In this document: positions 1-37,265 of the stretch, piece after piece
Position numbering within the stretch: position 1 is the first letter of the stretch
Layout of the letters: the number at the start of each line of letters is the position of its first letter
Virus record (IMG/VR): IMGVR_UViG_2731957842_000006
Strand: one strand, 5' to 3'
Source: a virus
Taxonomy: Duplodnaviria; Heunggongvirae; Uroviricota; Caudoviricetes
DNA length: 37,265 nucleotides
The notes under the pieces: model-generated
The model's input: only the letters and a program-made list of their open reading frames with translations
What the model was told of the DNA's origin: nothing
Databases searched by the model: none
Translations under genes and position numbers: made by a program

Positions 1-672
1 TCATTTGCTTTCAACTGAAATTGATATGTCATCATCAAAATCCTGTTCAGGGAAAATATCCGCACCTTCAAATTGCAGAGGAGCTAAAATAATTCGCTCA
101 CTCCACGCGCTTACTCTGGCAAATCCGTCCTGATTCACCATCCCTACCGGATACGACACCTCACAGCGAATTTCTTTATTTGCCGCATCATAATAATACA
201 GAACGATATAAGTTCGGGTGCTATCTATCGGCGTGATCTCAGCTTTGCCTGAATGTAAGGTATCTGCTTGGAACATATCGAATGTACCCGGATTGTTGTG
301 AACAATCGAGCGAGTTGCCTCTCCCTTTGCATTTTTGGTTTTAGGCAATCCATCAGGACGCCCGGTATGTCCGTCACCTGAGGTAATAATCAGATTAACC
401 CCTTTGCTTGAATTAACGACCATTTCCATGCGATTGACTACTTCAGAAGACCAGCCGTTACCCTTACCAATCAGAATACGGCGAAGCGCGGCAACCATCT
501 CACTCCAAAAGCGGAATCCAGCATCCACTTTAGGGTGGAGCTTACTGGATTTGCGTCGCTCGTATAAAGCAGACATTAACGCATCGCGAATATCATTTTC
601 TGTAAAGCCCAGTTTACTAAGTACAAAATCCGAATCAATTCCTGTATGCAGAACACAATGAGGCATATTCAT
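1..672 (-). CDS. hypothetical protein, cargo gene distal to the tail-fibre module (about 223 aa; alternative start at 690)
   Basis: Complete ORF with stop at 1-3; GGGAGA Shine-Dalgarno 8 nt before the ATG at 672; own promoter-like palindrome upstream; no family recognised by eye. Confidence 0.45.
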   Translation of the reverse strand: MNMPHCVLHTGIDSDFVLSKLGFTENDIRDALMSALYERRKSSKLHPKVDAGFRFWSEMVAALRRILIGKGNGWSSEVVNRMEMVVNSSKGVNLIITSGDGHTGRPDGLPKTKNAKGEATRSIVHNNPGTFDMFQADTLHSGKAEITPIDSTRTYIVLYYYDAANKEIRCEVSYPVGMVNQDGFARVSAWSERIILAPLQFEGADIFPEQDFDDDISISVESK

Positions 673-694
673 GAAAGTTTCTCCCATCACTTTT

Positions 695-739
695 ACTTCT
701 TGATTTTATCATAAAATTTATGAAAAAATCAAGAAGTGA
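695..739 (-). promoter_or_regulatory. perfect 13-bp inverted repeat (ACTTCTTGATTTT / AAAATCAAGAAGT, 17-bp near-palindromic spacer) overlapping a sigma70-like promoter
   Basis: On the minus strand -35 TTGATT (727-732), 18-bp spacer, -10 TAAAAT (703-708), about 30 nt upstream of the start at 672; operator-like dyad symmetry. Confidence 0.4.
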
Positions 740-908
740 CACCCTACAAGCGATTGTAGACTTTCTCTTGTTTTCTTACGTTCCTGCTCTCCAATTGCGC
801 AATTGATTTCTTCAACAATGTGAGAGTACACATCATAAACCTCCGACTGCAGCCAGCAACCGGAGCCTCATTCTTCAGATACCAGAACAACTCACTGCGA
901 CCTATTCG

Positions 909-1642
909 TTACTCAACATTAAATGCTCGTATCGCATCTAAATCCTCCAGAGTGTCTAACGCTTCTTTCTTCTCTCGCTGACGGCGATAAATCTCGTCAT
1001 TGCGTTCAACAACAGCCTGCGCCATTGCTGCTGCCAGTTCTTCCGGTTCCGGCATTGACAGCTTCACCTGCTGGTTTTCCGCATCGCCCCATACCATGGT
1101 TTTTCGCGCTGTGTCAGACTTTGATGCCATTACTGCCGGATAAAGACGAGCCATTGAGTCGGGGCCAGCATTCCAGGTGCGACCGTTCCATTCGAACGTG
1201 AACGGCTGCGCTTCCTGTTCTGTGCTCCACACCTCGATTTCCCGCTTTCTGGCATCCTTTCCCACGGCGATAAGTTCTGACGTGACGGTGAATGCAGGGC
1301 TGTCCAGTGGCGCTTTTGTTTTCGTCTCGTCCGTGACGGTTTTGACAGCCTTTGGCGTGGCTGCCAGTTCTTCGCTGTCGTTGTCTGTATCACTACAGAG
1401 TTGCGCCAGACCTTTTTTGTCGTGGAAGCATTGCTTCCCTTCAGATCATCAACTATCCATTGCGCCTCGTCCCTGTGCTGTTTCGCGCTCTGCTGCGCCT
1501 GCACCACAGTTTCCTGTCACCACATCGGCAACTGTGCGCATCACACCTCTGAGGTGTTTACCCGGGATTTCAGAGTTATGTGGCATCCGTACATGGGGAT
1601 GCCTGCGCCATCAATCAGTGCACCTGATATCACTACAGACAT
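909..1642 (-). pseudogene. lambda Stf-like side tail fibre remnant (N-terminal 33 codons, internal deletion with in-frame stops, frame break, divergent C-terminus)
   Basis: Manual translation: MSVVISGALIDGAGIPMYGCHITLKSRVNTSEV then TGA at 1541-1543, resembling the lambda Stf N-terminus; later AQQSAKQHRDEAQ...TTKK / GLAQL...LAATPKAVK...APLDSP resembles the Stf middle region but changes frame at T6 (1413-1418); track ORFs 1130..1507 and 909..1265 are pieces of it. Confidence 0.55.
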
Positions 1643-1665
1643 AGTTTTTCTCGCGATAAATTAAA

Positions 1666-2211
1666 TCAGGAAGAGGCTTCCAGAGAGACGGGCCATTCAA
1701 TGGCGTTATATGAGGTTTTATCAGTGATGGTGCTGAAATCCATCGCCTGCAGCGATTTCGCGTAAATGCGGTACGCTTTCAGCTTCTCCCTGTCGTCGTC
1801 ACTGATTAATCCCAGCAGCAGGTCTTTTTCCCATTCGCTGGTCATGATGCTGACCCGTTGTAACAGGGCATCGCGCTCATCTTCCGCTTTAAGTTTGTAG
1901 TCGAAGACAAATTTATCGTCGCGGTAAAACCAGTAACCAGGCACGGTAATACGGCGGTTAGCGGTAATATCAGGAACTTCAATAACACTGGCGTTACGGG
2001 GTTCAATGCCTGTCACATCCTTACCGACCCAAACCACGCGCCCGTCTCCGGTGTAAACCATTTTTATGGTGTCACTGGCAAAATTTTTCAGCTCTTCATA
2101 CCAGTTTTTGTCATCTTCCGAAAAAAGCCAGGTGATACCATGTTGTTTTGTCATCTGATATTGTTCTGCGGTTTTCGGATTGCCTGCAGTAATATTTTTT
2201 AAATGCAACAT
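1666..2211 (-). CDS. tail fibre assembly protein (Tfa/U-like chaperone)
   Basis: 181-aa ORF immediately downstream of the tail fibre gene; sequence and position typical of Tfa proteins. Confidence 0.75.
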   Translation of the reverse strand: MLHLKNITAGNPKTAEQYQMTKQHGITWLFSEDDKNWYEELKNFASDTIKMVYTGDGRVVWVGKDVTGIEPRNASVIEVPDITANRRITVPGYWFYRDDKFVFDYKLKAEDERDALLQRVSIMTSEWEKDLLLGLISDDDREKLKAYRIYAKSLQAMDFSTITDKTSYNAIEWPVSLEASS

Positions 2212-2213
2212 TG

Positions 2214-3767
2214 TTAAACACTCGCCACGTTATACCAGGTGCCGTTAATCAGTTTCTGAAGCGGTCGGTAATACACGCCGTTGACGTTATCCGCTGAATT
2301 TTTACCAGTATCCGATATCGATATCCCTGACAATCCGTGTCCCGCAGGAGCGTGATATGTCCAGGAGATTACATTGCTGCCAGGTTTGTAATACATTTCG
2401 GAACCATAGCGCACATCCTGCACGCCGCCATTTCGCTGCTGATAACGGGCATCGAAATTTCCATAGTTTGATGGGGTCATCTGTCCGTTTACAGCGAATG
2501 TGATACTGCCATCGGTATTTCTCTGGCTGTAAAAATGCCAGCCGGAATCATCACCAAGCTCTGCAACTACAGGTCGGGATGAATTACCCCATAAATTAAA
2601 CGTTGCGTTTTTCGTGGAGTTGTTGGCGCTGGATAACGTGAATTTTTTAGCATTTCCGGCCTGAATATTTTTTAACGCTATCGCCACACCATTCTGGAAA
2701 CGAAATACATGCTGTCCATTCGCATAAACATCCAGAATGCCGTCGCCGTTTTGTTTTATACCTGTATCGTTATCCCCGAAAGCAATTGAGTTTCCGCCCA
2801 GCGCGTTCTTAACGCCGATACCCAGTGCACCATTGACCTGAGAACCACCGCCAACAGACACTTTATGCGACATGGATATCTCTCCTGTCCGCAAATTAAT
2901 GGTGAGCGGACGCAGGGGACCAATATCTCCATTCTCGCCCTGACCTTCACTAGTAGGGATAAGGTGCAGGCACTCTTCAGAACGGCGAAAAATAAGGCCA
3001 AAAGCCTCGTTAAAAATCCTCAATGCATTAACACCACGTATTTTCAGCTCCCCGGTCATCAAATCACCAGATTTTTTTACATATCGCAGATCAAAATCTG
3101 AATAGATATTGCCGGGGTTTATCACACTGAAATAGCTTTTCTCGCTATCAAGAAGGCAAATCAAAGGAATACCCTTAATGATATCATTCGCTACCAGCTC
3201 GGACTTGTTCCCCTTATAAAGTGGGAACGTACCAAGAACCTTTCCGCCTAGTGTTAGTTGAAGTGTCGCCGCGTTGGTATTGTTCTGAACGGGGAAAACT
3301 ATAATCGGAGTTCGTAGCGTCCAATCTGTACCTCCATTAACAAAAAACGTCGAGGGAAGTTCCAGCGTCAGTGCGTTTGCAGTGCCACCAGTAACACCCG
3401 CAATATAATGACCGCTCTGAAGCTGCGCTATCTGTACGAAATAGTTTTCCGATCCACGCGTGGCAAAGTTAGCCACAACGTCATTAAGGGACCAACCTTT
3501 CGCGGTTGTTCCTTCCTGCCCACGAATGACTTTCAGCACATCACCGCTTACCGATACCAGGTGACAAATCTCAAATGCAGACTCTTTATTATCGGTAAGC
3601 GTAATTTTTGCATAGACGCGTTGCCCGTTCGATTTATTTTCAAAATCGGCAGAAAGCAATTTTGCAAATTTAGCTCCCGTGCCCGGCATCACCGGAATAT
3701 CAGTCTGAATCGTCGTAATATCACCAGCCAGTGCTGAAACAACGTTATTTCCGAATCCAAGAATCAT
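2214..3767 (-). CDS. tail fibre protein (517 aa)
   Basis: Position after the baseplate J-like and I-like genes and before Tfa; Gly/Asn/Ser-rich repetitive C-terminal half; start overlaps the upstream stop. Confidence 0.7.
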   Translation of the reverse strand: MILGFGNNVVSALAGDITTIQTDIPVMPGTGAKFAKLLSADFENKSNGQRVYAKITLTDNKESAFEICHLVSVSGDVLKVIRGQEGTTAKGWSLNDVVANFATRGSENYFVQIAQLQSGHYIAGVTGGTANALTLELPSTFFVNGGTDWTLRTPIIVFPVQNNTNAATLQLTLGGKVLGTFPLYKGNKSELVANDIIKGIPLICLLDSEKSYFSVINPGNIYSDFDLRYVKKSGDLMTGELKIRGVNALRIFNEAFGLIFRRSEECLHLIPTSEGQGENGDIGPLRPLTINLRTGEISMSHKVSVGGGSQVNGALGIGVKNALGGNSIAFGDNDTGIKQNGDGILDVYANGQHVFRFQNGVAIALKNIQAGNAKKFTLSSANNSTKNATFNLWGNSSRPVVAELGDDSGWHFYSQRNTDGSITFAVNGQMTPSNYGNFDARYQQRNGGVQDVRYGSEMYYKPGSNVISWTYHAPAGHGLSGISISDTGKNSADNVNGVYYRPLQKLINGTWYNVASV

Positions 3768-4390
3768 TTTTGAATCACCGTTGTTGCATAGGAATAAATA
3801 AAAGGGAGTTTTACATATTTCTGGTCAATGGCATCTTTCAGAAAATAGCCTATACCATCACCATATTCTGGTATCTGAATAGAAAAAACACTGTCCGATA
3901 CAGTCACGCTCACATCAAAAGTGTGCTGCAACGGCGGGTCTATTCCGTTTTTCCCATGAATGAACCGTGCCACACGGCGCTTTAACCAGTCAATGCAGAA
4001 ATGCGAACCGTCAGCCTTATAAAAATTCCAAGTTAATATTCGCTTGAAATAATCATCCGGAACATACGATGCCTGCCCCGGAACATAATTCCGCATTGCC
4101 GCATAAGGGATTGTATTGTATTCAATGGTATCGTATGCGCCGCGTGCAATAGCCTCCTCGGAAACCTGTAGTAAAGGCCTTTCAACGCCATAAATCCCGA
4201 GAGCAATCCAGTCCAGCAATTGCCCGGTTATTGATTCCGATGTCCAGCATGGCAATGCCAGATTGTTGAGTGAATCGAGGTATTCCTGAGCAATTTCATT
4301 GTATGCATCAAAGAACGCAACAACATTCGGATCATCTCTGTACTGCACAAACGGATAAGCAGGGAGAATTTTTTCAGTCAGATATTGCAT
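3764..4390 (-). CDS. baseplate/tail protein I-like (YmfQ-like)
   Basis: 208-aa ORF between J-like and fibre genes, the conserved position of P2 gpI / Mu gp48-like proteins. Confidence 0.6.
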   Translation of the reverse strand: MQYLTEKILPAYPFVQYRDDPNVVAFFDAYNEIAQEYLDSLNNLALPCWTSESITGQLLDWIALGIYGVERPLLQVSEEAIARGAYDTIEYNTIPYAAMRNYVPGQASYVPDDYFKRILTWNFYKADGSHFCIDWLKRRVARFIHGKNGIDPPLQHTFDVSVTVSDSVFSIQIPEYGDGIGYFLKDAIDQKYVKLPFIYSYATTVIQK

Positions 4391-4395
4391 ACTTG

Positions 4396-5601
4396 TTAAC
4401 TTGAACCTGTGATACCACCGTCGAAAAAATAGGAATAGGTATCGCCATAAACCAGGCTTGTGTCTTTTGCCGGAGGAACAATATGGCCATTAATGCCAAT
4501 GCTCACACTGATTGTTGAGATCAACGTCGCATCAACCAACAATCTGACGGAACTGGTAAAAATATCCTGGATTCGCAGCAGATTTATCGGGTGTCCGACT
4601 TCAATAGAATTGATGTAATCAGCAACGTTTTGCTGCACAGCCATAGCAATACCCGCCGGATCAACATAATCATCAGATACAGTGTTCCAGGTGATTAGCA
4701 CCATGACGTTTTGTGATGACGGGATAACGAACGGTACCTGATAAACATCTGGCGAAACGGTTATTGAAACCGTGCGTTTTTCCACTGCCGCACCAGATGG
4801 ATTGCTAACATCGTTGGTCAGTTTCGAAATATCCGGTACAGATTTGTAAATAGCATAAGCCACATCATACGGATCACCGCCACCAACAACCGCAACCCAT
4901 TTCCCCAGCGACGACTGCCGGAAAGAAATCAGGTTTTCTCGCACACCGCTTACTGATTTGAGCATCGCTTTAAAGCAATCCGGTGTTCCCTGCACACCAA
5001 ACATGCCGGACTCCATGACTTCGGCGCGGTAAGATGCCCACGTTTGCGCCTCCTGACCTGGCATCCCTGCGGTAAGGTTCGTGCATTTTACAGGCTGATC
5101 TTTGGGTACCGATGTAATGACCTGCGTTACGGTTCCTTCCGGTACAGCCCATGAGCCTGACGTTGTGGCCACACAGTAGACTGGCTCAGTCTGCCCGCTT
5201 TCCGGCACCACCGTATCGCGGGAAACTGCATACTGGTAGTTGCCGTCACCGACAACAAATCCTTTAGGGATACCAAACCCCGGCAACGCCTCAAACACCA
5301 CGTATACCGCCGTATTTGTACTTAATCCCTTCTGTGCTCCATAAATGTTTCCGAGTTGCATCAGTAACGGAATATTTGCGCCGTATGGGCTTACGGAGTT
5401 AATAAGGTCCACCCGCGCCTGGTCTATTAATGCCAGCGCCCCGACAGCCGTGCTGGCAAGGTCTGTAATAAGCCCCGCCGGAAGGTTGGCTGTATATCCA
5501 GGTACTTTTTCGGCAACTCTGGTGATAAGATTCGCGAGCAAATCATTGGGTGGCGTAGGCTGCGCCCCCGCACTGGTCATAGTAATTGGTATTTCTGACA
5601 T
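4396..5601 (-). CDS. baseplate J-like protein
   Basis: 401-aa ORF; size and position match baseplate J family (Mu gp47 / P2 gpJ-like) ahead of the I-like and fibre genes. Confidence 0.7.
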   Translation of the reverse strand: MSEIPITMTSAGAQPTPPNDLLANLITRVAEKVPGYTANLPAGLITDLASTAVGALALIDQARVDLINSVSPYGANIPLLMQLGNIYGAQKGLSTNTAVYVVFEALPGFGIPKGFVVGDGNYQYAVSRDTVVPESGQTEPVYCVATTSGSWAVPEGTVTQVITSVPKDQPVKCTNLTAGMPGQEAQTWASYRAEVMESGMFGVQGTPDCFKAMLKSVSGVRENLISFRQSSLGKWVAVVGGGDPYDVAYAIYKSVPDISKLTNDVSNPSGAAVEKRTVSITVSPDVYQVPFVIPSSQNVMVLITWNTVSDDYVDPAGIAMAVQQNVADYINSIEVGHPINLLRIQDIFTSSVRLLVDATLISTISVSIGINGHIVPPAKDTSLVYGDTYSYFFDGGITGSS

Positions 5602-5612
5602 ATTTACTCCAT

Positions 5613-5640
5613 TAAAAAACCCGCTTTCGCGGGTTTTTTA
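5613..5640. terminator. bidirectional intrinsic terminator-like hairpin (AACCCGC-TTTC-GCGGGTT flanked by A6 and T6)
   Basis: Perfect 7-bp GC-rich stem with U-tract on both strands, between the inserted gene stop (5642) and the J-like start (5601). Confidence 0.5.
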
Positions 5641-5641
5641 C

Positions 5642-6801
5642 TTATTCAACCTCTTCTAAACTGCTCACTCTGGACCCTCGGCGGAAATTATCATCATTTT
5701 TAACATACTCATATGAATCCAGAATCAAACCAGATATGCGAAGTATATCTTCCGGATTAGTTATATGTATCCTTTTACCATCCGTATCAAGTCGAGCTCG
5801 TCTTATTTCATTCAACTGAACTTCACTAAGCGAAATAGGTAATGTTATAAATGAAGATTTTTTATCATAAAATCTTAACAGCCATCTATTAGTTTTACCA
5901 TTCAATAGTACACCAAAATATGACTCAGTATCTTTATATTCTATATTATCTTCTGTTTGTATGATTTGTTTTACCCTTTCAAATAGTTCCAATTCTTTGG
6001 CTGTGGTTATTATGTTGGGGTTTTCTTCATCAACAATGGCGTTATTAACTTGTGTATCCGTTGCATCATTTTCTTTAGTTTGCTCTACCGGTTGTGTAGA
6101 TAGCCCGGAAACCACCATTGCGCTAACAGCGCGCTCAACGGCCTGTTTAACTAATGGAGTCACGAACTCAAGAAATCTCTGATTAAGTTGTCTCTCAATA
6201 TTTGAACGACTAGCAACATATCGAACAAACTCCAGATCAACTTCACGAAGACTAGAACTGATTGTTTTAGTAAATGAATTCAAATAAACACTTTCTTCAG
6301 CCAGTGTCCGTAAAGCCTCTGGTTTGAATTTATCATAACGAAAACGAAATAATTGTGTAATATCGGAGTGAGTTAGAGAATCCATTCTTATTTTTAAAAA
6401 CGGCGTTGAATCCATTATGTTTTTTGTTTCAAATCCGTAAAAAAACGCCATTCAACACCATTTGTAATGGCTGATATAGTAACTTCCGGTGTTGAATTAA
6501 AATATCTTGATAGCTGTGGGCAGTGATTATCAATTTGTTCTGAAAACGATTTCGCCTCAATGAACATCACAGGAACATCATGACAAAATAAAGCGTAATC
6601 AACCCGTTCATTAGCCTTAACCCCGGGGAAGTCAGCACTATACTCAGCTTTGACTTTTCTTGGATCATACGGAGTAAAACCAAGAATATCTAGTAATGGC
6701 ATAATGAGTGCTTGTTTTGTCGTTTCTTCAGTTGTACAAAACACCCCCATTTTTGCAACATGCTCTGTGTGTATTTTTAACTTATTTGCAAAATTTTCCA
6801 T
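5642..6801 (-). CDS. HsdR-N-like PD-(D/E)xK nuclease-domain protein with about 265-aa uncharacterised C-terminal region; reading frame broken at a homopolymer (ORFs 6415..6801 and 5642..6451)
   Basis: N-terminal 128 aa carry the restriction-endonuclease-like pattern (PLLDILGF ... VDYALF ... VMFIEAKS ... QLSRYF ... ITNGVEWRFF); GGAGGAG Shine-Dalgarno 8 nt before the ATG at 6801; frame changes at A7 6439-6445 (one extra base would fuse both ORFs); roughly 33-35 percent GC by eye versus about 50 percent in flanks. Confidence 0.5.
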
Positions 6802-6829
6802 GCTTGTCTCCTCCATGGTAACAATATGT

Positions 6830-6859
6830 ATTTTGCAAATCCGAAATAATATATGTCAA
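6830..6859 (-). promoter_or_regulatory. sigma70-like promoter of the inserted nuclease-domain gene
   Basis: Minus strand TTGACA (6854-6859), 18-bp spacer, CAAAAT (6830-6835), about 30 nt upstream of the ATG. Confidence 0.35.
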
Positions 6860-6950
6860 TATGCTCCAGCTTAGAAAATTACTCGCCCCCCTAAAATATC
6901 TCTCTACAGCACTCCAAACCAAGGTAAAAGTTTTATCATAAAACTGTGAT

Positions 6951-7298
6951 TCATACCGGCACCTGCGTCCGGTAACTGGTCCCATTAAAAAACACAACAT
7001 CGATGTTATAGGTGGGGTTATCTGCTCCATCTACCTTTGAAATTGCCAGTGATGCAAAATACCCAGCAAACTGTTGCTGAACCATGTTCACATAGTAGTC
7101 TGGGTAAATCTGCTGCACGATGCACTGCTGTGCAGGAATACCGTAATTCGCGTAAAACGGCGACTCCCCCAATCCCAGCTTTAACGTCTGAATGAGCGTC
7201 GTCAGCCAGCCGTAGGAGAAATCACCGTTGGCGTCAGATTCTACTGCAACCCATTTTTTGTTGCCGTTCGCGTCGGTGACGCGGCCCCATGTTCTCAT
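6951..7298 (-). CDS. putative baseplate component (115 aa)
   Basis: ORF in the baseplate block between the spike-like gene and the J-like gene; family not assignable by eye. Confidence 0.4.
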   Translation of the reverse strand: MRTWGRVTDANGNKKWVAVESDANGDFSYGWLTTLIQTLKLGLGESPFYANYGIPAQQCIVQQIYPDYYVNMVQQQFAGYFASLAISKVDGADNPTYNIDVVFFNGTSYRTQVPV

Positions 7299-7498
7299 CG
7301 TGCCCCCATCACTTTAACTAACTCTGTCAGTACTGGTGAAAAGGCAAATGCTAAAGCTACGAGTGCAGCGGTGTAATACATGCGTCGTAAGGTATTGCTT
7401 TTTGCCACTAATTTTAAGGCTTTCACAATCCAGTCTCCTCCGCTAAAATTAATCACGGAAGACCTCCAAACATACGTAATCATCCCTTGCGTATTCAA
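7295..7498 (-). CDS. small hypothetical protein (67 aa or shorter), hydrophobic C-terminal half
   Basis: ORF whose stop overlaps the downstream start; weak support only. Confidence 0.25.
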   Translation of the reverse strand: MNTQGMITYVWRSSVINFSGGDWIVKALKLVAKSNTLRRMYYTAALVALAFAFSPVLTELVKVMGAR

Positions 7499-7511
7499 GG
7501 TGAGAAACAGA

Positions 7512-7539
7512 ACCCCCCGACTGGGCCAACAGTCGGGGG
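7512..7539. terminator. strong GC hairpin (11-bp stem CCCCCCGACTG / CAGTCGGGGGG, 6-nt loop) inside the baseplate operon
   Basis: Perfect inverted repeat followed by T-rich sequence on both strands, between the 7581..8294 and 7295..7498 ORFs. Confidence 0.3.
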
Positions 7540-7580
7540 GTTCGTTTTATGGTTAGAATTTAAAGTGAAATGAACCGGTA

Positions 7581-8294
7581 TTAACCAGGATTTGGTTTCT
7601 TCGACGTAATCGTGCTGCTGCCGCTTTGAACACCAGTCACATCGTGGCTGTGGCCGCTGACGCTCACGCCGTTGATAACTGCATCCATCTCGACATTAAG
7701 AGGACCAATCAGCGAAGCGGTTGTATCCTTCATCTGGGCTTTGTCCTGGACGATCGGTCCGTTGAGGTGAATTTTCCCGTTCAGGAAAATATCTTCGGCC
7801 TCGAGGTAAACAGCTTTCGACTTTTGCCTGATTTCTTCCAGAGCCACCATTACCGAGCTACTGCCGTCCTCTGTTTTGAGGATCGCGCCATCCGGACCGT
7901 ACAAAACGATTTTTTGCGGATCTTCGTCGGACCACTCCTTGTTTGCCAGTGGCACGAAAAACAGGGGAGTGAGCGACATCGAGTAAGAAAGCGTTGCCAT
8001 ACCGGTTCCCAATCCGGACACACCGCGCAGTGATACATCAGCGGCAATTGTTACTCCTCGATCGCCCGGCTGTATCGGGTAACGGATATACGGGAATGTG
8101 GCGACAGGGATTGTTATCTGCGGGAAGTTGATCCCCTCCGGCAGCATATCAAACTGAACTGTCACTATTTGCCCGCAGATATCGACAACATGGCAGGGCA
8201 ATTCGCGGCCTTTAAGCTCGGCTTGCTGGTTACCAGAACTGGTCATCATCTCCGACAGTGTTCGGAGAAACGGTAATTTTTGAGCGTTTGACAT
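7581..8294 (-). CDS. putative baseplate spike/assembly protein (237 aa)
   Basis: Position in the baseplate block; size compatible with gpV/Mu gp45-like proteins; not verified. Confidence 0.4.
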   Translation of the reverse strand: MSNAQKLPFLRTLSEMMTSSGNQQAELKGRELPCHVVDICGQIVTVQFDMLPEGINFPQITIPVATFPYIRYPIQPGDRGVTIAADVSLRGVSGLGTGMATLSYSMSLTPLFFVPLANKEWSDEDPQKIVLYGPDGAILKTEDGSSSVMVALEEIRQKSKAVYLEAEDIFLNGKIHLNGPIVQDKAQMKDTTASLIGPLNVEMDAVINGVSVSGHSHDVTGVQSGSSTITSKKPNPG

Positions 8295-9301
8295 TACACC
8301 CTCGCCCAGTTCTCAGCATATGCCTCAAATACCGTCACCCAGGCATCGCCATCGGCTGTCAGATACGAACCAATGTGTCTGACTGATTTCACAAGAAATT
8401 TCCCGGTGAACGTGGTCGAATTTTTTGCGATAACGCTGGGTACCGTTGTATTAGCCATCACAATCGACGCAGCGCCAGAATATAGCCCCTCCGGCAGTTT
8501 AACCACATCACCACATCTGATATCGCCTCTCATAGGGCATTTGAAACTGACGGTAAACGGCGCTATCCATGTCGGCTGCCCGACCAGTTCATGGGCATGA
8601 ATTGTTTTTGGCTCACCCCACTTTGCCGATGCGTTATCGTAGATTCGTATTCTGTCGGAAAGAATACTGATGGCGATTCCGCTATACCTTTCATTACGCA
8701 TCATCGCAATAGAGGCGTTTTTTACGACCATAGCCAGCGAACCAATCTCCGTATATTTGCCCGTCCACGGCTCTGGCAAAACCAGGTTGTCGCTGACTGT
8801 GCAATCAATAAGTTTATTGGGATATGCTTTTTGCAAAGCGCGGACTAAAACATCGCCCACCCTTTCCCCTGCTTCCCCCTGCCCCTCAATTGAAAAAGGT
8901 TTACCGTCATCGGTTTTGCGTATGCTTGGATTTATTACCAGGTTTAAAGTCTGGTTCGTGCCGATCCAGTTGGCATAGGCCAGATAAATTTCACCATAGA
9001 TTACCTCCCCCTGTTGATCCTTATTTGCCAGTGGTAACCCCTGAACAAAGCCTGCTTTCATACGTACCAGACAACCCTGCAAACTTACGCTTTGCTTCAG
9101 CATGTCAATTGGTAATCCATAGATCGTCAGCATCGTACCCGAACAGACTACATCCAGGCCGGTTACTTCAAAGTCAAATTCAACATGCAACCCACATCCT
9201 GGTGTTTCATTGGTATCAAAAGGTCCAATGGGTTTTCCATTGCTATCCACTGGCGGCTTGCCTGTTTTAGGATTAATAATTTCCAGTCGGTAATAACGCA
9301 T
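8294..9301 (-). CDS. putative baseplate hub protein (335 aa)
   Basis: Translationally coupled ORF in the baseplate block after the tape measure gene. Confidence 0.4.
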   Translation of the reverse strand: MRYYRLEIINPKTGKPPVDSNGKPIGPFDTNETPGCGLHVEFDFEVTGLDVVCSGTMLTIYGLPIDMLKQSVSLQGCLVRMKAGFVQGLPLANKDQQGEVIYGEIYLAYANWIGTNQTLNLVINPSIRKTDDGKPFSIEGQGEAGERVGDVLVRALQKAYPNKLIDCTVSDNLVLPEPWTGKYTEIGSLAMVVKNASIAMMRNERYSGIAISILSDRIRIYDNASAKWGEPKTIHAHELVGQPTWIAPFTVSFKCPMRGDIRCGDVVKLPEGLYSGAASIVMANTTVPSVIAKNSTTFTGKFLVKSVRHIGSYLTADGDAWVTVFEAYAENWARV

Positions 9302-9567
9302 TACGAAACCTCAAACTGATTCGTACTTTTGCGAAAAACAAGTTTCCCCGGTGAGCAAGGCAGCGCCAGATTGATGTCGTAACTGTCAGGTGACGCGATC
9401 AAAGGCATGTATACAATCACGTCGCCTGAACTGTCTTTCAGTTCCAGGTAGTAACGATTTGCATACAGATTAAACGGAACGCGGGCGAATGTTTCATATT
9501 CTCCGATTCTGGCCGTGAACTGAAATGGTCCTCGCCCGTCAGGTTTGAAAGGAATTAACGTTGTCAT
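9301..9567 (-). CDS. putative tail/baseplate protein (88 aa)
   Basis: Coupled ORF (stop/start overlap) within the tail operon. Confidence 0.35.
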   Translation of the reverse strand: MTTLIPFKPDGRGPFQFTARIGEYETFARVPFNLYANRYYLELKDSSGDVIVYMPLIASPDSYDINLALPCSPGKLVFRKSTNQFEVS

Positions 9568-10232
9568 AAGCCAAAACCAAACTCCTGCACGACCTGGTTC
9601 TTAATACCTGACCACGATAGCGCCCCGTCTGACGGCATCCCTTTATCAAATTTATCCAGAACGCTCGCCAGCGTTTTTACCGTTTGTTCGACAGACGACA
9701 ATGGTTGCTCAAACTCAATCTGCCAGGTGTGCTGAACCTGCTTGTTCTGCTCAGAGAAACCGGATGTATCGATAAACGACCGCATCAGACAGCGCGTGTA
9801 GATGAAAGATGGCGTCATTACGGTGTAACAACCGCCATACTGGTTATGCATATCGAGCGCCATTTTCAGCGCCGTGAATGTCATCCCCTTAGTGATGTAG
9901 CCACCGTCCTCCGTTGATGCCGGACGGATCATCTGCATGACTACCCGGTTAGGCTTCTTGACGGTCGCATTCGCTGCCGTTACCTGGTTATAGAAATTCA
10001 GGTTGCAAATATCCTGCTGAACCAACGTTGTCCCCGCCATCGGGGTAAATGCCGCCATCGAGCGTGTACGAATCTCGCCATGCAGCAGACCGTTCACAAT
10101 GCTTAGGCCTTCGGTCAAAACAGCAATCGGCATCACCCCGCCGGGAATTTTCGACGCTATGCCATCAACTAAAAGAATGGGCGATACTTCAAACGCCAGT
10201 TTGAAAGCTTGTCCAAAGTAATTAAGTGACAT
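9564..10232 (-). CDS. putative tail protein (222 aa)
   Basis: ORF directly downstream of the tape measure gene, coupled to the next ORF. Confidence 0.35.
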   Translation of the reverse strand: MSLNYFGQAFKLAFEVSPILLVDGIASKIPGGVMPIAVLTEGLSIVNGLLHGEIRTRSMAAFTPMAGTTLVQQDICNLNFYNQVTAANATVKKPNRVVMQMIRPASTEDGGYITKGMTFTALKMALDMHNQYGGCYTVMTPSFIYTRCLMRSFIDTSGFSEQNKQVQHTWQIEFEQPLSSVEQTVKTLASVLDKFDKGMPSDGALSWSGIKNQVVQEFGFGL

Positions 10233-10235
10233 GGT

Positions 10236-12314
10236 TTACCCCGGTATTTGTTGCATTCCGGCGAGTTGTGCCAGTATGTCGGAACCTGGTTTTTGTTGAA
10301 CGTCGAGCCTGATTACCTGAGAAGTATTATTTGGTGAATATACGTTTCCCCGGTTCATTGCCAGCGCCCGCATCACATCATCGCCACTTACTGCACGAGC
10401 GGCGTCCCCATTTTCATGGTTAATAATGCCCTGAATTAGCTTTCTCATTATCTCAAAATTAGAACCATCGATTTTCTCCTTAACACCTAATCCGGTGTAC
10501 TGAGAGAGATAGCTTTTATAGGACGATGTGTTATTTCCATCAGATGAAGGGGCATAAATATCAATAATCTGATCAATCGTATTTTTGCCGCGTTTCAGGT
10601 ATAGCATTACCTGCCGATCTAAGGCAGCAATGCCTTCCAGCATCGTCGGGAAGCTGGCAAAACGGGCATTTGGCCCCGATTCCAGGGTAGCCCCTTTTTG
10701 TCCTGCGAAATTAAGATTTCCGGGATTGTTATTCCTGATCCCTCTGGATAAATATGCAGATCTGTTTACTTGATTTGAAAATCCCTGCAATCCTCCAGGC
10801 CAGACCTTACCCGGATTGTTTTTTTGCCACTCCTGCACTTCGTTAAAATAATCAAAGTTGAAACGCCCCTCCAGCCCTTTCATTTCCTCACTGGTGGTAG
10901 GTGTGTCATTTGTAGGAATAGCCAATCCAGCTACTGTTCCGGCTGTAGCCCCAAGAAGACTTCCACCAACAACACGGGCGGCAACTCCGGTCGTTGTGGC
11001 TGCCACAGCACCAACTCTCGATGGTCCAGCAAGTACTGCGGCCCCAAAAAGCCAGGGATGTTCAACCGCAAAACCAACAAACCCGCTAAGTGCCTTAACA
11101 ACCTTTGCAACATTTTCGGCAAAATTATTCAGGTCGTTATTAAAATCCGGGCCATTTACATACTTACCAAGTTTATCCAGACCTGTTTCAACATCAGTCA
11201 AAATTCTTTTAAAGTTCTCACCGTTAAGGAAATTTAGACCAGCATTCTTTACACCATTAGATATTCTAATTAGCTGTACAGAGTTACCCGACATTACCCC
11301 CTGAAATCCGCTGGTAAGTTGATCCCAGTTATTTTCTAAGTTGCTGGTAAGATTCTGATACTGGCTTGTATGTCCAGAGGTGAGCAACGAGTCATTCTGA
11401 GAAGCTCGCGATAAAAACTCTTTGTTGAGTTCAGGTATTTTGTCCTGATATTTGACTAACTGGTTAGCAATACCAAAATTTACCCATCCAAGGCCACGAC
11501 CTCTGAGCATGCTCTGAGTAAGTCCAGTTCCCTCATACTCCTTTGCAAGAGCAGCAACTCTTTCTAACAATACAGGAAGATTTTCTGCTGCCCCTTTTTT
11601 AGGATTTATCCCTAATCCAATTAGCCCGTTGTAGGCAGGATGCTGAGTGTCATTTTGCGCGGCTGCCAGTGTATTGAGCAAATTACCAACACCGGAAAAA
11701 TAAGGCGAATAAGTGCTTTCTGCCGCCTTTAACTCTCCTGGCGTTGCCTGCAATTCATCAGCATTTTTCTGTTTCTCTACAACATTACGAGCCATCATGC
11801 CAAAGCCAAACGGCCCGGCAACACCCATAACCGCAAGTTTTGTCCCCCACGATACGGTGGTTTTAAACAGGTTGTTTAATCTCGAAGTCGTCGTCCGTAG
11901 CGTAGAATTGATCTGCTTGTAAGTTTTCAGCGTCTGTTTGGCGTTTTTCCCCAGCCCGCTGAGGTACTTATCAAACATCGTTTCGCCGCGACCTTTATAG
12001 TTGCTCACCAGCGAATCAGGTGTTTTCCCGCTGCCAACAAAGCGCCATTTTTCATCCCTTAAACGTCCATCAGTGGAAGCAGCCAGAACTGGCGCGGGTG
12101 AAGATGGTTTCCTGGGAGCCTGATTGGCTTCTCCGCCTGTGGTTGTCTGCCAAGAGCCACCTCCCGGACCGGTATTTGAAGGTATTTTAAGCGGCGTACC
12201 GGCAGGGCCAATCATCAGTCCGTTGCGATACTTTTCAAATATCGCCTCAAGCCGCCTGAGGTGTTCTTCATTAACATCCAGCGTCAGAACTGGCATCTGG
12301 TTACCAGCCATCAC
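10236..12314 (-). CDS. putative tail tape measure protein (692 aa)
   Basis: Largest tail-operon ORF, after the chaperone; Gly/Ala-rich hydrophobic stretches (AVLAGPSRVGAVAATTTGVAARVVGGSLLGATAGTVAGLA) typical of tape measure proteins; C-terminal region with RGIRNNNPGNL motif. Confidence 0.55.
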   Translation of the reverse strand: MMAGNQMPVLTLDVNEEHLRRLEAIFEKYRNGLMIGPAGTPLKIPSNTGPGGGSWQTTTGGEANQAPRKPSSPAPVLAASTDGRLRDEKWRFVGSGKTPDSLVSNYKGRGETMFDKYLSGLGKNAKQTLKTYKQINSTLRTTTSRLNNLFKTTVSWGTKLAVMGVAGPFGFGMMARNVVEKQKNADELQATPGELKAAESTYSPYFSGVGNLLNTLAAAQNDTQHPAYNGLIGLGINPKKGAAENLPVLLERVAALAKEYEGTGLTQSMLRGRGLGWVNFGIANQLVKYQDKIPELNKEFLSRASQNDSLLTSGHTSQYQNLTSNLENNWDQLTSGFQGVMSGNSVQLIRISNGVKNAGLNFLNGENFKRILTDVETGLDKLGKYVNGPDFNNDLNNFAENVAKVVKALSGFVGFAVEHPWLFGAAVLAGPSRVGAVAATTTGVAARVVGGSLLGATAGTVAGLAIPTNDTPTTSEEMKGLEGRFNFDYFNEVQEWQKNNPGKVWPGGLQGFSNQVNRSAYLSRGIRNNNPGNLNFAGQKGATLESGPNARFASFPTMLEGIAALDRQVMLYLKRGKNTIDQIIDIYAPSSDGNNTSSYKSYLSQYTGLGVKEKIDGSNFEIMRKLIQGIINHENGDAARAVSGDDVMRALAMNRGNVYSPNNTSQVIRLDVQQKPGSDILAQLAGMQQIPG

Positions 12315-13005
12315 AATACTCCTGCGGGATTTTTGAATTTGAGCAGCTCACGAAACTGAGCTGCTGTTTTTACATTTAGGCCGGAATCTGCACAGATGTC
12401 TCTGAATCCGGCTCCGGCTGAGTAGTCGAGGATGTCGCTGATGACGTGTTCGCCGTCGCGCCAGAACTGGCGGCTGATTTCAATGTCGGCAATGAAGCGA
12501 TCCATTCCGTAAGATTCAATAACGAGCATTGAGTGCTCCATACTCCATTGACCACATCCATAGTCCCCTTCGCCTGCTCCGGTGAATTTATCGACGAGAC
12601 GCATGTAAAAAAAATGAGCTCACCCGCCACTTCATCCAAATCAATGATTTCACGCTCCAGCGCCATATCGAGAGGGATTGTGTCGTAGCCTTTACCCTCC
12701 ACTGGGTAAACAAGATTTGCCAGGCGAATGACCTCATTAACAAGTGTATTACGGACCCCTTTATCACCTTCCCAGATATTAGAATCACGCGAGATCCGCT
12801 CCAGCATCAAAAAAGCGATACGCGGACCCGCAACGACGCCAAGACCTTCTGAAAAAATGGCAGAAAAAGTTTTACTCAGAATGAAGAAATGCTCTTTAAA
12901 CACCTCTTTGCTAATCGGCGTGGCATGGATCCAGCCATTATCCTTTTCTGTCCGGACAGGAATAATCAGGTTTAAATTTCGCGCGATTTTCATACCAGAT
13001 CCCAC
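12311..13005 (-). CDS. tail assembly chaperone-position protein read in two frames (ORFs 12376..13005 and 12311..12604), joined at a U8 tract
   Basis: Canonical position between tube and tape measure; frame switch (-1) exactly at plus-strand A8 12607-12614; zero-frame continuation is low-complexity, -1 frame continuation reads as protein. Confidence 0.4.
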
Positions 13006-13433
13006 ATTTCAGAGTTGATGTAATACGTACCAGTAATGGTGATGGCCACACCCGGCTCGCCCCCGGCGAAGGTCATATCCTGCACGTTGGTGATCGCCGT
13101 GTTATAGATATCGAAGTCACCGAACACCGTGCTGTCGCTATACACTTTTGCGTCGCCGATCGTGGCATTCTTTTCCCATTGCGTCTTGAATTGTTTTCCC
13201 AGCGCCTGGCTACGCAGCAGATGAACACGCGCCTGTAAAATCATGTATGGCTGCGGCGACTGCACGGCTCCCGTCATAGCGGGTAAAAACTCCGTGATAT
13301 TGCCCTGAAAGGACAATTCGACGCCTTCTTTTGCCAGAAAAGAGGCGGACACATTCAGTTCAGAATGGGAGGTAAATTTAACGCTGGCGCGAACCCGGTT
13401 AAGGGTGCCAACGGGGATCATTGGATTAGGCAC
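12990..13433 (-). CDS. putative tail tube protein (147 aa)
   Basis: Small ORF immediately after the sheath-sized gene and before the chaperone. Confidence 0.5.
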   Translation of the reverse strand: MPNPMIPVGTLNRVRASVKFTSHSELNVSASFLAKEGVELSFQGNITEFLPAMTGAVQSPQPYMILQARVHLLRSQALGKQFKTQWEKNATIGDAKVYSDSTVFGDFDIYNTAITNVQDMTFAGGEPGVAITITGTYYINSEMWDLV

Positions 13434-13444
13434 GGTTCAGTCCC

Positions 13445-14782
13445 TCACGAAAGCTGCATTGTCACATTGATGTTAAAAATGATTTCGACAAATCCGCGCA
13501 TCGGCGTATAGGAGGCCGAAAGGCCTGCATAACGCCCGATACCGTAATCATTGGGATTAGTGTTGATATACTGGCGGAAAGGCACTGCATCGACGACAGG
13601 CTGACCGTTGACCAGGCCGTAAGATACGCCCGTATTGAACACCGCCTGTGCGACCTGCTGCAGACGGTCGATCCCGTCCTGGTTGTAGTAAAGCGGGTTA
13701 ATTGGGTTATTGCTACCGTTGATCACCGTGTTGGCGAGCTGCATATCGACATTAATCTGCACCCAGTCCACGGAATACCAGTACGTCATATCGTTACCGT
13801 CACTGGTAACGCCTTTCACCAGAATCGTGTTGGAAATTCCCCCCTCAGCCCCCGTGTCGACGTAGTTAATATTCTGCTTCGTCATCGTGACCAGAATTGA
13901 ATTTTTGCCCTTGTGGGCGTTTACCGCCTGTAGATAACGAAATGCCATCGGCGGCACCTTGTTGATTTCTGAAGGTGATGCGGAAACATAGTTCCACATT
14001 ACGGCTGCTGCCGCGTTTGTCGCCGGGTACGTATCATCCGCCGTTGCAATAACCGACTTAATACCGGCATAAGGCGAAACGTAATTCGTGTCGTCCGGCG
14101 TTTTCGTCAGCACGAAGAAATACTGCATCGCTTCGTTGGCGGTGTGGAGTTTTGCCAGACTGATAAATTCTGCGTCACCATCCCACCGCTGCGGCACCAG
14201 ATACGCATAAAACCGCAGGAGCGGATCTTCCATATAAGCTTTCAGTGCAGCGATTTCCTTACTGACCCCGCCTTTCTGTACTCCCAGCTCCAGCAGGTAA
14301 ATCCCAACTGAATTTCCCTGGGCAAAAAACGTGTTTACTGCCGTCACCAGATTTTCACTGCCGACAATGGAAAACTGCCCCAGTGTCACTGGCGAACCGG
14401 AAAGCTGAGAATCAGCAATCGTCCAGGTCAGTGTTTTTTCATCCGTGACGGTAGCAGTATATTCGCCATTCCACGCGTCGGGCGAACACCCGGAAACAAC
14501 AATTTTCACCTCAGAACTGTTTTCGCGTCGGATGTTGCTCCCTTCCGGAAGCGTCATCGTAACGGTGACGTTTGCCGCAGATTTTCCTGCGGCAGCCGCC
14601 GACAACGCAGCAATCGGATTTTTAACCAGATCGTTAATATCCTGATTGCTGGTGAGTAATACAGGCTTCCCCGGCTCATGAGTCGTGGAGCCAAACGAGA
14701 GAACCGCAGACATCTGCTGCAGATTCGAGGGTATGGCCCCGATGGTCTGGGACACATTCACCGTGACGATATTAAACCCCAT
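13445..14782 (-). CDS. putative contractile tail sheath protein (445 aa)
   Basis: Size and position upstream of tube, chaperone and tape measure; family not verifiable without a search. Confidence 0.5.
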   Translation of the reverse strand: MGFNIVTVNVSQTIGAIPSNLQQMSAVLSFGSTTHEPGKPVLLTSNQDINDLVKNPIAALSAAAAGKSAANVTVTMTLPEGSNIRRENSSEVKIVVSGCSPDAWNGEYTATVTDEKTLTWTIADSQLSGSPVTLGQFSIVGSENLVTAVNTFFAQGNSVGIYLLELGVQKGGVSKEIAALKAYMEDPLLRFYAYLVPQRWDGDAEFISLAKLHTANEAMQYFFVLTKTPDDTNYVSPYAGIKSVIATADDTYPATNAAAAVMWNYVSASPSEINKVPPMAFRYLQAVNAHKGKNSILVTMTKQNINYVDTGAEGGISNTILVKGVTSDGNDMTYWYSVDWVQINVDMQLANTVINGSNNPINPLYYNQDGIDRLQQVAQAVFNTGVSYGLVNGQPVVDAVPFRQYINTNPNDYGIGRYAGLSASYTPMRGFVEIIFNINVTMQLS

Positions 14783-15726
14783 TATTTAACCTCATATTTA
14801 CAAATGACTTTTTCAATCAACTGCCGGGATATTTCCCGGGCGGTGCTCTGGTAGTAATTCACGTCAAAATCGACAATCTTTTTCTTCGCCAGAGCGTTGA
14901 TTTCAACCTGTCCCGACTTTGCGTCCTGAACCACCGGAATATTGGTTACACCAAACTTTTCCTCCTCCAGCGCCCTGTTCACCACCGAGTCGACAAGATC
15001 CAGCGCCATTTTGTTGCTGAATCCGTAAAGCGTCAGGCGAACCGAATCCTGGACGAGCTGGAATCGCTCACCACCGAAAACAACGGGAGCCATCTGCAAA
15101 GGAATACTGTTGCGAACATCCACCGCGATATACGGAGGGCGAAGGTTCTGCGGTACCAGGTAAGACGGATACACGGTCGCGGCATCTTTCATTTGCAGCC
15201 AGATCGGGATGCTGTTGGATATGATCTGCTCGTCGCTGATATCCTCCTCGCAGTCGATAATCTGGGAACGCATGGTTGGCAAAATCGCCATGCCGCGATA
15301 ATGAAAAATACCCGACTGCTGATAGCGGCTCTCCATTCGAGAAAAAGCGAACTGGACGCCGCCGTACTCACCGAGATAGATCGCATCGGGATTTTCCACA
15401 TTAAAATCATCAACCTGCTGAACAGGCGTGAAAATAATGTTGTTCACATCCTTCGAGACAGACTCGTCCTGAATCGCAATAACCTGACGATGCAGGCTGC
15501 CTTTGATTTTCAGACGAGTTGGTGACTCAATATTCAGACGACACAGTTCATCGCAACTGATGATTTCCGCATTAACCCAATAGACAAAACCATCCAGCGG
15601 CAGAACCTGCCGGACATAGAGCCTGAACGTGATTTCCTGGTCTGACGAGATGGTTTCAACTGCGGATTTAAGAACGGACGAGAGCTGCGAACTGTGCTGT
15701 CCGGCTAATTCTTCAAGACTCGGCAT
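14782..15726 (-). CDS. hypothetical virion protein (314 aa), neck/tail-completion position
   Basis: Coupled ORF immediately upstream of the sheath gene. Confidence 0.35.
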   Translation of the reverse strand: MPSLEELAGQHSSQLSSVLKSAVETISSDQEITFRLYVRQVLPLDGFVYWVNAEIISCDELCRLNIESPTRLKIKGSLHRQVIAIQDESVSKDVNNIIFTPVQQVDDFNVENPDAIYLGEYGGVQFAFSRMESRYQQSGIFHYRGMAILPTMRSQIIDCEEDISDEQIISNSIPIWLQMKDAATVYPSYLVPQNLRPPYIAVDVRNSIPLQMAPVVFGGERFQLVQDSVRLTLYGFSNKMALDLVDSVVNRALEEEKFGVTNIPVVQDAKSGQVEINALAKKKIVDFDVNYYQSTAREISRQLIEKVICKYEVK

Positions 15727-16153
15727 TGTTATCTATCCACGCTATAAAGCTGCCCTTAAACAGGCCGCCATCTATGAATGACGGGCGCCGCTCCCCGGTA
15801 TATTTGTCCTTAAGCCTTGAGTTAACACCCTGTAACGCAGCCTGGGTTGGGACCTGATTTCCGTTGATCGTCATTCCGGCCATTTCTTCGGTTTCAAGAA
15901 ATATATGGAAAATCTTCCCGGTCCCTTCCAGAAAATGCTCGCCAGGTAGCGGAGCCTTATACTTGAAGTGATTGACCAACTGGTACGCCAGTTCAGTACC
16001 TGCCTCCTGGATAATCTCGTCCTTATGCATTTCCCAGAAGTGCGTAAAAATTTCGTATCGCTCCTCGAGGTCACAGGCCACGTCAAACGTGGTTTTTCCC
16101 GGTTCGTCGCCGTAGTCATACGGCTGGTCGATAACCCCAAAACAAAGTTTCAT
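15713..16153 (-). CDS. hypothetical virion protein (about 146 aa)
   Basis: ORF with ATG overlapping the upstream stop (MKLCFGV start). Confidence 0.35.
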   Translation of the reverse strand: MKLCFGVIDQPYDYGDEPGKTTFDVACDLEERYEIFTHFWEMHKDEIIQEAGTELAYQLVNHFKYKAPLPGEHFLEGTGKIFHIFLETEEMAGMTINGNQVPTQAALQGVNSRLKDKYTGERRPSFIDGGLFKGSFIAWIDNNAES

Positions 16154-16590
16154 GGCGTGTAACCCCATACCGTGCCCATCTGCATCAGCACCGCAACAAC
16201 CTGTCGTCCATACGGATCCTGTAACATCTGCAAATCCAGCAAAGACAGATTACTCAGCGCGTCGCTGATGGTGATCGAACCCGATGTCCCCTGGTCTGCT
16301 GCCGCGCTGACAAGCCCGGTAGCCAGTTTCCCAAGGTTGAGTTTTTTTCTCAGGTCGGCAAACCACGAGCCGGGAGCGAAATTCAGGAGAAATGAGGCGG
16401 CAGCGTTATAAACCGTTCGCACATAGATGATGGGTAAACGCTCCAGCCCCTGATCGTGAGGGATTAGCTCCATCGCAGACTGAAAGCAACATTCCAGTGT
16501 CGGATCATCGTCAGCAATAGCGTGAACCGGTACTTTCATGTCGTCACGAACAAAGCGAATAAACCCCTCCAGTGACGGACGCAGGGTCAT
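16150..16590 (-). CDS. hypothetical virion protein (146 aa)
   Basis: Coupled ORF in the neck-like block. Confidence 0.35.
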   Translation of the reverse strand: MTLRPSLEGFIRFVRDDMKVPVHAIADDDPTLECCFQSAMELIPHDQGLERLPIIYVRTVYNAAASFLLNFAPGSWFADLRKKLNLGKLATGLVSAAADQGTSGSITISDALSNLSLLDLQMLQDPYGRQVVAVLMQMGTVWGYTP

Positions 16591-17060
16591 TATTTTTTAA
16601 CCTTAATATTTCGCTTTGTGCTGGGCGGATTTTCCTGTTCGGTGTTAACCGCTTCCCCGGTGATTTCCATTTCAATACCACCTGGTTGAGGTTTTTCGCC
16701 ACTCTGAATCACTGCCTGATCCACTGCGTTATTCAGCGATACGGCGCTGGCTGCGAGAATTTCTTCTGACAGGGATTCCAGATTTTCCGTTTTCTGCTCC
16801 GCGCAATCCTCAATGCGACCAACGCTCACAGGTTTATCGATGGAATAGCAGATACCAGAAAAATTCTTGTCCACCTTGTCACAACGCTGGAATCCGTAAG
16901 GCTCATGCTGTCGGATGATGTGGTCGATAATATCGGACTGATTTTCGATCATATGCTGACGTCCGGACGGAATTGTCACACCGAACGACTGCGTTTTTTC
17001 GGGGAGTTTGTAGTTGAACGTGTGCGGCTGACGTGAGCAGTTAGCGATGTAGAGCTTCAT
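16590..17060 (-). CDS. hypothetical protein (about 156 aa), first gene after the terminase truncation junction
   Basis: ATG at 17060 (track ORF starts at an upstream TTG); preceded by a terminator hairpin. Confidence 0.35.
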   Translation of the reverse strand: MKLYIANCSRQPHTFNYKLPEKTQSFGVTIPSGRQHMIENQSDIIDHIIRQHEPYGFQRCDKVDKNFSGICYSIDKPVSVGRIEDCAEQKTENLESLSEEILAASAVSLNNAVDQAVIQSGEKPQPGGIEMEITGEAVNTEQENPPSTKRNIKVKK

Positions 17061-17071
17061 AAATTTTTCCC

Positions 17072-17100
17072 ACAAAAAAGGGGAGCATTTAGCTCCCCGC
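17072..17100 (-). terminator. intrinsic terminator-like hairpin (GGGGAGC-TAAAT-GCTCCCC followed by T6 on the minus strand)
   Basis: 7-bp GC stem plus U-tract between the 63-aa ORF and the next gene. Confidence 0.45.
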
Positions 17101-17117
17101 GTTATCAGGTTGAACGT

Positions 17118-17309
17118 TTATGCGTATTCCCGGCGTTTGTCCGGCGACTCCTCCACCAGCTCCTGCCATGTCGCGGTAAATTCACGTCGCCACTGGTAAA
17201 ACGTGGTTTTATAGTCATCAGTTATGATGTCCGGGTAATCATTTTTCAGCGACTGATAAAATTCCTCGTTCCAGGCGATGTACTGCACCAGGCGTTCGAA
17301 ATAATCCAT
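17118..17309 (-). CDS. small hypothetical protein (63 aa)
   Basis: ATG overlaps the terminase TGA (TGATG coupling); no similarity to a terminase nuclease domain. Confidence 0.3.
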   Translation of the reverse strand: MDYFERLVQYIAWNEEFYQSLKNDYPDIITDDYKTTFYQWRREFTATWQELVEESPDKRREYA

Positions 17310-18043
17310 CACAGGTTCAATCTGCTGGCGTACACCATCGATAACGCGTCTTTGGACCAGTCCACGAACTCGGCAAGATATTCCTGCTGCCAAACGCGCG
17401 GATCGGATTTCTTCTCCGTTTCCTCCAGTTCTTCTTTCGGAATGTACGGATTCGATGAAGTTGGCGCATGGTGCATGACAAATCCCAGGGATTCATCGTG
17501 GCATATCGCGTAGAAAAAATTGCTCTCGTCGATACCGTTTGGTGTGGAAAATACCCACGCACAGCCACGGTAATCAACAAGCGTCGGGCGTATAGCGCGG
17601 GGCCAGATTTCCTCGAGCATTTCCGGCGATTTAGTGAATGCGGCCTCATCAATCAGCACAGCGTGATATTTACGCCCACGCCCGGCCAGTTTGTTATTGT
17701 CCGTTACCCAAAAGTCGATGCGCCCCCCATTACGGAGAATAATGCGCTTTTCATTTTTTGACTGGCTGAGGATCAGCGGTTGCAGAACGGCGCTAATTTC
17801 ATCCCAGATTTCCTGGTACTGTCGGTATTGTGCGGTAAAAATCCCCACCCTACCCGCGATAAGCTGCCCGGTGGTAGGAACGGCAAATTTCCGCGTCGCG
17901 AAACTGGTAGCGATGTTCACCAGCATCACCGTTTTACCCCAGCGACGACCACAGCATACCGCGTGGAAGCGTTCCTCTATTGCCGCCGTCCATGCAGCTA
18001 TTTGCCCCTCATGAGGTTTTGGGAGGTAGATTTCAATCGACAT
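17309..18043 (-). CDS. terminase large subunit, N-terminal ATPase domain only (244 aa; truncated)
   Basis: Walker A GRRWGKT and Walker B-like VLIDEAAF with STPNG motif; ORF ends after about 244 aa and no nuclease domain, portal or capsid genes follow. Confidence 0.6.
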   Translation of the reverse strand: MSIEIYLPKPHEGQIAAWTAAIEERFHAVCCGRRWGKTVMLVNIATSFATRKFAVPTTGQLIAGRVGIFTAQYRQYQEIWDEISAVLQPLILSQSKNEKRIILRNGGRIDFWVTDNNKLAGRGRKYHAVLIDEAAFTKSPEMLEEIWPRAIRPTLVDYRGCAWVFSTPNGIDESNFFYAICHDESLGFVMHHAPTSSNPYIPKEELEETEKKSDPRVWQQEYLAEFVDWSKDALSMVYASRLNL

Positions 18044-19124
18044 TATCCACTCCCGGCATCGGCAGAGAGTTGTGGATAATTATTTCGTTATTCTCACCAC
18101 CCACACCTTTTTTGAGGTTTTCAATCTCAGTGCGCAGCTTTTCGTTGCGAAGCCTCAGTCCTTCAAGCTCCAGATCATTGCGACTGTCAGTTGCACCACC
18201 AGCAGAACTTCCTTTCGTCGCCGTTATCAGCTTGATAAGTTCGCGCCGGGCGGCAGCCTTATCCTCCAGCAGGATCTCAACGCCGAATTTTCCGAGCTTT
18301 GCCCCTGCATATAATTGCCGCGCATCCCCATCAAGCAGAGCGGTATCAGCCATATAAAGCTGTCCCATTCCCTCACCGCAGCACTTCGGGCAGTCCAGAT
18401 TGGGTATGGCGTTATCAACAAAGCCAAGGCCTCCATATTCCGGCTCGGGTTTGCCATCTCTGGAGGCCTGTGCCGCTGCCTTATCGAATTCTGCAATATC
18501 ACGCCACTGGTAGAGGTGATTCTCGCCCCAGCAATAACGGCAGTTAACACGGCGAAATTGTGCCAACTGATTGGGGTCGGCCTGGACAATGGCCATCAAC
18601 TGACTCACCAGTAAATCCAGGTCTGCGGTATAGCGTTTCTGATACTGATTGCGGAAGTAGCTGATAGCACGATAAACCCTGGCATTTCTAAGCATACGGC
18701 TGGCGTTGCTGTTAGCTGTCGCACCTTGCCCCTCATAACCAGCCAGTCGGTATGCCTCTGTCGGCTTTTTCCCCTGAGCAACAAGCATCGCAAACTTAGC
18801 CTGCTGGTCAGAAATGCCGAATTCATCGGGGCAGAACGAAAATTCCTCCGCGTCGCCCTCATTCAGGCACGCATCGGATACTGGCTTTTTTTTCTGAGAT
18901 TTTCCGTTCCGCTTTTGCGCAGTCTGCGCAGATTTTTTCTGCGCACTTTGTTGCGCAGTTTTGCGCATTTCTGTCTGCGCATTTTTCGGAGGTTTTTTGA
19001 TGTAACGACGGGCTGTTGCGTAATTCAGTCCCCTTGCCTCACACCATGCCACCGGGGATACACCGGAGCGGGTGTATTCAGCAATATATTCCTGCTGCAA
19101 CGCCCCCCAGTCCGGTCTGCTCAT
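18033..19124 (-). CDS. putative terminase small subunit (363 aa; N-terminal HTH, Cys-rich C-terminal region)
   Basis: Directly upstream of and coupled to the terminase ATPase gene; HTH-like segment VSPVAWCEARGLNYATARRYI; CxxC ... CPKCC cysteine cluster. Confidence 0.5.
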   Translation of the reverse strand: MSRPDWGALQQEYIAEYTRSGVSPVAWCEARGLNYATARRYIKKPPKNAQTEMRKTAQQSAQKKSAQTAQKRNGKSQKKKPVSDACLNEGDAEEFSFCPDEFGISDQQAKFAMLVAQGKKPTEAYRLAGYEGQGATANSNASRMLRNARVYRAISYFRNQYQKRYTADLDLLVSQLMAIVQADPNQLAQFRRVNCRYCWGENHLYQWRDIAEFDKAAAQASRDGKPEPEYGGLGFVDNAIPNLDCPKCCGEGMGQLYMADTALLDGDARQLYAGAKLGKFGVEILLEDKAAARRELIKLITATKGSSAGGATDSRNDLELEGLRLRNEKLRTEIENLKKGVGGENNEIIIHNSLPMPGVDNVD

Positions 19125-19127
19125 TAG

Positions 19128-19379
19128 TTAGTCCTGATTTTTATCCACCCTGAGTAGTTCACGCAGGGCAAAGGCATCCCCTTTTCTGGCAAGCTTAAAC
19201 AATGCCGCCCGTAGTTCGGCTTCACCTTTCGCTCTGCCCTTACGGATGGATGCGTAAAAATCTGTCATTGCTTCCCGATTTTCTTTCAGTCGGTTCAGAT
19301 CAACATCCAGAACGTCAGCGATTTGTTGTGCAGTCATCCGGCACGCTGCCAGAGACTCTACTTTCGAATACGGAATCAT
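19128..19379 (-). CDS. small HTH-like protein (83 aa)
   Basis: GGGGGTGA Shine-Dalgarno before the ATG at 19379; helix-turn-helix-like MTAQQIADVLDVD; overlaps the upstream gene end by 65 nt. Confidence 0.35.
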   Translation of the reverse strand: MIPYSKVESLAACRMTAQQIADVLDVDLNRLKENREAMTDFYASIRKGRAKGEAELRAALFKLARKGDAFALRELLRVDKNQD

Positions 19380-20247
19380 TTGTCACCCCCATTGATATGC
19401 AGGGTGTCTTCTTCCTGTATTTTTCGTGAAGGATTTTTACTGCAGCGTTGTTCCAGGTGACCTGATGGTGAATGCGTTTATGGCTGGCACCCATCAGTGA
19501 GATTTTTACGCACGACGGCGCATACATGACGGAGTAAAAACTTTTAACGTAGGTTCCGGAGTCCAGATACAGCTCGGTCATTCCGCCGCTGTTTTTCTGC
19601 GTCTGTTTCTGCCCTAACTGGACAGCACCGATCGTCATAAACAATTCACCACAGCGACCAAGATTCGTATACGTATTCACATCCTCGTTAATGCGCCCCA
19701 TGAATGAGAACGGTCGATCAACGGAACAGATAAAACTGTTCATTGCCTTGCGTTTCACCCACGAAGCATGGCCGCCATTGTCACCAAGAAAATCTCCGCC
19801 CTGCGACATAGCGATGGAAAGCGCAGGTATTGATTCGTAGTACGCCAGCATTTCAGAAAGGATCGCATCCAGTTTTCTTATCGGGAAATAGGCCTGGTCA
19901 TAGTTGCGATCCACCCGAAACTGGAACTCGTGATAATCATCATCGAGCTGAATGAAGTATTTACACCCGACCAGTTTTGCCAGGTCGAAACAGGCATTAC
20001 GGGCGTAAAAAATTGATCGGCGGTCACCGAAATTATCGGCTTCGTCAAAACGACTGGCGATATCGGCTTTGGAAAACACCAGCACCTGTTCACTAAATTC
20101 AGCTATGTAGTGATGCCGTGTATTATCTTCATCATCAACAACGATAAAAATTTTCCCGGTATAGCCAGCACGACGCAACGTCCGGTAAGTCAGAACTTTG
20201 TCCGGTCGCCCGTGAGTCAGAATAAAGGCGCAAAAATCATCACGCAT
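19315..20247 (-). CDS. hypothetical protein (about 310 aa) with DxD-like acidic motifs (IVVDDED, QLDDDYHEF); possible nucleotide-sugar-binding fold
   Basis: Start at 20247 preceded by GGAGGAGGAGGA, which doubles as the Glu-run at the end of the ParB-like gene; function is inference only. Confidence 0.45.
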   Translation of the reverse strand: MRDDFCAFILTHGRPDKVLTYRTLRRAGYTGKIFIVVDDEDNTRHHYIAEFSEQVLVFSKADIASRFDEADNFGDRRSIFYARNACFDLAKLVGCKYFIQLDDDYHEFQFRVDRNYDQAYFPIRKLDAILSEMLAYYESIPALSIAMSQGGDFLGDNGGHASWVKRKAMNSFICSVDRPFSFMGRINEDVNTYTNLGRCGELFMTIGAVQLGQKQTQKNSGGMTELYLDSGTYVKSFYSVMYAPSCVKISLMGASHKRIHHQVTWNNAAVKILHEKYRKKTPCISMGVTNDSVFESRVSGSVPDDCTTNR

Positions 20248-21031
20248 ATTCCTCCTCCTCCCCGCCATGCATGATCTCCACCATACGCTGCGTCATCCGG
20301 ACAAATCCATTTTCAATAGCCTGCTGATAATCAATGATCACCAGCGCCGATTCCTCGAAAAAGCACTGAATTTCAGCGGGGGCGTGAGCGTAATAGTCCG
20401 CAATTCTGCTGAAATTAAACACCGTATGACGTTCTGCCGCACACAGGAGGAATTTCTCAATATCAGGATCAAGGGACGCCGAACGTATCCGGCTGATCAA
20501 CTCCTGAGTTTTCGTATCGTCGTACAGTTCACTGATATCTGGTTTATCGCCCGACGGCTCATAAACAGGCGTATCAATTTTCGTCGTGTACGGTTCCTCC
20601 TCATTTCCTGTACCGGGCAAAACATCCGTCAACAGTTCATCAATTTCTGTCGGGCTGAATCCTGTCAGGGAGATATCAAAATCAGCATTGATTAGGTCCG
20701 ACAGCTCCATCCGTAACAGATCTTCATCCCAGCCAGCATTCATCGGCAGGCGATTATCTGCCAGGCGGTACGCCTTTTTCTGATCATCCGTCAGACCAGA
20801 CAGAACAATAACCGGAACCGAATCCATTTTGAGCGCCTCAGCCGCCATAACGCGACCGTGACCAGCAATAATTTCGCCCTTTTCATCAATCAGCACTGGA
20901 TTAGTCCAGCCGAATTGCTTAATGCTTTCTACCAGTTGTGCCACCTGCTCAGGGCTGTGTGTCCTGGCATTGTGTGCATACGGAGACAGTTCTTGTAACG
21001 GGCGATAGACGATCTTCAATTTCTCGCTCAT
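20240..21031 (-). CDS. ParB-like nuclease-domain protein (263 aa)
   Basis: N-terminal ParB/Srx-like segment (LSPYAHNARTHSPEQVAQLVESIKQFGWTNPVLIDEKGEIIAGHGRVMAA); GAGG Shine-Dalgarno. Confidence 0.7.
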   Translation of the reverse strand: MSEKLKIVYRPLQELSPYAHNARTHSPEQVAQLVESIKQFGWTNPVLIDEKGEIIAGHGRVMAAEALKMDSVPVIVLSGLTDDQKKAYRLADNRLPMNAGWDEDLLRMELSDLINADFDISLTGFSPTEIDELLTDVLPGTGNEEEPYTTKIDTPVYEPSGDKPDISELYDDTKTQELISRIRSASLDPDIEKFLLCAAERHTVFNFSRIADYYAHAPAEIQCFFEESALVIIDYQQAIENGFVRMTQRMVEIMHGGEEEEYA

Positions 21032-21435
21032 ACAGCCTCGCTTTATGAATAAAAAAGCCCGCTATCGGCCAGTACGCTGGGTGCGCGGCGGGTGCCGATG
21101 ACGAGCTTTGGCATTATCGCAACCCCTCACCATGAAGGGCTGCTGTAATGCCTGTTACTCACGAATCAAACGAGCATGCTGACCACTCATTTCAATGCGT
21201 AAGTATTGTGGCTTGCCGTCAATCAACGCGGTGATTAACTTGTCACCTGTAGGTTTCCACATAATTTTCTCCTGTTTTAATGCCCCTTGCCGCCAGGCAG
21301 TTGATCAAAGTTCATCTTGATTCGGCAAGATTTAGAATGAATAAGATAAAATTGGCACACGCAGCAGAATTTCATGCTTTCCGGACGCTGGCGCACCCTT
21401 CATTTTTCAGCAAAATATTCTGCTATTACAGGCGA

Positions 21436-21617
21436 TCAGTTCTGCATACACTGCCGAACACCATCAATAAGCTGACAGACCTGAGACGCGGTATCGAAAA
21501 GCTGGCGCGCCTTATCCAGGCTAACGCATCCCACCAATAAAAAAGGCACCAGTATCGCTACCAGTGCCCATTTCGCCGCTGTTCGCGGCGTTCTGTGTGT
21601 CCAGTGTTTTCTGCTCA
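21436..21617 (-). CDS. small lipoprotein (60 aa), o-spanin-like position after the endolysin
   Basis: Start at internal ATG 21617; signal-peptide-like N-terminus with lipobox LVGC (MSRKHWTHRTPRTAAKWALVAILVPFLLVGC); no cognate i-spanin ORF seen. Confidence 0.4.
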
Positions 21618-21632
21618 TAACACACCTGGTTA

Positions 21633-22016
21633 TCAGCGTTTCAACTGAAAGTGAGGTCCGTCTTTCAGTGTTTTCCAGTCCCCGCCCCATTCGATGGCAG
21701 TTCCCAGCTCTGCGGCAGCCTGCTTAAATGCCTGCGCGATTTTCTCGTACAGAGGCCAGTCCCATGACACCTGGCTACCAATGTAGGCAACAACATCCAC
21801 CGCATCACCTGTCAGGTGGCGGCTGTTCATGGTCTGGCTCTTGCCTTCTGCAACCAGCTGTTTCTGGCGATACTTACTGCGCAGGCCTTCCGTAATACCG
21901 AAATCAACCTCCGTCAGCTCCAGCGCACGGCGAACGACAGCAACCAGCTGTGGTTTGACGCCCTCCAGATTTTTTTCACTGCGACGGCTGAATCTGAATT
22001 TACCCGACATATTCAC
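21633..22016 (-). CDS. endolysin, peptidase M15-like (L-alanyl-D-glutamate peptidase type)
   Basis: 127-aa ORF with SRHLTGDAVDV and DGPHFQL motifs; last gene of a holin-membrane protein-endolysin arrangement. Confidence 0.7.
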   Translation of the reverse strand: MNMSGKFRFSRRSEKNLEGVKPQLVAVVRRALELTEVDFGITEGLRSKYRQKQLVAEGKSQTMNSRHLTGDAVDVVAYIGSQVSWDWPLYEKIAQAFKQAAAELGTAIEWGGDWKTLKDGPHFQLKR

Positions 22017-22288
22017 CTCAACAATGGAAAGATTTTTGTGACGTTCCCGCGTGCGCGTATTACCAGCACACAGAACAACAGATTAAAAAACACTTCCAGC
22101 CAGCCCATTGCTAACGGACGACCACACAGATAGCTGAGTGGCGCAAAGGCATAAAGCAGCATCAACAGCCAGGCCAGCCATGACATCAGCGGTTTATGTC
22201 TGGAATCACGACGACGGTAAAAAAAGAGCGTCAGTACGATAACCGTGCATAACGCCACATTCAGCAATCCGGGAAGGTTACCTGACAT
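22013..22288 (-). CDS. small membrane protein in the lysis cassette (about 91 aa)
   Basis: Start MSGNLPG with GGAGGAGG Shine-Dalgarno; two or three hydrophobic helices; coupled to the endolysin start. Confidence 0.4.
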   Translation of the reverse strand: MSGNLPGLLNVALCTVIVLTLFFYRRRDSRHKPLMSWLAWLLMLLYAFAPLSYLCGRPLAMGWLEVFFNLLFCVLVIRARGNVTKIFPLLR

Positions 22289-22672
22289 TGCCGCCTCCTC
22301 CATCCCGCAGGCGGGAGAACAGGCCGGATACCAGTGATGCAATATCCTGCTGGTGGATGAACGACAGAATCTTCACCGAAATCACCGATACCAGTACCGC
22401 GCAAAGCGCGTCGAGAGATGTGCTGTGTAGCCCCAGTTTTTCGACCAGATAAGACGCCATGACATCCGCCCCCAGCACGCCAACGATAAACGACACCAGA
22501 AAATGCGCCGCCACACGCCAGACAGAAATCTGCTGGGGTATCGTCGCCACAAACAACGCCCCGGCGAATGCACCAAACACAATCCCGAAATCCGTTCCGG
22601 TAAACAGTCCAAATACCGTCGCCCCACCGAGCGCCGCAGCCGTACCGGAACCGGATAAGGGTTCAGACATGC
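22278..22672 (-). CDS. putative holin (about 131 aa)
   Basis: Start MSEPLSG at 22672 with GGAGG Shine-Dalgarno; multiple Gly-rich transmembrane segments; first gene of the lysis cassette. Confidence 0.55.
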
Positions 22673-22689
22673 TTTTTCCTCCCACAAAT

Positions 22690-22718
22690 AAAAAAGGGCC
22701 GCCAGCGGCCCGTAAAAA
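22690..22718 (-). terminator. terminator-like hairpin (GGGCCG-CCAG-CGGCCC followed by T6 on the minus strand) just upstream of the holin
   Basis: GC stem with U-tract about 20 nt upstream of the holin start. Confidence 0.35.
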
Positions 22719-22794
22719 CACCCTGTCAAAGGCACCCGCAGATGCCTTTTGTGTGGTGTTATCTGATGTGATGTGCGCCGGGCGTGGCGCGGAT

Positions 22795-22860
22795 ATGAAA
22801 AAGGCCCGCCGGAGCGAGCCATAAAAAACTGAATAAAAAAAACCGCCAGGTGCGGCGGTT
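22795..22860 (-). repeat. copy A of a roughly 66-bp direct repeat carrying tandem hairpins and U-tracts (terminator 22831-22860)
   Basis: Near-identical to 23475-23537; minus strand AACCGCC-GCACCT-GGCGGTT followed by T9. Confidence 0.6.
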
Positions 22861-23112
22861 AAGGATGTATTTCCGGGCTTGGCTTAGTATATGACCAATC
22901 ACAGTTTTGTTTTTGTCGATGTTTACAACATCAGAATAATGCATTTAAAGTAGTAAAAATATTTGCTAATAATGCATTATTCCGATGGTGTAAAAAATGG
23001 CACTGGAACCGCAACGAATATCACTCATTACAGAACAGGGGGCGCAAGGAACCATAAAAAACACCCTACATATATTATGTCAGTGCCTAACACAATCTCG
23101 CCTTAGTTACTG

Positions 23113-23187
<75 letters not shown>

Positions 23188-23474
23188 ATACTGTGCTGGC
23201 CCCCGGAATAACACGAATTACCAAGAGAGCCCGCACTGGTCTTTCCGGTGGCAAACAGCACCCCTGCTAACATAAAAGATAAACACCTTCCAGACGCAAA
23301 AATACTAACAACTGTTTTTCAGATATCCAAAATATATTTGGTTTTTATTTTTGAAAATATGTATACATATGTATCATAAATATACAAGCCATATCATAAC
23401 CGAATTAAAAATCTTTAGTTATCTCTTTTGCCGTCTGATCACCACCCACCGGCAGCTGAGAATTCCGGCACACA

Positions 23475-23537
23475 ATGAAAAAGGCCCGCCAGGGCGAGCC
23501 ATAAAAACTGAATAAAAAAACCGCCCGGGGCGGCGGC
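23475..23537 (-). repeat. copy B of the roughly 66-bp repeat with terminator hairpin (CCGCC-CGG-GGCGG plus T-run, 23512-23536)
   Basis: Direct repeat of 22795-22860 at high identity; located downstream of the tRNA-like pseudogene. Confidence 0.6.
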
Positions 23538-23902
23538 TAAAACGATAAAAGGACACAATATTATAATGATTATTGGGTTTGGGGCATCGGGTGCCTCCCG
23601 AAGTATTCCACTTTACGTGGATACTGTGGTTTCCCGCTAAACCGACTCTATAAACCACCCTCGCACTGAGGAACGCCCCAATTCATGTTTTCCGACACAG
23701 AGATGGCGCATCACTGGTTACTCCACGCTAAATCCTGCTTCCTTTCGTGGGCAATGCGCCATTTCTGTGTCATAAAAAATACAGCACTGAGTCTGTAACC
23801 GATCTCCATTACAGAATGAGGGACGATAAAGGTATTAAAGAGATCTGTTCCTCACGAAAACCGCCAGTGCTGTAAAAACTTGTCCAAAAAACAATGAAGT
23901 TG

Positions 23903-23976
23903 CGGAGAACAGGAATCGAACCGGCATTACCAACCTAAGGCTGATGTAATAACCACTATACGATACCTGCATATAG
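23903..23976 (-). pseudogene. degenerate tRNA-Gly-like sequence (acceptor and anticodon stems do not pair)
   Basis: Shares D-arm and T-loop (GGTTCGATTCC) with the tRNA at 23113-23187 but the anticodon arm is rearranged and acceptor halves are not complementary. Confidence 0.3.
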
Positions 23977-24491
23977 AGCAGGCCTCCGTAACCACAATAA
24001 TGACACTGATACCGATAACAGCCCTTCATTATGATTAAACGGATGCCAGCAATGACCCGCAAGACAGCGGGTAACACCCCTGTGAACAGAAACTTGCTGC
24101 CTTTCGGGTCGAGAGTAATATTACCGATAATTTATATGACATCAAAAACTAATTAGTTTTCATATTTAAACATATGTATAAATATGTATCAGACGCATAC
24201 AATTTATGTTATTTCATCCAGACTTCTGATTTCTCACAGGAAATTGCGAAAAAAAACAACATAAAAATGAACAAATTGGGAGTACGCTAACTCCGTTGTC
24301 GCAATAAATCACAGTAAGCTCTTCAGAAATAACAGTTCACAAGACTTACATCAACAGTAGTTTTTGTAATGATTAATGTTAACTGTAGCGTTGAAAAGAA
24401 AAGTTTTGACGAAATATGGTGAACTAACAGAGCCTAACGAATAGCCCTATTACGCCGAGCTAATAGCGCTGCCAGCTAAACTTGCATGGAA

Positions 24492-24568
24492 TGGTCCGCC
24501 ACCGAGGACTCGAACCTCGCACAATCAACTTAGAAGGTTGATGCTCTATCCCGATGAGCTAGTGGCGG
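24492..24568 (-). tRNA. tRNA-Arg (anticodon UCU, reads AGA)
   Basis: Hand-folded 77-nt cloverleaf: acceptor CCGCCAC/GTGGCGG, anticodon arm TCAAC-CTTCTAA-GTTGA, T-arm CGAGG-TTCGAGT-CCTCG, encoded CCA. Confidence 0.85.
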
Positions 24569-24570
24569 AA

Positions 24571-24646
24571 TGGTGGCCCTTGCTGGATTTGAACCAGCGA
24601 CCTGGCGATTATGAGTCGCTCGCTCTCACCACTGAGCTAAAGGGCC
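24571..24646 (-). tRNA. tRNA with CAU anticodon, Ile2 (lysidine-type, reads AUA)-like; could alternatively be Met
   Basis: 76-nt cloverleaf GGCCCTT ... anticodon loop CTCATAA ... T-arm GCTGG-TTCAAAT-CCAGC ... AAGGGCC-A-CCA; resembles ileX-type tRNAs; 2 nt from the tRNA-Arg. Confidence 0.8.
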
Positions 24647-24786
24647 GATTGAAAAATATTGACTGAATCAGTTTAGCGCTGTAATCCACCCAACACAACC
24701 GTTTAAATCTTGTATGTCAGCTACAATCAAGTAAAAATATCTGAACAACAAGCAGAAAAGTCTATATCCCGGTTACTCATAATGTT

Positions 24787-25500
24787 TTAGCGCACTTTGA
24801 CTATATTAATTTCAAATTCATCTGTATGTGCGCTATTAAGTATAACGAAATTCGTACTACCGTGCCTGTACGATTTTGATAAAACCAAGCGATCACCATA
24901 GCGAGCAAGAACGTAATACCAAACGCTCTCATAGTGAAGTGTCTGATACTCCTTCTTAAACTGAGGTTTGTACCATCCAGCAATAAGCGAAAACAACCAG
25001 AAATAGAGCATGAATCCGGCCATAACACACTCAATCTTGTGATGCCGAATAAAAGACACTTCAGAAATACATTTAACGTAAATAAACTTCCTGCCCGTTC
25101 TGACGAACATGGTAATTATTAATGCCACAATAGCGCATAAAACCAATGCATCTGGTACAAAGTGCTGATGAATTACCGAAAACTCCAGAGCCGGAGGAAC
25201 AAAAAGCAACAATATCGCAAGAAAAAGCCTGACAGCACTCAAATCCTTCATATTATTTTTTTGTTTGATCCCCAGAAAGAAGACAATACCGATCCCCCAT
25301 CCAGCCAAGAATATAACGATAACTGTGACAGCATAAAACAGGCTTCTGGCCACATCATCAACACCGGCCCCGACAACCCACCATGGAAAGCCATAGTAAA
25401 AGGAAGTACCCCAGCCATAGAAATAAGCACTTCCCCACCCAAGACACCCCATGTAAGCAACAAAAAGTGAAGAATTCCTGAGCAGAGTACTGTCACTCAT
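24787..25500 (-). CDS. AT-rich polytopic membrane protein (about 237 aa), cargo gene
   Basis: Several hydrophobic helices, W/Y/F-rich; roughly 40 percent GC by eye; start MSDSTLL at 25500 with AGAGG Shine-Dalgarno; AT-rich upstream region. Confidence 0.5.
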   Translation of the reverse strand: MSDSTLLRNSSLFVAYMGCLGWGSAYFYGWGTSFYYGFPWWVVGAGVDDVARSLFYAVTVIVIFLAGWGIGIVFFLGIKQKNNMKDLSAVRLFLAILLLFVPPALEFSVIHQHFVPDALVLCAIVALIITMFVRTGRKFIYVKCISEVSFIRHHKIECVMAGFMLYFWLFSLIAGWYKPQFKKEYQTLHYESVWYYVLARYGDRLVLSKSYRHGSTNFVILNSAHTDEFEINIVKVR

Positions 25501-25837
25501 AATCATCCTCTAACAACTTAACAACATTAACTCGCTTTACATAACAAAGAAAATTCCATGTAGTCAAGAGGGTTCAGGAAAGGAGAAACTAAAATTGCAT
25601 AGCCATCATAAAGTTTAACGTACCAACCTGCTTTTTCAGGTATAAAAAAACCAACCTCAAGGAAAGGCTGGCATAAGAAAAGTAAATAATGATTCCACTA
25701 AAACTTCGTCGCAGGAGGAATCCTGTGCCGCTTAACATACATAAAATTTAGACAACTAACAATCACAATATAAAATATTTAAGATTTCGTTATCAAAATA
25801 CCAGTCAGTAGAGCGCCAGCTCTCCCGTAGATGGTTA

Positions 25838-25870
25838 AACATAACAACAAAACCCGCTCAATGGCGGGTT
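25838..25870 (-). terminator. intrinsic terminator-like hairpin (AACCCGC-CATTGA-GCGGGTT plus T-rich tail on the minus strand)
   Basis: 7-bp stem followed by TTTTGTTGTT. Confidence 0.4.
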
Positions 25871-26118
25871 CTGGTGAAGTTCATGCGATTAATTCGCCAC
25901 GCGATACAGCTTTGCGAAGCGTATCGGAATTGAAGCAGTTTATGCGTAAGAAATCAAGCCATTTTTTGAGCAAATGATTCTCGCATGGGAATGTATAGCG
26001 CACACTCAGCAACAGCCAACCAATTAGCAATTCGCTTTGACCAGTTGTATATGCGCCATTGCTGTCTCCAATGGCGCTGTAGGTTGCCAGTTGTTCAGGC
26101 TGGCTTACGAATTATAAC

Positions 26119-26291
26119 TCATTCCCGAATCACCTTGAAACCGAGCCTTTCAAGATATTCAATGAATGCCTCGATAGATAAAATTACATGATTATCAGGG
26201 ATTAACGTTGCGTAGATAACTTCCCCATTCTCAACGCGCACAGCAAAGAGGCCATTTTCACTAAAAATTTCACGTAATTCTTCAATTTTCA
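26119..26291 (-). CDS. small hypothetical protein (about 57 aa, MKIEELREIFSENGLFAVRVENGEVIYATL...)
   Basis: Not in the ORF track (short); found by manual translation; GGAAGGA Shine-Dalgarno-like sequence upstream; exact ends uncertain by 1-2 nt. Confidence 0.3.
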
Positions 26292-26412
26292 TCAACAGAA
26301 TCCTTCCAGATAAATAGCACCCCCCTGTTCGGGGTCCATCCCTCTTCTCCCTGCGCGCTACTTAAGTATTTTTGATTCTATTCCGGCATCGTCCATAACT
26401 TCAAACGTATTG

Positions 26413-26444
26413 AAAATAAAAACAAAAACCCGCCGAAGCGGGTT
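26413..26444 (-). terminator. intrinsic terminator downstream of hok (AACCCGC-TTCG-GCGGGTT followed by TTTTTGTTTTT)
   Basis: Perfect 7-bp stem with U-tract about 70 nt after the hok stop. Confidence 0.45.
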
Positions 26445-26512
26445 AAGTGCGGGTGCGTTGAAGATGCCTGACACATCATAGGCGGCGAGGGATTTCTCCC
26501 TCGCCTGGTCTC

Positions 26513-26668
26513 TTACTCCTCAGGTTCGTAAGCTGTGAAGACAGCGACCTCCGTCTGGCCGGTTCGGATTCGTACCTCGCAGAGGTCTTTCCTCGTTACC
26601 AGTGCCGTCACTATGACGGTTAAACAGATGACGATCAGGGCGATTAACATCGCCTTTTGCTGCTTCAT
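26513..26668 (-). CDS. hok: Hok/Gef-family type I toxin (51 aa)
   Basis: MKQQKAMLIALIVICLTVIVTALVTRKDLCEVRIRTGQTEVAVFTAYEPEE: single transmembrane helix plus conserved C-terminal Hok motif; long leader with hairpins; track ORF 26513..26725 is an in-frame extension. Confidence 0.8.
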   Translation of the reverse strand: MKQQKAMLIALIVICLTVIVTALVTRKDLCEVRIRTGQTEVAVFTAYEPEE

Positions 26669-26878
26669 AGCCTGCTTCTCCTTGCCTTTCGGCACGTAAG
26701 AGGCTAACCTACATTTGTGAGACATAGATTGGGCCTCAGATTAATGTTAAGCGTCTTGCAGGACGCGTAATGTTAACTGGGGCTTTTCTCTATCTGCCTT
26801 TGGTGTTCATGCCCGAGGCAGATAGCCTCAAGCACCCGCAGCAATTCTACTTAACTCTCCTTTTCCCGCAAACCGTTT

Positions 26879-26962
26879 TTATCCCCAGCGGCAAATCGAA
26901 TACACCACCAGCGCCACCGCCATCGCAATTCCTACCGTGGTGAATGCCTCAGGCCGGGTCAT
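26879..26962 (-). CDS. small hydrophobic peptide (27 aa, MTRPEAFTTVGIAMAVALVVYSICRWG)
   Basis: AGGAGG Shine-Dalgarno 6 nt upstream; ATG overlaps the upstream stop (ATGA); not in the ORF track. Confidence 0.3.
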   Translation of the reverse strand: MTRPEAFTTVGIAMAVALVVYSICRWG

Positions 26963-27663
26963 TGATTCACCTCCTGCGGCGGTTCTGGTAGCGGCATCCA
27001 GTGAGTTGAGCTCTCTACTTCGACGCCGTCTTTGTCTACAAAAGCCATCTTATTCCCGCCACGAGTGGGGCAAAAAACCTTATCCCAGGAACCGGGGAAT
27101 ACATTCCCGAGATCATCGAGAAGAATCACATCGCAATATTCAGCAGGAACTGCATCACTACAGCTTATCCAGCCAGCCGGAGTTCCCGGAGAGCTGGTTG
27201 ACGTTTCCGAGATTTCCCGAAAATTGTTGGTTGACGAATTCTTACTTTCCCGAAAGTTTTCGGCCTGAAGCATGGCGACACGGCAGGCGTTCCAGCCATC
27301 AGCATATGTTTCAGTTACACCGTCGAGATGGCAGGTAAGCAAATCCATTTCATCAGGCACTACCATCGCTGGCGGCGCTGCGTAAAGCGGTGTTATTTCT
27401 GCCCGAAAATCACCTACTTTATGCAGTCGCACCCACCGTTCGATTTCTGCTTTGTCAGAATTCATAAGGGTGAACGTATTACATTCATGGTTAATTTGCG
27501 TGAAGGTTGCCTTCCACGCCACCGGCTCTGCTTCCAGTGATGCCAGTGCAATTTTGAATAACTCGCCCTCTACCTGCGCCATCCCTGAATTTGAGTGGCA
27601 TTTCGCAATCGCTATTTTTAATTTGGCTTCTTCGATTAATTGCTCTTTGGTTAATTCAGTCAT
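26959..27663 (-). CDS. hypothetical phage protein (234 aa)
   Basis: Complete ORF in the region between replication and late genes; no family assigned. Confidence 0.45.
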   Translation of the reverse strand: MTELTKEQLIEEAKLKIAIAKCHSNSGMAQVEGELFKIALASLEAEPVAWKATFTQINHECNTFTLMNSDKAEIERWVRLHKVGDFRAEITPLYAAPPAMVVPDEMDLLTCHLDGVTETYADGWNACRVAMLQAENFRESKNSSTNNFREISETSTSSPGTPAGWISCSDAVPAEYCDVILLDDLGNVFPGSWDKVFCPTRGGNKMAFVDKDGVEVESSTHWMPLPEPPQEVNQ

Positions 27664-27793
27664 TTTTCATTACCGCCCTTTCAGGCGGCCTCCTGATGTT
27701 CTGAGGGTGCAGAAATCCCTCCGGTTAAGGATTTAATAAAATTCACTTCTGATTTAAATTTTCAGTATTTTGTTGTCAGGTGGTTTATCGCCT

Positions 27794-28105
27794 TTATGCT
27801 TCAGTCTTATTTCTCAGCCATACACAAACAGGACCATCTTCAGTGTCATGAATGGAACCAATGAACCAGCCTTCACCTTCCGGGCGCTCCGGTTTCCAAG
27901 AGGCAATATCGGGACCATCTGCGTCCAGATTAAAATCATCTTCATCCATAGTTCTGATGGTCCATTGAAGATTATTTTCCTCCATCCATGCGTTAAACTC
28001 TTCCGTTGAAATATGTTCTCTACCATCACAGAATTTTTCATATTCAGGATGCGTCCAGCAGCCATATTCATCACGTACTACTGGTATTTCTTTAATTTCA
28101 TTCAT
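27794..28105 (-). CDS. hypothetical phage protein (103 aa)
   Basis: GGGAGA Shine-Dalgarno before the ATG at 28105; acidic, Trp-rich. Confidence 0.45.
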   Translation of the reverse strand: MNEIKEIPVVRDEYGCWTHPEYEKFCDGREHISTEEFNAWMEENNLQWTIRTMDEDDFNLDADGPDIASWKPERPEGEGWFIGSIHDTEDGPVCVWLRNKTEA

Positions 28106-28352
28106 TTCTGTTCTCCCACGTTTTCAGACTTTCACCACAGAACGGACAAAATGAAACCCGCACTGGTAATTTAGAAAATTCACCGGAACGCAACATCACC
28201 AAATCATGGTCGCGAGTTAAATTCTCATTCCAGATTTTGTATATCAGCAGACCTTTTCGCGTCGTGTATTCAGCATCATGCTCAAGGGCTTTTGCCAGTA
28301 CCGCACATGGTTCTATCTGATTGCTATTAACCTGACATTTTGATTCGCTCAC
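28098..28352 (-). CDS. hypothetical protein (84 aa) with CPFCG motif, GTG start
   Basis: AGGAGGTGA Shine-Dalgarno upstream of the GTG at 28352; coupled to neighbouring ORFs. Confidence 0.4.
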   Translation of the reverse strand: MSESKCQVNSNQIEPCAVLAKALEHDAEYTTRKGLLIYKIWNENLTRDHDLVMLRSGEFSKLPVRVSFCPFCGESLKTWENRNE

Positions 28353-28771
28353 AGCATCACCTCCTGAAATTCCCCCTGATAAAACGCCAGCACTCGCTGC
28401 ATAACCTCACTCTTCCGGCACTCGCGACAGATTATGTTCTGACGCCTGTCGTAGCGGCGTATTTCTCCGTCAGGTAATGACCTGATAAGGTCCGGATCAA
28501 CCACAGCCGTTTTCTTCACCTTTGCCCTCGATAGTTTTTTGCGGGCGTTTTGCCAGTCCTTACGAGCCTGTTCAGAGGGAAATAGCCCGTAGCCGGAGTT
28601 ATATACATCGCCACTGGCAACCAGCTCTCTGGCGAGAACGCTCATTAAATATCTTGTCGCACCTGTCTTAGCTTCAAGTTGTCGTAACGTCTCGCGCCCA
28701 TTCTGGCGCACGAGTTCAACAACCTGCCCCTTAATTTTTTCCCGCTCTTCTTGTGTAAATACTTTTGCCAT
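28349..28771 (-). CDS. hypothetical protein (140 aa; basic, CRECRK motif)
   Basis: GGAGG Shine-Dalgarno 7 nt before the ATG at 28771 (track ORF starts at an upstream TTG). Confidence 0.45.
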   Translation of the reverse strand: MAKVFTQEEREKIKGQVVELVRQNGRETLRQLEAKTGATRYLMSVLARELVASGDVYNSGYGLFPSEQARKDWQNARKKLSRAKVKKTAVVDPDLIRSLPDGEIRRYDRRQNIICRECRKSEVMQRVLAFYQGEFQEVML

Positions 28772-28786
28772 AAGCGCCTCCGGCAA

Positions 28787-29549
28787 TCACTTTTCCGATA
28801 CAACACAGCGGGAAGAATCAGTAATCTGGCGAACAATATCCCGGTGCTTGTTCAACTCCCGCAGCGCGGCGCAGACACGCTCCCACTTCTGGACATGGCT
28901 TTTCGCCCGACGCAGTTTGCGGTTTGCCAGATGCAGCGATGGCAAAATCAAATCATCCGCCCGCGTTTCGGTAAACGATGGCAACGACTGCACAATGTCC
29001 GCTACAGTATCTGTTTTAATTTCTTCCTGTGTTGCAGCCTCCTGTACTGGTAACGCAACACCTGCGGGCTGAGGAAAAGCCTTACCATCAGTTTCCGCTA
29101 CCGATGCTGCTTTCGGCTCTGCTGGTAAATTATCGCCCGGTATGCAGTAACGAAATTTACCGCCCTGATTTACGCGAATCAGACGACCTTTGCTGATTGC
29201 CATTGCCAGCGTTGAAGCCACTTTGCGTGATGTGGTACCAAACAATGTAGCCAGTTCATCCGCCGTTTGTGGTCCGCGTTGTTCAATCGTCGCGGTTAAA
29301 TCGCACTCTGAGATTTTCGCTACTGTCGCCGTGCTGGTTTCTTCCGGCTGTTCTTCTGGCGCTGGCTGTTCCTGCTGAACGTTGTTATCAGCCACACGCC
29401 AGGTGTATGCGCTTTTATCAACGAAGCCAGCCTTTTTTCAGTTCCCACAGCTCGTTCAGTACTTCTTCACGACTGATATCAAGTCGCGCAGCCAGCTCTA
29501 CCGACGTGGCTTTTCCCATCGCTTTCAGTGCGTCAAAAACAGTCTCCAT
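28787..29549 (-). pseudogene. winged-HTH protein in the Rac ydaW position, split by a frame break (43-codon N-terminal ORF 29418..29549 plus 202-codon ORF 28787..29395)
   Basis: N-terminus [37 protein letters not shown] reads as a wHTH; frame changes at T6 29433-29438 and a stop follows; T5 or T8 would give one continuous ORF of about 255 aa. Confidence 0.5.
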
Positions 29550-29569
29550 AAATTTCCTCCCGGTAAAAA

Positions 29570-30316
29570 TTACTTTTCAATACCTGGCTGACCAACATTC
29601 GGGCGCCAGCTCTCCCAGTTAAAATTCACCCAGCGCCCGCCGTTCATGGTCATGCGATCCATAATCCGCTCGCCGAGCAATGTTTTCATGGCCTCATAGT
29701 TCAGGTTTGTCAGCATTCCCACGCTACGCATCGACGCTGTCCGTCGATCAATAATCTGGTGCAGTACCACCTGCTCGTTTTTCGTCTCGCGCTGAATGCC
29801 AATTTCATCAAGAACCAGCAGATCCACTTCGCACAGTTCCCGCAAAAATTTTTCGCCTGACTGCCCGTCGTCATAGCTGGCGTGCAGGGCGCTCATAACA
29901 TCAGCCACGGTAACCACAATCACTGTCTGACCGTCTTTCAGCAGGCGATTCCCGATAGCTGCCGCTAAGTGATTCTTCCCGGTACCAGGTTTTCCGCTGA
30001 ACGCAAAATTTGTACACCCGGTCATCAGTTCATCGGCGATGGATTTCGCCTGGCTTAACGCGTATCGCTGGCCGTCGTTCTGCACCTGGTAATTCGCAAA
30101 CGAGCATTTACGGTGCAACGGCTGGATGCCTGAGCGATTCAGAATTTTTTCCACCCGCAACTGGCGATTCAGGCGGTTGATCTCCTCGCTACGTTTCTGG
30201 CCTTCAGCAAGTTGCCACTCGCGCCACTCCGCAACCGTTCTGAATGGGGCGGTTACATGTGGTGGGGTCAGTCTGCGGATACGCTCCAGAACGCCTCCTG
30301 TCGCAATATTTTTCAT
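29570..30316 (-). CDS. DnaC-like replicative helicase loader (IstB-like AAA+ ATPase)
   Basis: Walker [16 protein letters not shown] and Walker B LLVLDEIG; GGGGGT Shine-Dalgarno; follows the O-like gene. Confidence 0.8.
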
Positions 30317-30322
30317 GGTCTG

Positions 30323-31111
30323 TTACCCCCTGAAGCCTGGCGGGATCGCACTGTCCGGCAACGAGACGGTGTTAACCTGTCGGAGCAACGTCTCAGGCCG
30401 AACACCTTTCGGCGCGAACAGGCCCTGGTATTCATTGGCGATGCTGTGTCGAATCACCTGCTCAGGTGTAAACCCCTGCTGACGGAATTTTTCCAGTTCC
30501 CGTATCGCCCCGTTAGCGCCCTGCTCCGTTCGAATCGGTTTTCGCAATGCCTGTCTGAACCGGACCCACTCATGCCAGAGTGTTTCCGGCAACCAATCGG
30601 GCAGCTCAATAGCCTCCGGCTCGAATTTTTTAGACGCTCGTTTTTGGCGAGGGGGATTTAGGGGGAGATCAGTATTTAGATCTTCCTCTTCCTCTTCCTC
30701 TGGTAGCGCTTTTTGATCCGTTTGTGTAACGCCGGCAGCGTTACCTTTTCGTTTCAGTTCACGTATTTTTGTAACTCGCTCGTTTGTAACCGCCCGTTTT
30801 TTAGAGCTTTTTCCGTTATGGCGTTCAAAGTTAGGTAGAGAAAGCCCAACGTCATTTTCGACCAGCCATCCAACCTGAATTAACGCATCAGCAAAACCAG
30901 CCATAAAAGTGATGCGATCTATTGCACTTTTTGTAACGCCGCGAGCGTTACAATCTGCATTACCGTCTATCATTTGTTGATCCGCCCATGCCCAGAAGCG
31001 AATAACCTTCCCTAATGCGGCATCTGGATCAATATTCAGAATCTCAGCAAGCCTGAATATTTCCGGCTTATCCGGCGTAATAACCTCGAGCTTTATCCAG
31101 TTTGAAGCCAT
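30323..31111 (-). CDS. replication initiation protein, lambda O / DnaT-like position (262 aa)
   Basis: AAGGTGA Shine-Dalgarno; acidic linker (EEEEEED); immediately upstream of the DnaC-like gene as in lambdoid replication modules. Confidence 0.55.
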   Translation of the reverse strand: MASNWIKLEVITPDKPEIFRLAEILNIDPDAALGKVIRFWAWADQQMIDGNADCNARGVTKSAIDRITFMAGFADALIQVGWLVENDVGLSLPNFERHNGKSSKKRAVTNERVTKIRELKRKGNAAGVTQTDQKALPEEEEEEDLNTDLPLNPPRQKRASKKFEPEAIELPDWLPETLWHEWVRFRQALRKPIRTEQGANGAIRELEKFRQQGFTPEQVIRHSIANEYQGLFAPKGVRPETLLRQVNTVSLPDSAIPPGFRG

Positions 31112-31188
31112 TTGTTTTCACCTTGTAACGCTCGCAGCGTTACATTTAACTGATACCGAACAAAACAATCCGGCACGATTAATTTCAA

Positions 31189-31611
31189 TCAATGCACTAC
31201 GACAGAATCACCGGGCGACCCACCACCGCTGAAATGTGCTTTCCGGTAAACGGCCTGGACTGCATCATCATGCGCATCAATTGCCGTACTCAACGCTTCC
31301 TGCGCCGCCAGTAATGCACGGCGTTCCAGGGTATCGAAGATGCAGAGTCGGTGACGCAGCTCGCGCGGAAGAATTGCCAGAACCGCAGGGATCAGTGTCT
31401 GAATTTTTTCCCTTTGCGCTTTCGTTTCACCTTTTAACCAACGGTGATAGATGTTCTGCTGATTATTCCAGTCCTTGCCTGGTACCAGGGGCAATTCGCC
31501 GCCCCCCTGGCGCAGATATTCTTCAGTAATTGCATTGGCTACCCATGCCTGCCCTTTTTCAGCGGCCAGGGCTAACAGCACTGATTCGATGTGCTCATGC
31601 CTGATTTTCAT
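31189..31611 (-). CDS. YdaT-like / CII-position regulatory protein (140 aa)
   Basis: AGGAG Shine-Dalgarno; sits between the Cro-like and replication genes as Rac ydaT does; size matches. Confidence 0.5.
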   Translation of the reverse strand: MKIRHEHIESVLLALAAEKGQAWVANAITEEYLRQGGGELPLVPGKDWNNQQNIYHRWLKGETKAQREKIQTLIPAVLAILPRELRHRLCIFDTLERRALLAAQEALSTAIDAHDDAVQAVYRKAHFSGGGSPGDSVVVH

Positions 31612-31870
31612 GAATCAACTCCTGTGCATTTTGTGTGTTAGCCTTACATCCAACAGGTAAACCATCGGTCGGATTCGGGTAGATATCAGGCCGGAGTTCA
31701 TGAGGTGTAACCTCGAAATTCGTAGCCTCTGCGATACGCAATACCTTTTCAGGGCTTAACTGACTACGTCCAGTAGCAACGAGGCTAATCATTGATTGCG
31801 AACAACCAGCCAGCGCGGCCAAACAAGACTGTCGTACACGATTTTTTTTCAAATATTCATCTAATGTCAT
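31595..31870 (-). CDS. Cro-like HTH regulator (about 91 aa)
   Basis: ATG at 31870 with AAGGTGA Shine-Dalgarno (track ORF begins at an upstream TTG); HTH segment QSCLAALAGCSQSMISLVATGRSQ; divergent from the repressor gene. Confidence 0.55.
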   Translation of the reverse strand: MTLDEYLKKNRVRQSCLAALAGCSQSMISLVATGRSQLSPEKVLRIAEATNFEVTPHELRPDIYPNPTDGLPVGCKANTQNAQELIHENQA

Positions 31871-31974
31871 AAGGGTCACCTTAGTAATGTTCGCCAAAAT
31901 ATTAACTATACTAATTTAAATGATCAATACTTATATCAGTTTGAGATTATGAGCTGTGTTCATAAGATGGTGGT
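31871..31974. promoter_or_regulatory. immunity-region divergent promoter/operator interval between the Cro-like and repressor genes
   Basis: About 100-bp AT-rich intergenic region between divergently transcribed HTH regulator genes. Confidence 0.35.
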
Positions 31975-32438
31975 ATGAGAAGAAAACGCGAAGAAATCGC
32001 ATCGCCAGAAGCTACGCAGCGTCTACGCGGAATCTGGGATGCAAAAAAAGAGAGCTCAAATTGACTCAGGAGCTTGCTGCCGAGCTAATGGGCTTTGAGA
32101 CGCAATCTACGGTTAGCCACTATCTCAACGGAAAGGCTCCACTTAACACTGATGCGGCATTAAAATTCGCAGTATTGCTAAGAGTTAAGCCTGAAGACTT
32201 GAGGCCTGATTTAGCTGATCTGATGAATTACGTCCGTTCCTCTGGAACTTATGACGAAAGTTTCGAAGGCGAAGGGTGGCGGATGGTTAACAAGCAACAA
32301 GCTGATTTACTGGATCTTTTTGATATCCTCCCCGAATCAGAAAAAGCAAAACTAATCGAAAGGCTTAAAGGCCAGAATGAACTCTACAAAGAAGCGTTTG
32401 AAAATATGCTGGCAGCTCAGAAACGCATAAAGAAATAG
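31956..32438 (+). CDS. racR: CI/RacR-like HTH repressor (about 155-160 aa); N-terminus ambiguous
   Basis: HTH region LKLTQELAAELMGFETQSTVSHYLNG; main frame has no ATG before the HTH (track start is a GTG at 31956); an ATG at 31975 opens a second frame (MRRKREEIASPEATQRLRGIWDAKK) that joins the main frame if A7 at 32043-32049 were A8. Confidence 0.55.
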   Translation: MFIRWWYEKKTRRNRIARSYAASTRNLGCKKRELKLTQELAAELMGFETQSTVSHYLNGKAPLNTDAALKFAVLLRVKPEDLRPDLADLMNYVRSSGTYDESFEGEGWRMVNKQQADLLDLFDILPESEKAKLIERLKGQNELYKEAFENMLAAQKRIKK

Positions 32439-32455
32439 CCCCCACTACCTCGTAA

Positions 32456-32485
32456 CTAAACCGCCATCCCTGGCGGTTTTTTTGT
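32456..32485 (+). terminator. intrinsic terminator after the repressor gene (AAACCGCC-ATCCCTG-GCGGTTT followed by T-run)
   Basis: Stem-loop plus U-tract 20 nt downstream of the stop. Confidence 0.5.
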
Positions 32486-32674
32486 CCCCTGCGCCCCCAT
32501 CGCCTTACTTTTTTATCAAAAAAAACACTAAAATTTTCATTAGGATAGTACATTTTTATCAACAAAATGCATATTTATGTTGATCATCAATATGAATATA
32601 ACTAATATTATTGCAGAAGCAGCACGGCGCTGTAGGTTTTAGTTCCGCCACCCGGCGTTAAGGGGAGAGATAAG

Positions 32675-32809
32675 ATGGTGCATTACGAAGTAGTTCAGTA
32701 TTTGATGGATTGTTGCGGTATCACTTACAACCAGGCTGTGCAGGCTTTACGCAGCAACGACTGGGATCTCTGGCAGGCAGAAGCCTCTATCCGCAACAAC
32801 AAAATGTGA
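32675..32809 (+). CDS. small protein (44 aa), Rac ydaG-position
   Basis: AGGGGAGAGA Shine-Dalgarno; MVHYEVVQYLMDCCGITYNQAVQALRSNDWDLWQAEASIRNNKM; not in ORF track (short). Confidence 0.45.
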   Translation: MVHYEVVQYLMDCCGITYNQAVQALRSNDWDLWQAEASIRNNKM

Positions 32810-32819
32810 GGTGCGAAAA

Positions 32820-32972
32820 ATGCAAAAAATCGACCTCGGCAATAACGAATCCCTGGGGTGCGGCGTGTTCCCCAACCAGGATGGAACGTTCACTGCCATG
32901 ACTTATACCAAAAGCAAGACATTCAAAACTGAAACGGGCGCACGTCGCTGGCTTGCCAGAAATACTTGCTAA
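32820..32972 (+). CDS. small protein (50 aa), Rac ydaF-position
   Basis: Manual translation MQKIDLGNNESLGCGVFPNQDGTFTAMTYTKSKTFKTETGARRWLARNTC; follows the previous small ORF by 10 nt. Confidence 0.45.
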   Translation: MQKIDLGNNESLGCGVFPNQDGTFTAMTYTKSKTFKTETGARRWLARNTC

Positions 32973-33392
32973 TCCATTATTTGGATTAATTCAATATTCT
33001 CGCTGTAGGGGTATAGCAGAAACCACCAAAGCCCGGAGGTGGTGAAATAAAACCGGGCACAACACGAAGTCGCATTTCCGATATCCATAAAGAGTCGGTC
33101 TTGTCTGTTAAATTTAAATGGTGGGAGTGCGCCTCCGGTTGTGGATAACAACACTGCTGTGTGTAGTCTTGGCGGCATCAGTTTTTTCTTGAAGTTCGAC
33201 TGATGTCCGCCCTTTTTAAAGTGAATTTTGTGATGCGGTGAATGCGGCTAAGCGCACGCGGCACAGTTAAAAGTCATGTTAGTCCTTATTGGTTTGGGTG
33301 GGAAAGCCGACTGTAATTGTTAACTGGTTGCAGTCACCTGGAGGCACTAGGCACCGCATCAACAAAGTTCATTTGTAAAAATGGAGATAATT

Positions 33393-33614
33393 ATGATTGC
33401 ACATCACTTCGGAACTGATGAAATACCACGTCAGTGTGTGACTCCTGGTGACTATATTCTTCATGAAGGCCGGACATATATTGCCTCGGCAAACAATATT
33501 AAAAAGCGAAAACTTTATATTCGTAACCTGACTACAAAAACATGCATTACTGACTGCATGATTAAAGTCTTCCTCGGTCGTGATGGTTTACCTGTAAAGG
33601 CGGAGTCATGGTGA
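33393..33614 (+). CDS. kilR: KilR-like small protein (73 aa)
   Basis: GGAGA Shine-Dalgarno before the ATG at 33393 ([10 protein letters not shown]...); size and order (followed by 56-aa and 91-aa genes then recE) match the Rac early-left operon. Confidence 0.5.
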
Positions 33615-33784
33615 TGACTAAGAAAATAAAATGTGCTTACCACCTTTGCAATAAAGAAATTGAAGAAAGCAAAAGTATTAAAAGACCACTTCATTTCATG
33701 CGTGGAGTTATCCCAACGACGGAAATGAAAAAATATTGTAGTGAAAGTTGTGCCGAAAAAGACCAGATGGCACACGAACTTTAA
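33614..33784 (+). CDS. small Cys-rich zinc-binding-like protein (56 aa), Rac ydaE-position
   Basis: TGATG overlap with the upstream stop; cysteine pairs CAYHLC and CSESC. Confidence 0.45.
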   Translation: MTKKIKCAYHLCNKEIEESKSIKRPLHFMRGVIPTTEMKKYCSESCAEKDQMAHEL

Positions 33785-33858
33785 TTAACTGACTATTCGA
33801 AACTGAATTTATGCCAGCAATGGCAGGGATTCGCTCAACCTTAATTAAGGAGAAAAAC

Positions 33859-34134
33859 ATGATTACCAATTATGAAGCCACTGTTGTAACTACCGATGAC
33901 ATTGTTCACGAGGTTAATCTGGAAGGAAAGCGTATTGGCTACGTGATTAAAACAGAAAATAAAGAAACCCCATTCACTGTGGTTGATATCGACGGTCCAT
34001 CAGGCAACGTAAAAACACTTGATGAAGGTGTCACAAAAATGTGCCTGGTTCACATCGGAAAGAATCTGCCCGCAGAAAAAAAAGCCGGATTTCTGGCAAC
34101 TCTGATTGCAATGAAATTAGGCGGTGAAATCTGA
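33859..34134 (+). CDS. racC: RacC-like protein (91 aa)
   Basis: AAGGAGA Shine-Dalgarno before the ATG at 33859; immediately upstream of the RecE-family gene. Confidence 0.5.
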   Translation: MITNYEATVVTTDDIVHEVNLEGKRIGYVIKTENKETPFTVVDIDGPSGNVKTLDEGVTKMCLVHIGKNLPAEKKAGFLATLIAMKLGGEI

Positions 34135-34235
34135 AAGAAATAGCCTGCGCCATACGCAGGCTATGAACAGTGTGTATCCGGCAAGATCATTCACTGAACA
34201 AAACGAATTTTAATCTGAGTTGAGGTTAAAAAACA

Positions 34236-37200
34236 ATGAGCACAAAACCACTCTTCCTGTTACGGAAAGCGAAAAAATCATCCGGTGAACCTGACGTCGT
34301 CCTGTGGGCAAGCGACGATTTTGAATCGACCTGTGCCACTCTGGACTACCTGATCGTTAAGTCAGGTAAAAAACTGAGCAGCTATTTTAAAGCTGTTGCC
34401 ACGAATTTTCCTGTCGTTAATGACCTGCCCGCTGAAGGTGAGATCGATTTTACCTGGAGTGAACGCTATCAACTCAGCAAAGACTCCATGACATGGGAAC
34501 TAAAACCGGGAGCAGCACCAGACAACGCTCACTATCAAGGCAATACCAACGTCAACGGCGAAGACATGACTGAGATTGAGGAGAATATGCTACTCCCAAT
34601 TTCTGGCCAGGAACTGCCCATTCGTTGGCTTGCTCAACACGGCAGCGAAAAACCGGTAACGCACGTTTCACGCGACGGACTCCAGGCATTACACATTGCT
34701 CGGGCTGAAGAACTACCGGCTGTTACTGCCCTGGCTGTTTCCCACAAAACCAGCCTGCTCGACCCGCTGGAAATTCGCGATCTCCACAAACTGGTTCGTG
34801 ACACTGACAAAGTTTTCCCTAATCCTGGTAATTCAAACCTGGGACTGATAACTGCTTTTTTCGAAGCATACCTGAACGCTGACTACACCGATCGAGGACT
34901 GCTGACAAAAGAGTGGATGAAGGGTAATCGTGTTTCACACATCACTCGCACGGCTTCCGGTGCTAATGCTGGCGGCGGAAACCTCACCGATCGCGGCGAA
35001 GGTTTCGTACACGATCTGACGTCACTGGCGCGCGACGTAGCCACTGGCGTACTGGCCCGTTCAATGGATCTGGACATCTATAACCTTCATCCGGCACACG
35101 CTAAACGCATTGAGGAAATTATCGCTGAAAATAAACCGCCCTTTTCTGTTTTCCGCGACAAATTCATCACCATGCCTGGCGGGCTGGATTATTCCCGCGC
35201 CATCGTGGTTGCGTCCGTAAAAGAAGCACCAATTGGGATCGAGGTCATCCCCGCGCACGTCACTGAATATCTGAACAAAGTACTGACTGAAACCGATCAT
35301 GCCAACCCTGATCCGGAAATCGTGGATATTGCCTGCGGTCGCTCCTCTGCCCCGATGCCGCAGCGAGTAACAGAAGAAGGAAAACAGGATGATGAAGAAA
35401 AACCGCAACCATCTGGAACAACGGCAGTTGAACAGGGAGAGGCTGAAACAATGGAACCGGACGCAACTGAACATCATCAGGACACGCAGCCGCTGGATGC
35501 TCAGTCACAGGTAAATTCTGTTGATGCGAAATATCAGGAACTGCGGGCAGAACTCCATGAAGCCCGGAAAAACATTCCATCAAAAAATCCTGTCGATGCC
35601 GATAAATTGCTTGCTGCATCACGTGGTGAATTTGTTGACGGAATTAGCGACCCGAACGATCCGAAATGGGTTAAGGGGATCCAGACTCGCGATTCTGTGT
35701 ACCAGAACCAGCCAGAAACGGAAAAAACCAGCCCGGATGTGAAACAACCTGAGGCAGTAGTGCAACAGGAACCGGAAATAGTCTGCAATGCCTGCGGTCA
35801 GACTGGCGGAGATAACTGCCCTGACTGTGGGGCGGTGACGGGCGACGCAACATACCAGGAAACATTCGATGAAGAGAATCAGGTTGAAGCTAAGGAAAAA
35901 GATCCGGTGGAAATGGAAGGCGCTGAACATCCGCACAATGAGAATGCTGGCAGCGATCCGCATCGTGATTGCAGTGATGAAACTGGTGAAGCGTCAGCTC
36001 CTGTAGCAACTGAAATCATGTGGCCGTCATATTTCGAGCCTGGCCGCTATGAAAACCTCCCGAACGAGGTTTATCACTCCGCCAACGGAATAAGCAGCAC
36101 GATGCTGAAGGATGCCCGTATCAGCCTGATGTATTACCACGGGCGGCACATTGCCGGAACTATTCCGAACGAGGAAAGTGATGCACTGCTGCGTGGGCGG
36201 ATCATTCACAGCTATGTTCTGGAAACGGATAAATTCGCTGATGAATATGCCATTCCGGTACCGGTTCCTGAATATGTGGTTACTACTTCTAACGAACTGA
36301 TCGCCATCATTAAAAAACACAATGCCAGTCTGCCAGCACTGATGACACCAGAGCAGATGAAAGAGTGGATCGAAAGCTACAACAGCACTCTTATACAGCC
36401 ACTGTCTGTAAGTGCTGGGGCCGAAGAAACAGGCATCCTTTACGGTTCGCTTCCGGTGGAATTTCGGCGTATTCCTGAGGGGGAAAAACATACAGCATCA
36501 GCAATGAAAGCCTGTATTAAAGAATACAACGCAAGCCTCCCTCCTCTGTTGAAAACCAGTGGAGCACGGGAGCAGCTTCTGGATCAAATTGAAACTGTAG
36601 ACCCAGAACTGGCAAAAAAAGAACGTGCTAAATCTTTGCCTTACAACATCAGTGGCACAAAAGAGCAATTAACCGAAATCGCACGGAAAATTCGCCCGGA
36701 ACTGGTGACACTGGAGGACTGGCAAAAACGCCAGCAAGAAGAAAACGCCGGGAAAACGTTTATCAGTCCGGATATGTATGAACAGGCAAAAAATATTCAC
36801 GCTGCAATGCAAAACAATACTGATGCAGCAAGGCTACTCAACCACCCGGATCGCAAATCTGAAATCAGCTATTTCGGGTTTGATGAAGAAACCGGGCTGG
36901 AAATCAGGGTCCGTCCTGATATCGAAATCCGGCTGCCATACGAAAGCATTTGCGCTGACGTGAAGTCAGTCAGCCTCGGTTATGTGCGGCAGGAACGACT
37001 TAAAGATCGCCTGCACCGTGAAATTATTGAGCGTGATTATCACCTCAGCGCCGCAATGTATTGCGATGTGGCAAACCTGGACAAATTTTTCTGGATCTTC
37101 GTCAACAAAGATGCTGGCTATCACTGGGTGGCTGTCGTGGAAGCCTCGCAGGAACTCCTGGAACTTGGTCGACAGGAATATCGCCGGACGCTACGCCAGA

Positions 37201-37265
37201 TAAACGAAGCCCTAGAGACAAACAACTGGCCAGCACCGATTACCGAAAGTTATACCGACGAATTA
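34236..37265 (+). CDS. recE: RecE-family exonuclease VIII, 3'-partial (at least 1010 codons, runs off the window end)
   Basis: GAGG Shine-Dalgarno before the ATG at 34236; frame 0 has no track ORF boundaries and spot translations at 34236, 35520 and 37140 read as continuous protein ([14 protein letters not shown]...; ...[21 protein letters not shown]...); position after racC-like gene. Confidence 0.65.

Follow-up and report, generated by a model that had tools for sequence, protein, structure and literature searches.

What is a gene with no recognizable domain doing at the very end of an Escherichia coli prophage, beyond the tail fiber genes and under what looks like a promoter of its own? 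The window analyzed here is a stretch of 37,265 nucleotides of caudoviral DNA, and the locus in question occupies positions 1 to 739, at its first edge. A position beyond the tail fiber genes at a prophage end is a classic moron site, and prophage-borne defense toxin-antitoxin (TA) modules at such positions are well documented. An earlier note had read the locus as a repressor-controlled, lysogen-expressed cargo gene of unrecognized family. Comparison with related loci points to a different answer: positions 1 to 739 very probably carry the promoter/operator and the first gene, rmrT, of a RosmerTA anti-phage TA module, the final operon of a Rac-site prophage.

The open reading frame of about 223 codons noticed earlier is present on the minus strand, preceded by a ribosome binding site.

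1 to 672, minus strand: coding sequence of rmrT, the predicted RosmerTA toxin (stop codon at 1 to 3, ATG at 670 to 672, 223 amino acids; from PADLOC and homology)
681 to 685, minus strand: Shine-Dalgarno sequence GGGAG, 8 nucleotides upstream of the rmrT ATG at 672 (from reading the sequence)

Homologous loci have a GGAG equivalent at the same spacing upstream of rmrT. Some RefSeq records place the start 5 codons further upstream (228 amino acids); the 223-residue start was favored because of the Shine-Dalgarno spacing, the equivalent ATG in all homologs, and the RefSeq annotation of 223 amino acids in strain PapRG-04-4.

The description of the family as unrecognized held for general domain collections. 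The window protein had no match in Pfam, PHROGs, or NCBIfam, none of 81 sampled family members had a Pfam domain or pointed to a consistent family, and searches of PDB sequences with the single protein and with its profile returned nothing significant. It did not hold for HMM searches against PADLOC, where the protein matched the RmrT model PDLC03935 from end to end (E of 1.4e-59). The same model is matched by the verified RosmerTA toxin of E. coli OLC-716 (E of 1.1e-52), which was taken, together with its antitoxin, from a supplementary table of Millman et al. 2022. The two toxins share 29% identity over 211 residues (BLASTP E of 4e-19), and the verified toxin aligned to the profile of the window protein's family with an hhalign probability of 99.8%. 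An exhaustive profile search found 1,469 cluster representatives of the RmrT family with an E value of at most 1e-3; the best 150 of these are mostly about 205 to 235 amino acids long. In a profile search, the named matches among the best 120 were proteobacterial only. By homology, the open reading frame at 1 to 672 is the predicted RmrT, the toxin of a RosmerTA defense system.

A RosmerTA toxin is expected to have a partner, and the sequence at the window's edge indicates where it starts.

2 to 4, minus strand: start codon of rmrA, the antitoxin gene, in an ATGA overlap with the rmrT stop codon; the remainder of this 368-amino-acid gene lies outside the window

The first letters of the window, tcat, read ATGA on the minus strand, the rmrT stop codon overlapping a start codon. 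Four complete E. coli genomes, that of strain RM11911 among them, match positions 1 to 1700 with 100% identity; in RM11911, a 368-residue HTH_3 and Peptidase_M78 gene begins at this overlap. Its product matches PADLOC RmrA (E of 1.6e-142), has Pfam hits to Peptidase_M78 (E of 4.6e-21) and HTH_3 (E of 3.7e-10) with an intact HExxH zinc motif (HELAH), and shares 44% identity with the verified OLC-716 RmrA from end to end. RmrA is accordingly annotated here, from its sequence, as a predicted XRE-type helix-turn-helix (HTH) protein with an M78 (ImmA/IrrE-like) zinc peptidase domain whose HExxH motif is intact.

The arrangement is general. The antitoxin gene directly follows rmrT in all eight complete E. 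coli genomes with this rmrT, in 11 of 11 loci from other Enterobacterales that reach far enough, in 9 of 9 IMG/VR contigs that run past the rmrT stop (from a scan with a profile built on a 16-sequence alignment), and in 6 of 6 more remote relatives from metagenomes or genomes; it was present in all 26 related loci that continue past the rmrT stop. The idea of a single cargo gene is thereby abandoned, since rmrA follows in every related locus that reaches far enough. That rmrA also lies beyond the edge of this window is judged from genomes 99.5 to 100% identical over the rmrT region, and rmrT is the predicted first cistron, rmrA the second, of a TA operon. All features of a RosmerTA system that are open to testing in silico were found: the window protein matches an RmrT family, the two genes are adjacent and co-oriented (rmrA itself lying outside the window), and the RM11911 RmrA is a predicted zinc peptidase antitoxin with an N-terminal XRE HTH.

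The solitary appearance of rmrT has a probable explanation in how provirus boundaries are drawn, because four provirus contigs in IMG/VR, each encoding an RmrT identical to that of the window, end precisely on the rmrT stop codon. The lone-gene look is thus most likely an artefact of a boundary call that splits the operon. Such calls may halve a TA operon, which detectors that require two genes then miss, and after trimming the toxin resembles a moron of unrecognized family. With its partner restored, the "orphan cargo gene" is part of a prophage-borne defense module that is ordinary in kind but rare; this rmrT occurs in 8 of 5,426 complete E. coli genomes.

The RosmerTA system of E. coli OLC-716 is a verified anti-phage system that defends from its native promoter at 37°C, and a ΔrmrA version of it could not be transformed (10.1101/2022.05.11.491447). 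Like the operon at this locus, it is a bicistron with the toxin gene first, with a toxin of the same PDLC03935 family and a 44% identical RmrA of similar length (370 amino acids, versus 368 here) that combines HTH, M78, and HExxH. The differences are a toxin that is only 29% identical, a 9-nucleotide gap between the genes rather than a 4-nucleotide overlap, and carriage on a P4-like element rather than at the end of a Rac-site prophage. Two further modules can be likened to rmrTA by description, not by toxin sequence. In Pectobacteriaceae and E. coli E101, the presence of a Rosmer-type module turns clpP or clpX into an essential gene; the prophage TA pair of E. coli E101 is the case in which clpP becomes essential (10.1101/2020.05.25.114553), and in Vibrio mimicus, Vmi480 is lethal without Vmi470 (PMC4671572). 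In both the Vmi480/Vmi470 and E101 pairs a toxin gene of unrecognized family comes first, followed by the gene for an antitoxin of about 360 residues with HTH and zinc peptidase domains; the antitoxin gene cannot be deleted alone, and the pair resides on a prophage or island. At the locus studied here, RmrA would neutralize RmrT; were RmrA lost or inactivated when another phage infects, RmrT would be released and would stop growth, an abortive infection.

How RmrT might stop growth was approached through its predicted structure. An AlphaFold2 model based on an 81-sequence alignment (pLDDT of 89.3, pTM of 0.83), which superseded an earlier model from 16 close sequences (pLDDT of 68.5), has three N-terminal helices, a beta-beta-beta unit, a helix, a long flexible loop, and a second beta-beta-beta unit. 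Foldseek comparison of this model with the PDB gave no match with an E value of at most 0.001; the best and longest structural matches were to NaeI, ThaI, SfiI, BglI, SwaI, and RecU, and the predicted fold bears a weak resemblance to that of type II restriction endonucleases. The PD-(D/E)xK superfamily has an alpha-beta-beta-beta-alpha-beta core. RmrT was not assigned to this superfamily because the catalytic D...(D/E)xK motif is missing: predicted strands 2 and 3 have no conserved acidic or lysine residues, and the residues that are conserved (D100, K113, K116, D162, E167, R169, and E171) lie off these strands.

The alignment gave a second, sharper lead, located in the flexible loop.

271 to 285, minus strand: codons for T130-F-D-M-F134 (TFDMF) in the flexible loop of RmrT, resembling a beta-clamp-binding motif

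The motif comes right after N127, an invariant residue, where the low-confidence loop (pLDDT of 53 to 58) begins, and the family consensus in these columns is Q-L-[D/S]-L-F-P-[D/E]. Within 14 residues of this anchor, Qxx[LMI][FWL] occurs in 109 of 238 family proteins, most commonly as QLDMF (14), QLSLF (13), QQDMF (8), and QLDLF (6), and another 43 of the 238 have [DEST][LM]F without the Q. In the remaining approximately 205 residues the pattern occurs in only 42 proteins, which makes the loop about 38-fold enriched per residue. The TFDMF of the window protein lacks the Q; within the subfamily of this protein, T130 and F134 do not vary. The bacterial sliding-clamp-binding motif is QL[S/D]LF or, more generally, QxxLF (PMC9690074, PMC12309361). 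For the E. coli clamp, the QADMF of the polymerase III alpha subunit has a KD of 0.8 µM, the AADMF mutant still binds at 4.2 µM, and QLDLF binds at about 7 nM (PMC12309361). No description of a clamp-binding-like motif in the RmrT family was found in the literature searched.

Two clamp-targeting systems provide context. RipAB (Spr1630/Spr1629) of Streptococcus pneumoniae is a Rosmer-family TA system in which, according to a 2025 study, RipA interacts with DnaN, suppressors of RipA lethality map to the DnaN hydrophobic cleft that is the QL[SD]LF-binding site, and RipA toxicity is restrained by ClpX (PMC12795458). The RipAB antitoxin likewise has HTH and ImmA-like peptidase domains, and the RmrT family carries a motif of the type that binds the cleft; RipA and the RmrT family are likened by description, not by sequence. 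Unlike the case made here, the RipA paper mentions no clamp-binding motif, and the output of RipAB is competence rather than phage defense (PMC12795458). In Caulobacter SocAB, the toxin blocks the sliding clamp via a clamp-binding motif (PMC9690074). Occupation of the clamp cleft is the toxicity proposed for RmrT too, although the proteins are unrelated and SocA, rather than being an HTH-peptidase, is an adaptor of ClpXP.

Clamp binding by RmrT is a lead, read from a loop motif and given somewhat less than an even chance. In its full form, the proposal is that toxins of the RmrT family, the verified one included, may be sliding-clamp-directed effectors, acting via the motif on a loop of an endonuclease-like domain, in a module controlled by an approximately 45-bp nested dyad that RmrA reads; as a whole it is tentative, a possibility just short of the balance. 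RmrT could then, speculatively, act at the replisome, either by blocking the protein-binding cleft of the clamp or as a clamp-tethered nuclease on DNA. Clamp docking, if true, would stall host-dependent replication or tether a nuclease to DNA, and the motif would connect E. coli RosmerTA to the DnaN-targeting RipA and to the ClpX/ClpP dependence of Rosmer modules. It offers a second testable handle on the RosmerTA mechanism, besides the operator described below. The conserved loop might instead be a contact with RmrA. One explanation built on that role is that RmrT kills purely as a PD-(D/E)xK-type DNA or RNA nuclease and uses the QL[DS]LF-like loop to dock RmrA; we consider it unlikely, if still a serious alternative.

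The region upstream of rmrT contains the elements from which the earlier note had inferred repressor control.

727 to 732, minus strand: predicted −35 element, TTGATT (promoter scan)
703 to 711, minus strand: predicted extended −10 element, TGATAAAAT, with TG at 710 to 711 and TAAAAT at 703 to 708 (promoter scan)
695 to 737, no strand: dyad-symmetric putative promoter/operator of 43 bp (inverted-repeat search and conservation)
695 to 706 and 726 to 737: outer half-sites ACTTCTTGATTT, part of the 43-bp dyad
709 to 715 and 717 to 723: inner palindrome TCATAAA / TTTATGA, with the dyad axis at 716

The predicted −35 and −10 elements, which form the one sigma-70-type site that the scan gave on this strand, are separated by an 18-nucleotide spacer and match the consensus hexamers at 9 of 12 positions. 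In the scan, which covered a 3.4-kb stretch around rmrT in a reference locus (equivalent to the window up to about position 1700 plus about 1.7 kb past the window edge; L001), 7 such sites were found versus 4.9 expected by chance. The scan by itself is therefore not significant, and the promoter is credible because it is conserved across related loci. The perfect 13-bp inverted repeat noted earlier is real and is nested within a larger one: arms of 21 nucleotides each (695 to 715 and 717 to 737) are 95% complementary with 1 nucleotide between them, one arm holding the −35 element and the other the −10. The whole 37-kb window has seven inverted repeats of at least 13 nucleotides, this one included. 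When the dyad was tested for symmetry, 20 of its 22 positions were complementary, compared with 10.8 expected, a value that none of 2,000 shuffles reached. A palindrome overlapping the operon's promoter, as expected of TA autoregulation, is thus present and spans the −35 element, the spacer, and the −10 element.

The dyad proved to be a property of the family rather than of this prophage. Upstream of rmrT, the flanks of the window and of 12 other Enterobacterales loci (52 to 87% toxin identity to the window RmrT) cannot be aligned except for one dyad block, found in 13 of 13: CACTTCTTGATTT-N3-CAT(A/T)A-N3-TTATG-N3-AAATCA(A/T)GAAGT. The block lies at a fixed distance from the Shine-Dalgarno sequence and the rmrT ATG. 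The −35 sequence TTGATT is invariant in 10 aligned loci and is TTG(A/T)TT in the wider family, and the −10 position in 16 related loci is taken by TAAAAT, TATAAA, or TACAAT. The left arm (A)CTTCTTG(A/T)TTT, which holds the −35 element, is shared by distant members and by the verified OLC-716 system; in the distant members, the inner palindrome of the spacer is ACCTCA-N2-TGAGGT, CCTCAT-N2-ATGAGG, or ACCGCA-N2-TGCGGT, and the −10 element is followed by a right arm that complements the left. OLC-716 itself shares this order with the window (−35 in the left arm, inner palindrome in the spacer, −10 ahead of the right arm); its inner palindrome differs, being ACCTCA-N2-TGAGGT there and CATAA-N3-TTATG here.

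Subgroups differ by half a base in the position of the dyad axis, and symmetry was therefore tested locus by locus rather than by counting pairs in an ungapped alignment. All 16 promoters tested, the verified system included, were significant, with 13 to 20 of 22 to 23 positions complementary about one axis versus 8 to 11 expected and at most 2 of 2,000 shuffles reaching the observed value. The arms co-vary between lineages (CCTCA/TGAGG, CCGCA/TGCGG, and CATAA/TTATG), and the dyad promoter of about 45 bp is kept in islands, in a nin region, and on a P4-like carrier alike. These comparisons mark the nested-dyad promoter as a conserved hallmark of the rmrTA module. No description of a family-wide nested-dyad promoter was found in the literature searched; RosmerTA is already known as a system, and it is the dyad promoter and the clamp-like motif that appear to be undescribed in that literature.

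The palindrome can still be taken as a repressor site, as the earlier note proposed, but the prophage's own repressor is not supported as the one that reads it. No exact dyad half-site was found elsewhere in 44 kb comprising the right part of the prophage and the immunity region, looser matches (at most 2 mismatches) numbered 13 against 9.2 ± 2.9, which is chance level, and the intergenic sequence of the immunity region is unrelated to the rmrT dyad. Because the dyad travels with the module into nonphage contexts and is absent from the immunity region, the repressor is most likely RmrA, and the dyad most likely a putative operator of RmrA itself rather than a phage repressor site. From this co-inheritance, and because the prophage has the site nowhere else, we infer as the best reading that the HTH of RmrA binds the dyad and that rmrTA is thereby autoregulated in the manner of classical type II TA operons. 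In the lysogen, a sigma-70 promoter of the operon's own, with an extended −10, would drive transcription, and RmrA would bind the approximately 45-bp dyad over the −35 element, the spacer, the −10 element, and the predicted transcription start. The conserved composite operator is a testable handle and should report on the integrity of RmrA.

XRE repressors that act with M78/COG2856 metalloproteases have been characterized elsewhere: in ImmR/ImmA of ICEBs1 and DdrO/IrrE of Deinococcus, the repressor is cleaved by the protease (PMC10440598). Like RmrA, these systems combine an XRE HTH on a palindromic operator with an M78 peptidase; unlike them, RmrA fuses both domains in one protein, paired with a toxin. 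By analogy, the shared HTH and M78 domains suggest that proteolysis may switch off repression or neutralization.

The outer and inner half-sites of the dyad differ from each other, and a single HTH dimer does not obviously account for all 43 bp. Occupancy could consist of one dimer on the inner site or of a higher-order complex over three helical turns.

Two other interpretations of the palindromic promoter were weighed. The first is that rmrT is a solitary moron of unrecognized family and that its promoter carries an operator for the CI/RacR-type repressor of the prophage. Its location at the prophage end beyond the fiber genes is what such a gene would have, as is a promoter-like site of its own overlapped by a dyad. 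The gene is, however, translationally coupled to rmrA, the dyad moves with the module to islands and to phages with different immunity regions, and exact half-sites exist solely at the rmrT promoter in the 44 kb that include the immunity region of this prophage. This interpretation is largely refuted and retains very little probability.

The second interpretation is that the dyad acts as a nucleic acid structure: an RNA hairpin or terminator for late transcripts reading through, a cruciform, or a recombination site. As RNA, the dyad folds strongly (−29.9 kcal/mol, z = −5.2), and both of its arms co-vary in the family. Against a terminator, the stem is AT-rich without a U-tract after it, and transcription is predicted to start within the right arm, which leaves the operon's own mRNA without the hairpin. 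The arms are also conserved as sequence, with ACTTCTTG near-invariant, whereas the 3-nucleotide linkers show neither conservation nor complementarity, and the same T/T mismatch is retained in 12 of 13 close loci. Rfam searches of window positions 1 to 2500 gave only subthreshold matches of generic hairpins (miRNA) on the dyad, and the module is accompanied by no recombinase. Co-variation of the arms, together with unconserved linkers and a shared mismatch, fits a symmetric protein site better than a hairpin, and a structural role is highly improbable. The reading of the dyad as a putative RmrA operator is retained.

The surroundings of the operon agree with a cargo position beyond the tail fiber genes, as the earlier note had it. 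The carrier prophage sits in the Rac attachment region of E. coli and has Rac-like early genes (recE, kilR, and ydaT) and a baseplate of the contractile-tail type. At its right end the order is fiber gene, fiber assembly gene, remnants of a second fiber with a DUF4376 gene, rmrT, and rmrA, followed by a hairpin with T's about 50 nucleotides downstream of rmrA, a ttcA-like fragment (attR), and uspF. A moron has its own promoter and terminator, lies between or beyond phage modules, and is dispensable for the phage; of these features, the prophage-end location next to attR and uspF and a conserved predicted promoter were observed here. Related copies of rmrTA occur in a Serratia integrative island with an integrase, where the neighbor is a GTPase-based system; in Rouxiella, with Gabija-like genes on one side and a type I restriction-modification system on the other; and in Serratia marcescens, in the nin region of a lambdoid prophage. 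The verified OLC-716 rmrTA is carried in a P4-like element. Occurrence in islands, in a nin region, and in a P4-like element identifies rmrTA as a mobile defense cassette, not a part of the fiber module.

That the open reading frame encodes a tail fiber chaperone or other virion-associated protein of the fiber module, as its adjacency to and shared orientation with fiber, fiber assembly, and DUF4376 genes might suggest, can be dismissed, given the strong PADLOC RmrT match, the homologs in nonphage islands, and the silence of Pfam and PHROGs on a gene whose fiber-related neighbors they recognize as Caudo_TAP, DUF4376, or tail fiber families.

The GC content of rmrTA did not differ from that of neighboring genes and gave no foreign signature. 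One further element lies upstream of the operon.

841 to 865, minus strand: weak terminator-like hairpin, located after the DUF4376 remnant and ahead of the rmrT promoter (terminator scan; poor T-run)

The location of this hairpin is only suggestive of a late operon insulated from rmrTA.

The rmrT stop codon is the exact end of four IMG/VR provirus contigs (L025, L027, L028 and L030) that encode the same RmrT, and the left edge of the window (position 1) likewise falls exactly on this codon. The operon formed by this toxin gene and the adjoining antitoxin gene, rmrA, thus seems to be cut in two by provirus boundary calling, and system-level defence finders that require both genes would therefore miss RosmerTA here.

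RmrT ends in a conserved acidic tail, FPE(E/Q)DFxDD(I/V)SI (residues 200 to 223; window 4-75, minus strand), for which model confidence was low. Because Rosmer-type modules reportedly depend on ClpX/ClpP, this tail could be a contact site for the antitoxin RmrA or a degradation signal.

In 10 complete E. coli genomes (for example, E. coli 2011C-4251, NZ_CP027388.1 3959077-3966475, locus L024), the experimentally verified RosmerTA sequence of E. coli OLC-716 is carried in a P4-like element that includes a DNA primase and an Icd-like gene. The promoter of this verified system shares the nested-dyad frame of the rmrT promoter in the window. Since the window dyad (695-737) is nearly perfect, its plus strand also reads as an opposite-facing promoter-like site, TTGATT / 18 nt / TG-n-AAAAAT, that points towards a DUF4376 remnant; divergent or antisense transcription from this mirror-image site is possible.

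Beside rmrT (window 909-1642, minus strand), a second tail-fibre gene is present as a deletion remnant next to the truncated DUF4376 open reading frame (ORF). The corresponding position in E. coli C7 and PapRG-04-4 is occupied by an intact fibre, about 475 aa long, together with a DUF4376 gene of 187 to 189 aa. A second cargo islet lies within the baseplate module (window 5642-7548, minus strand), where a PADLOC search returned no matches. The islet contains a nuclease-like HSDR_N gene (type I R-subunit N-terminal); E. coli RM11911 has it in intact form, with 386 aa, but in the window it is broken into two ORFs of 269 and 133 aa. Further features of these two regions and of the rest of the prophage are as follows.

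Further features of the window
909-1265 (909-1409 as annotated), minus: truncated DUF4376 ORF
1541-1642, minus: N-terminal fragment of the second tail-fibre gene, 33 aa
6951-7298, minus: orphan ORF of the islet, 115 aa
7505-7548: GC-rich hairpin of the islet
22922-22994: inverted repeat, 24-nt arms, 92% complementary, 25-nt spacing

Coordinate mapping to RM11911 places the inverted repeat within a region annotated as a terminase gene. The prophage at locus L015 (NZ_CP044313.1 484000-528300) joins a contractile-tail-type baseplate (J/gp47) to Rac-type early genes (recE, kilR, ydaT, ydaV and hokD). It also carries three tRNA genes and, immediately downstream of its terminase genes, a 478-aa gene annotated as "anti-CBASS Acb1 family protein."

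Follow-up and report, generated by a model that had tools for sequence, protein, structure and literature searches.

Roche 454 pyrosequencing reads the length of a homopolymer as light intensity, so that A/T runs are liable to be miscounted. Assembly errors of this platform concentrate in A/T homopolymers and increase with run length (Luo et al. 2012, PMC3277595). A frame change of a different kind, the G-T frameshift of tail chaperone genes, is conserved widely among long-tailed phages, and the shifts of lambda (G/GT) and P2 (E/E+E') are ribosomal where they have been characterised (Levin 1993; Xu 2004; reviewed in PMC5009743). Cryptic prophages at the Rac site of E. coli also carry decayed pseudogenes, and within the RacR/YdaS-YdaT module of the K-12 Rac prophage the RacR repressor is essential (PMC5700373, PMC5700377).

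We analyzed a prophage sequence of 37,265 nucleotides (the window), for which the original prediction listed five reading-frame breaks, each falling on a homopolymer and each due either to an assembly miscall or to a real slippage mutation. All five runs are present, and because runs of six or more bases make up only 1.5% of the window the coincidence of breaks with runs is not chance; however, the causes differ and one run was misassigned. Both proposed explanations occur, but neither explains all five sites. Comparison of orthologous loci, which had been suggested as a check, showed that the genes at 29433 and 32043 are intact in relatives, that the sequences at 1413 and 12607 are common to relatives, and that the change in the nuclease gene, located here at 6420, recurs elsewhere. 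It is likely that four different causes, all of them ordinary, account for the breaks: 454 miscalls, an old shared lesion, a recurrent allele, and a programmed frameshift. They involve no new biology. The sites resemble described 454 consensus errors in being one-base changes in A/T runs of 5–8 bases that give artificial frameshifts in a low-coverage 454/Newbler assembly, and differ from them in that two are common to other assemblies and one is recurrent in independent samples.

Source assembly and its private run-length changes

Comparison of bases 1–15601 of the window with contig JTFE01000023.1 of Escherichia coli VL2874 showed 100% identity, and JTFE00000000 is the VL2874 assembly of Blum et al. 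(PMC4725725). VL2874 was sequenced on the Roche 454 GS FLX Titanium and assembled with Newbler 2.6, with 280–336 thousand reads of 230–291 nt (PMC4556653). The contig identity and the published platform together establish a pyrosequencing origin, and from the read numbers we estimate a coverage of approximately 15×. The prophage is defective: deletions have removed the capsid and portal genes and a portion of the terminase gene. The nearest relatives used for comparison were RM11911 and VG48B2 (both at 29433, RM11911 alone at 32043), supplemented by long contigs from other strains that were found via the neighbouring tail fibre. In addition, the Newbler contig was compared with the Logan re-assembly of SRR2070767, which we take to be the reads of VL2874 itself. 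The features needed here are as follows.

4424–4429, minus strand: A6 on the plus strand (coding T6) in the baseplate J gene, five bases in every comparator; probable 454 miscall
28787–29549, minus strand: DUF1627 gene, wHTH-like at the N terminus, 253 aa if unbroken, here ORFs of 43 aa and 202 aa
29433–29438, minus strand: frame break in the DUF1627 gene, T6 on the plus strand, coding A6 versus A5 in RM11911 and VG48B2, between ELKK and AGF; probable 454 miscall
31975–32438, plus strand: HTH_3 repressor gene, positional analogue of RacR, 154 aa when intact, divergent from ydaS/ydaT-like genes
32043–32049, plus strand: frame break in the repressor gene, A7 versus A8 in RM11911, between DAKK and RELK; probable 454 miscall

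In a three-genome comparison covering bases 1–30473, four run-length changes of one base each are private to the window, which has no substitution of its own; the private changes of RM11911 are two in run length and seven substitutions, and those of VG48B2 are none in run length and one substitution. That the branch leading to this assembly is richer in run-length changes than in substitutions points to 454 miscalls. One-base changes in A/T runs that are unseen in near-identical, independently sequenced genomes were found at 4424, 29433, 32043, and 22835; the sequences at 1413 and 12607 are shared with such genomes, and 6420 is ambiguous, its allele being present in other samples.

The frame changes predicted at T6 29433–29438 and A7 32043–32049 were borne out by the orthologues, which have T5 and A8 at these positions and encode unbroken proteins, of 253 aa for DUF1627 and 154 aa for the HTH protein. 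Intact but otherwise identical proteins are encoded on 163 contigs for DUF1627 and 317 contigs for the repressor. The native frame of the repressor reaches a stop after 29 codons in the window, and the shifted frame gives a 160-aa ORF with an intact HTH whose product was found only in SRR2070767. Given the 454/Newbler source, the absence of the changes from relatives, and the tally of private changes, the run lengths at 4424, 29433, and 32043 are most likely 454 consensus miscalls, a reading reached at every private site by comparing sequences. The consensus would have gained one base at 4424–4429 and at 29433–29438 and lost one at 32043–32049.

The run at 4424–4429 is a sixth change that was overlooked previously. 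It alters baseplate J past residue 392, shortening the protein from 408 to 401 aa; the A6 is unique among all fragments compared, and the 401-aa protein occurs in VL2874 only.

It is improbable that VL2874 has a decaying, defective prophage in which the changes at 4424, 6420, 29433, and 32043 are all real replication-slippage mutations that inactivate genes. The loss of capsid, portal, and part of the terminase implies relaxed selection and makes such slippage plausible, but VG48B2, which shares the large deletions, retains the genes at these four sites intact. Mutations of this kind do occur: real frameshifts have accumulated in the Stf tail-fibre remnant described below, independent samples contain the A6 allele of the nuclease gene, and the DUF1627 +1 allele is also present on four unrelated contigs; against this stand the four private run-length changes with zero private substitutions, a platform best known for exactly such errors, and the fact that two assemblers of apparently the same reads differ at the run at 32518. 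A real frameshift at 32043 would also be argued against by the toxicity expected from loss of a RacR-like repressor. This expectation rests on an analogy with K-12 (PMC5700373, PMC5700377), whose module likewise has an HTH repressor divergent beside ydaS/ydaT-like genes; the window encodes another allele of this repressor, and the essentiality refers to K-12. Because the 160-aa ORF keeps its HTH, viability is compatible with a real change at this site.

Of the two uniform explanations, inactivating mutation at all five sites is unlikely, in view of the platform and of how private run-length changes compare in number with private substitutions, and assembly error at all five is rejected on the grounds of the identity of sites 1413 and 12607 in independent assemblies and the recurrence of the nuclease allele.

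The outcome is mainly one of quality control: apparent pseudogenes of this 454 draft should not pass for prophage decay without resequencing, a caution that extends to the DUF1627 gene, the repressor, and the altered end of baseplate J.

Run length also varies between near-identical sequences at non-coding runs of eight bases at 22835, 24249, and 32518 and at a coding run of eight at 34076, all overlooked previously. The non-coding runs are probably 454 miscalls as well. Three of these runs are listed here.

22835–22842, no strand assigned: intergenic A8, A9 in both nearest relatives
32518–32525, no strand assigned: A8 in the Newbler assembly versus A7 in the Logan re-assembly of SRR2070767
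34076–34083, plus strand: A8 in an intact 107-aa ORF; RM11911 has A7 and is annotated as "frameshifted", so that the lesion is in the relative

The difference between the Logan and Newbler assemblies at 32518 is an indirect hint that the reads disagree on the length of this run.

Tail-fibre remnant and nuclease gene

Two frame breaks interrupt the remnant of a Rac-type Stf tail-fibre gene.

1413–1418, minus strand: frame break at T6 (coding-strand A6), after ...GSNASTTKK and before GLAQLCSDTDNDSEELAATPKAVK
1541–1546 (approximately 1544), minus strand: second frame break, GTGGTG to GTGTG, not a homopolymer, causing a stop after residue 33

When the intact E. coli W tail fibre was compared by tblastn, residues 209–242 matched one minus frame to position 1412 and residues 243–286 matched another from 1411, so that two minus frames do meet at the T6 run; at this point the unbroken gene of E. 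coli W is one base longer. The expectation that a one-base change would repair the gene fails, because the remnant also contains the second frame break and two large internal deletions. Eight other assemblies (RM11911, VG48B2, and six more) are identical at 1413, and the break is therefore real, an old pseudogene lesion: the loss of one base has been inherited in a badly decayed fibre remnant that these other lesions have already ruined. The multiple frameshifts and deletions of the Stf remnant and the loss of structural genes resemble the pseudogene decay of cryptic Rac-site prophages in E. coli; a difference is that sharing, and with it reality, is demonstrated for the lesions of Stf and the large deletions only.

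The second gene encodes an HsdR-N-type nuclease.

5642–6801, minus strand: HsdR-N-type nuclease gene inserted among baseplate genes, 386 aa if intact
6420–6425, minus strand: the run that breaks the gene, T6 on the plus strand, coding A6 versus A7 in intact orthologues, between LKQK and NIMD
6439–6445, minus strand: A7, coding T7 that encodes R-F-F; the run named in the original prediction, not the lesion

The gene is split as predicted, giving an N-terminal ORF of 128 aa and a second ORF of 257 aa joined by a TAATG overlap, but the A7 at 6439–6445 to which the break was assigned does not differ in length from that of intact orthologues; the lesion is the T6 at 6420–6425, 14 nt away, where the orthologues have T7. 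The coding-A6 allele was found in nine other samples, and the exact 128-aa product is encoded on 11 contigs in three sequence backgrounds, compared with at least 1,000 contigs for the fused A7 form. In each compared fragment this allele is the sole one-base run-length difference, except in SRR2070769, which has one more. Other ±1 alleles occur at 7-base runs of the same gene (on three, three, and one contigs), and none was found for the seven variants that we looked up at runs of 5–6 bases. Because ±1 alleles exist at other 7-base runs, finding the allele in other public datasets does not by itself establish it as genuine. Its occurrence in nine other samples and three backgrounds nevertheless makes recurrent, genuine slippage the probable reading, in VL2874 too, although a miscall there is possible. 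A change from coding A7 to A6 would then break the nuclease in a naturally recurrent manner, giving the overlapping pair of ORFs.

Both run lengths are present in several natural lineages, as they would be at a phase-variable locus, and the A7 tract might be a selected hypermutable switch, of the on/off or fused/split type, that repeatedly turns the 386-aa protein of a cargo gene into a translationally coupled 128 + 257 aa pair across prophage lineages. We regard this as very unlikely. The tidy stop/start overlap of the split form, the three backgrounds of the A6 allele, and its excess over the ±1 alleles at other 7-base runs (11 contigs versus three, three, and one) are compatible with a switch, but the fused form outnumbers the split form by at least 1,000 contigs to 11, contingency loci tend to have tracts of more than seven bases, and no PADLOC defence family matched the nuclease to hint at a defence role. 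The ±1 alleles at other 7-base runs would fit general run instability or sequencing noise.

A predicted programmed frameshift in the tail assembly chaperone gene

The remaining site lies in the tail module.

12376–12993, minus strand: 0-frame ORF of a G-like chaperone, 205 aa, PHROG 11810, between tube-like and tape-measure genes
12607–12614, minus strand: predicted −1 frameshift site, coding T8, T_TTT_TTT followed by A
12311–12613, minus strand: −1 extension of approximately 100 codons, PHROG 14324, whose TGA overlaps the tape-measure ATG

Two overlapping frames meet at the A8 at 12607–12614, as had been reported, but the 205-aa 0-frame ORF is uninterrupted and the run is identical in all relatives. 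Error and inactivating mutation, the two choices offered for it, both fail here; the site combines a conserved slippery sequence with an ORF in the −1 frame. The tube and tape-measure genes flank the chaperone gene, tube and sheath being assigned by position only, and the next gene downstream encodes a 691-aa tape-measure/lytic transglycosylase protein. A run of T7 or T8 is found at the same codon, approximately 125, in the E. coli W prophage, Rac-SA53, the Klebsiella phages RothC and Chronis, and the Pantoea phage PdC23. In all six sequences, including the window, T_TTT_TTT is in phase and is accompanied by a −1 ORF of 100–120 codons that ends at or near the tape-measure start. The predicted GT-like fusion of approximately 227 aa was covered to 95% by tblastn in two frames, at 32–34% identity, in the Klebsiella and Pantoea phages. 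Because the site is kept at this level of protein identity, we infer that T8 is a programmed −1 ribosomal frameshift site of the G/GT type rather than damage. Expression would then resemble that of lambda G/GT: most ribosomes would yield the 205-aa G-like protein, and a minority would slip on T_TTT_TTT and read on to the tape-measure start, producing the fusion.

The locus shares with lambda G/GT and P2 E/E+E' its place immediately before the tape-measure gene, a slippery heptamer that is in phase, a startless −1 ORF that extends to the tape-measure start, and a layout kept despite low identity. It differs in that the 0-frame, instead of ending shortly past the slip site, runs on for 77 codons to give a G protein of 205 aa, and in lacking a sequence match to known chaperone families. 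The chaperone, tube-like, sheath-like, and tape-measure proteins gave nothing above family thresholds against Pfam, the chaperone having no match at E ≤ 1, and PHROG 11810 and PHROG 14324 are both of unknown function and offer no likeness to known chaperones.

Transcriptional slippage can occur on runs of eight T or A (reviewed in PMC5009743), and RNA polymerase adding one U at T8 would give the same −1 product as a ribosomal shift. Folding of 77 nt downstream of T8 in four lineages gave no support for a stimulatory RNA structure (z from +0.9 to −1.2), which is in keeping with polymerase slippage, but PdC23 has only T7, the run keeps the exact X_XXY_YYZ phase in every lineage, and the chaperone shifts of lambda and P2 are ribosomal (PMC5009743). 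We therefore think a transcriptional origin of the shift improbable.

As a by-product for annotation, the site would add a conserved frameshift to the tail module that is common to Rac-SA53, the E. coli W prophage, RothC, Chronis, and PdC23. In the records inspected for this phage group it is unannotated, and the −1 ORF is either omitted or given as a separate hypothetical gene.

Homopolymer runs and the source assembly

The original prediction placed five frame breaks on homopolymer runs and attributed them either to assembly miscalls or to real slippage mutations. All five runs are present in the window, and because runs of 6 bases or more occupy 1.5% of it, the coincidence of breaks with runs is not chance. 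Comparison with orthologues separated the sites: the run at 1413 is shared with relatives, that at 6439 is unchanged, that at 12607 is invariant, and those at 29433 and 32043 differ from relatives. The observation was partly right, but the nuclease gene is broken at a different run and the T8 run of the tail chaperone gene marks no damage; the interpretation was also partly right, in that miscall and slippage each fit some sites but neither fits the T8 run, a predicted conserved programmed frameshift. A mixed explanation across the sites is likely, and we find nothing here that is new biology.

The window is an E. coli prophage that occupies the Rac attachment site and is laid out as follows:

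One side: intR, xisR, recET, kilR, a RacR-like repressor gene, and ydaS/T/V-like genes
Next: lysis genes, three tRNA genes, and a contractile-tail-type module (minus strand)
End of the tail module: Stf remnant, adjoining uspF and ompN

Contig JTFE01000023.1 of E. coli VL2874 is 100% identical to window positions 1–15601. JTFE00000000 is the accession of the VL2874 genome described by Blum et al. 2015 (PMC4725725). Newbler 2.6 was used to assemble it from 280–336 thousand Roche 454 GS FLX Titanium reads of 230–291 nt (PMC4556653), and we estimate its coverage at ~15x. RM11911 and VG48B2 are the nearest complete genomes; once three block deletions are set aside, nearly all their differences from the window are one-base run-length changes. 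The three blocks, present in RM11911 and missing from the window (at 17128–17343 and 26036–26038), comprise 3975 bp with the major capsid and scaffold genes plus a portion of the portal gene, 1606 bp with the remaining portal sequence and the beginning of the terminase large-subunit gene, and 1320 bp with the DUF1133, DUF1364, and DUF1367 genes; the prophage is therefore defective. VG48B2 has the 3975-bp and 1320-bp deletions too; the 1606-bp one, whose junction shows an 8-bp overlap, occurs in the window alone.

The tRNA genes, all on the minus strand (23115–23187, 24492–24568, and 24571–24646), are Gly(tcc), Arg(tct), and one with a CAT anticodon, which is Met according to ARAGORN and Ile according to PGAP in the relatives. 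PP818812.1, named 'Actinobacillus phage vB_Apl-pPE4', is 94% identical to the prophage across 68% of the window's first 25 kb, an odd match for a phage whose host is one of the Pasteurellaceae.

The Stf remnant and the tail chaperone

When the intact E. coli W Stf (1046 aa) was used as a reference, its residues 209–242 and 243–286 fell in two separate minus frames that join precisely at T6 1413–1418, where the intact gene has one extra base. This sequence is identical in RM11911, VG48B2, and six more assemblies, and because all of them carry the lesion it is almost certainly real, shared, and inherited. A one-base repair at this run would not restore the gene as had been proposed: there is a second frame break at ~1544 (window 1541–1546), where GTGGTG has become GTGTG outside any homopolymer, and the remnant lacks residues 48–208 and 287–1046. 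A 33-aa 'tail fiber N-terminal' ORF is the product of the 1541–1546 break.

In the chaperone gene, A8 12607–12614 is T8 on the coding strand and is identical in all close relatives. The 0-frame ORF (...ELIFFTCV...) runs on to 205 aa, the −1 frame (...FFYMRLVDKF...) spans ~100 codons, and the TGA of the −1 ORF overlaps the ATG of a 691-aa tape-measure gene. A frameshifted product would be ~227 aa, with its junction reading ...ELIFFYMR.... A fused query gave two-frame matches, covering 95% of the query at 32–34% identity, in Pantoea phage PdC23 and in Klebsiella phages RothC, RothD, and Chronis. Among the examined sequences the slippery run lies at codon ~125 in X_XXY_YYZ phase, as T8 or, in PdC23, as T7, and is followed by a −1 ORF of 100–120 codons that reaches the tape-measure gene. 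The arrangement in the window corresponds to the classic G/GT layout (PMC5009743). With the run invariant and the arrangement kept in distant phages, we reject frame damage here, and the sequence predicts with high confidence that 12607–12614 is a programmed frameshift site. The ORFs had no match in Pfam, the PHROGs of both are of unknown function, and no RNA structure was found downstream of T8; gene position and conservation are thus the basis for assigning the chaperone role.

The predicted frameshift of this tail module is without annotation in the records inspected. Those of RothC, PdC23, Chronis, and Rac-SA53 have the 0-frame ORF as hypothetical, and the −1 ORF is missing or a small fragment of it is called as a separate ORF; PHROG 14324 treats the −1 ORF as a stand-alone family.

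The split nuclease gene

The gene for an HsdR-N-type endonuclease of 386 aa (PHROG 4225, PF04313/PF13588) is indeed split in the window, but not at A7 6439–6445, which encodes R-F-F and is the same in intact orthologues. The true difference is T6 at 6420–6425 versus T7 in orthologues, by which CAA AAA AAC becomes CAA AAA ACA TAA on the coding strand, with stop and start overlapping as TAATG. The exact truncated product of 128 aa is carried by 11 contigs, which represent nine or more samples and three backgrounds (A, the window and SRR9276294; B, three samples; C, four samples), and the allele is the sole one-base run-length difference in each fragment compared except that of SRR2070769, which has one further private change. 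As a control, look-ups of other alleles of the gene returned both ±1 variants of its second 7-base run and a +1 variant of the 6420–6425 run (3, 3, and 1 contigs), and none of seven variants at nuclease runs of 5–6 bases. In our reading the run is naturally unstable, and we lean toward the 6420–6425 allele being real in VL2874, a 454 miscall being the less likely option.

The further change in SRR2070769, an SRA run that carries a related prophage and is adjacent in accession number to SRR2070767, is T5 for T6 at the equivalent of window 3883; it shortens a 208-aa baseplate-region protein to 179 aa, and two further samples with this background lack it. The nuclease gene (window 5642–6801) sits in a cargo slot flanked by baseplate J and the following tail gene; in E. 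coli W this slot (locus L005, 9177–10131) holds different genes, a hypothetical gene and an antirepressor fragment, both on the opposite strand.

Run-length changes private to the window

The breaks predicted at T6 29433–29438 and A7 32043–32049 were borne out by the relatives. The former run is T5 in RM11911 and VG48B2, and the DUF1627 protein of the window is cut at ELKK|AGF; the latter is A8 in RM11911, and the HTH repressor of the window ends after 29 codons. A sixth change, absent from the original prediction, is A6 at 4424–4429 versus A5 in every comparator, which alters baseplate J beyond residue 392. In contig look-ups, intact DUF1627 protein and intact repressor were found in 163 and 317 contigs, respectively, the 401-aa baseplate J in VL2874 only, and the shifted repressor product in SRR2070767 only. 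Contigs of SRR2070767 match the window exactly save for one run and are therefore taken as reads of the same strain; that run, at 32518, is A7 in these contigs versus A8 by Newbler, a disagreement that reveals run-length uncertainty in the data.

Over window 1–30473, where the three genomes are comparable, private changes (those assigned to one lineage alone) number four in run length and no substitutions for the window, two and seven for RM11911, and none and one for VG48B2. Every private change of the window lies in an A/T run of 5–9 bases, and A/T run-length errors are the pattern recorded for 454 assemblies (PMC3277595). The changes at 4424, 29433, and 32043 are thus probably 454 miscalls, judging from sequence comparison, and caution is warranted with apparent pseudogenes in the VL2874 draft. 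Real decay is a plausible alternative because the prophage is defective, and the DUF1627 +1 allele occurs in four unrelated contigs. By likeness to RacR (PMC5700373, PMC5700377), one would expect genuine loss of the repressor to be harmful, although the HTH is still encoded in the shifted frame, which weakens this argument.

RM11911 has one-base run-length differences of its own, at 23794 and 37544 of its locus L001 (window 16093 and 24249) and 13399 of its locus L002 (window 34076), two of which give rise to genes that PGAP labels 'frameshifted' and that are intact in the window; run-length noise or instability therefore extends beyond the 454 assembly. Four of the seven length-8 runs in the window vary among near-identical sequences (22835, 24249, 32518, and 34076), yet the chaperone run at 12607, also of length 8, is invariant. 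The sole substitution relative to VG48B2 (26319–26325) borders a C run, with A + C6 in the window and RM11911 and C8 in VG48B2.

Follow-up and report, generated by a model that had tools for sequence, protein, structure and literature searches.

The window (the whole 37,265-nt stretch of DNA that was analysed) contains a cassette of ~1.3 kb between the baseplate J gene and a gene coding for 115 aa in a Rac-like E. coli prophage. Its features, in window coordinates, are as follows.

5610–6940, minus strand: whole cargo cassette (moron), from the terminator through the nuclease gene and its ribosome-binding site to the promoter-like site, plus ~80 nt of spacer upstream
5613–5640, no strand assigned: predicted bidirectional intrinsic terminator hairpin, A6-CCCGC-GAAA-GCGGG-U6, a 12-nt perfect inverted repeat
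5642–6415, minus strand: ORF2, 257 aa (269 aa from an upstream ATG), corresponding to residues 130–386 of the intact protein
6098–6415, 6032–6097 and 5678–6031, minus strand: parts of ORF2, namely the helical connector, an acidic low-confidence linker and the YdhG/YjbR-like C-terminal domain (residues 258–375)
6413–6417, minus strand: TAATG stop/start overlap arising from the frameshift (ORF1 stop TAA 6417–6415; ORF2 ATG 6415–6413)
6415–6801, minus strand: ORF1, 128 aa when started at MENF (133 aa with an upstream ATG), an HsdR-N/RecB-type PD-(D/E)xK nuclease domain shortened by the frameshift
6600–6598, 6558–6556, 6552–6550, 6516–6514 and 6504–6502, minus strand: predicted catalytic codons of ORF1, for D68, E82, K84, Q96 and Y100, respectively
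6420–6425, minus strand: A6 tract, site of a 1-bp deletion (T6 on the plus strand; A7 in intact relatives)
6808–6814, minus strand: Shine-Dalgarno sequence GGAGGAG, by sequence reading, 6 nt 5′ of the ATG at 6801
6830–6859, minus strand: putative sigma-70-like promoter (−35 TTGACA 6859–6854; 18-nt spacer; −10 CAAAAT 6835–6830)

Composition and homology both support the AT-rich insert described in the initial annotation. The GC content is 0.354 at 5611–6950, compared with 0.483 in the rest of the tail module and 0.474 in the whole window, and it is the minimum among all 1340-bp segments of the 37 kb (mean 0.474, sd 0.036). Homology to prophages with other cargo stops at 5609/5621 and restarts at 6940, with different genes in between. 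The comparison of related prophages that had been proposed as a check shows that the insert is not universal; it is present in 25 of the 100 complete E. coli genomes that share the tail module or its flanks, and absent from the other 75, whose prophages are otherwise similar. In other genomes listed, the same slot is occupied by antirepressor (Ant) or LprI genes, and by hypothetical genes too. The locus thus has the marks of a moron, with a slot between two genes that is filled differently in relatives, a promoter-like site and terminator of its own, and a base composition unlike that of its flanks. Judged from sequence, the cassette is a classical 'moron', autonomous cargo occupying a variable slot among the baseplate genes.

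The expression signals attributed to the insert are likewise present. The promoter-like site matches 10 of 12 consensus positions, the best match in 5400–7400, which is a measure of consensus match only. The strong Shine-Dalgarno sequence precedes the MENF start, which is used both in RefSeq and in the output of gene callers. The terminator hairpin, AAAAAACCCGC-GAAA-GCGGGUUUUUU, has a 12-bp perfect stem and a predicted RNA fold of dG −17.4 kcal/mol (z −4.54), and none of 200 shuffled sequences folds equally well. A/U runs flank the hairpin on both sides, so that termination would be possible in both directions. An automatic scan missed this terminator because the A-U pairs are absorbed into the stem, and an Rfam scan of 5400–7400 returned sub-threshold matches only, all on the hairpin.

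The intact gene codes for a 386-residue chain in which an HsdR-type nuclease domain is joined by a helical connector and a flexible, acidic linker to a C-terminal domain that is YdhG/YjbR-like. Pfam matches to HSDR_N (PF04313; 48.6–53 bits, threshold 25.1) and HSDR_N_2 (PF13588; 36–38 bits, threshold 25), along with the VDYALF and IEAK motifs within ORF1, confirm the N-terminal HsdR-N-type PD-(D/E)xK nuclease that had been read from the sequence. The predicted catalytic set is D68, E82-x-K84 and Q96xxxY100 (D...ExK plus a QxxxY motif). All 60 diverse relatives compared contain the nuclease domain, with D68, K84 and Y100 invariant and E82 and Q96 kept in at least 90% of the sequences. The small alpha/beta C-terminal domain is YdhG/YjbR/MotA-CTD-like; a profile search with this domain, among candidates limited to proteins sharing exact 5-mers, recovered family fragments only. 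No helicase domain is found by Pfam, and the match to NCBIfam PRK11448 reaches 18.9 bits, below the cut-off of 729.

The protein belongs to a nuclease family and not to a structural baseplate family. The initial annotation had regarded the C-terminal region as unrecognised, which does not hold, as the whole fused protein matches PHROG 4225 'endonuclease' end to end (protein 1–370 to profile 1–357 of 357, E 2.2e-145, 485 bits). The related claim that the system could not be named is overstated; all PADLOC models miss the protein, but names exist in PHROG 4225, in RefSeq (WP_000426902.1, 'type I restriction endonuclease') and at JGI, where a fragment is labelled 'predicted type IV restriction endonuclease' in one case. 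Other labels in the family are DUF450 protein and 'prophage Lp2 protein 6'. A word-indexed protein search yields 1356 homologues, and an exhaustive search at E<=1e-30 yields 292 representative clusters at 50% identity. The family is therefore already known, being large, catalogued and named, and only the frameshift sets this copy apart. The E. coli protein has no match in PADLOC-DB 2.0.0 at E<=1, and relatives have only weak nuclease-domain matches there, to type IIG, Cas4 and mad2 models. Literature searches found no functional study of, or experiment on, any family member.

Among the closest known relatives of the N-terminal domain is the nuclease domain of HsdR (EcoR124I HsdR, 2w00; HsdR fragment, 3h1t). 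HsdR, however, is ~1000 aa long, compared with 386 aa here, and the present protein lacks both the SF2 translocase and the C-terminal methylase-core-binding domain. Neither hsdM nor hsdS lies beside the gene, whose neighbours in the window are baseplate genes. Without the translocase, the methylase-core-binding domain and nearby hsdM/hsdS, the RefSeq name is a misnomer at the domain level. The nuclease and helical connector of the type IIG/IIL enzymes BpuSI (3s1s) and DrdV (7lo5) are comparable to the N-terminal part of the protein, but the methyltransferase and target-recognition domains of these enzymes are missing, and a 110-aa YdhG/YjbR-like domain is present instead. The DefenseFinder system 'FS_HsdR_like', attributed to Fillol-Salom et al. 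2022, is reportedly a PICI-borne single-gene system with anti-phage activity. By name only, it resembles the family in being a single HsdR-like protein on a phage-related mobile element.

The homopolymer frame break noted in the initial annotation is supported by comparison with intact copies. In 25 of 25 complete E. coli genomes that have the insert, the gene is a single 386-aa ORF with an A7 tract, read as CAA AAA AAC (Q-K-N), whereas the window has A6. The change from A7 to A6 is the sole difference between window positions 5000–7500 and NZ_CP044313.1 (E. coli RM11911), in which the intact allele lies at 519329–520489. In six contigs with the A6 allele, gene calls give a 128-aa and a 257-aa gene with a 1-nt overlap. 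The deletion separates the nuclease domain from the remainder of the protein and most probably leaves the gene copy in the window off. Two other accounts of the split were rejected. Programmed −1 ribosomal frameshifting at a T7 run (CG-U-UUU-UUU-A, 6439–6445) conflicts with the alignment to the intact gene, which places the indel in the A-run 14 nt downstream. A natural two-gene version of the family was suggested by many matches of 223–230 aa that start at one conserved Met. Upstream of this Met, translated DNA still encodes the nuclease domain in the same reading frame; the 223–230-aa forms are thus broken genes with a separate frameshift near the N-terminus, and not a split architecture.

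For this copy, decay is a probable explanation; the gene would be a decaying pseudogene of a defective prophage, having lost its function through the frameshift, and the cassette would play no present role in this genome. Several observations are consistent with decay. First, the ORF is split by the 1-bp deletion. Second, compared with RM11911, to which it is 99.98% identical, the window's prophage is missing two stretches, one of ~5.6 kb (terminase, portal and head genes) and one of ~1.3 kb in the DUF1367/DUF1364/DUF1133 region, and the 3′ end of its baseplate J gene has a homopolymer indel. Third, frameshifted or truncated relatives recur in other lineages, including alleles P0390, P0280 and P0311. 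Such recurrence would fit a costly or dispensable gene as well as a defence gene. The broken alleles, however, carry no secondary lesions. The A6 allele is present on at least three haplotypes, each with an intact A7 twin that is identical outside the tract (by locus, window/L021 with L001; L018/L020/L022 with L026/L028; and L019 with L030), and L023 and L024 form a further near-identical pair. Each break must consequently be very recent or reversible. In addition, the TAATG overlap could still let both halves be made. Decay also concerns this copy alone and is compatible with the function favoured below for the family.

It is unlikely that the split is a sequencing or assembly error in the homopolymer and that the real gene is intact. 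Across 31.7 kb of comparison with RM11911, all seven indels lie in homopolymer runs and indels are about as numerous as substitutions, which together with the A7 tract in every complete genome that has the insert would be expected of such an error. Nevertheless, gene calls on 11 independent contigs give precisely this 128-aa product; five Logan read-set assemblies and an NCBI assembly are among them. These contigs show few further homopolymer indels relative to RM11911, and for one of these indels the affected gene is annotated by RefSeq as frameshifted in RM11911 as well. The T7 run 14 nt away is never affected.

The occurrence of in-frame and out-of-frame tract lengths on otherwise identical alleles (at least three pairs) raises a third reading, in which the A7 tract is a contingency switch that toggles a costly nuclease within the population. 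The A6 and A7 twins would then represent off and on states, and of 80 species-level homologues 33 have an A7 tract. We consider phase variation quite improbable. A run of seven nucleotides is short for a classical phase-variable tract and would arise naturally from Q/E-K-N codons given the AT-richness of the gene, and there is phylogenetic relatedness among the 33 loci. Other types of inactivating lesion are also seen, as expected for ordinary recurrent loss.

Members of the family occur in temperate phages from several phyla, where the gene frequently comes immediately after that of the cI repressor. They were found in 19 records, mostly of temperate phages or prophage-derived, from Klebsiella, Clostridium, Enterococcus, Streptococcus, Lacticaseibacillus, Porphyromonas, Corynebacterium, Pseudomonas and Fusobacterium. 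In Klebsiella phage KpF5, the gene immediately follows the repressor in the same orientation; in S. pneumoniae phage IPP25, it is flanked by repressor and integrase; in a Clostridium phage, HTH regulators precede it; and in a Porphyromonas phage, it is next to HicAB. In a degraded prophage remnant of Citrobacter koseri, only a cI-like gene and the family gene are kept, 22 nt apart, and in Gilliamella the gene stands alone on the chromosome. Neighbourhoods were counted at 80 species-level loci, found from an alignment of closer relatives. The upstream neighbour is on the same strand at 66 of these, and is a repressor with HTH_3 and Peptidase_S24 domains at 19–20. Downstream neighbours include antirepressors, N antiterminator (encoded by the next gene at two loci), and PD-Lambda-2, PDC and HEPN defence genes. 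The families of immediate neighbours at the 80 loci include neither a methyltransferase nor any recurring partner; at these loci the protein is thus a solitary nuclease, one with no cognate methyltransferase.

On balance, we lean towards a prophage moron carrying a single-protein, restriction-like nuclease that would be expressed in the lysogen and guard the host from foreign DNA; we infer the defence role of the family from genomic position and context. Under this model, a Rac-type lambdoid prophage would have acquired a cassette of promoter, gene and terminator horizontally, at a variable slot in its baseplate operon. The nuclease gene would be transcribed in the lysogen from its own promoter. 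The bidirectional terminator would block cassette transcription from entering baseplate J and, during lysogeny, would shield the cassette from the late operon. The C-terminal domain may recognise a nucleic-acid feature or a foreign-DNA cue, and the motor-less nuclease would then cut the recognised DNA and so defend the lysogen against superinfecting phages or mobile DNA of other kinds. With no methyltransferase, helicase or conserved partner, the nuclease resembles a type IV or stand-alone restriction nuclease.

Repressor-linked prophage defence genes include rexAB of lambda and bstA of Salmonella BTP1. Like these, the family occurs as an accessory gene directly 3′ of cI on the same strand, at the 19–20 of 80 loci noted above. 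Unlike these, its proteins are unrelated to theirs, and the gene in the window lies in the tail operon with its own promoter-like site, outside the immunity region.

Two other roles for the nuclease compete with defence. That it serves the phage's own DNA metabolism (recombination, replication or degradation of host DNA) is very doubtful. A gene of this kind would not be expected inside the tail operon with its own promoter-like site and terminator, to be dispensed with in 75 of 100 otherwise similar prophages, to be kept with cI in a remnant stripped of lytic genes, or to occur as a lone chromosomal gene. It is most improbable that the gene codes for a selfish, free-standing homing-type endonuclease, spreading the cassette through cleavage of tail modules that lack it. 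Such an element might be suggested by the patchy distribution and AT-richness of a free-standing nuclease gene that has its own promoter-like site and sits exactly between two conserved phage genes. In most relatives, however, the slot is not empty but filled by unrelated cargo (Ant, LprI or hypothetical genes), which makes it a general exchange point. The family is also not tied to one cognate target; its members are found after cI, close to integrase, next to toxin-antitoxin genes or alone on the chromosome, all unrelated loci. A second E. coli homologue (H83) is 78% identical across the coding sequence only, with unmatched flanks.

A bolder version of the defence model, which we put forward tentatively, is that the family is an undescribed single-protein anti-phage or anti-plasmid nuclease, often located in a repressor-linked 'rex' slot. 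Its C-terminal domain would discriminate self from non-self, and in enterobacterial copies the A7 tract, at the domain boundary, would act as an on/off switch, possibly with a translationally coupled two-piece enzyme as the outcome.

For the window itself, the result is ordinary, that is, a known family in a known kind of slot and in a probably inactivated state. The recurrent break from A7 to A6 is a warning that presence of the gene does not equal function, and that gene callers output two unrelated-looking 'genes' from it. If the intact protein restricts phages or plasmids, it would be a very compact defence nuclease of 386 aa, free of both motor and partner. The gene is already present in prophages, numbering in the hundreds, of bacteria from the gut, the mouth and plants, and lies outside PADLOC-DB 2.0.0. 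Such a result would also put right the common label 'type I restriction endonuclease', which suggests a three-subunit system that is not there.

Direct reading of window 5300-7200 places a compact minus-strand unit, the cassette, within the baseplate operon, with the following features:

4396-5601, minus strand: baseplate J gene, 401 aa, a flank whose start is preceded by the cassette
5613-5640: terminator hairpin, perfect 12 bp with A6 and T6 on its sides, dG -17.4 kcal/mol, z -4.5 against shuffles
5642-6415, minus strand: ORF2, 257 aa from the ATG at 6415, in a frame other than that of ORF1, read from the sequence
6415-6801, minus strand: ORF1, 128 aa, read from the sequence
6420-6425, minus strand: frameshift site, A6 (plus-strand T6), where the intact A7 lies in codons CAA AAA AAC
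6814-6808, minus strand: GGAGGAG, 6 nt ahead of the ATG at 6801
6859-6854 and 6835-6830, minus strand: promoter-like site, TTGACA and CAAAAT 18 nt apart, 10/12 consensus matches
6951-7298, minus strand: 115-aa gene, the other flank, with its stop facing the cassette

The promoter-like site is the best-scoring in 5400-7400, and the GC content of 5611-6950 (0.354 vs 0.483 in the remaining tail module) is the minimum among all 1340-bp windows of the 37 kb. The initial annotation had described an AT-rich insert with its own TTGACA promoter, a strong Shine-Dalgarno, a terminator, and an HsdR-N-type nuclease interrupted by a homopolymer frame break; since every sequence feature is present, that observation was correct in all items. 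A perfect 11-nt inverted repeat, ATTTGCAAAAT / ATTTTGCAAAT, occurs at window 6784-6794 and 6830-6840, one arm covering the -10 element and the other nuclease codons 3-6, and could represent a candidate operator pair for a repressor. Spanning the right cassette boundary, at window 6929-6945, is a 17-bp palindrome, AGTTTTAT-C-ATAAAACT; recombination or exchange may take place there, or it may weakly terminate transcription of the 115-aa gene upstream.

The cassette occupies a variable slot. In a megablast comparison of window 5000-7500 with 5,426 complete E. coli genomes, the flanks matched in 100 genomes and the middle part in only 25, bearing out the proposed insertion; homology with other prophages ends at 5609/5621 and restarts at 6940. 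The insert-free genomes listed carry alternative cargo in the slot: an LprI-family gene with an AntA/AntB antirepressor, a hypothetical gene with Ant, or a hypothetical gene with an AntA/AntB antirepressor (for example in E. coli W and KO11FL). The promoter, gene and terminator are exchanged as one block, a unit that fits the classical definition of a phage moron, and we are nearly certain that the cassette is a moron whose cargo belongs to the nuclease family described below. A second, smaller variable spot interrupts homology at window 7299-7409, between the 115-aa gene and a 237-aa baseplate protein, where some relatives contain a 43-53-aa ORF.

The cassette sits in a Rac-type lambdoid prophage. 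A 99.98%-identical relative in E. coli RM11911 encodes intR, xisR, ralR, recET, kilR, ydaT, ydaV and hokD, after which come genes for lysis, terminase, head, tail and baseplate. Three minus-strand tRNA genes at window 23115-24646 (Gly-TCC, Arg-TCT, and a CAT-anticodon tRNA, Ile per RefSeq) lie within a second low-GC zone (<0.40) upstream of the lysis genes in the direction of transcription, as in other lambdoid prophages. A GenBank record named 'Actinobacillus phage vB_Apl-pPE4' (PP818812.1, Actinobacillus pleuropneumoniae) is ~95% identical at the DNA level to the E. coli Rac-type tail module and holds a hypothetical gene and an antirepressor in the same slot; the host given for it seems doubtful, or the sequence may come from an E. 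coli prophage. One contig sharing the broken nuclease allele (L020) encodes at 831-1604 a KilA-N + BstA_C protein of the BstA-like abortive-infection family, so several defence-type morons are possible in prophages of this group.

Each of the 25 complete genomes that carry the insert has the nuclease gene as a single 386-aa ORF (WP_000426902.1, annotated 'type I restriction endonuclease', and close variants). A match to PHROG 4225 'endonuclease' covers the full length of the fused protein (E 2e-145). Pfam identifies HSDR_N and HSDR_N_2 only, at residues 25-128, and NCBIfam only a type I endonuclease model, far below threshold. The fused region described as unrecognised is thus so for Pfam but not for PHROG. 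PADLOC (PADLOC-DB 2.0.0) returned zero matches for the protein, in keeping with the statement that no system could be named, but the family is already catalogued (HSDR_N domain family, PHROG 4225). A word-indexed search found 1356 homologues, mostly of 380-390 aa, with 62-99% identity in Enterobacterales; an exhaustive search yielded 292 representative clusters (50% identity) at E<=1e-30, and with tblastn the gene turned up in 19 phage records from at least five phyla, most of them of temperate phages or induced prophages. Aligning 60 diverse members shows no variation at D68, Y69, K84 and Y100 and almost none at E82 and Q96; these residues match the D / ExK / QxxxY set of HsdR/RecB-type nucleases. 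A small conserved second domain is joined via a flexible linker to this intact catalytic core, and no helicase, methyltransferase or target-recognition domain was found in the protein. Compared with a type I R subunit for motor, length and hsdMS neighbours, it agrees in none of the three, and therefore is not such a subunit. In the literature searched, the family's annotation names are mentioned only incidentally; one source names a relative 'predicted type IV restriction endonuclease', the same guess as a restriction-like role. The DefenseFinder entry 'FS_HsdR_like', from PICI elements, is a lead for comparison.

Elsewhere, Klebsiella phage KpF5 has the gene just after its prophage repressor and in the same orientation, and S. 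pneumoniae phage IPP25 has it with the repressor on one side and the integrase on the other. A Clostridium phage places it after HTH regulators, and in a Porphyromonas phage it adjoins HicAB. The purB-phoPQ interval of Citrobacter koseri contains a prophage remnant that has lost most lytic genes and keeps a cI-like gene and the nuclease gene 22 nt apart; in Gilliamella the nuclease gene stands alone in the chromosome. Immediate neighbours were extracted at 80 species-level loci: at 66 of them the upstream gene shares the strand, and at 19-20 of the 80 it encodes an HTH_3+Peptidase_S24 repressor. On the downstream side are, among others, P22-type antirepressors, Bro-N, N antiterminator (two loci), DinI, PIN and HigB, together with a small number of defence proteins, known or candidate (PD-Lambda-2, PDC-M18A, PDC-M53A and a HEPN protein). 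This census, with no methyltransferase or recurring partner among those neighbours, identifies the family as a one-gene accessory unit. Its commonest home is the repressor-linked slot, the location that lambda uses for rexAB.

Over 5000-7500, the window differs from RM11911 by the single base at 6420-6425 and nothing else. Because of the deletion, the nuclease domain stops at residue 128 and a TAATG stop/start overlap arises with the ATG of conserved Met130. The gene in the window is most probably off. The A6 allele occurs on at least three haplotypes in the variable-site table, each paired with an A7 twin identical elsewhere: the window and L021 (A6) with L001 (A7); L018, L020 and L022 with L026 and L028; and L019 with L030. 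L023 and L024 form an additional near-identical pair. The broken alleles have no secondary lesions, so the break is recurrent and recent. Independent frameshifted or truncated copies also exist in distant lineages: L115-L117 (Firmicutes prophage, P0280), L113 (Parvicella tangerina, P0311) and P0390 (E. coli). From such copies, gene callers yield a 223-230-aa 'protein' that starts at a conserved Met past the nuclease domain and mimics a separate family.

Three explanations of the break can be weighed. First, this copy is likely just a pseudogene within a prophage that is decaying. Comparison with RM11911 shows DNA missing at two places, window 17128-17343 and 26036-26038. About 5.6 kb is gone in two stretches on either side of a kept 217-bp piece; the loss takes in the 3' portion of the large terminase subunit, the portal gene (which is annotated 'Acb1 family'), DUF2213 and genes of the head. 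A further ~1.3 kb with DUF1367, DUF1364 and DUF1133 (a possible Q-like antiterminator in the case of DUF1133) is absent too, so that the prophage is probably defective. A pseudogene here is compatible with a moron or defence reading of the family. Second, a sequencing error is less likely. Seven single-base indels separate the window from RM11911 over 31.7 kb, every one of them in a homopolymer run (named sites: window 4428, 6420-6425, ~16098, ~22840, ~24260 and ~29440, vs NZ_CP044313.1), so the window assembly may hold homopolymer errors; that at ~4428 alters the 3' end of baseplate J (401 aa vs 408 aa in all relatives), an RM11911 tail gene is annotated 'frameshifted' at a T5/T6 site, and either assembly may be at fault. 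However, gene calls on 11 independent contigs give exactly this 128-aa product, and the Logan and NCBI contigs sharing A6 exhibit no general excess of homopolymer indels. Third, phase variation at the A7 tract would fit the twin haplotypes, but the tract is short and we regard such switching as unlikely; 33 of 80 species-level homologues have A7 in these codons, a run that follows from Q/E-K-N codons in an AT-rich gene and therefore does not demonstrate selection for a slippery tract.

For the family itself, the genomic position is typical of lysogen-expressed genes. The protein would be made in the lysogen, its C-terminal domain may recognise nucleic acid of foreign origin or some other cue, whereupon the nuclease would cut that nucleic acid, conferring restriction-like protection. 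We lean slightly toward a role in defence against phages or other mobile DNA; that the family is specifically modification-dependent is doubtful. A nuclease of phage DNA metabolism is a distinctly poorer candidate, as 75% of related prophages lack the gene and it is retained in the C. koseri remnant and alone in Gilliamella. A homing endonuclease is very improbable, given a general cargo slot and a family found at many unrelated loci. The family is thus a reasonable but unproven prophage-borne defence candidate, and the main yield is a testable single-gene candidate together with a documented recurrent homopolymer inactivation.

What the first reader, a model, noticed from the sequence alone, without database searches (positions are those of the whole stretch)
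12311..13005. Possible programmed -1 frameshift at a U8 tract in the tail chaperone position
The gene between tube and tape measure is the canonical site of programmed frameshifting in tailed phages. The frame switch here is -1 and sits on U UUU UUU, which fits the X XXY YYZ slippery pattern. Atypically, the zero frame continues for about 70 low-complexity codons rather than stopping soon after, so an indel is the alternative.
Basis: inference. Interest (0 to 1): 0.45.

Follow-up and report, generated by a model that had tools for sequence, protein, structure and literature searches.

The report
Conserved frameshift in tail chaperone gene
The run of eight T's is a real, deeply conserved programmed -1 frameshift site in a previously unannotated phage tail-assembly chaperone gene; unusually, the shift falls about 60-76 codons before the end of the short protein, so both reading frames encode conserved protein over that stretch.

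Summary
On the minus strand a T8 run (12607-12614) lies in the gene between the sheath/tube genes and the tape-measure gene. It reads ATT TTT TTT ACA in frame 0, so U_UUU_UUU is in phase. The -1 frame opens three codons upstream and ends in TGATG on the tape-measure start.

It is not an indel. Of 114 distinct related loci (E. coli prophages, Klebsiella and Pantoea phages, alphaproteobacterial MAGs, down to about 35% protein identity), 109 carry T8 or T7 in the same phase, although other Phe codons in these genes are TTT only 38% of the time. Single-ORF T9 versions are rare: 1 of 114 loci and 7 of 813 protein clusters.

Residues 130-170 are conserved and are modelled with pLDDT above 90 as part of the short protein's fold. 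Only about the last 30 residues are disordered. Shuffle tests and suppressed third-position diversity show selection on both frames.

Best reading: a -1 shift, most likely ribosomal, gives a 205-aa and a 227-aa protein that share 129 residues and have different C-terminal modules. This is a new variant of the lambda G/GT and P2 E/E+E' scheme. No protein or RNA data exist.

The parts
13445..14782 (-). Tail sheath gene (445 aa)
   Evidence: It matches PHROG phrog_205 'tail sheath' with E 1.3e-54. It lies directly upstream of the 147-aa ORF.
12990..13433 (-). Presumed tail tube gene (147 aa). The assignment rests on position and size only.
   Evidence: It lies between the sheath gene and the chaperone gene, and its TGA stop overlaps the chaperone ATG as ATGA. 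Its only family match is phrog_6566 'unknown function'. It has no meaningful match to PDB sequences.
12376..12993 (-). Frame-0 chaperone ORF, the short product 'G' (205 aa). Residues 1-129 are shared with the long product. Residues 130-170 are a conserved folded extension. Residues 175-205 are a disordered S/T/A/P-rich tail ending in ..VQIPA.
   Evidence: Sequence.
- It matches phrog_11810 over its full length.
- In an alignment of 50 distant homologues FF128-129 is invariant, and W152, S167 and L168 are at least 90% conserved.
- The AlphaFold2 model has pLDDT above 90 for residues 1-170, with a helix at 119-135 that spans the shift site. Residues 175-205 score below 50.
- A C-terminal ..SS[VIL]P-x motif is present in 29 of 40 lineages.
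12619..12625 (-). Shine-Dalgarno-like GGGUGAG, 5 nt upstream of the heptamer. It is a possible upstream stimulator (tentative).
   Evidence: The 23 nt upstream of the heptamer pair with the 16S 3' end at -10.5 kcal/mol in the window. Across 40 lineages the mean is -9.9, against -8.07 for synonymous shuffles (sd of the mean 0.41; no shuffle of 300 reached the observed mean) and -5.1 for control windows in the same genes. The signal is not significant in the window alone (P 0.33) and is absent in some lineages.
12620..12622 (-). TGA stop that closes the -1 frame three codons upstream of the slippery run
   Evidence: Direct reading of the sequence. In most relatives the -1 frame is closed 2-11 codons upstream of the run.
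12607..12613 (-). Slippery heptamer U_UUU_UUU. It is part of the T8 run at 12607-12614 and is always followed by A.
   Evidence: - Phase was verified.
- Among 114 distinct loci, T8 occurs in one phase in 93 and T7 in the equivalent phase in 16.
- All 40 representative lineages that carry the run have NNT TTT TTT A. Other Phe codons in these genes are TTT only 38% of the time, and third-position T is 23%.
- The H_HH.U_UU.Y class is among the most efficient -1 motifs in E. coli (PMC4066793).
12311..12607 (-). -1 frame 'T' coding region: Tyr130, then 97 codons and a TGA stop. With residues 1-129 it gives the 227-aa long product 'GT'.
   Evidence: Sequence.
- It matches phrog_14324.
- Conserved motifs are Y130 (100%), Y162-G163, D170 (100%), R175, W178-R179, L189, G196-F197 and R215 (100%).
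- The AlphaFold2 model of residues 131-227 shows a disordered linker of about 20 residues followed by a helical domain with pLDDT about 80.
- The rare T9 variants encode exactly ...IFFYMRLV....
12376..12606 (-). Dual-coding overlap of 76 frame-0 codons plus the stop, read in both frames
   Evidence: - Shuffle tests that hold one frame's protein fixed: the frame-0 tail has a mean pairwise score of 91 against a null of 29 +/- 0.8, and the -1 frame 102 against 26 +/- 0.6.
- In 390 distant pairs, identity is 26.6% (frame 0) and 27.9% (-1 frame) against a null of 18.9 +/- 0.3%.
- Third-position diversity is suppressed to 0.18 in both frames, against 0.395 in the N domain and 0.27 in the T-only part.
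10236..12311 (-). Tape-measure-like gene with a lytic transglycosylase domain (691 aa from ATG 12311)
   Evidence: - It matches phrog_7694 over its full length. Residues 496-641 match phrog_2276 'tail length tape measure protein' and transglycosylase families.
- RefSeq annotates it as a lytic transglycosylase domain protein.
- Its ATG overlaps the -1 frame stop (TGATG) and has a GGAG 7 nt upstream.
- In most of the 40 lineages a start codon of the long downstream ORF lies within about -1 to +12 nt of the -1 stop.

Best explanation
This is the tail assembly chaperone gene of a contractile-tailed temperate phage, present here as an E. coli prophage.

Most ribosomes read frame 0 and make a 205-aa protein. 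It consists of a folded domain of about 170 residues, a disordered tail and a short conserved C-terminal motif.

A minority of ribosomes slip back one base when the two Phe codons UUU UUU (codons 128-129) occupy the P and A sites on U_UUU_UUU_A. They then read Tyr and 97 further codons in the -1 frame. The result is a 227-aa protein: residues 1-129, a flexible linker, and a helical 'T' domain. This frame ends exactly at the start of the tape-measure gene.

By analogy with lambda G/GT, the shared N-terminal part would bind the tape-measure protein and the T domain would recruit the tube protein.

The locus differs from lambda and P2. The shift falls 76 codons (59-87 in relatives) before the end of the short ORF and inside a predicted helix. 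The two proteins therefore have alternative C-terminal modules, and the overlap is truly dual-coding.

Shown here: the anatomy, the conservation of the site and of both frames, and the rarity of fused forms.
Inferred: that the shift happens, that it is ribosomal rather than transcriptional, its efficiency, and the roles of the parts.
For: **Position**
- Sheath (phrog_205), then a 147-aa ORF, then this gene, then a tape-measure/transglycosylase gene.

**The site is not an error**
- The region is identical or near-identical in 93 complete E. coli genomes.
- The 205-aa form is seen on thousands of contigs, against 1-6 contigs for each fused form.

**Conservation of the site**
- 109 of 114 distinct loci have T8 or T7 giving U_UUU_UUU in phase. 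These reach down to about 35% identity and include alphaproteobacterial MAGs and the isolated phages Chronis and PdC23.
- The 3 loci without a run keep the shift-prone tetramer U_UUU in phase, with both frames intact.
- TTT is otherwise the minority Phe codon (38%) in these genes.
- UUUUUUU is generally avoided in E. coli genes (PMC4066793).

**The -1 ORF**
- It encodes a conserved domain.
- It usually lacks a start codon: an ATG lies within 8 codons in 11 of 40 lineages.
- It is closed just upstream of the site.
- It abuts the tape-measure start.
- Distant homologues in a search of 1.8 billion representative proteins mostly match the fused query only up to residue about 130.
- T9 variants and rare distant fused ORFs all read ..FFY.. 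at the predicted junction.

**Both frames under selection**
-.

**Structure**
- The frame-0 tail is part of a confident fold.

**Motif efficiency**
- The H_HH.U_UU.Y class is among the most efficient -1 heptamers in E. coli.
- P2-like myophages use T6G, T7G or T7C at the same gene position (PMC3931495).
Against: - There is no experimental evidence (protein, ribosome profiling or RNA) for either product in any member. None of the 7 public phage records that hold a homologue annotates a frameshift or a chaperone.
- No downstream stimulatory RNA structure was found. In the window z is +0.3 to +0.75, and the family mean z is about -0.15.
- A U8 run could also support transcriptional slippage, which would give the same protein.
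- The tube assignment rests on position only.
- This prophage has lost its head genes, so the gene may no longer be in use in this particular strain.
Confidence: 0.8

Rival explanations
1. Transcriptional slippage rather than ribosomal slippage. RNA polymerase stutters on the A8 template run and adds one U to a fraction of transcripts. Normal translation of these U9 mRNAs yields the same 227-aa protein.
For: - Homopolymeric U/A runs are the known substrate for slippage. Sharma et al. attribute the avoidance of UUUUUUU in all three frames of E. coli genes partly to transcriptional slippage (PMC4066793).
- No downstream RNA stimulator for ribosomal shifting was found.
- T8 is the commonest form, in 93 of 114 loci, one base longer than a ribosomal heptamer needs.
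Against: - 16 of 114 loci have only T7 and 3 have only U_UUU (T4). These are too short for efficient polymerase slippage but are still recognised -1 ribosomal motifs, always in the ribosomal phase.
- The phase is invariant, which polymerase slippage does not require. This point is confounded by the conserved Phe-Phe.
- An upstream SD-like enrichment, which is a ribosomal stimulator, is present.
- From my own knowledge, well-studied bacterial slippage sites usually have 9 or more A/T; I did not check this here.
Confidence: 0.12
2. An indel or sequencing error, or a decaying gene. The true gene would be a single 227-aa ORF with T9, and the window would carry a one-base deletion.
For: - Homopolymers are error-prone, and T9 versions with one continuous ORF exist: L074, L174-L176 and P0001.
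- This prophage is defective in its head genes.
Against: - T8 or T7 with two frames is the form in 109 of 114 distinct loci from independent assemblies and hosts, including isolated, propagating phages.
- Fused forms are 7 of 813 protein clusters, each on 1-6 mostly short contigs. Three of the four close fused forms switch frame at other, random positions.
- The frame-0 tail is itself conserved, ends at a conserved position with a conserved C-terminal motif, and is predicted to fold. A frame disrupted by an indel would not show these features.
Confidence: 0.02
3. Two independent overlapping genes. The 97-aa -1 ORF would be translated on its own from ATG 12604, as some annotations and phrog_14324 imply, with no frameshift and no fusion protein.
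For: - In the window and its close relatives an ATG directly follows the run (..TAC ATG..).
- A few gene callers have called the 97-aa ORF: 24 such proteins were found in the database.
Against: - An ATG within 8 codons of the site occurs in only 11 of 40 lineages, and any ATG, GTG or TTG in 15 of 40.
- The Tyr codon immediately before it, which would lie outside such an ORF, is 100% conserved in the -1 frame.
- The slippery run upstream of it is conserved at the nucleotide level.
- There is no well-spaced SD: GGGUGAG ends about 14 nt upstream of that ATG.
Confidence: 0.05

Closest known systems
Phage lambda G / GT tail assembly chaperones (programmed -1 frameshift; Levin 1993, Xu 2004/2013/2014, as summarised in PMC5009743)
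   Same: - Gene position immediately upstream of the tape-measure gene.
- Two ORFs, with the second in the -1 frame and lacking its own initiation signal.
- A conserved in-phase slippery heptamer.
- The long product is the N-terminal part plus a 'T' domain.
- The shift site is conserved despite low protein similarity.
   Different: [quoted passage not shown] Here 76 frame-0 codons (59-87 in relatives) follow the site. They are conserved and predicted to be part of the fold, so the short and long products have alternative C-terminal modules.
- The slippery sequence differs: U_UUU_UUU here against G_GGA_AAG in lambda (the lambda sequence is from my own knowledge).
- No sequence or fold similarity was detected.
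Phage P2 E / E+E' and P2-like myophages (T6G, T7G or T7C slippery runs; Christie 2002, as described in PMC3931495)
   Same: - A contractile-tail phage.
- A chaperone pair between the tube gene and the tape-measure gene.
- A poly-T slippery run.
- The -1 ORF overlaps the start of the tape-measure gene.
   Different: - In P2, E' extends only 37 nt back into E and the run is near the 3' end of E. Here the overlap is 231 nt and is dual-coding.
- The base after the run is A here, not G or C.
- There is no detectable homology.
E. coli dnaX tau/gamma and IS3-family OrfA/OrfAB -1 frameshifts
   Same: - A -1 slip on a homopolymer-type heptamer in a bacterial system.
- A possible upstream Shine-Dalgarno-like stimulator. 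The dnaX and IS precedent is from my own knowledge.
- U_UU.U_UU.C is among the heptamers found in IS elements.
   Different: - Those sites also use downstream hairpins or pseudoknots. None is detectable here.
- The biology is unrelated.
- From my own knowledge, in dnaX the shifted frame terminates almost at once.

Membership tests
G/GT-type tail assembly chaperone pair with programmed -1 frameshift | The gene lies between the major tail (tube) gene and the tape-measure gene | tested here: met
   The order is sheath (phrog_205, E 1e-54), a 147-aa ORF, this gene, then a 691-aa protein matching phrog_2276 'tape measure' and transglycosylase families. The order is the same in Rac-SA53, Chronis and PdC23. 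The tube identity rests on position only.
G/GT-type tail assembly chaperone pair with programmed -1 frameshift | The second ORF is in the -1 frame, lacks its own start and ribosome-binding site, and is reachable only from the first ORF | tested here: met
   The -1 frame is verified. It is closed 2-11 codons upstream of the site in most loci. An ATG lies within 8 codons in only 11 of 40 lineages.
G/GT-type tail assembly chaperone pair with programmed -1 frameshift | An X_XXY_YYZ slippery heptamer in the frame-0 phase, conserved among relatives beyond what the protein sequence requires | tested here: met
   U_UUU_UUU is in phase in 109 of 114 loci. TTT is only 38% of the other Phe codons and third-position T is 23%.
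G/GT-type tail assembly chaperone pair with programmed -1 frameshift | [quoted passage not shown] | tested here: not met
   Frame 0 continues for 76 codons in the window and 53-87 in relatives. Residues 130-170 are conserved and are modelled inside the fold, and the site lies within helix 119-135.
G/GT-type tail assembly chaperone pair with programmed -1 frameshift | Both products are made in a fixed ratio, are required for tail assembly and are absent from virions | not testable with these tools
   This needs expression, mass spectrometry and genetics. No publication on this family mentions it.
Known chaperone protein families (Pfam/PDB tail assembly chaperone folds) | Sequence or fold similarity to a described chaperone family | tested here: inconclusive
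   - Pfam: no hit.
- PHROGs: both families are labelled 'unknown function'.
- PDB profile search: nothing.
- Foldseek against BFVD: only sub-threshold matches (E 0.18-0.9) to proteins labelled tail assembly chaperone or 'pre-tape measure frameshift protein G'.
Transcriptional-slippage recoding sites | A homopolymer long enough for polymerase stuttering (usually 9 or more A/T, from my own knowledge), with function independent of codon phase | tested here: inconclusive
   The run is T8 in 93 loci, T7 in 16 and T4 in 3, always in one phase. Short variants argue against slippage, but T8 does not exclude a contribution.

The most novel reading that the evidence does not exclude
In this widespread phage family (625 representative clusters at 50% identity, from Enterobacteria to Alphaproteobacteria) the chaperone frameshift does not simply extend the short protein. 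Instead it switches between two alternative C-terminal modules.

- In frame 0, ribosomes complete a fold of about 170 residues, followed by a disordered tail that ends in a conserved ..SS[VIL]P-x peptide.
- After the shift, which falls in the middle of a predicted helix, ribosomes replace that part with a linker and a helical T domain.
- The 60-76 codon overlap has been kept as true dual-coding sequence, with constraint partitioned between the frames. The frame-0 fold lies over the -1 linker, and the -1 core lies over the frame-0 disordered tail.

This would imply a division of labour between the two chaperones that differs from the lambda 'G is contained in GT' model.
Probability: 0.55. Interest if true: 0.6.

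Novelty: new variant of a known kind. Interest (0 to 1): 0.5.

Why it matters
- **Annotation.** It assigns a function and a recoding event to two 'unknown function' phage protein families, phrog_11810 and phrog_14324. They are labelled hypothetical in every public record examined. The second gene product is missed in nearly all genomes, including enterotoxin-carrying E. coli prophages of the Rac-SA53 type and the Klebsiella and Pantoea phages of the Chronis/Certevirus group.
- **Recoding biology.** It offers a clean, deeply conserved natural U_UUU_UUU_A site with no detectable downstream structure. It also offers a rare bacterial-virus example of a long overlap (about 230 nt) in which both frames show purifying selection.
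- **Tail assembly.** It suggests that the short chaperone can carry a module of its own that the long one lacks. This is testable by deleting frame-0 residues 130-205 without touching the -1 frame, and the reverse.

Tried and rejected
- **Downstream stimulatory RNA.** MFE folding of 57 and 107 nt after the site in the window gave z +0.27 and +0.75. In 40 lineages at 45, 70 and 100 nt the mean z was about -0.15. No structure is supported. Pseudoknots were not modelled.
- **Frame-0 openness as evidence on its own.** Given the -1 protein, synonymous shuffles keep frame 0 open as long as observed in about 20% of trials per lineage. Openness by itself is therefore weak evidence. The argument rests on amino-acid conservation, the conserved stop position and motif, the diversity pattern and the structure model.
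- **Distant loci.** The search for related loci failed with the 50-sequence alignment because no stretch was conserved enough. Smaller alignments worked. Genome contigs returned only 5 loci.
- **Structure of the full fused product.** The T part was modelled alone instead. How residues 1-129 fold without the frame-0 extension is therefore untested.
- **Missing DNA.** No DNA was available for the fused protein P0271.
- **Literature.** The literature on Rac-SA53, Chronis and PdC23 says nothing about this gene.
Full report
**1. What is in the sequence**

All genes in this part of the window are on the minus strand. Their order is:
- a 445-aa tail sheath gene (13445-14782; phrog_205, E 1.3e-54);
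- a 147-aa ORF (12990-13433), taken as the tube gene from its position;
- the gene in question;
- a 691-aa protein (10236-12311) that matches tape-measure and lytic-transglycosylase families.

The frame-0 ORF starts at ATG 12993, which overlaps the upstream stop as ATGA. It reads ...GAG CTC ATT TTT TTT ACA... across the T8 run (12607-12614). U_UUU_UUU is therefore in X_XXY_YYZ phase on Phe128-Phe129. Frame 0 runs for 76 more codons to a stop at 12376-12378, giving 205 aa.

The -1 frame is closed by a TGA three codons before the run. It is then open for 98 codons to a TGA at 12311-12313, which overlaps the tape-measure ATG (TGATG). A GGAG lies 7 nt upstream of that ATG. The predicted shifted product is 227 aa with the junction ...ELIFF-YMRLV....

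**2. It is not an indel**

The window is an E. coli prophage. The region is found in 93 of 5,426 complete E. coli genomes at 80-100% identity. It also occurs in phage Rac-SA53 and in a record named Actinobacillus phage pPE4. Every record annotates only the 205-aa ORF, as 'hypothetical'.

A search of 5.8 billion protein clusters with the conceptual 227-aa product found the 205-aa form on thousands of contigs. It found only four full-length fused proteins, each on 1-6 contigs:
- One fused protein (P0001) has the predicted junction.
- The other three change frame at other, scattered positions, which looks like random errors.

A profile search found 7 fused proteins among 813 hits. The DNA of the fused cases that could be fetched carries T9.

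**3. The site and both frames are conserved across very distant relatives**

A search of 1.8 billion representative proteins found 625 relatives. Most are 186-205 aa long and match the fused query only up to residue about 130, which is the shift site.

I fetched DNA for relatives from genome and viral collections and analysed 114 distinct loci:

| Run at the site | Distinct loci | Note |
|---|---|---|
| T8 | 93 | one phase |
| T7 | 16 | the equivalent phase |
| T9 | 1 | fused ORF |
| T6 | 1 | A_UUU_UUU |
| T4 | 3 | the tetramer U_UUU in phase |

- In total, 109 of the 114 loci have U_UUU_UUU in phase.
- In every locus without a T9 run, the -1 frame after the site encodes a conserved domain of 93-121 codons. 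Its motifs include ..LYG..F..D[IV][DE]..R.[FY]WRDG...S..LD[YW]..G.GF...[FY]R.R.
- In the 109 loci analysed for a T7 or T8 run, frame 0 continues for 53-87 codons.
- The relatives include alphaproteobacterial MAGs at 36-39% identity and the isolated phages Klebsiella Chronis (T8) and Pantoea PdC23 (T7).

In 40 representative lineages (under 80% identity to each other), other Phe codons in these genes are TTT only 38% of the time, and third-position T is 23%. The base after the run is always A.

Sharma et al. report three relevant points (PMC4066793):
- UUUUUUU is under-represented in E. coli genes in all frames.
- H_HH.U_UU.Y heptamers are among the most efficient -1 motifs in E. coli.
- U_UU.[U,C] tetramers are among the most shift-prone tetramers.

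**4. The -1 ORF is not an independent gene**

- The ATG that follows the run in the window is not conserved. An ATG lies within 8 codons in 11 of 40 lineages, and any start codon in 15 of 40.
- The Tyr codon before it is invariant in the -1 frame.
- In most lineages a start codon of the long downstream ORF lies within about -1 to +12 nt of the -1 frame stop. The frame-0 stop lies 47-164 nt further upstream.

**5. The frame-0 continuation is real protein**

*Residue conservation*
- In an alignment of 50 distant frame-0 homologues, FF128-129 is invariant. W152, S167 and L168 are at least 90% conserved (confirmed on my own loci).
- W152 and L168 lie over positions that are variable in the -1 frame, so they are not by-products of the other frame. 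G178 is a by-product, because it lies over the -1 frame's W-R.
- The C-terminus ends in ..SS[VIL]P-x in 29 of 40 lineages.

*Shuffle tests that hold one frame's protein fixed*

| Measure | Frame-0 tail | -1 frame (overlap part) | Null |
|---|---|---|---|
| Mean pairwise score | 91 | 102 | 29 +/- 0.8 and 26 +/- 0.6 |
| Identity in 390 distant pairs | 26.6% | 27.9% | 18.9 +/- 0.3% |

*Diversity within 40 enterobacterial sequences*
- Third-position diversity is 0.395 in the N domain.
- It is only 0.183 (frame 0) and 0.175 (-1 frame) in the overlap.
- It is 0.272 in the T-only part.
- The first half of the overlap behaves more like frame-0 coding and the second half more like -1 coding.

*Structure*
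- AlphaFold2 with 49 homologues models residues 1-170 at pLDDT above 90.
- Helix 119-135 spans the shift site.
- Helices 138-152 and 161-167 come from the frame-0 continuation.
- Only residues 175-205 are disordered.

*A caveat*

Openness of frame 0 is weak evidence on its own, at about 0.2 per lineage under synonymous shuffling.

**6. Stimulators**

No stable downstream structure is detectable in the window or across the family.

The 23 nt upstream of the heptamer are enriched for pairing with the 16S 3' end:
- mean -9.9 kcal/mol across 40 lineages;
- -8.07 for synonymous shuffles (sd of the mean 0.41);
- -5.1 for control windows in the same genes.

In the window the element is GGGUGAG, 5 nt before the heptamer. 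This is suggestive only. It is not significant in the window alone and is absent in some lineages.

**7. What it most likely is and does**

It is a tail assembly chaperone pair made by a programmed -1 shift at U_UUU_UUU_A. By analogy with lambda (PMC5009743), the shared N-terminal 129 residues would bind the tape-measure protein and the T domain would bind the tube protein.

The T part, modelled alone, is a linker of about 20 disordered residues followed by a helical domain of about 70 residues at pLDDT about 80. The roles of the parts are inferred, not shown.

Transcriptional slippage on the U8 run would give the same protein and cannot be excluded. The T7 and U_UUU variants and the constant phase favour a ribosomal event.

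**8. Comparison with known systems**

- Position, frame relationship and a conserved in-phase slippery run match the lambda G/GT and P2 E/E+E' scheme.
- P2-like myophages even use poly-T runs (T6G, T7G, T7C) (PMC3931495).
- One defining trait is not met. In lambda the shift is near the 3' end of G, and in P2 the overlap is 37 nt. Here the overlap is 231 nt, is dual-coding, and begins inside a predicted helix. The two products therefore have alternative C-terminal modules.
- No sequence or fold relationship to described chaperones was found. Foldseek gave only sub-threshold hits to proteins labelled as chaperones. The T domain matched nothing.

**9. Novelty and score**

The phenomenon as a kind is textbook. 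This family is unannotated in every public record that I examined. The long dual-coding overlap with a mid-domain shift is, to my knowledge, unusual for this system. I rate it a new variant of a known kind, with interest 0.5. Everything about expression remains to be shown experimentally.

Noticed in passing
window 17127-17343 (compared with L177, Rac-SA53): Relative to phage Rac-SA53 the window lacks about 5.5 kb of head genes. There are two deletion junctions, at about 17127/17128 and 17336-17343. They remove the 3' part of terL, the presumed portal gene, and the genes through the presumed major capsid gene (rac41-rac45). The remaining terL ORF (17309-18043) is only 244 aa. The prophage is therefore probably defective for head assembly, although its tail module is intact.
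   Followed up: partly
window 18972-22031; ORFs 19315-20268 and 20240-21031 (minus strand): The segment between the lysis genes and terS has no counterpart in Rac-SA53, which carries the LT-IIa enterotoxin genes at that place. Here there is a 317-aa protein that matches phrog_842, annotated as a glucosyltransferase, and a 263-aa ORF. This looks like a swapped cargo (moron) locus.
   Followed up: no
L002 (PP818812.1, 'Actinobacillus phage vB_Apl-pPE4'): A record named as an Actinobacillus pleuropneumoniae phage is 90% identical in DNA to this E. coli prophage region and has the same gene order. The stated host may deserve checking.
   Followed up: no
L074 (IMGVR_UViG_2896595138_000001), L174, L175, L176: There are rare T9 length variants of the slippery run that fuse the two frames into one ORF of 227-235 aa. 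They occur in at least two separate lineages. They could be sequencing errors or genuine slipped-strand mutants that make only the long product.
   Followed up: partly
L144, L146, L165 (about 2880-2900 in each locus): Three distant relatives have lost the long T run (..GTA TAT TTT ACA.. and ..TCT TTT ATT..). They keep both frames intact and keep a U_UUU tetramer in phase. They may shift at lower efficiency on the tetramer alone.
   Followed up: partly
window 5609-6940; ORF 5642-6451 (minus strand): A 269-aa protein matching phrog_4225 'endonuclease' and an adjacent 133-aa ORF sit inside the baseplate and tail-fibre module. This stretch does not align with Rac-SA53, which has antirepressor and other genes there. 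It is a variable insertion spot within the tail module.
   Followed up: no
L142, L143 (-1 frame, after the FWRD motif): Two GC-rich relatives carry a Cys-rich insertion of about 20 residues (..CTCERG..CGC.. and ..CSCGRSAAGTAEGCDCGRG..) inside the T domain. This may be a metal-binding loop.
   Followed up: no
window 10236-12311 (minus strand): The tape-measure-like protein carries a lytic transglycosylase-like domain (residues about 496-641) near its C-terminal end. It also has glycine/alanine-rich hydrophobic segments around residues 430-490.
   Followed up: no

Follow-up and report, generated by a model that had tools for sequence, protein, structure and literature searches.

A head-less Rac-family prophage of Escherichia coli, very probably a product of decay by deletions

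Introduction

Is a prophage that has no head genes but an intact-looking tail and lysis module a tail-only weapon, or is it a phage in decay? The question is raised by the window analysed here, a stretch of DNA of 37,265 nucleotides. The original prediction described a small terminase gene (terS) and a large terminase gene (terL) of 244 aa reduced to its ATPase domain, and after them a 63-aa ORF, a terminator, four neck-sized ORFs and a tail module, with a holin-endolysin cassette and without portal or capsid genes. Two explanations were offered, a defective prophage whose head module was lost and a domesticated tail-only particle. The whole predicted order is found on the minus strand. Our comparison with relatives strongly supports the first explanation and speaks against the second.

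Results

Identity of the element

The 37-kb window derives from a Rac-family temperate prophage of E. coli, with lambdoid regulation and a contractile tail of the myovirus type. Its late region is collinear with that of full-size Rac members, with 95-99% nucleotide identity and the same gene order, apart from two deletions. The immunity region is of the Rac type and consists of the following genes.

31956-32438, plus strand, HTH repressor (RacR-type), divergent from the YdaS and YdaT genes
31595-31897, YdaS_toxin/HTH gene (cro-like)
31189-31611, CII-like gene (YdaT-type, cII-like)

It adjoins the recE/recT early-left operon. The end of the window aligns with recE of the Rac-like prophage of strain VG48B2 (NZ_CP128584.1), recE lies partly within the window, and recT adjoins recE in this near-identical prophage. 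Replication O/DnaC-like genes are retained together with the repressor/cro/cII-like immunity region. The window ends inside the prophage. The chromosomal site is given by proxy: the VG48B2 element, 99.97-100% identical to the window, lies between ttcA-intR-xisR and uspF-ompN, the Rac site. Numerous pseudogenes are annotated in the VG48B2 element.

Packaging genes and the portal/capsid scar

The packaging region contains one intact gene, two gene stumps and the junctions of two deletions.

18033-19124, minus strand, intact small terminase gene terS, 363 aa (phrog_51, 3e-71; Pfam Terminase_2, 9e-9)
17309-18043, minus strand, truncated large terminase gene terL, 244 aa (Pfam Terminase_6N at residues 32-228; phrog_2, 8e-30)
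17336-17343, deletion junction 2, imperfect microhomology CATCGA-TA versus CATCGAGTA
17127-17342, minus strand, portal gene fragment, residues 324-395 of 478 (tblastn with rac41, 97% identity)
17118-17309, minus strand, 63-aa ORF, portal residues 333-395 and the last capsid codons
17118-17128, minus strand, deletion junction 1, a 2-bp TT microhomology at 17127-17128 and the last two capsid codons with the stop
17098-17080, minus strand, intrinsic-terminator-like hairpin GGGGAGC-TAAAT-GCTCCCC followed by T6

The terS homologue is annotated at the equal length of 363 aa in E. coli W and VG48B2. In terL, tblastn with the protein of Rac-SA53 shows that residues 1-234 of 442 are kept with 99% identity (window 18043-17342), followed by a C-terminal tail of 10 out-of-frame residues past the junction. 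The ATPase domain is readable in the sequence, with Walker A (GRRWGKT, residues 32-38) and Walker B (AVLIDE, residues 128-133), while the nuclease domain, residues 235-442, is deleted. No family member with a full length of 244 aa is found; the full-length protein of intact relatives has 442 aa.

The body of the 63-aa ORF is the portal fragment, and its C-terminus reads ...REYA*, in which YA* is derived from the major capsid gene. The ORF is thus a portal/capsid scar. The identity of rac41 as portal is given by phrog_146 (7e-74) and Pfam Phage_portal_3; PGAP labels the portal 'anti-CBASS Acb1 family', which NCBIfam does not support. The hairpin at 17080-17098 stands 3' of the capsid gene in intact relatives, and its flanks are conserved in Rac-SA53. 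The predicted absence of head genes holds across the 37 kb: portal, scaffold/protease and capsid genes are missing, and tblastn with the head proteins of Rac-SA53 leaves only portal residues 324-395. Head genes contiguous with this module occur in other strains only. NCBIfam gives nothing useful for terL, sheath, tube and TAGT. PDB sequence searches with the sheath and the full-length terL as queries return zero matches, so that no structural family can be named by this route.

Deletion junctions

Both junctions could be mapped to the base against three comparators, namely Escherichia phage Rac-SA53 (KU052037), the Rac-site prophage of E. coli W (NC_017664.1, 1.516-1.542 Mb) and VG48B2, using BLAST segment ends and the junction sequences. 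Deletion 1 measures 3,945 bp versus Rac-SA53 and 3,975 bp versus E. coli W. It begins at codon 396 of the portal gene, ends at the third-last major capsid codon and removes the portal C-terminus and the head-morphogenesis, scaffold/protease-like, 205-aa and capsid genes. Deletion 2 measures 1,606 bp versus both VG48B2 and E. coli W, has an imperfect 9-bp microhomology, and removes terL from codon 235, that is, the nuclease domain, together with portal codons 1-323. The names of the lost head genes were set by family searches. An origin from an IS element or a site-specific event is rejected, as the junctions have only 2-9 bp of microhomology and foreign DNA is absent.

A real head module that was collapsed or dropped in assembly would give the same picture. 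The likely source of the window is a draft assembly, and every indel relative to VG48B2 sits in a homopolymer run. However, the exact 244-aa protein with its surroundings, and with it the junction-2 sequence, is present in three independent datasets, one NCBI draft genome and two SRA runs assembled by Logan; in a large assembly index, the exact truncated terL was found in three sample sets only. Junction 1 is present also in a closed genome, and both junctions show microhomology rather than collapsible repeats. The probability of an artefact is therefore close to nil.

Neck, tail and baseplate

Downstream of the scar, the structural genes are arranged as follows.

16590-17075, minus strand, neck-position ORF (homologue rac46)
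16150-16590, minus strand, neck-position ORF (homologue rac47)
15713-16168, minus strand, neck-position ORF (homologue rac48)
14782-15726, minus strand, neck-position ORF (homologue rac49)
13445-14782, minus strand, tail sheath, 445 aa (phrog_205 'tail sheath', 1.3e-54; 97% identical to rac50)
12376-13433, minus strand, tube-position ORF of 147 aa and chaperone-position ORF of 209 aa (phrog_6566 and phrog_11810, end to end)
10236-12314, minus strand, tape measure, 692 aa, with a C-terminal lytic transglycosylase domain (phrog_7694, full length; phrog_2276, 4e-31)
1666-10232, minus strand, baseplate and fibre module (full-length matches to Rac-SA53 proteins)
8294-9301, minus strand, baseplate hub
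7581-8294, minus strand, baseplate protein
5642-6816, minus strand, HSDR_N endonuclease moron within the baseplate and fibre module
4396-5601, minus strand, baseplate J
2214-3767, minus strand, tail fibre
1666-2211, minus strand, fibre assembly protein

The four neck-position ORFs are full length, each matching one PHROG of unknown function end to end (phrog_6737, phrog_6356, phrog_6560 and phrog_6359), and are 98.6-99.4% identical to Rac-SA53 proteins. Gene order points to a neck role for them, and likewise to tube and chaperone roles for the ORFs matching phrog_6566 and phrog_11810, again of unknown function. The sheath assignment stands on one PHROG, and Pfam recognises none of the sheath, tube and neck proteins. 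The tape measure is annotated as an SLT-domain protein in relatives. Taken together, the contractile-tail set of sheath, tube-position ORF, tape measure, hub, baseplate J, fibre and fibre chaperone is present at full length. All neck, tail and lysis ORFs are full length and 91-100% identical to those of the intact phage, with the sole exception of baseplate J, where a possible homopolymer frameshift concerns the last 16 codons.

Lysis cassette and loss of the late-gene switch

The predicted holin-endolysin cassette is found upstream of terS, and further upstream lies what is left of the late-gene switch.

21436-22721, minus strand, lysis cassette with two holins, M15 endolysin and a 60-aa lipoprotein-like ORF (phrog_198, phrog_217, phrog_465; Pfam Peptidase_M15_4)
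25954-26037, minus strand, remnant of a Q antiterminator gene (DUF1133 family), the last 27 of about 180 codons, with stop codons before it
25796-25767, minus strand, promoter-like site TTGATA-18-TATATT (consensus scan)
25672-25650, minus strand, terminator-like hairpin (consensus scan)

The two holins and the M15 endolysin occupy 21633-22721 and are followed by the 60-aa ORF; a two-component spanin is not recognised among the profile matches in the cassette. The intact Q gene matches DUF1133 (6e-92) and, above cutoff, Phage_antitermQ, and relatives have the intact order DUF1367-DUF1364-DUF1133. In the window a third lesion has removed DUF1367, DUF1364 and all of the Q-type antiterminator except 27 codons. 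The rem/hokD segment flanking this lesion is mosaic, with only 65% protein identity to Rac-SA53. The promoter-like site followed by the terminator-like hairpin (25650-25796) resembles the pR'/tR' arrangement of lambda and may function likewise, and the consensus scan finds six or more terminator-like hairpins in the interval from the Q remnant to the holins. With Q gone, transcripts started at the late promoter should end at the terminators that precede the lysis and tail genes. These two modules, although intact in appearance, would then most likely be silent relics that mutation has yet to reach.

Several observations count against a view of decay only. The neck, tail and lysis ORFs are still full length, promoter and terminators are called from consensus matches only, and a Q of the same type from a co-resident prophage could switch the late operon on in trans. 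Tails of myoviruses assemble without need of a head. When portal or capsid genes are deleted from prophages by engineering, killing tail particles are produced, and deletions of this kind are enough to obtain tailocins in experiments (PMC10670071). By this route the head deletion would have turned the prophage into a producer of free contractile tails, released by holin and endolysin and killing competing E. coli, with expression by read-through or by Q supplied in trans from another lambdoid prophage. The tail gene set and the holin and endolysin genes are complete and undamaged, the immunity region and replication genes are present, and DUF1133-type Q genes are frequent in E. coli prophages. 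On the other hand, the element's own Q is destroyed, its late genes lie behind multiple terminator-like hairpins, and a spanin pair is unrecognised. The intact terS, the terL and portal stubs and the replication O/DnaC-like and immunity genes are all kept, unlike in streamlined tailocin loci.

Relatives and spread of the architecture

The head module is complete in 81 of the 90 genomes that carry it. Junction 1 is shared only with VG48B2, one of 5,426 complete E. coli genomes, and junction 2 occurs in none of these 5,426. Between the window and VG48B2 we count one substitution and four homopolymer indels over about 33 kb, next to one large private deletion on either side (1,606 bp in the window, 4,184 bp in VG48B2), which indicates that deletions outpace point mutation. 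The head-less state thus appears to be recent and private to this lineage. In the tail region the two head-less lineages differ by zero substitutions; since virtually no divergence has accumulated since the head deletion, there is no signal of selection on the tail.

Two independent relatives integrated at this site carry other head deletions. ETEC4069 has in addition a truncated tape measure, and ETEC1748 is without sheath, tube, rac49 and baseplate J. Head and tail genes are lost without evident preference in these two sister elements. For the reading as a nascent tailocin, both the missing conservation of the head-less state across strains and the loss of tail genes in sister elements are unfavourable, and we consider it clearly unlikely. 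Very unlikely is also the idea that a tailocin is seen here at the first step of its origin, after a natural loss of the head from a myovirus-tailed Rac prophage, with the undamaged tail and lysis module fired in trans by the Q of a co-resident lambdoid prophage; if true, inducing that other prophage would release killing tails.

The element could further give its tails to capsids made in the same cell by another element, for instance a capsid-forming satellite or a prophage whose head module is compatible. All four neck ORFs, which would link tail to head, are intact, and head-only satellites that borrow helper tails exist. However, the loss of Q poses the same expression problem, the window shows no partner element, and this variant is rare. 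To our knowledge, the described capsid-forming satellites use siphovirus tails of their helpers. We regard such tail donation as highly improbable.

Discussion

The window is very probably a defective, decaying Rac-family prophage that lost its head via deletions. With both junctions mapped, terL reduced to 234 of 442 residues and the 63-aa ORF explained as a scar, it appears as a decay product rather than an evolved tail-only weapon. The alternative of a domesticated particle is not supported, given the private and shallow lineage, the packaging, replication and immunity genes with their scars, the Q remnant, and the relatives that lose tail genes.

Three losses mark the decay. A first, illegitimate deletion (deletion 1, 3,975 bp versus E. 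coli W) stripped most head genes, deletion 2 (1,606 bp) took the nuclease domain from terL and codons 1-323 from the portal gene, and a third lesion destroyed the late-gene switch Q. Such an element would be unable to build capsids or to cut and package DNA. The remaining role of its tail and lysis modules would most plausibly be that of raw material with which incoming lambdoid phages can recombine; recE lies partly in the window, and recT adjoins it in VG48B2.

This is a cleanly mapped case of prophage decay by successive microhomology deletions, of limited importance beyond bookkeeping, in which the strain and VG48B2 as a pair show deletions accruing faster than point substitutions. For genome scans it means that the late activator, cross-strain conservation and fresh gene stumps should be checked before a head-less tail and lysis prophage is called a tailocin.

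Comparison with known systems

Rac-SA53 and the E. coli W prophage have the same gene order from the holins through terS, terL, neck, sheath, tape measure and baseplate to the fibres, with 95-99% nucleotide identity across the shared parts, and E. coli W also shares the ParB-like/TAGT/69-aa/363-aa terS arrangement. Both have complete terL (442 aa), portal (478 aa) and major capsid (342 aa) genes as well as the head-morphogenesis, DUF2213 scaffold/protease-like and 205-aa genes; relative to them, the window lacks 5.6 kb of this module. In Rac-SA53 the DUF1133 Q is intact, whereas the window has lost it. The VG48B2 prophage shares with the window its near identity, junction 1, the Q remnant and the chromosomal site. 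It differs in that full-length terL and portal codons 1-395 are kept, and in that 4,184 bp of the immunity/early-left region, present in the window, are lost.

The cryptic Rac of K-12 belongs to the same family and has the same integration site, RacR/YdaS/YdaT-type immunity, recET, the ParB-like ynaK and hokD/rem-type neighbours, and it is likewise defective through deletion. On the K-12 map almost no structural genes are left in it, and the tail module is gone too. The window stands at a far earlier stage, and K-12 Rac represents the end state of the same decay process.

A literature search on Rac-linked tailocins of E. coli gave nothing specific. R-type tailocins (R-pyocins, carotovoricin) and engineered head-less phages resemble the window in having a contractile-tail set with holin and endolysin and no capsid genes. 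Tailocin loci, however, are streamlined, conserved across strains and equipped with working dedicated regulators, whereas the window has fresh gene stumps, keeps packaging, replication and immunity genes, has its late activator destroyed and is private in its distribution.

Identity and gene layout of the prophage

Integration site, immunity type and collinearity place the element in the Rac prophage family. Its nearest relative, the prophage of E. coli strain VG48B2 (NZ_CP128584.1), is 99.97-100% identical to the window and is located between ttcA-intR-xisR and uspF-ompN, which is the Rac attachment site. The immunity genes of the window are of the Rac type: YdaS-like and CII-like genes are transcribed divergently from the gene for an HTH repressor. 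Escherichia phage Rac-SA53 (KU052037) and a prophage at the Rac site of E. coli W (NC_017664.1) are relatives of full size. Contig JTFE01000023.1 (GCA_001441335.1) is 100% identical to the window over the 20.7-kb and 7.2-kb stretches compared. A Logan assembly of SRR32363103 also shows 100% identity, and SRR2070767 is nearly identical. The Rac-type neck and sheath region also matches PP818812.1, "Actinobacillus phage vB_Apl-pPE4", at 97.8% identity. A phage with a Pasteurellaceae host would not be expected to carry this region, which points to a wrong host label or to an E. coli prophage that was induced.

The late genes are found on the minus strand.

Features of the window
About 26.9-32.4 kb: immunity and replication region
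Between this region and the antiterminator remnant: hokD and rem
24787-25506, minus: multi-pass membrane protein, 239 aa (phrog_1521 and Pfam TfpB, precomputed hits)
Between the membrane-protein gene and the holins: three tRNA genes
21436-22721: two holins, M15 endolysin and a 60-aa lipoprotein-like ORF
19315-21031, minus: ParB-like gene and TAGT-family glycosyltransferase
18033-19124, minus: terS
17309-18043, minus: terL-like ORF, 244 aa
17118-17309, minus: 63-aa ORF
17098-17080, minus: terminator-like hairpin
Between this hairpin and the sheath: four ORFs of 146-314 aa
13445-14782, minus: sheath (phrog_205, 1e-54)
After the sheath: tube-position and chaperone-position ORFs
After the chaperone-position ORF: tape measure, 692 aa, with transglycosylase domain
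Last in late-gene order: baseplate genes, tail fibre and fibre-assembly protein

With the late promoter region on one side and the tRNA and lysis genes on the other, the gene for the 239-aa membrane protein sits in a moron position that holds toxin genes in Rac-SA53. The tRNA-Gly (23115-23187) is flanked by two near-identical pairs of terminator-like hairpins on the minus strand (22803-22860 and 23483-23538), and this arrangement resembles a short block that was duplicated between the tRNA cluster and the holins. Directly upstream of terS lie genes for a 263-aa protein resembling ParB/Srx and for a member of the TET-associated glycosyltransferase family (TAGT, 1e-33). They suggest a DNA-modification module, but the window shows no TET/JBP-type oxygenase gene. 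The pair is also kept in the E. coli W prophage, in the same ParB-like/TAGT/69-aa/363-aa terS arrangement.

Two deletions in the head region

The original prediction described a head-less architecture, with the terminase cut to its ATPase domain, no portal or capsid, and intact-looking tail and lysis modules. Every item it listed is accurate in the window, and comparison with intact relatives maps the deletions to the base. In the alignment to the E. coli W prophage sequence (L009), window 11782-17128 corresponds to L009 9339-14684, window 17127-17343 to 18660-18876, and window 17336-22528 to 20483-25673. From the gaps between these alignment blocks, two blocks are therefore missing from the window: 3,975 bp at junction 1 (17127/17128) and 1,606 bp at junction 2 (17336-17343). 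Comparisons with Rac-SA53 and VG48B2 give the same picture. In tblastn searches with Rac-SA53 proteins, residues 1-234 of 442 of terL and 324-395 of 478 of the portal survive, and rac42, rac43, rac44 and rac45 are unmatched in the window. Family searches identify the portal as rac41 (phrog_146, 7e-74; Pfam Phage_portal_3), rac42 as a head-morphogenesis protein, rac43 as a DUF2213 scaffold/protease-like protein and rac45 as the major head protein (phrog_6671 over its full length; phrog_264, 1.6e-8); rac44, of 205 aa, is assigned no function. Only the last two codons and the stop of the capsid gene remain at junction 1.

RefSeq/PGAP labels the portal of this phage family "anti-CBASS protein Acb1 family protein" (L009 18408-19844; L003 25371-26555). 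This label is contradicted by the PHROG portal match (7e-74) and Pfam Phage_portal_3, NCBIfam gives no Acb1 match, and it is probably a propagated annotation error.

The two ORFs at the junctions are deletion scars. The 244-aa ORF consists of terL residues 1-234, which include the complete ATPase domain (Terminase_6N at residues 32-228, with Walker A at 32-38 and Walker B at 128-133), and of 10 further codons that are out of frame. In the 63-aa ORF, portal residues 333-395 are read in frame; the ORF then crosses junction 1 and ends (...REYA*) on the capsid gene's final two codons and stop. The hairpin at 17098-17080 is the terminator found 3' of the capsid gene in intact relatives. Microhomology amounts to 2 bp (TT) at junction 1 and to an imperfect 9-bp match at junction 2 (CATCGA-TA versus CATCGAGTA). 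Because microhomology is present and the junction sequences hold no foreign DNA, both look like ordinary illegitimate deletions.

Order of events

VG48B2 has junction 1 in common with the window but retains full terL and portal codons 1-395. In its early region, 4,184 bp are missing that the window retains at 30474-34657. The common ancestor was therefore head-less already, with a further block then lost separately in each descendant. A comparison over about 33 kb shows one substitution and four one-base indels between VG48B2 and the window, all four indels in homopolymer runs. Large deletions therefore accumulated faster than point changes, as expected for an unselected prophage with deletional bias.

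The 30474-34657 block holds a replication-initiator sequence, cII-like and cro-like genes, a RacR-type repressor and a Kil-like gene; its loss in VG48B2 is reciprocal to the junction 2 loss of the window, the prophages being otherwise identical. An endonuclease moron with a type I restriction HSDR_N domain lies inside the baseplate module (5642-6816, minus), where Rac-SA53 has antirepressor-type morons. This gene encodes 386 aa in VG48B2; in the window it reads as two ORFs of 133 and 269 aa, since a T run at 6426 differs by one base. At 29438, another T run with a one-base difference would leave the DUF1627 protein without its first 57 or so residues (202 aa versus 253 aa in VG48B2). In baseplate J, an A run at 4429 is one A longer and puts the last 16 codons out of frame, giving a protein of 401 aa; its counterparts in VG48B2, Rac-SA53 and E. 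coli W have 408 aa. The 401-aa form, found only in GCA_001441335.1, may reflect either a sequencing error or a private mutation.

Tail-only particle or decaying prophage

The original prediction left open whether the element is a defective prophage or a domesticated tail-only, tailocin-like element. The neck, tail and lysis ORFs are full length, except for the frameshifted end of baseplate J, and 91-100% identical to Rac-SA53. Heads are not needed for assembly of contractile phage tails. In experiments, prophages from which portal or capsid genes were deleted have yielded killing particles (PMC10670071). Against domestication, the window is not streamlined: terS, the terL and portal stubs, replication genes and the immunity region all remain.

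The predicted regulation of the tail genes points the same way. In intact relatives, DUF1367, DUF1364 and DUF1133 proteins precede the late operon; the DUF1133 protein of Rac-SA53 is annotated as the late-gene antiterminator Q (6e-92 on DUF1133, passing the Pfam Phage_antitermQ cutoff). DUF1367 and DUF1364 are absent from the window, and only the last 27 codons of Q remain (25954-26037), preceded by stop codons. A promoter-like site and terminator-like hairpin are predicted 3' of this remnant (25650-25873) in a lambda pR'/tR'-like arrangement, with four more terminator-like hairpins before the holins. With Q lost and these hairpins in the path, late transcription should stop short of the lysis and tail genes, though a same-type Q from another prophage might act in trans.

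Distribution also argues against domestication. Among 5,426 complete E. coli genomes, junction 1 is present in one and junction 2 is absent from all, whereas the head module is whole in 81 of the 90 genomes carrying it. In a very large assembly index, exact copies of the 244-aa protein come from three sample sets. Two sister elements at the same site have damaged or lost tail genes too: in ETEC4069 everything from the portal through the scaffold gene is missing and the tape measure is truncated, and in ETEC1748 the loss runs from the scaffold C-terminus through the capsid gene, with rac49, sheath, tube and baseplate J missing as well. The Rac-site relatives thus decayed differently, with no preferential retention of tail genes.

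We consider a domesticated tail-only element very improbable, given its distribution, lack of streamlining, loss of Q and the sister elements. The defective-prophage half of the prediction stands on the mapped deletions and scar ORFs: the element is an ordinary, recent, lineage-private decay product. Its likeness to tailocin loci is confined to gene content; among the defining features tested, it lacks streamlining, conservation and a working activator. K-12 Rac is also a defective prophage, and the window represents an earlier stage of decay.

Follow-up and report, generated by a model that had tools for sequence, protein, structure and literature searches.

The window, by which we mean the whole 37,265-nt stretch of DNA analyzed here, is a lambdoid (Rac-site) Escherichia coli prophage that carries, in its late operon, a two-gene cassette for a ParB-like protein and a glycosyltransferase (GT). 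The cassette and the genes around it are as follows:

21436..22721, minus strand: lysis cassette (two holins, an M15 endolysin, and a small lipoprotein-like ORF)
20240..21031, minus strand: putative ParB/Srx-like adaptor protein, 263 aa (PF02195 at 1.3e-6, phrog_620 at 1.7e-90)
20240..20263, minus strand: coupling junction, with a GGGGAGGAGGAGG Glu-codon run as the Shine-Dalgarno, the GT ATG at 20247-20245, and the ParB stop TGA at 20242-20240
19315..20247, minus strand: predicted GT-A fold glycosyltransferase of the TAGT family, 310 aa (PF20691 at 1.1e-33, phrog_842 at 1.3e-101)
19128..19379, minus strand: small basic protein, 83 aa from the ATG at 19379 or, in RefSeq (WP_000126789.1), 69 aa from 19337 (phrog_309 at 1.7e-22)
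18033..19124, minus strand: terminase small subunit, 363 aa (PF03592 at 9e-9, phrog_51 at 3e-71)
17309..18043, minus strand: terminase large subunit, N-terminal ATPase part only, 244 aa (PF03237, phrog_2)

The lysis cassette is immediately upstream of the ParB-like gene and in the same orientation, which puts the ParB-GT pair within the late operon, flanked by the lysis and the packaging genes. Comparison with E. coli VG48B2 showed that the terminase large subunit has been cut by a 1606-bp deletion (junction at 17336-17343). Because this subunit is truncated, the prophage is unable to package DNA; the ParB-GT cassette itself is intact. The “pseudogene” label that the ParB gene bears in VG48B2 is an annotation artefact, as the DNA is identical to the intact ORF of the window.

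The ORF list places the ParB-like gene (263 aa) at 20240-21031 on the minus strand. The ORF that encloses the GT gene spans 19315-20268 on the same strand, and the 310-aa reading begins at the ATG at 20247 (RefSeq products at the equivalent place in relatives are 310-312 aa). The two genes overlap by 8 nt (ATGCGTGA), with the GT ATG 8 nt before the end of the ParB stop codon. The ParB-like gene closes with the codons CAT GGC GGG, GAG GAG GAG GAA, and TAT GCG TGA, and the GT ATG is within TATGCG. A first-pass annotation of this DNA had proposed that the GT start is coupled to the upstream gene, with a run of Glu codons as its Shine-Dalgarno, and this is what the junction shows: the run (GGAGGAGGAGG) contains GGAGG repeats 3 and 6 nt 5′ of the ATG. 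The coordinates given in that annotation (19128-21031) do take in the pair, but position 19128 belongs not to the 310-aa protein but to a separate 69- or 83-aa gene (19128-19337 or 19128-19379), overlapping the GT gene at its 3′ end. This third gene, which the first-pass annotation did not record, encodes the small basic protein, which is similar to an internal segment of certain terminase small subunits (phrog_309). Both cassette genes are real: they have thousands of homologues and are under purifying selection, with dN/dS of 0.07-0.15 in those pairs of co-linear E. coli alleles that align without gaps.

Based on sequence profiles and a predicted fold, we identify the 310-aa protein as a GT-A glycosyltransferase of the TAGT family. 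Its PF20691 match (117.3 bits against a cutoff of 27.5) covers profile positions 4-205 of 205, and all listed homologues carry this domain. These are ~285 aa long, and the last ~22 aa of the window protein are an enterobacterial extension overlapping the next gene. The AF2 model has a pLDDT of ~90 over residues 1-150 and low confidence in the C-terminal third. With this model, Foldseek recovered SpsA (8e-6) as well as glycogenin, TarP, and SunS, and ADP-glucose pyrophosphorylase and IspD are also among the structural matches; the best matches in BFVD are TAGT proteins (3e-20). A search of PDB sequences with the GT profile gave no match. The charge of the protein is near neutral, and two acidic clusters stand out:

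20125..20136, minus strand: second acidic cluster, D38-D39-E-D41 (DDxD), invariant across homologues
19936..19944, minus strand: D102-D103-D104 of LDDDY (L101-Y105), invariant, a predicted DxD-type metal and nucleotide-sugar binding motif

The NEDV motif is likewise invariant, and the motifs fit the R...DDD...ED set of phage GT-A DNA glycosyltransferases (bioRxiv 10.1101/2023.12.21.572611). The first-pass annotation was thus right in seeing DxD-like motifs and no methylase motifs in this protein, which had led it to raise a different DNA-modification or packaging-associated function as a possibility. HMM and structure searches led to TAGT glycosyltransferases; no methyltransferase family was matched, and neither a DNA methyltransferase nor a structural protein was found in Pfam, NCBIfam, PHROGs, or PADLOC.

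The TAGT family was defined by Iyer et al. (2013; NAR 41:7635), who are cited as having proposed targeting by ParB, and it owes its name to a genomic association with TET/JBP dioxygenases or a hydroxymethyl-pyrimidine pathway. Its members in the literature include the T2/T6 beta-glucosyl-HMC-alpha-glucosyltransferase, related phage GT-A enzymes glycosylate 5hmC in DNA, and TAGT GTs are structurally related to the trypanosome base-J glucosyltransferase. The known enzymes (T2/T6; phage C5-MT/TET clusters) share with the window GT the Pfam family, the PHROG, the GT-A fold, and the R...DDD...ED motifs. However, their substrates are 5hmC, 5hmU, or glucosyl-5hmC, which a hydroxymethylase or TET/JBP enzyme of the same genome supplies, and the window clade has neither enzyme. 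Among the other 54 ORFs of the window, Pfam searches detected no TET/JBP enzyme, dCMP/dUMP hydroxymethylase, or DNA methyltransferase. The RefSeq annotation of the matching complete prophage includes no enzyme that makes 5hmC or 5hmU and no DNA methyltransferase, and no oxygenase, hydroxymethylase, or DNA methyltransferase is annotated in the complete 31.8-kb genome of Lactobacillus phage c5. For 143 upstream neighbour ORFs of diverse loci, no oxygenase or hydroxymethylase family was matched by at least two members (a scan that covers the commonest families and could conceal a lone match). Because no 5hmC- or 5hmU-making enzyme is present, the only acceptors known for the TAGT family are absent. 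A literature search found no report of modified DNA in phages with this cassette. “Solitary” TAGTs, in phages with no pathway to hydroxymethyl-cytosine or -uracil, have been noted as unexplained in 288 of 753 phage genomes (PMC13216743), and ~65% of GT contigs have no 5mYOX or ThyS neighbour (10.1101/2023.12.21.572611).

The upstream protein had been described in the first-pass annotation as a ParB-like nuclease-domain protein ahead of the terminase genes. Its location and ParB/Srx fold are borne out by PF02195 (28.8 bits against a cutoff of 26.3), by Foldseek matches of its AF2 model at 2e-6 to ParB, Noc, and KorB and also to Srx, and by the two terminase subunits that follow; nothing supports nuclease activity. 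The AF2 model and alignments predict an NTP-binding-type ParB domain (residues ~1-100), a helix-helix region (~103-134), a disordered acidic linker (~136-170), and a helical C-terminal domain (~172-254). The box II GxxR motif is G57-H-G-R60, and its arginine is kept in only 70%-90% of partners. With a pI of 4.45 (4.4 family-wide) and a net charge of about −26, the protein is strongly acidic, and it has no HTH family match or recognisable DNA-binding domain in Pfam or NCBIfam. It thus shares the ParB/Srx N-domain and GxxR with canonical partition ParB but has no HTH parS-binding domain and no ParA partner: the full-length canonical model (TIGR00180) reached 37 bits against a cutoff of 58, matching in the N-domain only, and no ParA-type ATPase is among the window ORFs. 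The N-domain and helix-helix region (residues ~3-144) are homologous to the N-terminal module of ParB-N6/N4 DNA methyltransferase fusions (phrog_498 at 9e-52; PADLOC MTase_II, PDLC03229, at 1e-38). Only the ParB-type N-terminal part of these two models was matched, and the SAM-dependent N6/N4 methyltransferase domain, with its DPPY and FxGxG motifs, is absent. The first-pass annotation had remarked that ParB-like proteins beside terminase genes often have DNA methyltransferases as partners. In the fusions the effector is covalently attached and acts on canonical bases, whereas the effector in the window is a separate GT, apparently linked via a distinct C-terminal module. This module, which goes beyond what the first-pass annotation had noted, has two parts:

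20555..20590, minus strand: linear motif Y148-T-T-K-I-D-T-P-V-Y-E-P159 (consensus YTxK[IV]xxPxYEP) in the disordered linker
20243..20521, minus strand: C-terminal “GT-partner” domain, residues 171-263 (FLxxAAxRHxxFxF..IAxYYAH..Q.LME.SALVIID..AIxNG)

In 20 diverse partners, P155 and Y157 of the linear motif are invariant, and Thr149 varies (T, S, or A). The C-terminal domain is the best-conserved part of the protein. Profile searches with the module gave nothing significant in PDB sequences or Pfam (the best was a sub-threshold “Phage_Gene47”), and AF2 confidence is low over it. Motif and domain are both more conserved than the ParB domain, and they persist where the latter is missing: the module adjoins the GT without a ParB domain in Vibrio jumbo phages and at loci L101, L142, and L144, and at a further locus (L129) it occurs twice in tandem, one copy per GT. 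In four of the five lineages with a stand-alone module, replication or replication-type genes adjoin the pair (helicase, PolA, beta clamp, DUF1376). From these comparisons, the constant partner of the GT is the C-terminal module (YTxKIxxPxYEP plus the helical domain), not the ParB N-domain.

The pairing is widespread. We surveyed ~150 GT-bearing loci from phages and prophages of many phyla, halovirus HHTV-2, and a Methanosphaera MAG, and in nearly all of those with enough upstream sequence, the same ParB family is directly upstream of the GT and overlaps it (by 4-41 nt in almost all other loci, based on longest ORFs). Terminase genes usually come after the pair, and the cassette heads the packaging module across unrelated terminase types; in Lactobacillus phage c5, it directly follows the cos site. 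The genes beside the pair always serve DNA transactions (terminase, helicase, polymerase, clamp); capsid and tail genes are never its neighbours. Sequence distances of partner and GT are correlated (Pearson r = 0.55). In some lineages (P0249, P0252) the GT carries a fused SAM-methyltransferase domain, and in another (L117) the ParB protein does, a pattern expected of the components of one complex. A direct ParB-GT fusion, which could serve as a Rosetta stone, was not among the long TAGT proteins: these are TAGT-TAGT, TAGT plus SAM-methyltransferase, TAGT plus sulfotransferase, or P-loop plus TAGT. The only possible fusion of the C-terminal domain to a GT (P0081) comes from one short contig, where a frameshift artefact could account for it.

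It could be argued that the cassette is an inert relic of a ParB-dioxygenase-glycosyltransferase hypermodification pathway from which the oxygenase has been lost, given that ParB, TET/JBP-type dioxygenases, glycosyltransferases, and terminases occur together in metavirome contigs (PMC13229309) and that the window prophage is itself decaying. However, the oxygenase-free two-gene form is the rule over the ~150 loci, in several phyla and in complete, viable phage genomes, and both genes show strong purifying selection and invariant catalytic motifs. Moreover, the family comprises ~1,500 clusters at 50% identity, and of 5,426 complete E. coli genomes, 889 (~one in six) carry the pair at 80% completeness or more. 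We regard decay of this kind as highly improbable.

A second alternative is that the pair modifies a small molecule or a host component (a nucleotide, signalling molecule, or cell-envelope polymer), for counter-defence or superinfection exclusion. Prophage GT-A enzymes can alter polymers of the host surface, the structural matches include TarP, and the fold is shared with nucleotidyltransferases such as ADP-glucose pyrophosphorylase and IspD; ParB/Srx folds include the phosphotransferase SerK and sulfiredoxin, which act on small molecules and proteins, and some relatives have an N-terminal P-loop domain fused to the GT. This would be hard to reconcile with conservation of the cassette across Gram-negative, Gram-positive, and archaeal viruses despite their differing envelopes, or with its location in a late/packaging operon rather than a lysogenic-conversion locus. 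In addition, no signal peptide or membrane segment is evident in the alignments of the GT and its partner, and the GT has no defence-system match in PADLOC. A target of this type is quite unlikely.

Because one acceptor has to serve bacterial and archaeal phages whose terminases and capsids are unrelated, two candidates are left, the DNA or the co-inherited partner. Glycosylation of protein is the main rival to the DNA reading, and in its most economical form, the GT would act on the YTxKIxxPxYEP motif of its own partner (or else on some other conserved phage or host protein). The motif offers Tyr and Thr within a disordered acidic linker, comparable to glycogenin, which glucosylates its own tyrosine, and to GREB1, which O-GlcNAcylates ER-alpha. 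The latter, a large cytoplasmic animal protein (PMC7968844), has a related glycosyltransferase domain and is the source of the RefSeq name of the window GT orthologues (“GREB1-related protein”); it has no ParB partner and is a precedent for a protein acceptor only. Also in favor of a protein acceptor are the stronger conservation of motif and C-terminal domain, which outlast the ParB domain, the absence of an enzyme that would form an acceptor in DNA, and the presence of glycogenin and of S- and O-protein glycosyltransferases among the GT-A structural matches. The fused sugar-tailoring domains suit a stable glycan on any carrier. On the other hand, the characterised phage TAGT members work on DNA, the N-domain of the partner is a module that is found in fusions with DNA methyltransferases and that serves DNA dioxygenases, and the neighbours of the pair are never capsid or tail genes. 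Furthermore, the glycogenin matches are no better than those to many other GT-A enzymes, and Thr149 is not invariant. Overall, a protein acceptor is a serious contender that we nonetheless consider doubtful.

The reading that we prefer, tentatively and with a probability of roughly 0.45, is that the cassette encodes a late-expressed adaptor or activator and a DNA glycosyltransferase that acts on replicated phage DNA before packaging. It is favored because of the TAGT identity of the GT, the homology of the ParB N-domain to that of the methyltransferase fusions, the obligate pairing, the replication and packaging neighbours, and a domain layout like that of ParB176. The latter protein activates its cognate T-dioxygenase, 5mYOX176, on dsDNA (O'Toole et al., PNAS 2026, PMC13229309). 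Like the window protein in its AF2 model, the ParB176 class, as described in the publication, combines an NBD, a short helix-helix region, a long disordered linker (~35-50 aa in the window protein), and a C-terminal domain, with no DNA-binding domain. It also adjoins, and is specifically required by, a post-replicative DNA-modifying enzyme, often near terminase genes (PMC13229309). The window system differs in that the partner is a TAGT glycosyltransferase and no dioxygenase is present, so that activation would be by analogy. It differs too from the known TAGT enzymes in having an obligate partner, the C-terminal domain of the ParB-like protein.

Under the DNA reading, the ParB-like protein and the GT would work as a complex, in which the C-terminal module may bind and activate its cognate GT, and the ParB N-domain may be an NTP-binding switch that couples the GT to double-stranded phage DNA after its replication, just before packaging or while it proceeds. 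The GT would then transfer sugar from a nucleotide-sugar donor to the phage DNA, to be tailored further in some relatives by the fused methyl-, sulfo-, or second glycosyl-transferases, and the packaged DNA could be shielded from host nucleases. Because the prophage has no enzyme for a hydroxymethyl-pyrimidine acceptor, we infer DNA modification rather than observe it. Besides the missing acceptor enzymes, points against the DNA reading are the acidity of the ParB-like protein and its lack of a DNA-binding domain, the incomplete conservation of the box II arginine, and the fact that GREB1 glycosylates protein.

A more specific version of the DNA reading, which we judge unlikely, is that the pair adds sugar to DNA that has no hydroxymethyl-pyrimidine, directly on a canonical base, the backbone, or a DNA end, with the ParB-like partner opening or marking the phage dsDNA before packaging. 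If true, DNA would be glycosylated after replication by a new chemistry, found in roughly one in six E. coli genomes as well as in bacterial and archaeal viruses.

In any case, a large clade of “solitary” TAGTs (~690 to 1,500 clusters at 50% identity) is not solitary: they have a dedicated partner, the ParB-like C-terminal module, and hold a constant position at the start of the packaging operon, and a vague annotation becomes a defined two-protein system. If the target is DNA, this system would imply an undescribed acceptor or chemistry for DNA glycosylation and, after the T-dioxygenases, a second enzyme class with a ParB-type activator; if it is the partner protein, this would be a new phage protein-glycosylation system. 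Either target would have a bearing on how prophage DNA behaves toward restriction, CRISPR, and nanopore basecalling.

The ParB-like gene and the 310-aa gene lie upstream of the terminase genes as a coupled pair, as the first-pass annotation had proposed: the partner ATG overlaps the ParB-like stop by 8 nt (ATGCGTGA), the sequence upstream of that ATG (GGGGAGGAGGAGG) corresponds to Gly-Glu-Glu-Glu codons at the tail of the ParB-like gene, and RefSeq annotates the same two products in relatives. The interval proposed for the pair, 19128-21031, does contain both genes, but its first coordinate, 19128, belongs to a separate third small gene (69 or 83 aa). This gene runs over the 3′ end of the partner ORF, and its product is similar to part of some terminase small subunits. 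In E. coli VG48B2 (NZ_CP128584.1), which carries a matching complete prophage, RefSeq labels the ParB gene (ynaK, in loci L002/L004) a pseudogene “missing C-terminus” and retains the first 86 codons only. That status can be rejected, as VG48B2 has exactly the same DNA here as the window, where the 263-codon ORF is intact (20240-21031); the label looks like an annotation artefact due to a truncated K-12 YnaK reference.

Features of the prophage discussed in the text (window coordinates)
20240-21031, minus strand: ParB-like ORF, 263 aa
20247 (ATG) to 19315 (end), minus strand: partner ORF, 310-aa form
18033-19124, minus strand: terminase small subunit, unusually long at 363 aa
17336-17343: deletion junction, with a short repeat; ORFs 17309-18043 and 17118-17393
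5642-6816, minus strand: HSDR_N (type I restriction enzyme R-subunit N-terminal domain) gene, among baseplate genes
30474-34657: 4.2-kb stretch missing from VG48B2; immunity and early region with HTH_3/HTH_31 repressor-like genes
23115-23187, 24492-24568 and 24571-24646, minus strand: three tRNA genes, upstream of the lysis genes

The window represents a lambdoid prophage located at the Rac locus of E. coli. Identity to VG48B2 is at least 99.97% across all aligned stretches; what sets the two apart is a 1606-bp deletion in the window, the 4.2-kb stretch that only the window has, and five differences of one base each, of which four are indels in homopolymer runs and one is a substitution. On the minus strand, starting from the lysis side, tRNAs, two holins, an M15 endolysin and a small lipoprotein-like ORF precede the ParB-like gene, which is followed by the 310-aa gene, the small gene, the terminase small subunit, a truncated large subunit and tail genes. 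This order places the pair inside the late operon, with lysis genes on one side and packaging genes on the other. The deletion takes away the C-terminal half of the terminase large subunit together with the start of the portal-position gene, and DNA packaging by this prophage should be impossible. The cassette itself is intact and is probably a passenger here.

The portal-position gene (mostly deleted in the window; 2749-4185 in locus L003 and 4128-5312 in L002) is named “anti-CBASS protein Acb1 family protein” by PGAP, and in a related phage, vB_EcoS-683R6, the same position is occupied by a DUF4055 (portal-type) protein; the Acb1 label could mislead or could reflect a fused domain. At the N-terminus of the terminase small subunit is an HTH that resembles, below the NCBIfam threshold, the IS66 TnpA accessory protein; a low-complexity stretch rich in lysine and glutamine comes ahead of its Terminase_2 domain. 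The HSDR_N gene is a single 386-aa gene in VG48B2; in the window, a 1-nt difference within a run of T residues (~6425) splits it into ORFs of 269 and 133 aa. Matches to YdaS/YdaT-like and replication (DnaA-type/IstB-type ATPase) proteins probably belong to the 4.2-kb stretch or its flanks, and recE is truncated in VG48B2 where the window carries that stretch. The tRNAs are Gly-TCC, Arg-TCT and one with a CAT anticodon, called Met by ARAGORN and Ile by RefSeq (in the matching genome).

The first-pass annotation saw acidic motifs and no methylase in the 310-aa protein, and profile and structure searches agree, placing it among TAGT/GT-A glycosyltransferases. Its Pfam match is to TAGT (“TET-associated glycosyltransferase,” PF20691; E 1e-33; 117 bits, cutoff 27.5), its PHROG match is to phrog_842 (1e-101), and its RefSeq orthologues are named “GREB1-related protein.” The AlphaFold2 model, confident across the N-terminal 150 residues, matches GT-A enzymes (SpsA, 8e-6; also glycogenin, TarP and SunS) and, in a viral structure library, TAGT-domain proteins (3e-20). 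A methyltransferase or a structural protein is ruled out; searches of Pfam, NCBIfam, PHROGs and PADLOC gave no match of either kind. DDxD (38-41), LDDDY (101-105), NEDV (187-190) and HH (260-261) are invariant among homologues down to 60% identity, and DDDY, NED and HH are at least 90% conserved across 47 diverse pairs from many phyla.

The N-terminal domain of the 263-aa protein is of the ParB/Srx type (PF02195; Foldseek matches to ParB, Noc, KorB and sulfiredoxin; box II G-H-G-R). The protein did not pass the full-length ParB model and has no HTH match, and no ParA neighbour occurs among the window ORFs. It is very acidic (pI 4.45, net charge −26), and over its first ~140 residues it shares homology with the N-terminal module found in ParB-DNA-methyltransferase fusions (phrog_498, 9e-52; PADLOC MTase_II, 1e-38). 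Across the 47 pairs, the most conserved part is not the ParB domain but the C-terminal third, which comprises a linear motif, YTxK[IV]xxPxYEP, within a disordered acidic linker, and then a helical domain (FLxxAAxRHxxFxF..IAxYYAH..Q.LME.SALVIID..AIxNG); Pfam and PDB-sequence searches returned no significant match to this module. The gene ahead of the glycosyltransferase in Vibrio jumbo phages is the module alone (139 aa; matching profile positions 136-249 at E 3e-44), as it is in three collected loci (L101, L142, L144). Another locus (L129, 6460-8906) has two consecutive module-only + TAGT pairs, with a separate module copy ahead of each glycosyltransferase, an arrangement suggestive of cognate pairing and perhaps of a modification with two sugars; these tandem pairs adjoin DNA polymerase A and a GIY-YIG endonuclease. 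In four of the five module-only lineages, the pair adjoins a helicase, DNA polymerase A, beta clamp or DUF1376.

At 50% identity the glycosyltransferase family forms ~1,500 clusters, of which 690 reach E ≤ 1e-30. Among loci gathered from IMG/VR, GTDB genomes, metagenomes and GenBank phages (~150 with a glycosyltransferase match), nearly every one with enough upstream sequence has a member of this ParB family as the immediately preceding gene, which overlaps the glycosyltransferase start by 4-41 nt (measured on longest ORFs). Hosts include Proteobacteria, Bacteroidota, Firmicutes, Chlorobi, Spirochaetes, Verrucomicrobia, Saccharibacteria and Archaea (e.g., halovirus HHTV-2 and a Methanosphaera MAG). 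The terminase genes downstream are of unrelated families (Terminase_2/6N in the window, Terminase_4/TerL_ATPase elsewhere), and in Lactobacillus phage c5 the pair is ORF1 and ORF2, immediately past the cos site. Recurrent upstream neighbours in diverse loci (alignment A3) include PAPS-reductase-like proteins (four loci), N6/N4 DNA methylases (three) and Prok-E2_D + ThiF pairs (three); other DNA- or protein-modification modules thus tend to gather at this site. Of 5,426 complete E. coli genomes, 889 carry at least 80% of the pair, and remnants (ynaK) persist in many more. dN/dS is 0.07-0.15 for both genes (E. coli alleles, comparable co-linear pairs), and we consider it very improbable that the cassette is an inert relic.

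Fusions occur in several lineages. A SAM-methyltransferase domain is joined to the glycosyltransferase (proteins P0249/P0252; locus L157, 7001-8755) or to ParB and the C-terminal module (L117, 189-1736). TAGT is also fused to a sulfotransferase (P0287; L159, 3418-5190), to a second TAGT domain, and to an N-terminal P-loop (GxxxxGKS) domain with no Pfam match (P0265/P0294/P0297). Variants on long enough contigs retain the ParB-glycosyltransferase-terminase order. The module-only partners, tandem copies, fusions and kept gene order point to one complex that would make a stable, sometimes tailored, glycan.

Known TAGT-type enzymes add sugar to 5hmC, 5hmU or previously attached glucose, and recent papers describe “solitary” TAGTs as unexplained. 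The 54 other window ORFs matched only 18 Pfam families, with no oxygenase, thymidylate-synthase-like enzyme or DNA methylase. No enzyme able to make 5hmC/5hmU-type acceptor bases is annotated in the VG48B2 prophage or the complete 31.8-kb phage c5 genome, and no TET/JBP family had matches from two or more of the 143 ORFs (170-450 aa) that precede the pair at diverse loci. A protein acceptor, for which GREB1 (PMC7968844) and glycogenin are precedents, is the main alternative; in its most economical form the sugar would go onto the partner's own invariant Tyr-containing motif. We regard this as rather unlikely. DNA is the favoured target in view of the known substrates of the family, the homology of the ParB module to modules fused to DNA methylases, and neighbours that are consistently DNA-related. 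A further point for DNA is that bacterial and archaeal viruses must share the acceptor. A target in the envelope or among small molecules seems improbable.

Among systems studied by experiment, the nearest parallel is with the ParB-dependent thymine dioxygenases, in which a phage ParB is specifically required by its cognate enzyme for action on dsDNA (PMC13229309). The ParB of that class and the window protein share the same predicted layout (NBD, helix-helix, disordered linker and CTD, with no DNA-binding domain). By analogy, the C-terminal module would bind and activate the glycosyltransferase. Late in infection, shortly before packaging, the N-domain of the ParB-like protein would link the enzyme to phage DNA that has been replicated. 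We give this reading, with phage DNA as the target, a probability of roughly 0.45.

Both folds and both families are already known, and portions of the earlier literature discuss ParB proteins near DNA-modification and terminase genes. In the literature searched, outside which stands Iyer et al. (2013), who may mention ParB-TAGT linkage, we found no description of the oxygenase-free two-gene cassette as a unit, of its very wide spread, or of the ParB C-terminal module as an obligate glycosyltransferase partner. The ParB-glycosyltransferase cassette is directly testable.

Follow-up and report, generated by a model that had tools for sequence, protein, structure and literature searches.

In the viral sequence IMGVR_UViG_2731957842_000006, an AT-rich stretch between a Hok toxin gene and a group of tRNA genes (positions 24,787 to 25,870) carries a gene for a multi-helix membrane protein, and the locus raises the question of what this protein is and what it does for the phage or its host. 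A preliminary description had taken the stretch for an independent cargo unit with a terminator, had recognised no family for the product, and had noted that cargo genes of this kind often encode superinfection exclusion or abortive-infection proteins. We analysed the locus in the context of the whole stretch of DNA (37,265 nt), hereafter called the window.

The gene, its product and its family

The gene is delimited by the following features:

24787..25500, minus strand: coding sequence (237 aa and stop codon) of a TfpB/STM1630-family (PF27470) inner-membrane protein, from the open reading frame, RefSeq WP_001285363.1 and phrog_1521
25506..25510, minus strand: Shine-Dalgarno sequence GAGGA, read from the sequence, 5 nt before the second ATG (25500)
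24492..24646, minus strand: tRNA-Ile(CAU) at 24571-24646, called Met by ARAGORN, and tRNA-Arg(UCU) at 24492-24568 (tRNA calls)

The mechanical open reading frame (24787..25506, minus strand, 239 aa) starts at the first in-frame ATG. This codon (25506) is overlapped by the GAGGA sequence and has no Shine-Dalgarno sequence of its own, and in all homologues the start corresponds to the second methionine (25500). From the Shine-Dalgarno sequence in front of the second ATG and the starts of the homologues it follows that the product has 237 aa, matching the RefSeq entry WP_001285363.1, which is also 237 aa long and is labelled 'hypothetical protein'. In PHROGs the protein matched phrog_1521 (E 1.7e-85), annotated 'unknown function'. 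The length and the multi-helix membrane nature expected in the preliminary description were borne out, the hydropathy profile of the 237-aa product having four clear transmembrane (TM) peaks, in line with the AlphaFold model described below. So was the low GC content: the window as a whole has 47.4% and the surroundings of hok about 50%, but the ORF has 41.0% and the AT-rich region upstream of it (25507-25880) 36.9%. The position between the Hok toxin and the tRNAs was also correct: hokD (CDS at about 26513-26668) and sok (RF01794 at 26663-26800, E 6e-16, Rfam) lie upstream of the gene, and on its other side tRNA-Ile(CAU) begins 141 nt past the stop codon, with tRNA-Gly, two holin genes and an M15 endolysin gene beyond tRNA-Ile and tRNA-Arg. 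An Rfam search over 24300-26800 returned sok, the two tRNAs and sub-threshold hits, and identified no known RNA in the 5' leader of the gene.

The ORF is a real gene under strong purifying selection, far beyond what chance would give. Among 5.8 billion proteins there were 103 homologues of the window protein, and the identical protein sequence was present on 308 contigs. Pairwise dN/dS was 0.14-0.18 against prophage and plasmid copies of about 80% identity and 0.05-0.06 within the phage 434-like group and within the Salmonella group; over prophage, plasmid and Salmonella copies it ranged from 0.05 to 0.19.

In the local Pfam-A the window protein scored nothing beyond a chance match below the threshold (PF23532, 16 bits, cutoff 27), and an NCBIfam search gave no match. 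The family was reached through the homologues: for all 103 of them, one being 98% identical, a precomputed match to PF27470 exists. This model, named TfpB, is newer than the Pfam copy searched locally. Some copies, including one about 80% identical to the window protein, bear the RefSeq/PGAP label 'STM1630 family protein'. Since NCBIfam had no match even for a copy with that name, the newer Pfam model must be the source of the name. The family is small, as only 69 clusters were recovered when 1.84 billion representatives were searched with a profile. Distant members of full length occur in Pasteurellaceae, Neisseriaceae and Moraxella, and one Moraxella member is named 'protein tfpB' by JGI. 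When the profile of the enterobacterial members was aligned with this protein by hhalign, the match covered 227 columns (Prob 99.5%, E 4.7e-23). The features of the family, namely an N-terminal aromatic/Gly motif, a helical membrane core and a C-terminal beta domain, are all present in the window protein (alignments and AF2 model), and its length falls within that of the family (about 235-260 aa). Judged by these comparisons, the window gene is a member of the PF27470 TfpB/STM1630 family, and the statement that no family was recognisable can be replaced by this assignment. By the same comparisons the family includes Salmonella STM1630, the tfpB gene of the Moraxella pilin locus and a 'putative membrane protein' of phage 434.

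The three relatives differ in how much they have in common with the window gene. STM1630 (SL1344_1560, 238 aa, between steB and sseJ, both genes for SPI-2 effectors) is a full-length homologue, 46-48% identical, of equal length class, with the same N-terminal motif, and likewise AT-rich and horizontally acquired. Unlike the window gene, it forms a fixed chromosomal islet, has no Q, tR' or tRNAs beside it, and is transcribed from a distal, H-NS-bound promoter that is active under SPI-2 conditions. The orthologue of Salmonella diarizonae adjoins sseJ and dalS, and its N-terminus is what the published STM1630 deletion primer (PMC6785131) encodes when translated. TfpB of Moraxella bovis/lacunata shares the architecture and the AY-YGWG...YG(F/Y)PWW...ARSL motif but is only about 25% identical, and its gene lies between pilin genes of an invertible pilin locus, not in a prophage. 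In phage 434 the relative is CPT_434_68, identical to WP_001302581.1 of O157:H7 and 57% identical to the window protein. It has the conserved 5' leader and promoter-like motif in common with the window gene and is the first ORF past Q and an annotated terminator, whereas its Q is of the Q82 type and the genes that come next encode TciB/DUF3927, a small membrane protein and a nanS-like esterase, with no tRNAs. A literature search on TciB/DUF3927 yielded nothing usable. Results obtained with the prophage gene, STM1630 or Moraxella tfpB would inform the other two, and this three-way link is, with the family assignment and a conserved promoter-like element after tR', the useful output of the analysis. 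It places an ordinary hypothetical cargo gene in a named family and describes no new kind of system.

The upstream region and the place of the gene in the late operon

Upstream of the gene lie, in the order in which they would be transcribed:

25954..26040, minus strand: C-terminal remnant of a DUF1133-type Q-like antiterminator gene (RefSeq pseudogene; intact version in E. coli RM11911)
25848..25873, minus strand: intrinsic terminator, separated from the Q remnant by about 80 nt (-16.7 kcal/mol, z -4.95)
25593..25842, minus strand: lineage-specific insert of 250 bp that separates the Q-proximal terminator from the conserved leader (BLAST breakpoints against locus L003)
25650..25672, minus strand: intrinsic-terminator hairpin with T-run (-12.9 kcal/mol, z -4.5)
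25538..25567, minus strand: conserved promoter-like motif, with the -35 element TTGACT at 25567-25562, an 18-nt spacer and TGtTATGTA

The Q remnant is what a 1.32-kb deletion has left. Compared with E. coli RM11911, the deletion (junction at about 26036-26038 by BLAST breakpoints) takes away the DUF1367 and DUF1364 genes and the whole of the DUF1133 gene except its last 85 bp. The intact DUF1133 protein is Q-like (phrog_753, E 1.3e-77; PF06530, 28.4 bits, above the cutoff), and with its gene deleted the prophage is therefore without a late-gene activator. The terminator that follows is kept in prophages with an intact DUF1133-type Q (91% identity to L003 over 25843-26038) and is probably the tR' of that Q. 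The hairpin at 25650..25672 aligns with a tR'-like hairpin found 5' of the gene in other prophages. It lies inside the 250-bp insert (as 25672-25650), together with a promoter-like site at 25796-25767 detected by a promoter scan, and among 5426 complete E. coli genomes just 5 contain the whole insert.

We aligned 46 distinct upstream regions and found the same order of elements: first a tR'-like hairpin, at a distance of about 140-165 nt from the ATG, then a motif block and then the ribosome-binding site. The block, CTCTTGACN-N14-TTGTTATG, is highly conserved: CTTGAC occurs in 42 of the 46 unique regions and TTGTTATG in 40, with identical spacing in 39. In the window the -10 element occupies 25543-25538 and is preceded by a TG at 25546-25545. 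In rearranged copies (L028, on an ETEC plasmid, and L008) homology starts at this motif or just upstream of it. The conserved TTGACN-N18-TATGTA-like motif may thus represent the gene's own promoter, placed after tR'; with its weak -10 element (TATGTA) it could also be a site of another kind. The folding of the 5' leader (25507-25650) is not unusual (z 0.07). Salmonella STM1630 uses a different, more distal promoter, as seen from published data (PMC6785131) and our upstream alignment, and its regulation may therefore not carry over to the prophage copies.

A Q antiterminator gene lies 5' of the homologue in 76 of 80 IMG/VR loci, and is of the Q82 type in 46, the lambda type in 23 and the DUF1133 type in 7. 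Q ends 183-457 bp upstream of the gene in 74 of these 76; the distance is about 2.5 kb in L044 and about 1.3 kb in L052. Among individual copies, a Q82-type Q (PF06323) precedes the gene in phage 434, O157:H7 E32511 and strain 135, and a lambda-type Q (PF03589) in others. On the downstream side, a tRNA(CAU) starts 114-146 nt past the stop codon in about 30 of the 80 viral loci. The neighbours there vary (tRNAs, TciB, esterase, holin) and the chromosomal copies are solitary, so no conserved partner gene emerged.

Accessory, composition-atypical genes within the lambdoid late transcription unit, possibly with promoters of their own, are exemplified by bor, lom and stx. The window gene has no sequence or fold relationship to any of them. 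Its product is predicted to reside in the inner membrane, in contrast to the outer-membrane proteins Bor and Lom and the secreted toxin Stx. Its presence is patchy among otherwise syntenic lambdoid phages, only 3 of 50,697 phage records carry a homologue, and phage 434 has the gene while 434B does not. In 434B the entire region from Q to the lysis genes has been swapped for DLP12 DNA and growth is retained (PMC9119081), and the gene is therefore dispensable for lytic growth. Patchy presence and atypical composition are traits of a moron; a downstream terminator of its own is absent. Two stable terminators do exist at the locus, but both lie upstream of the gene, and a search for a hairpin with a T-run between the stop codon (24787) and tRNA-Ile (24646) found none. 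The proposal of an independent cargo unit accordingly survives in part: the gene is AT-rich and patchy, moves behind three Q families and carries a promoter-like motif, but it is not insulated. Its sequence context is that of a cargo gene which opens the late operon and has a putative promoter of its own, rather than that of a fully insulated unit.

Predicted architecture and conserved residues

A first AF2 model, built with 28 close homologues, was discarded as too poor (pLDDT 62). After distant members were added, the model reached a pLDDT of 77.9 and a pTM of 0.70. Its helices span residues 10-36, 47-78, 89-111, 116-135 and 155-181. Residues 142-153 form a short amphipathic segment, and five strands make up a beta domain of about 55 aa at the C-terminus (residues 184-235). 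Compared with the hydropathy profile, the model adds an aromatic/Gly-rich first helix and the beta domain. Lys and Arg residues are concentrated in two loops (4 in loop 79-91 and 6 in loop 134-156), with 1 in loop 37-55 and 0 in loop 112-116. Under the positive-inside rule, the protein probably has its N-terminus inside, five TM helices and a periplasmic beta domain.

Conservation peaks in helix 1 and the loop that follows it, with the pattern AY-YGWG-S-YYG(F/Y)PWW...ARSL, and by the same rule this TM1-loop1 motif would face the periplasm. The positions conserved throughout the family are A15, A25, Y26, Y28, G37, P39, P102, F167, G175 and Y195. No charged, nucleophilic or catalytic residue is conserved across the family alignments, only Ala, Gly, Pro, Tyr and Phe, which makes an enzyme or an ion-coupled transporter unlikely. 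From the model and this conservation pattern, binding rather than catalysis appears to be the more plausible mode of action.

Searches for a known fold gave little. Foldseek found no significant match for the AF2 model (best E 0.07 against BFVD and 0.37 against PDB), and the family profile had 0 hits at E <= 10 among all PDB sequences. The beta domain is weakly SH3-like in Foldseek (KorB-C, prob 0.66), which in this model is suggestive of such a fold. Repeated Foldseek rows for MscS-like mechanosensitive channels were non-significant and of opposite topology, and this candidate was rejected. HMM and structure searches revealed no homology to a housekeeping transporter or a known lysis-regulatory protein, the relatives that the preliminary description had set against its cargo reading.

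Distribution and candidate functions

DNA matches to the gene were found in 1197 of 5426 complete E. coli genomes, O157, O26 and O111 among them. Intact copies are retained on IS-ridden virulence plasmids: one lies on an ETEC plasmid, divergent from eltAB (the LT toxin genes) and 867 bp apart from them, and another on pINV of EIEC/Shigella, in hundreds to over 1000 contigs. A pseudogene copy adjoins tRNA-Arg and iroBC, and in viral contig L095 a homologue lies 235 bp downstream of a stx1-like operon. Because the gene adjoins a cargo insertion site and tRNAs, its association with virulence loci may be a matter of hitch-hiking. In Pasteurellaceae and Neisseriaceae the copies stand alone between unrelated housekeeping genes, at a different site in each genus, with no pilin gene nearby. 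The family is common yet unstudied, and since it is widespread, is under selection and sits where lambdoid prophages are transcribed most strongly, it makes a reasonable target for functional work.

Published information on function comes from STM1630. In Salmonella strain 4/74 the gene is bound by H-NS and is expressed in SPI-2-inducing medium and in macrophages, and in ST313 strains two changes in the -10 box leave it silent (PMC6785131, Text S1). It clusters with SPI-2 genes in expression networks (PMC2639726). Its deletion left growth in LB unaffected and increased intramacrophage replication in 4/74, and the apparent essentiality of the gene, with few transposon insertions, has been ascribed to shielding by H-NS (PMC6785131, Text S1). 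The same text also cites attenuation of mutants in calves and in chicks (PMC6785131, Text S1). A role in motility, suggested by a hypermotile mutant in a screen (PMC4219756), was set aside, as the clean deletion was not among the phenotypes confirmed at retest (PMC4534456). The phenotypes of STM1630 are mild and partly irreproducible.

The reading that we favour, and to which we would give an even chance, is that the gene encodes an accessory (lysogenic-conversion) inner-membrane protein of lambdoid prophages that is non-catalytic and confers its benefit in host association rather than in lysis. We regard the identity, the architecture and the genomic logic of the gene as solid, and infer the physiological role from them. 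If the promoter-like motif acts as proposed, the protein would be made in the lysogen, even in a cryptic prophage that lacks Q, and read-through under the control of Q would raise its expression on induction. Judging from STM1630, the AT-rich locus is probably silenced by H-NS and switched on under host-associated conditions. The protein would bind a conserved component of the envelope at the periplasmic face, with neither catalysis nor transport, and the effect would be a modest change in the envelope behaviour or fitness of the carrier during its association with an animal host; the gene would act neither in lysis nor, primarily, in phage exclusion. For such a host-adaptation role at the envelope there are weak pointers in the STM1630 data and in the retention of copies on virulence plasmids. 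The fixed solitary chromosomal members (Salmonella, Pasteurellaceae, Neisseriaceae) fit a cellular or host-adaptation role better than exclusion or abortive infection.

Exclusion or abortive infection is what the preliminary description had proposed. The protein would be made in the lysogen and, as a superinfection exclusion, Abi or other single-gene defence system, would block genome entry or kill the infected cell; a variant has it as an orphan immunity protein against a membrane-targeting toxin. P22 SieA, T4 Imm, HK97 gp15 and lambda RexB are prophage-borne inner-membrane proteins that act alone or nearly so, and the window gene resembles a defence gene in being a self-contained single-gene module that occupies a classic cargo slot, has its own promoter-like motif and encodes a polytopic inner-membrane protein (AF2). 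It is also scattered horizontally as a solitary gene in several families, and an islet of a distant subgroup, located by icd, adjoins an AbiLi-like ATPase (PADLOC E 6.5e-63). No homology to SieA, Imm, gp15 or RexB was detectable in PHROGs or PADLOC, however, and, unlike them, the family is chromosomal in several genera. At E <= 1, PADLOC matched the window protein to 0 families, the distant member likewise had 0 hits, all PHROG matches are of 'unknown function', and Pfam gave none, so the searches lent the proposal no positive support. Further, the Salmonella copy has been kept between S. enterica subspecies arizonae and diarizonae with a dN/dS of 0.05, and co-regulation of STM1630 with SPI-2 would be unusual for an exclusion protein. 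The best-conserved motif is common to Moraxella and E. coli, which suggests a conserved cellular partner over a variable phage target. We consider a defence function, its immunity variant included, unlikely.

A broader proposal takes the whole family as a self-sufficient mobile inner-membrane module, spread by phages, virulence plasmids and islets among animal-associated Gram-negatives, whose periplasm-facing aromatic motif would attach to a universal component of the envelope, such as the N-terminal helix of a type IV (pseudo)pilin or a lipid-linked intermediate. This is speculative and, in our judgement, quite unlikely. If true, the module could be a new single-gene system for exclusion, immunity or the control of surface organelles, and the long-unexplained Moraxella tfpB and Salmonella STM1630 would be given a function.

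A role in the lytic cycle, returning to the phage itself, would have the protein made with the late proteins as an accessory that tunes lysis or the envelope, through holin timing, membrane energisation or the periplasmic wall. In most phage copies the gene is indeed the first ORF past Q/pR'/tR', with no terminator before the downstream late genes, and the membrane protein it encodes is predicted to carry an SH3-like domain on the periplasmic side; folds of this type often serve in cell-wall binding. But 434B grows without the region, as noted above, and few sequenced phages carry the gene. Intact copies under selection are found far from any lysis genes (the Salmonella chromosome, plasmids, Pasteurellaceae), and in the window the annotated holin genes lie beyond three tRNAs, about 1.3-2 kb from the gene, so that tRNAs and about 1.3 kb or more separate the two. 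Pfam and PHROG searches produced no match to a holin, antiholin or spanin, and neither these searches nor PADLOC supported a lysis role, which we regard as very unlikely.

It is equally improbable that the protein is a partner of a type IV pilin or pseudopilin, binding its N-terminal hydrophobic helix in the inner membrane and so modulating pili, competence or type II secretion. Among the copies examined, none but that of Moraxella lies near a pilin or pil gene, and the searchable literature gave no function for Moraxella tfpB. The TfpY/TfpZ/FimB proteins, whose genes are located directly downstream of the gene for the major pilin, are predicted to have three N-terminal TM helices and larger periplasmic beta domains with mixed and antiparallel sheets (PMC11841053). 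By this described architecture they are set apart from the window protein, with its five helices and small beta domain, and the window has no pilin gene near the gene. What recommends the idea is that the conserved element is an aromatic motif at the membrane interface and that Moraxella tfpB, a full-length homologue, lies between two pilin genes and beside a Piv-type (IS110-like) invertase. To our knowledge, all taxa with members of the family encode a type IV pilus or related systems.

Homologues at virulence loci

Relatives of the 237-aa TfpB/STM1630-family protein lie beside virulence genes in four of the compared loci (coordinates local to each):
L028, 4994-5707: homologue on the ETEC plasmid NZ_CP122817.1, divergent to eltAB and 867 bp from it
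L029, 4001-4635: homologue, a pseudogene, adjoining tRNA-Arg and iroBC
L030, 3888-4604: homologue on the Shigella/EIEC invasion plasmid pINV, near spa40
L095, 1540-3714: homologue beside a Shiga-toxin B subunit gene on the viral contig IMGVR_UViG_2859677112_000002

The presence of homologues at eltAB (the heat-labile enterotoxin genes), on pINV near spa40 and at tRNA-Arg/iroBC suggests that these three loci contain pieces of the sequence that follows Q in lambdoid prophages. In L095 the Shiga-toxin B subunit gene (PF02258 match, E 3.5e-45) is followed after 235 bp by the start of the homologue (68% identity); upstream of the toxin subunit gene lies a 315-aa ORF of the size of StxA.

Moraxella tfpB and a distant family member

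Two further settings were found for the family:
L023, 4336-7507, and L025, 4394-6606: surroundings of Moraxella tfpB
L013, 3176-4815 and 6001-6741: distant member P0152 and its neighbours, in an islet beside icd

Two pilin genes flank tfpB in both Moraxella loci, and in L023 a gene for a Piv-type (IS110-family) recombinase adjoins them, a layout that agrees with the classical invertible pilin locus. The islet around P0152 looks like a defence island: the adjoining ATPase matches AbiLi in PADLOC (E 6.5e-63), and the other neighbours are a 167-aa partner ORF and SRAP-domain fragments.

Deletion of the antiterminator and flanking sequences in the window

Around the gene, the window contains the following:
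23190-24490: stretch of ~1.3 kb from tRNA-Arg to tRNA-Gly
25593-25842: 250-bp insert
25954-26040: remnant of a DUF1133-type Q-like antiterminator

Compared with E. coli RM11911, whose prophage keeps this Q intact, the window has a 1.32-kb deletion (junction at 26036-26038) that removed DUF1367, DUF1364 and nearly the whole antiterminator, and this loss should leave the prophage with no means of activating its late genes.

Of 5426 complete E. coli genomes, only 5 have the insert at full length. It contains a promoter-like site (TTGATA-18-TATATT, 25796-25767) and, ~100 nt downstream, a strong terminator (25672-25650). It had no match in Rfam, and could be either a short-RNA gene or the relic of another pR'-tR' cassette.

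The stretch between the tRNAs, found entire in only 4 complete genomes, has no ORF longer than ~80 aa and no RefSeq annotation; its GC content falls to 30.7% at 24100-24399, and it may be decayed cargo.

Immediately downstream of hokD, positions 26423-26504 (minus strand) gave a sub-threshold Rfam match (E 0.004; 26.7 bits, where the gathering score is 50) to isrK, a Salmonella prophage sRNA that binds Hfq; a terminator (26444-26427) lies at the end of this stretch.
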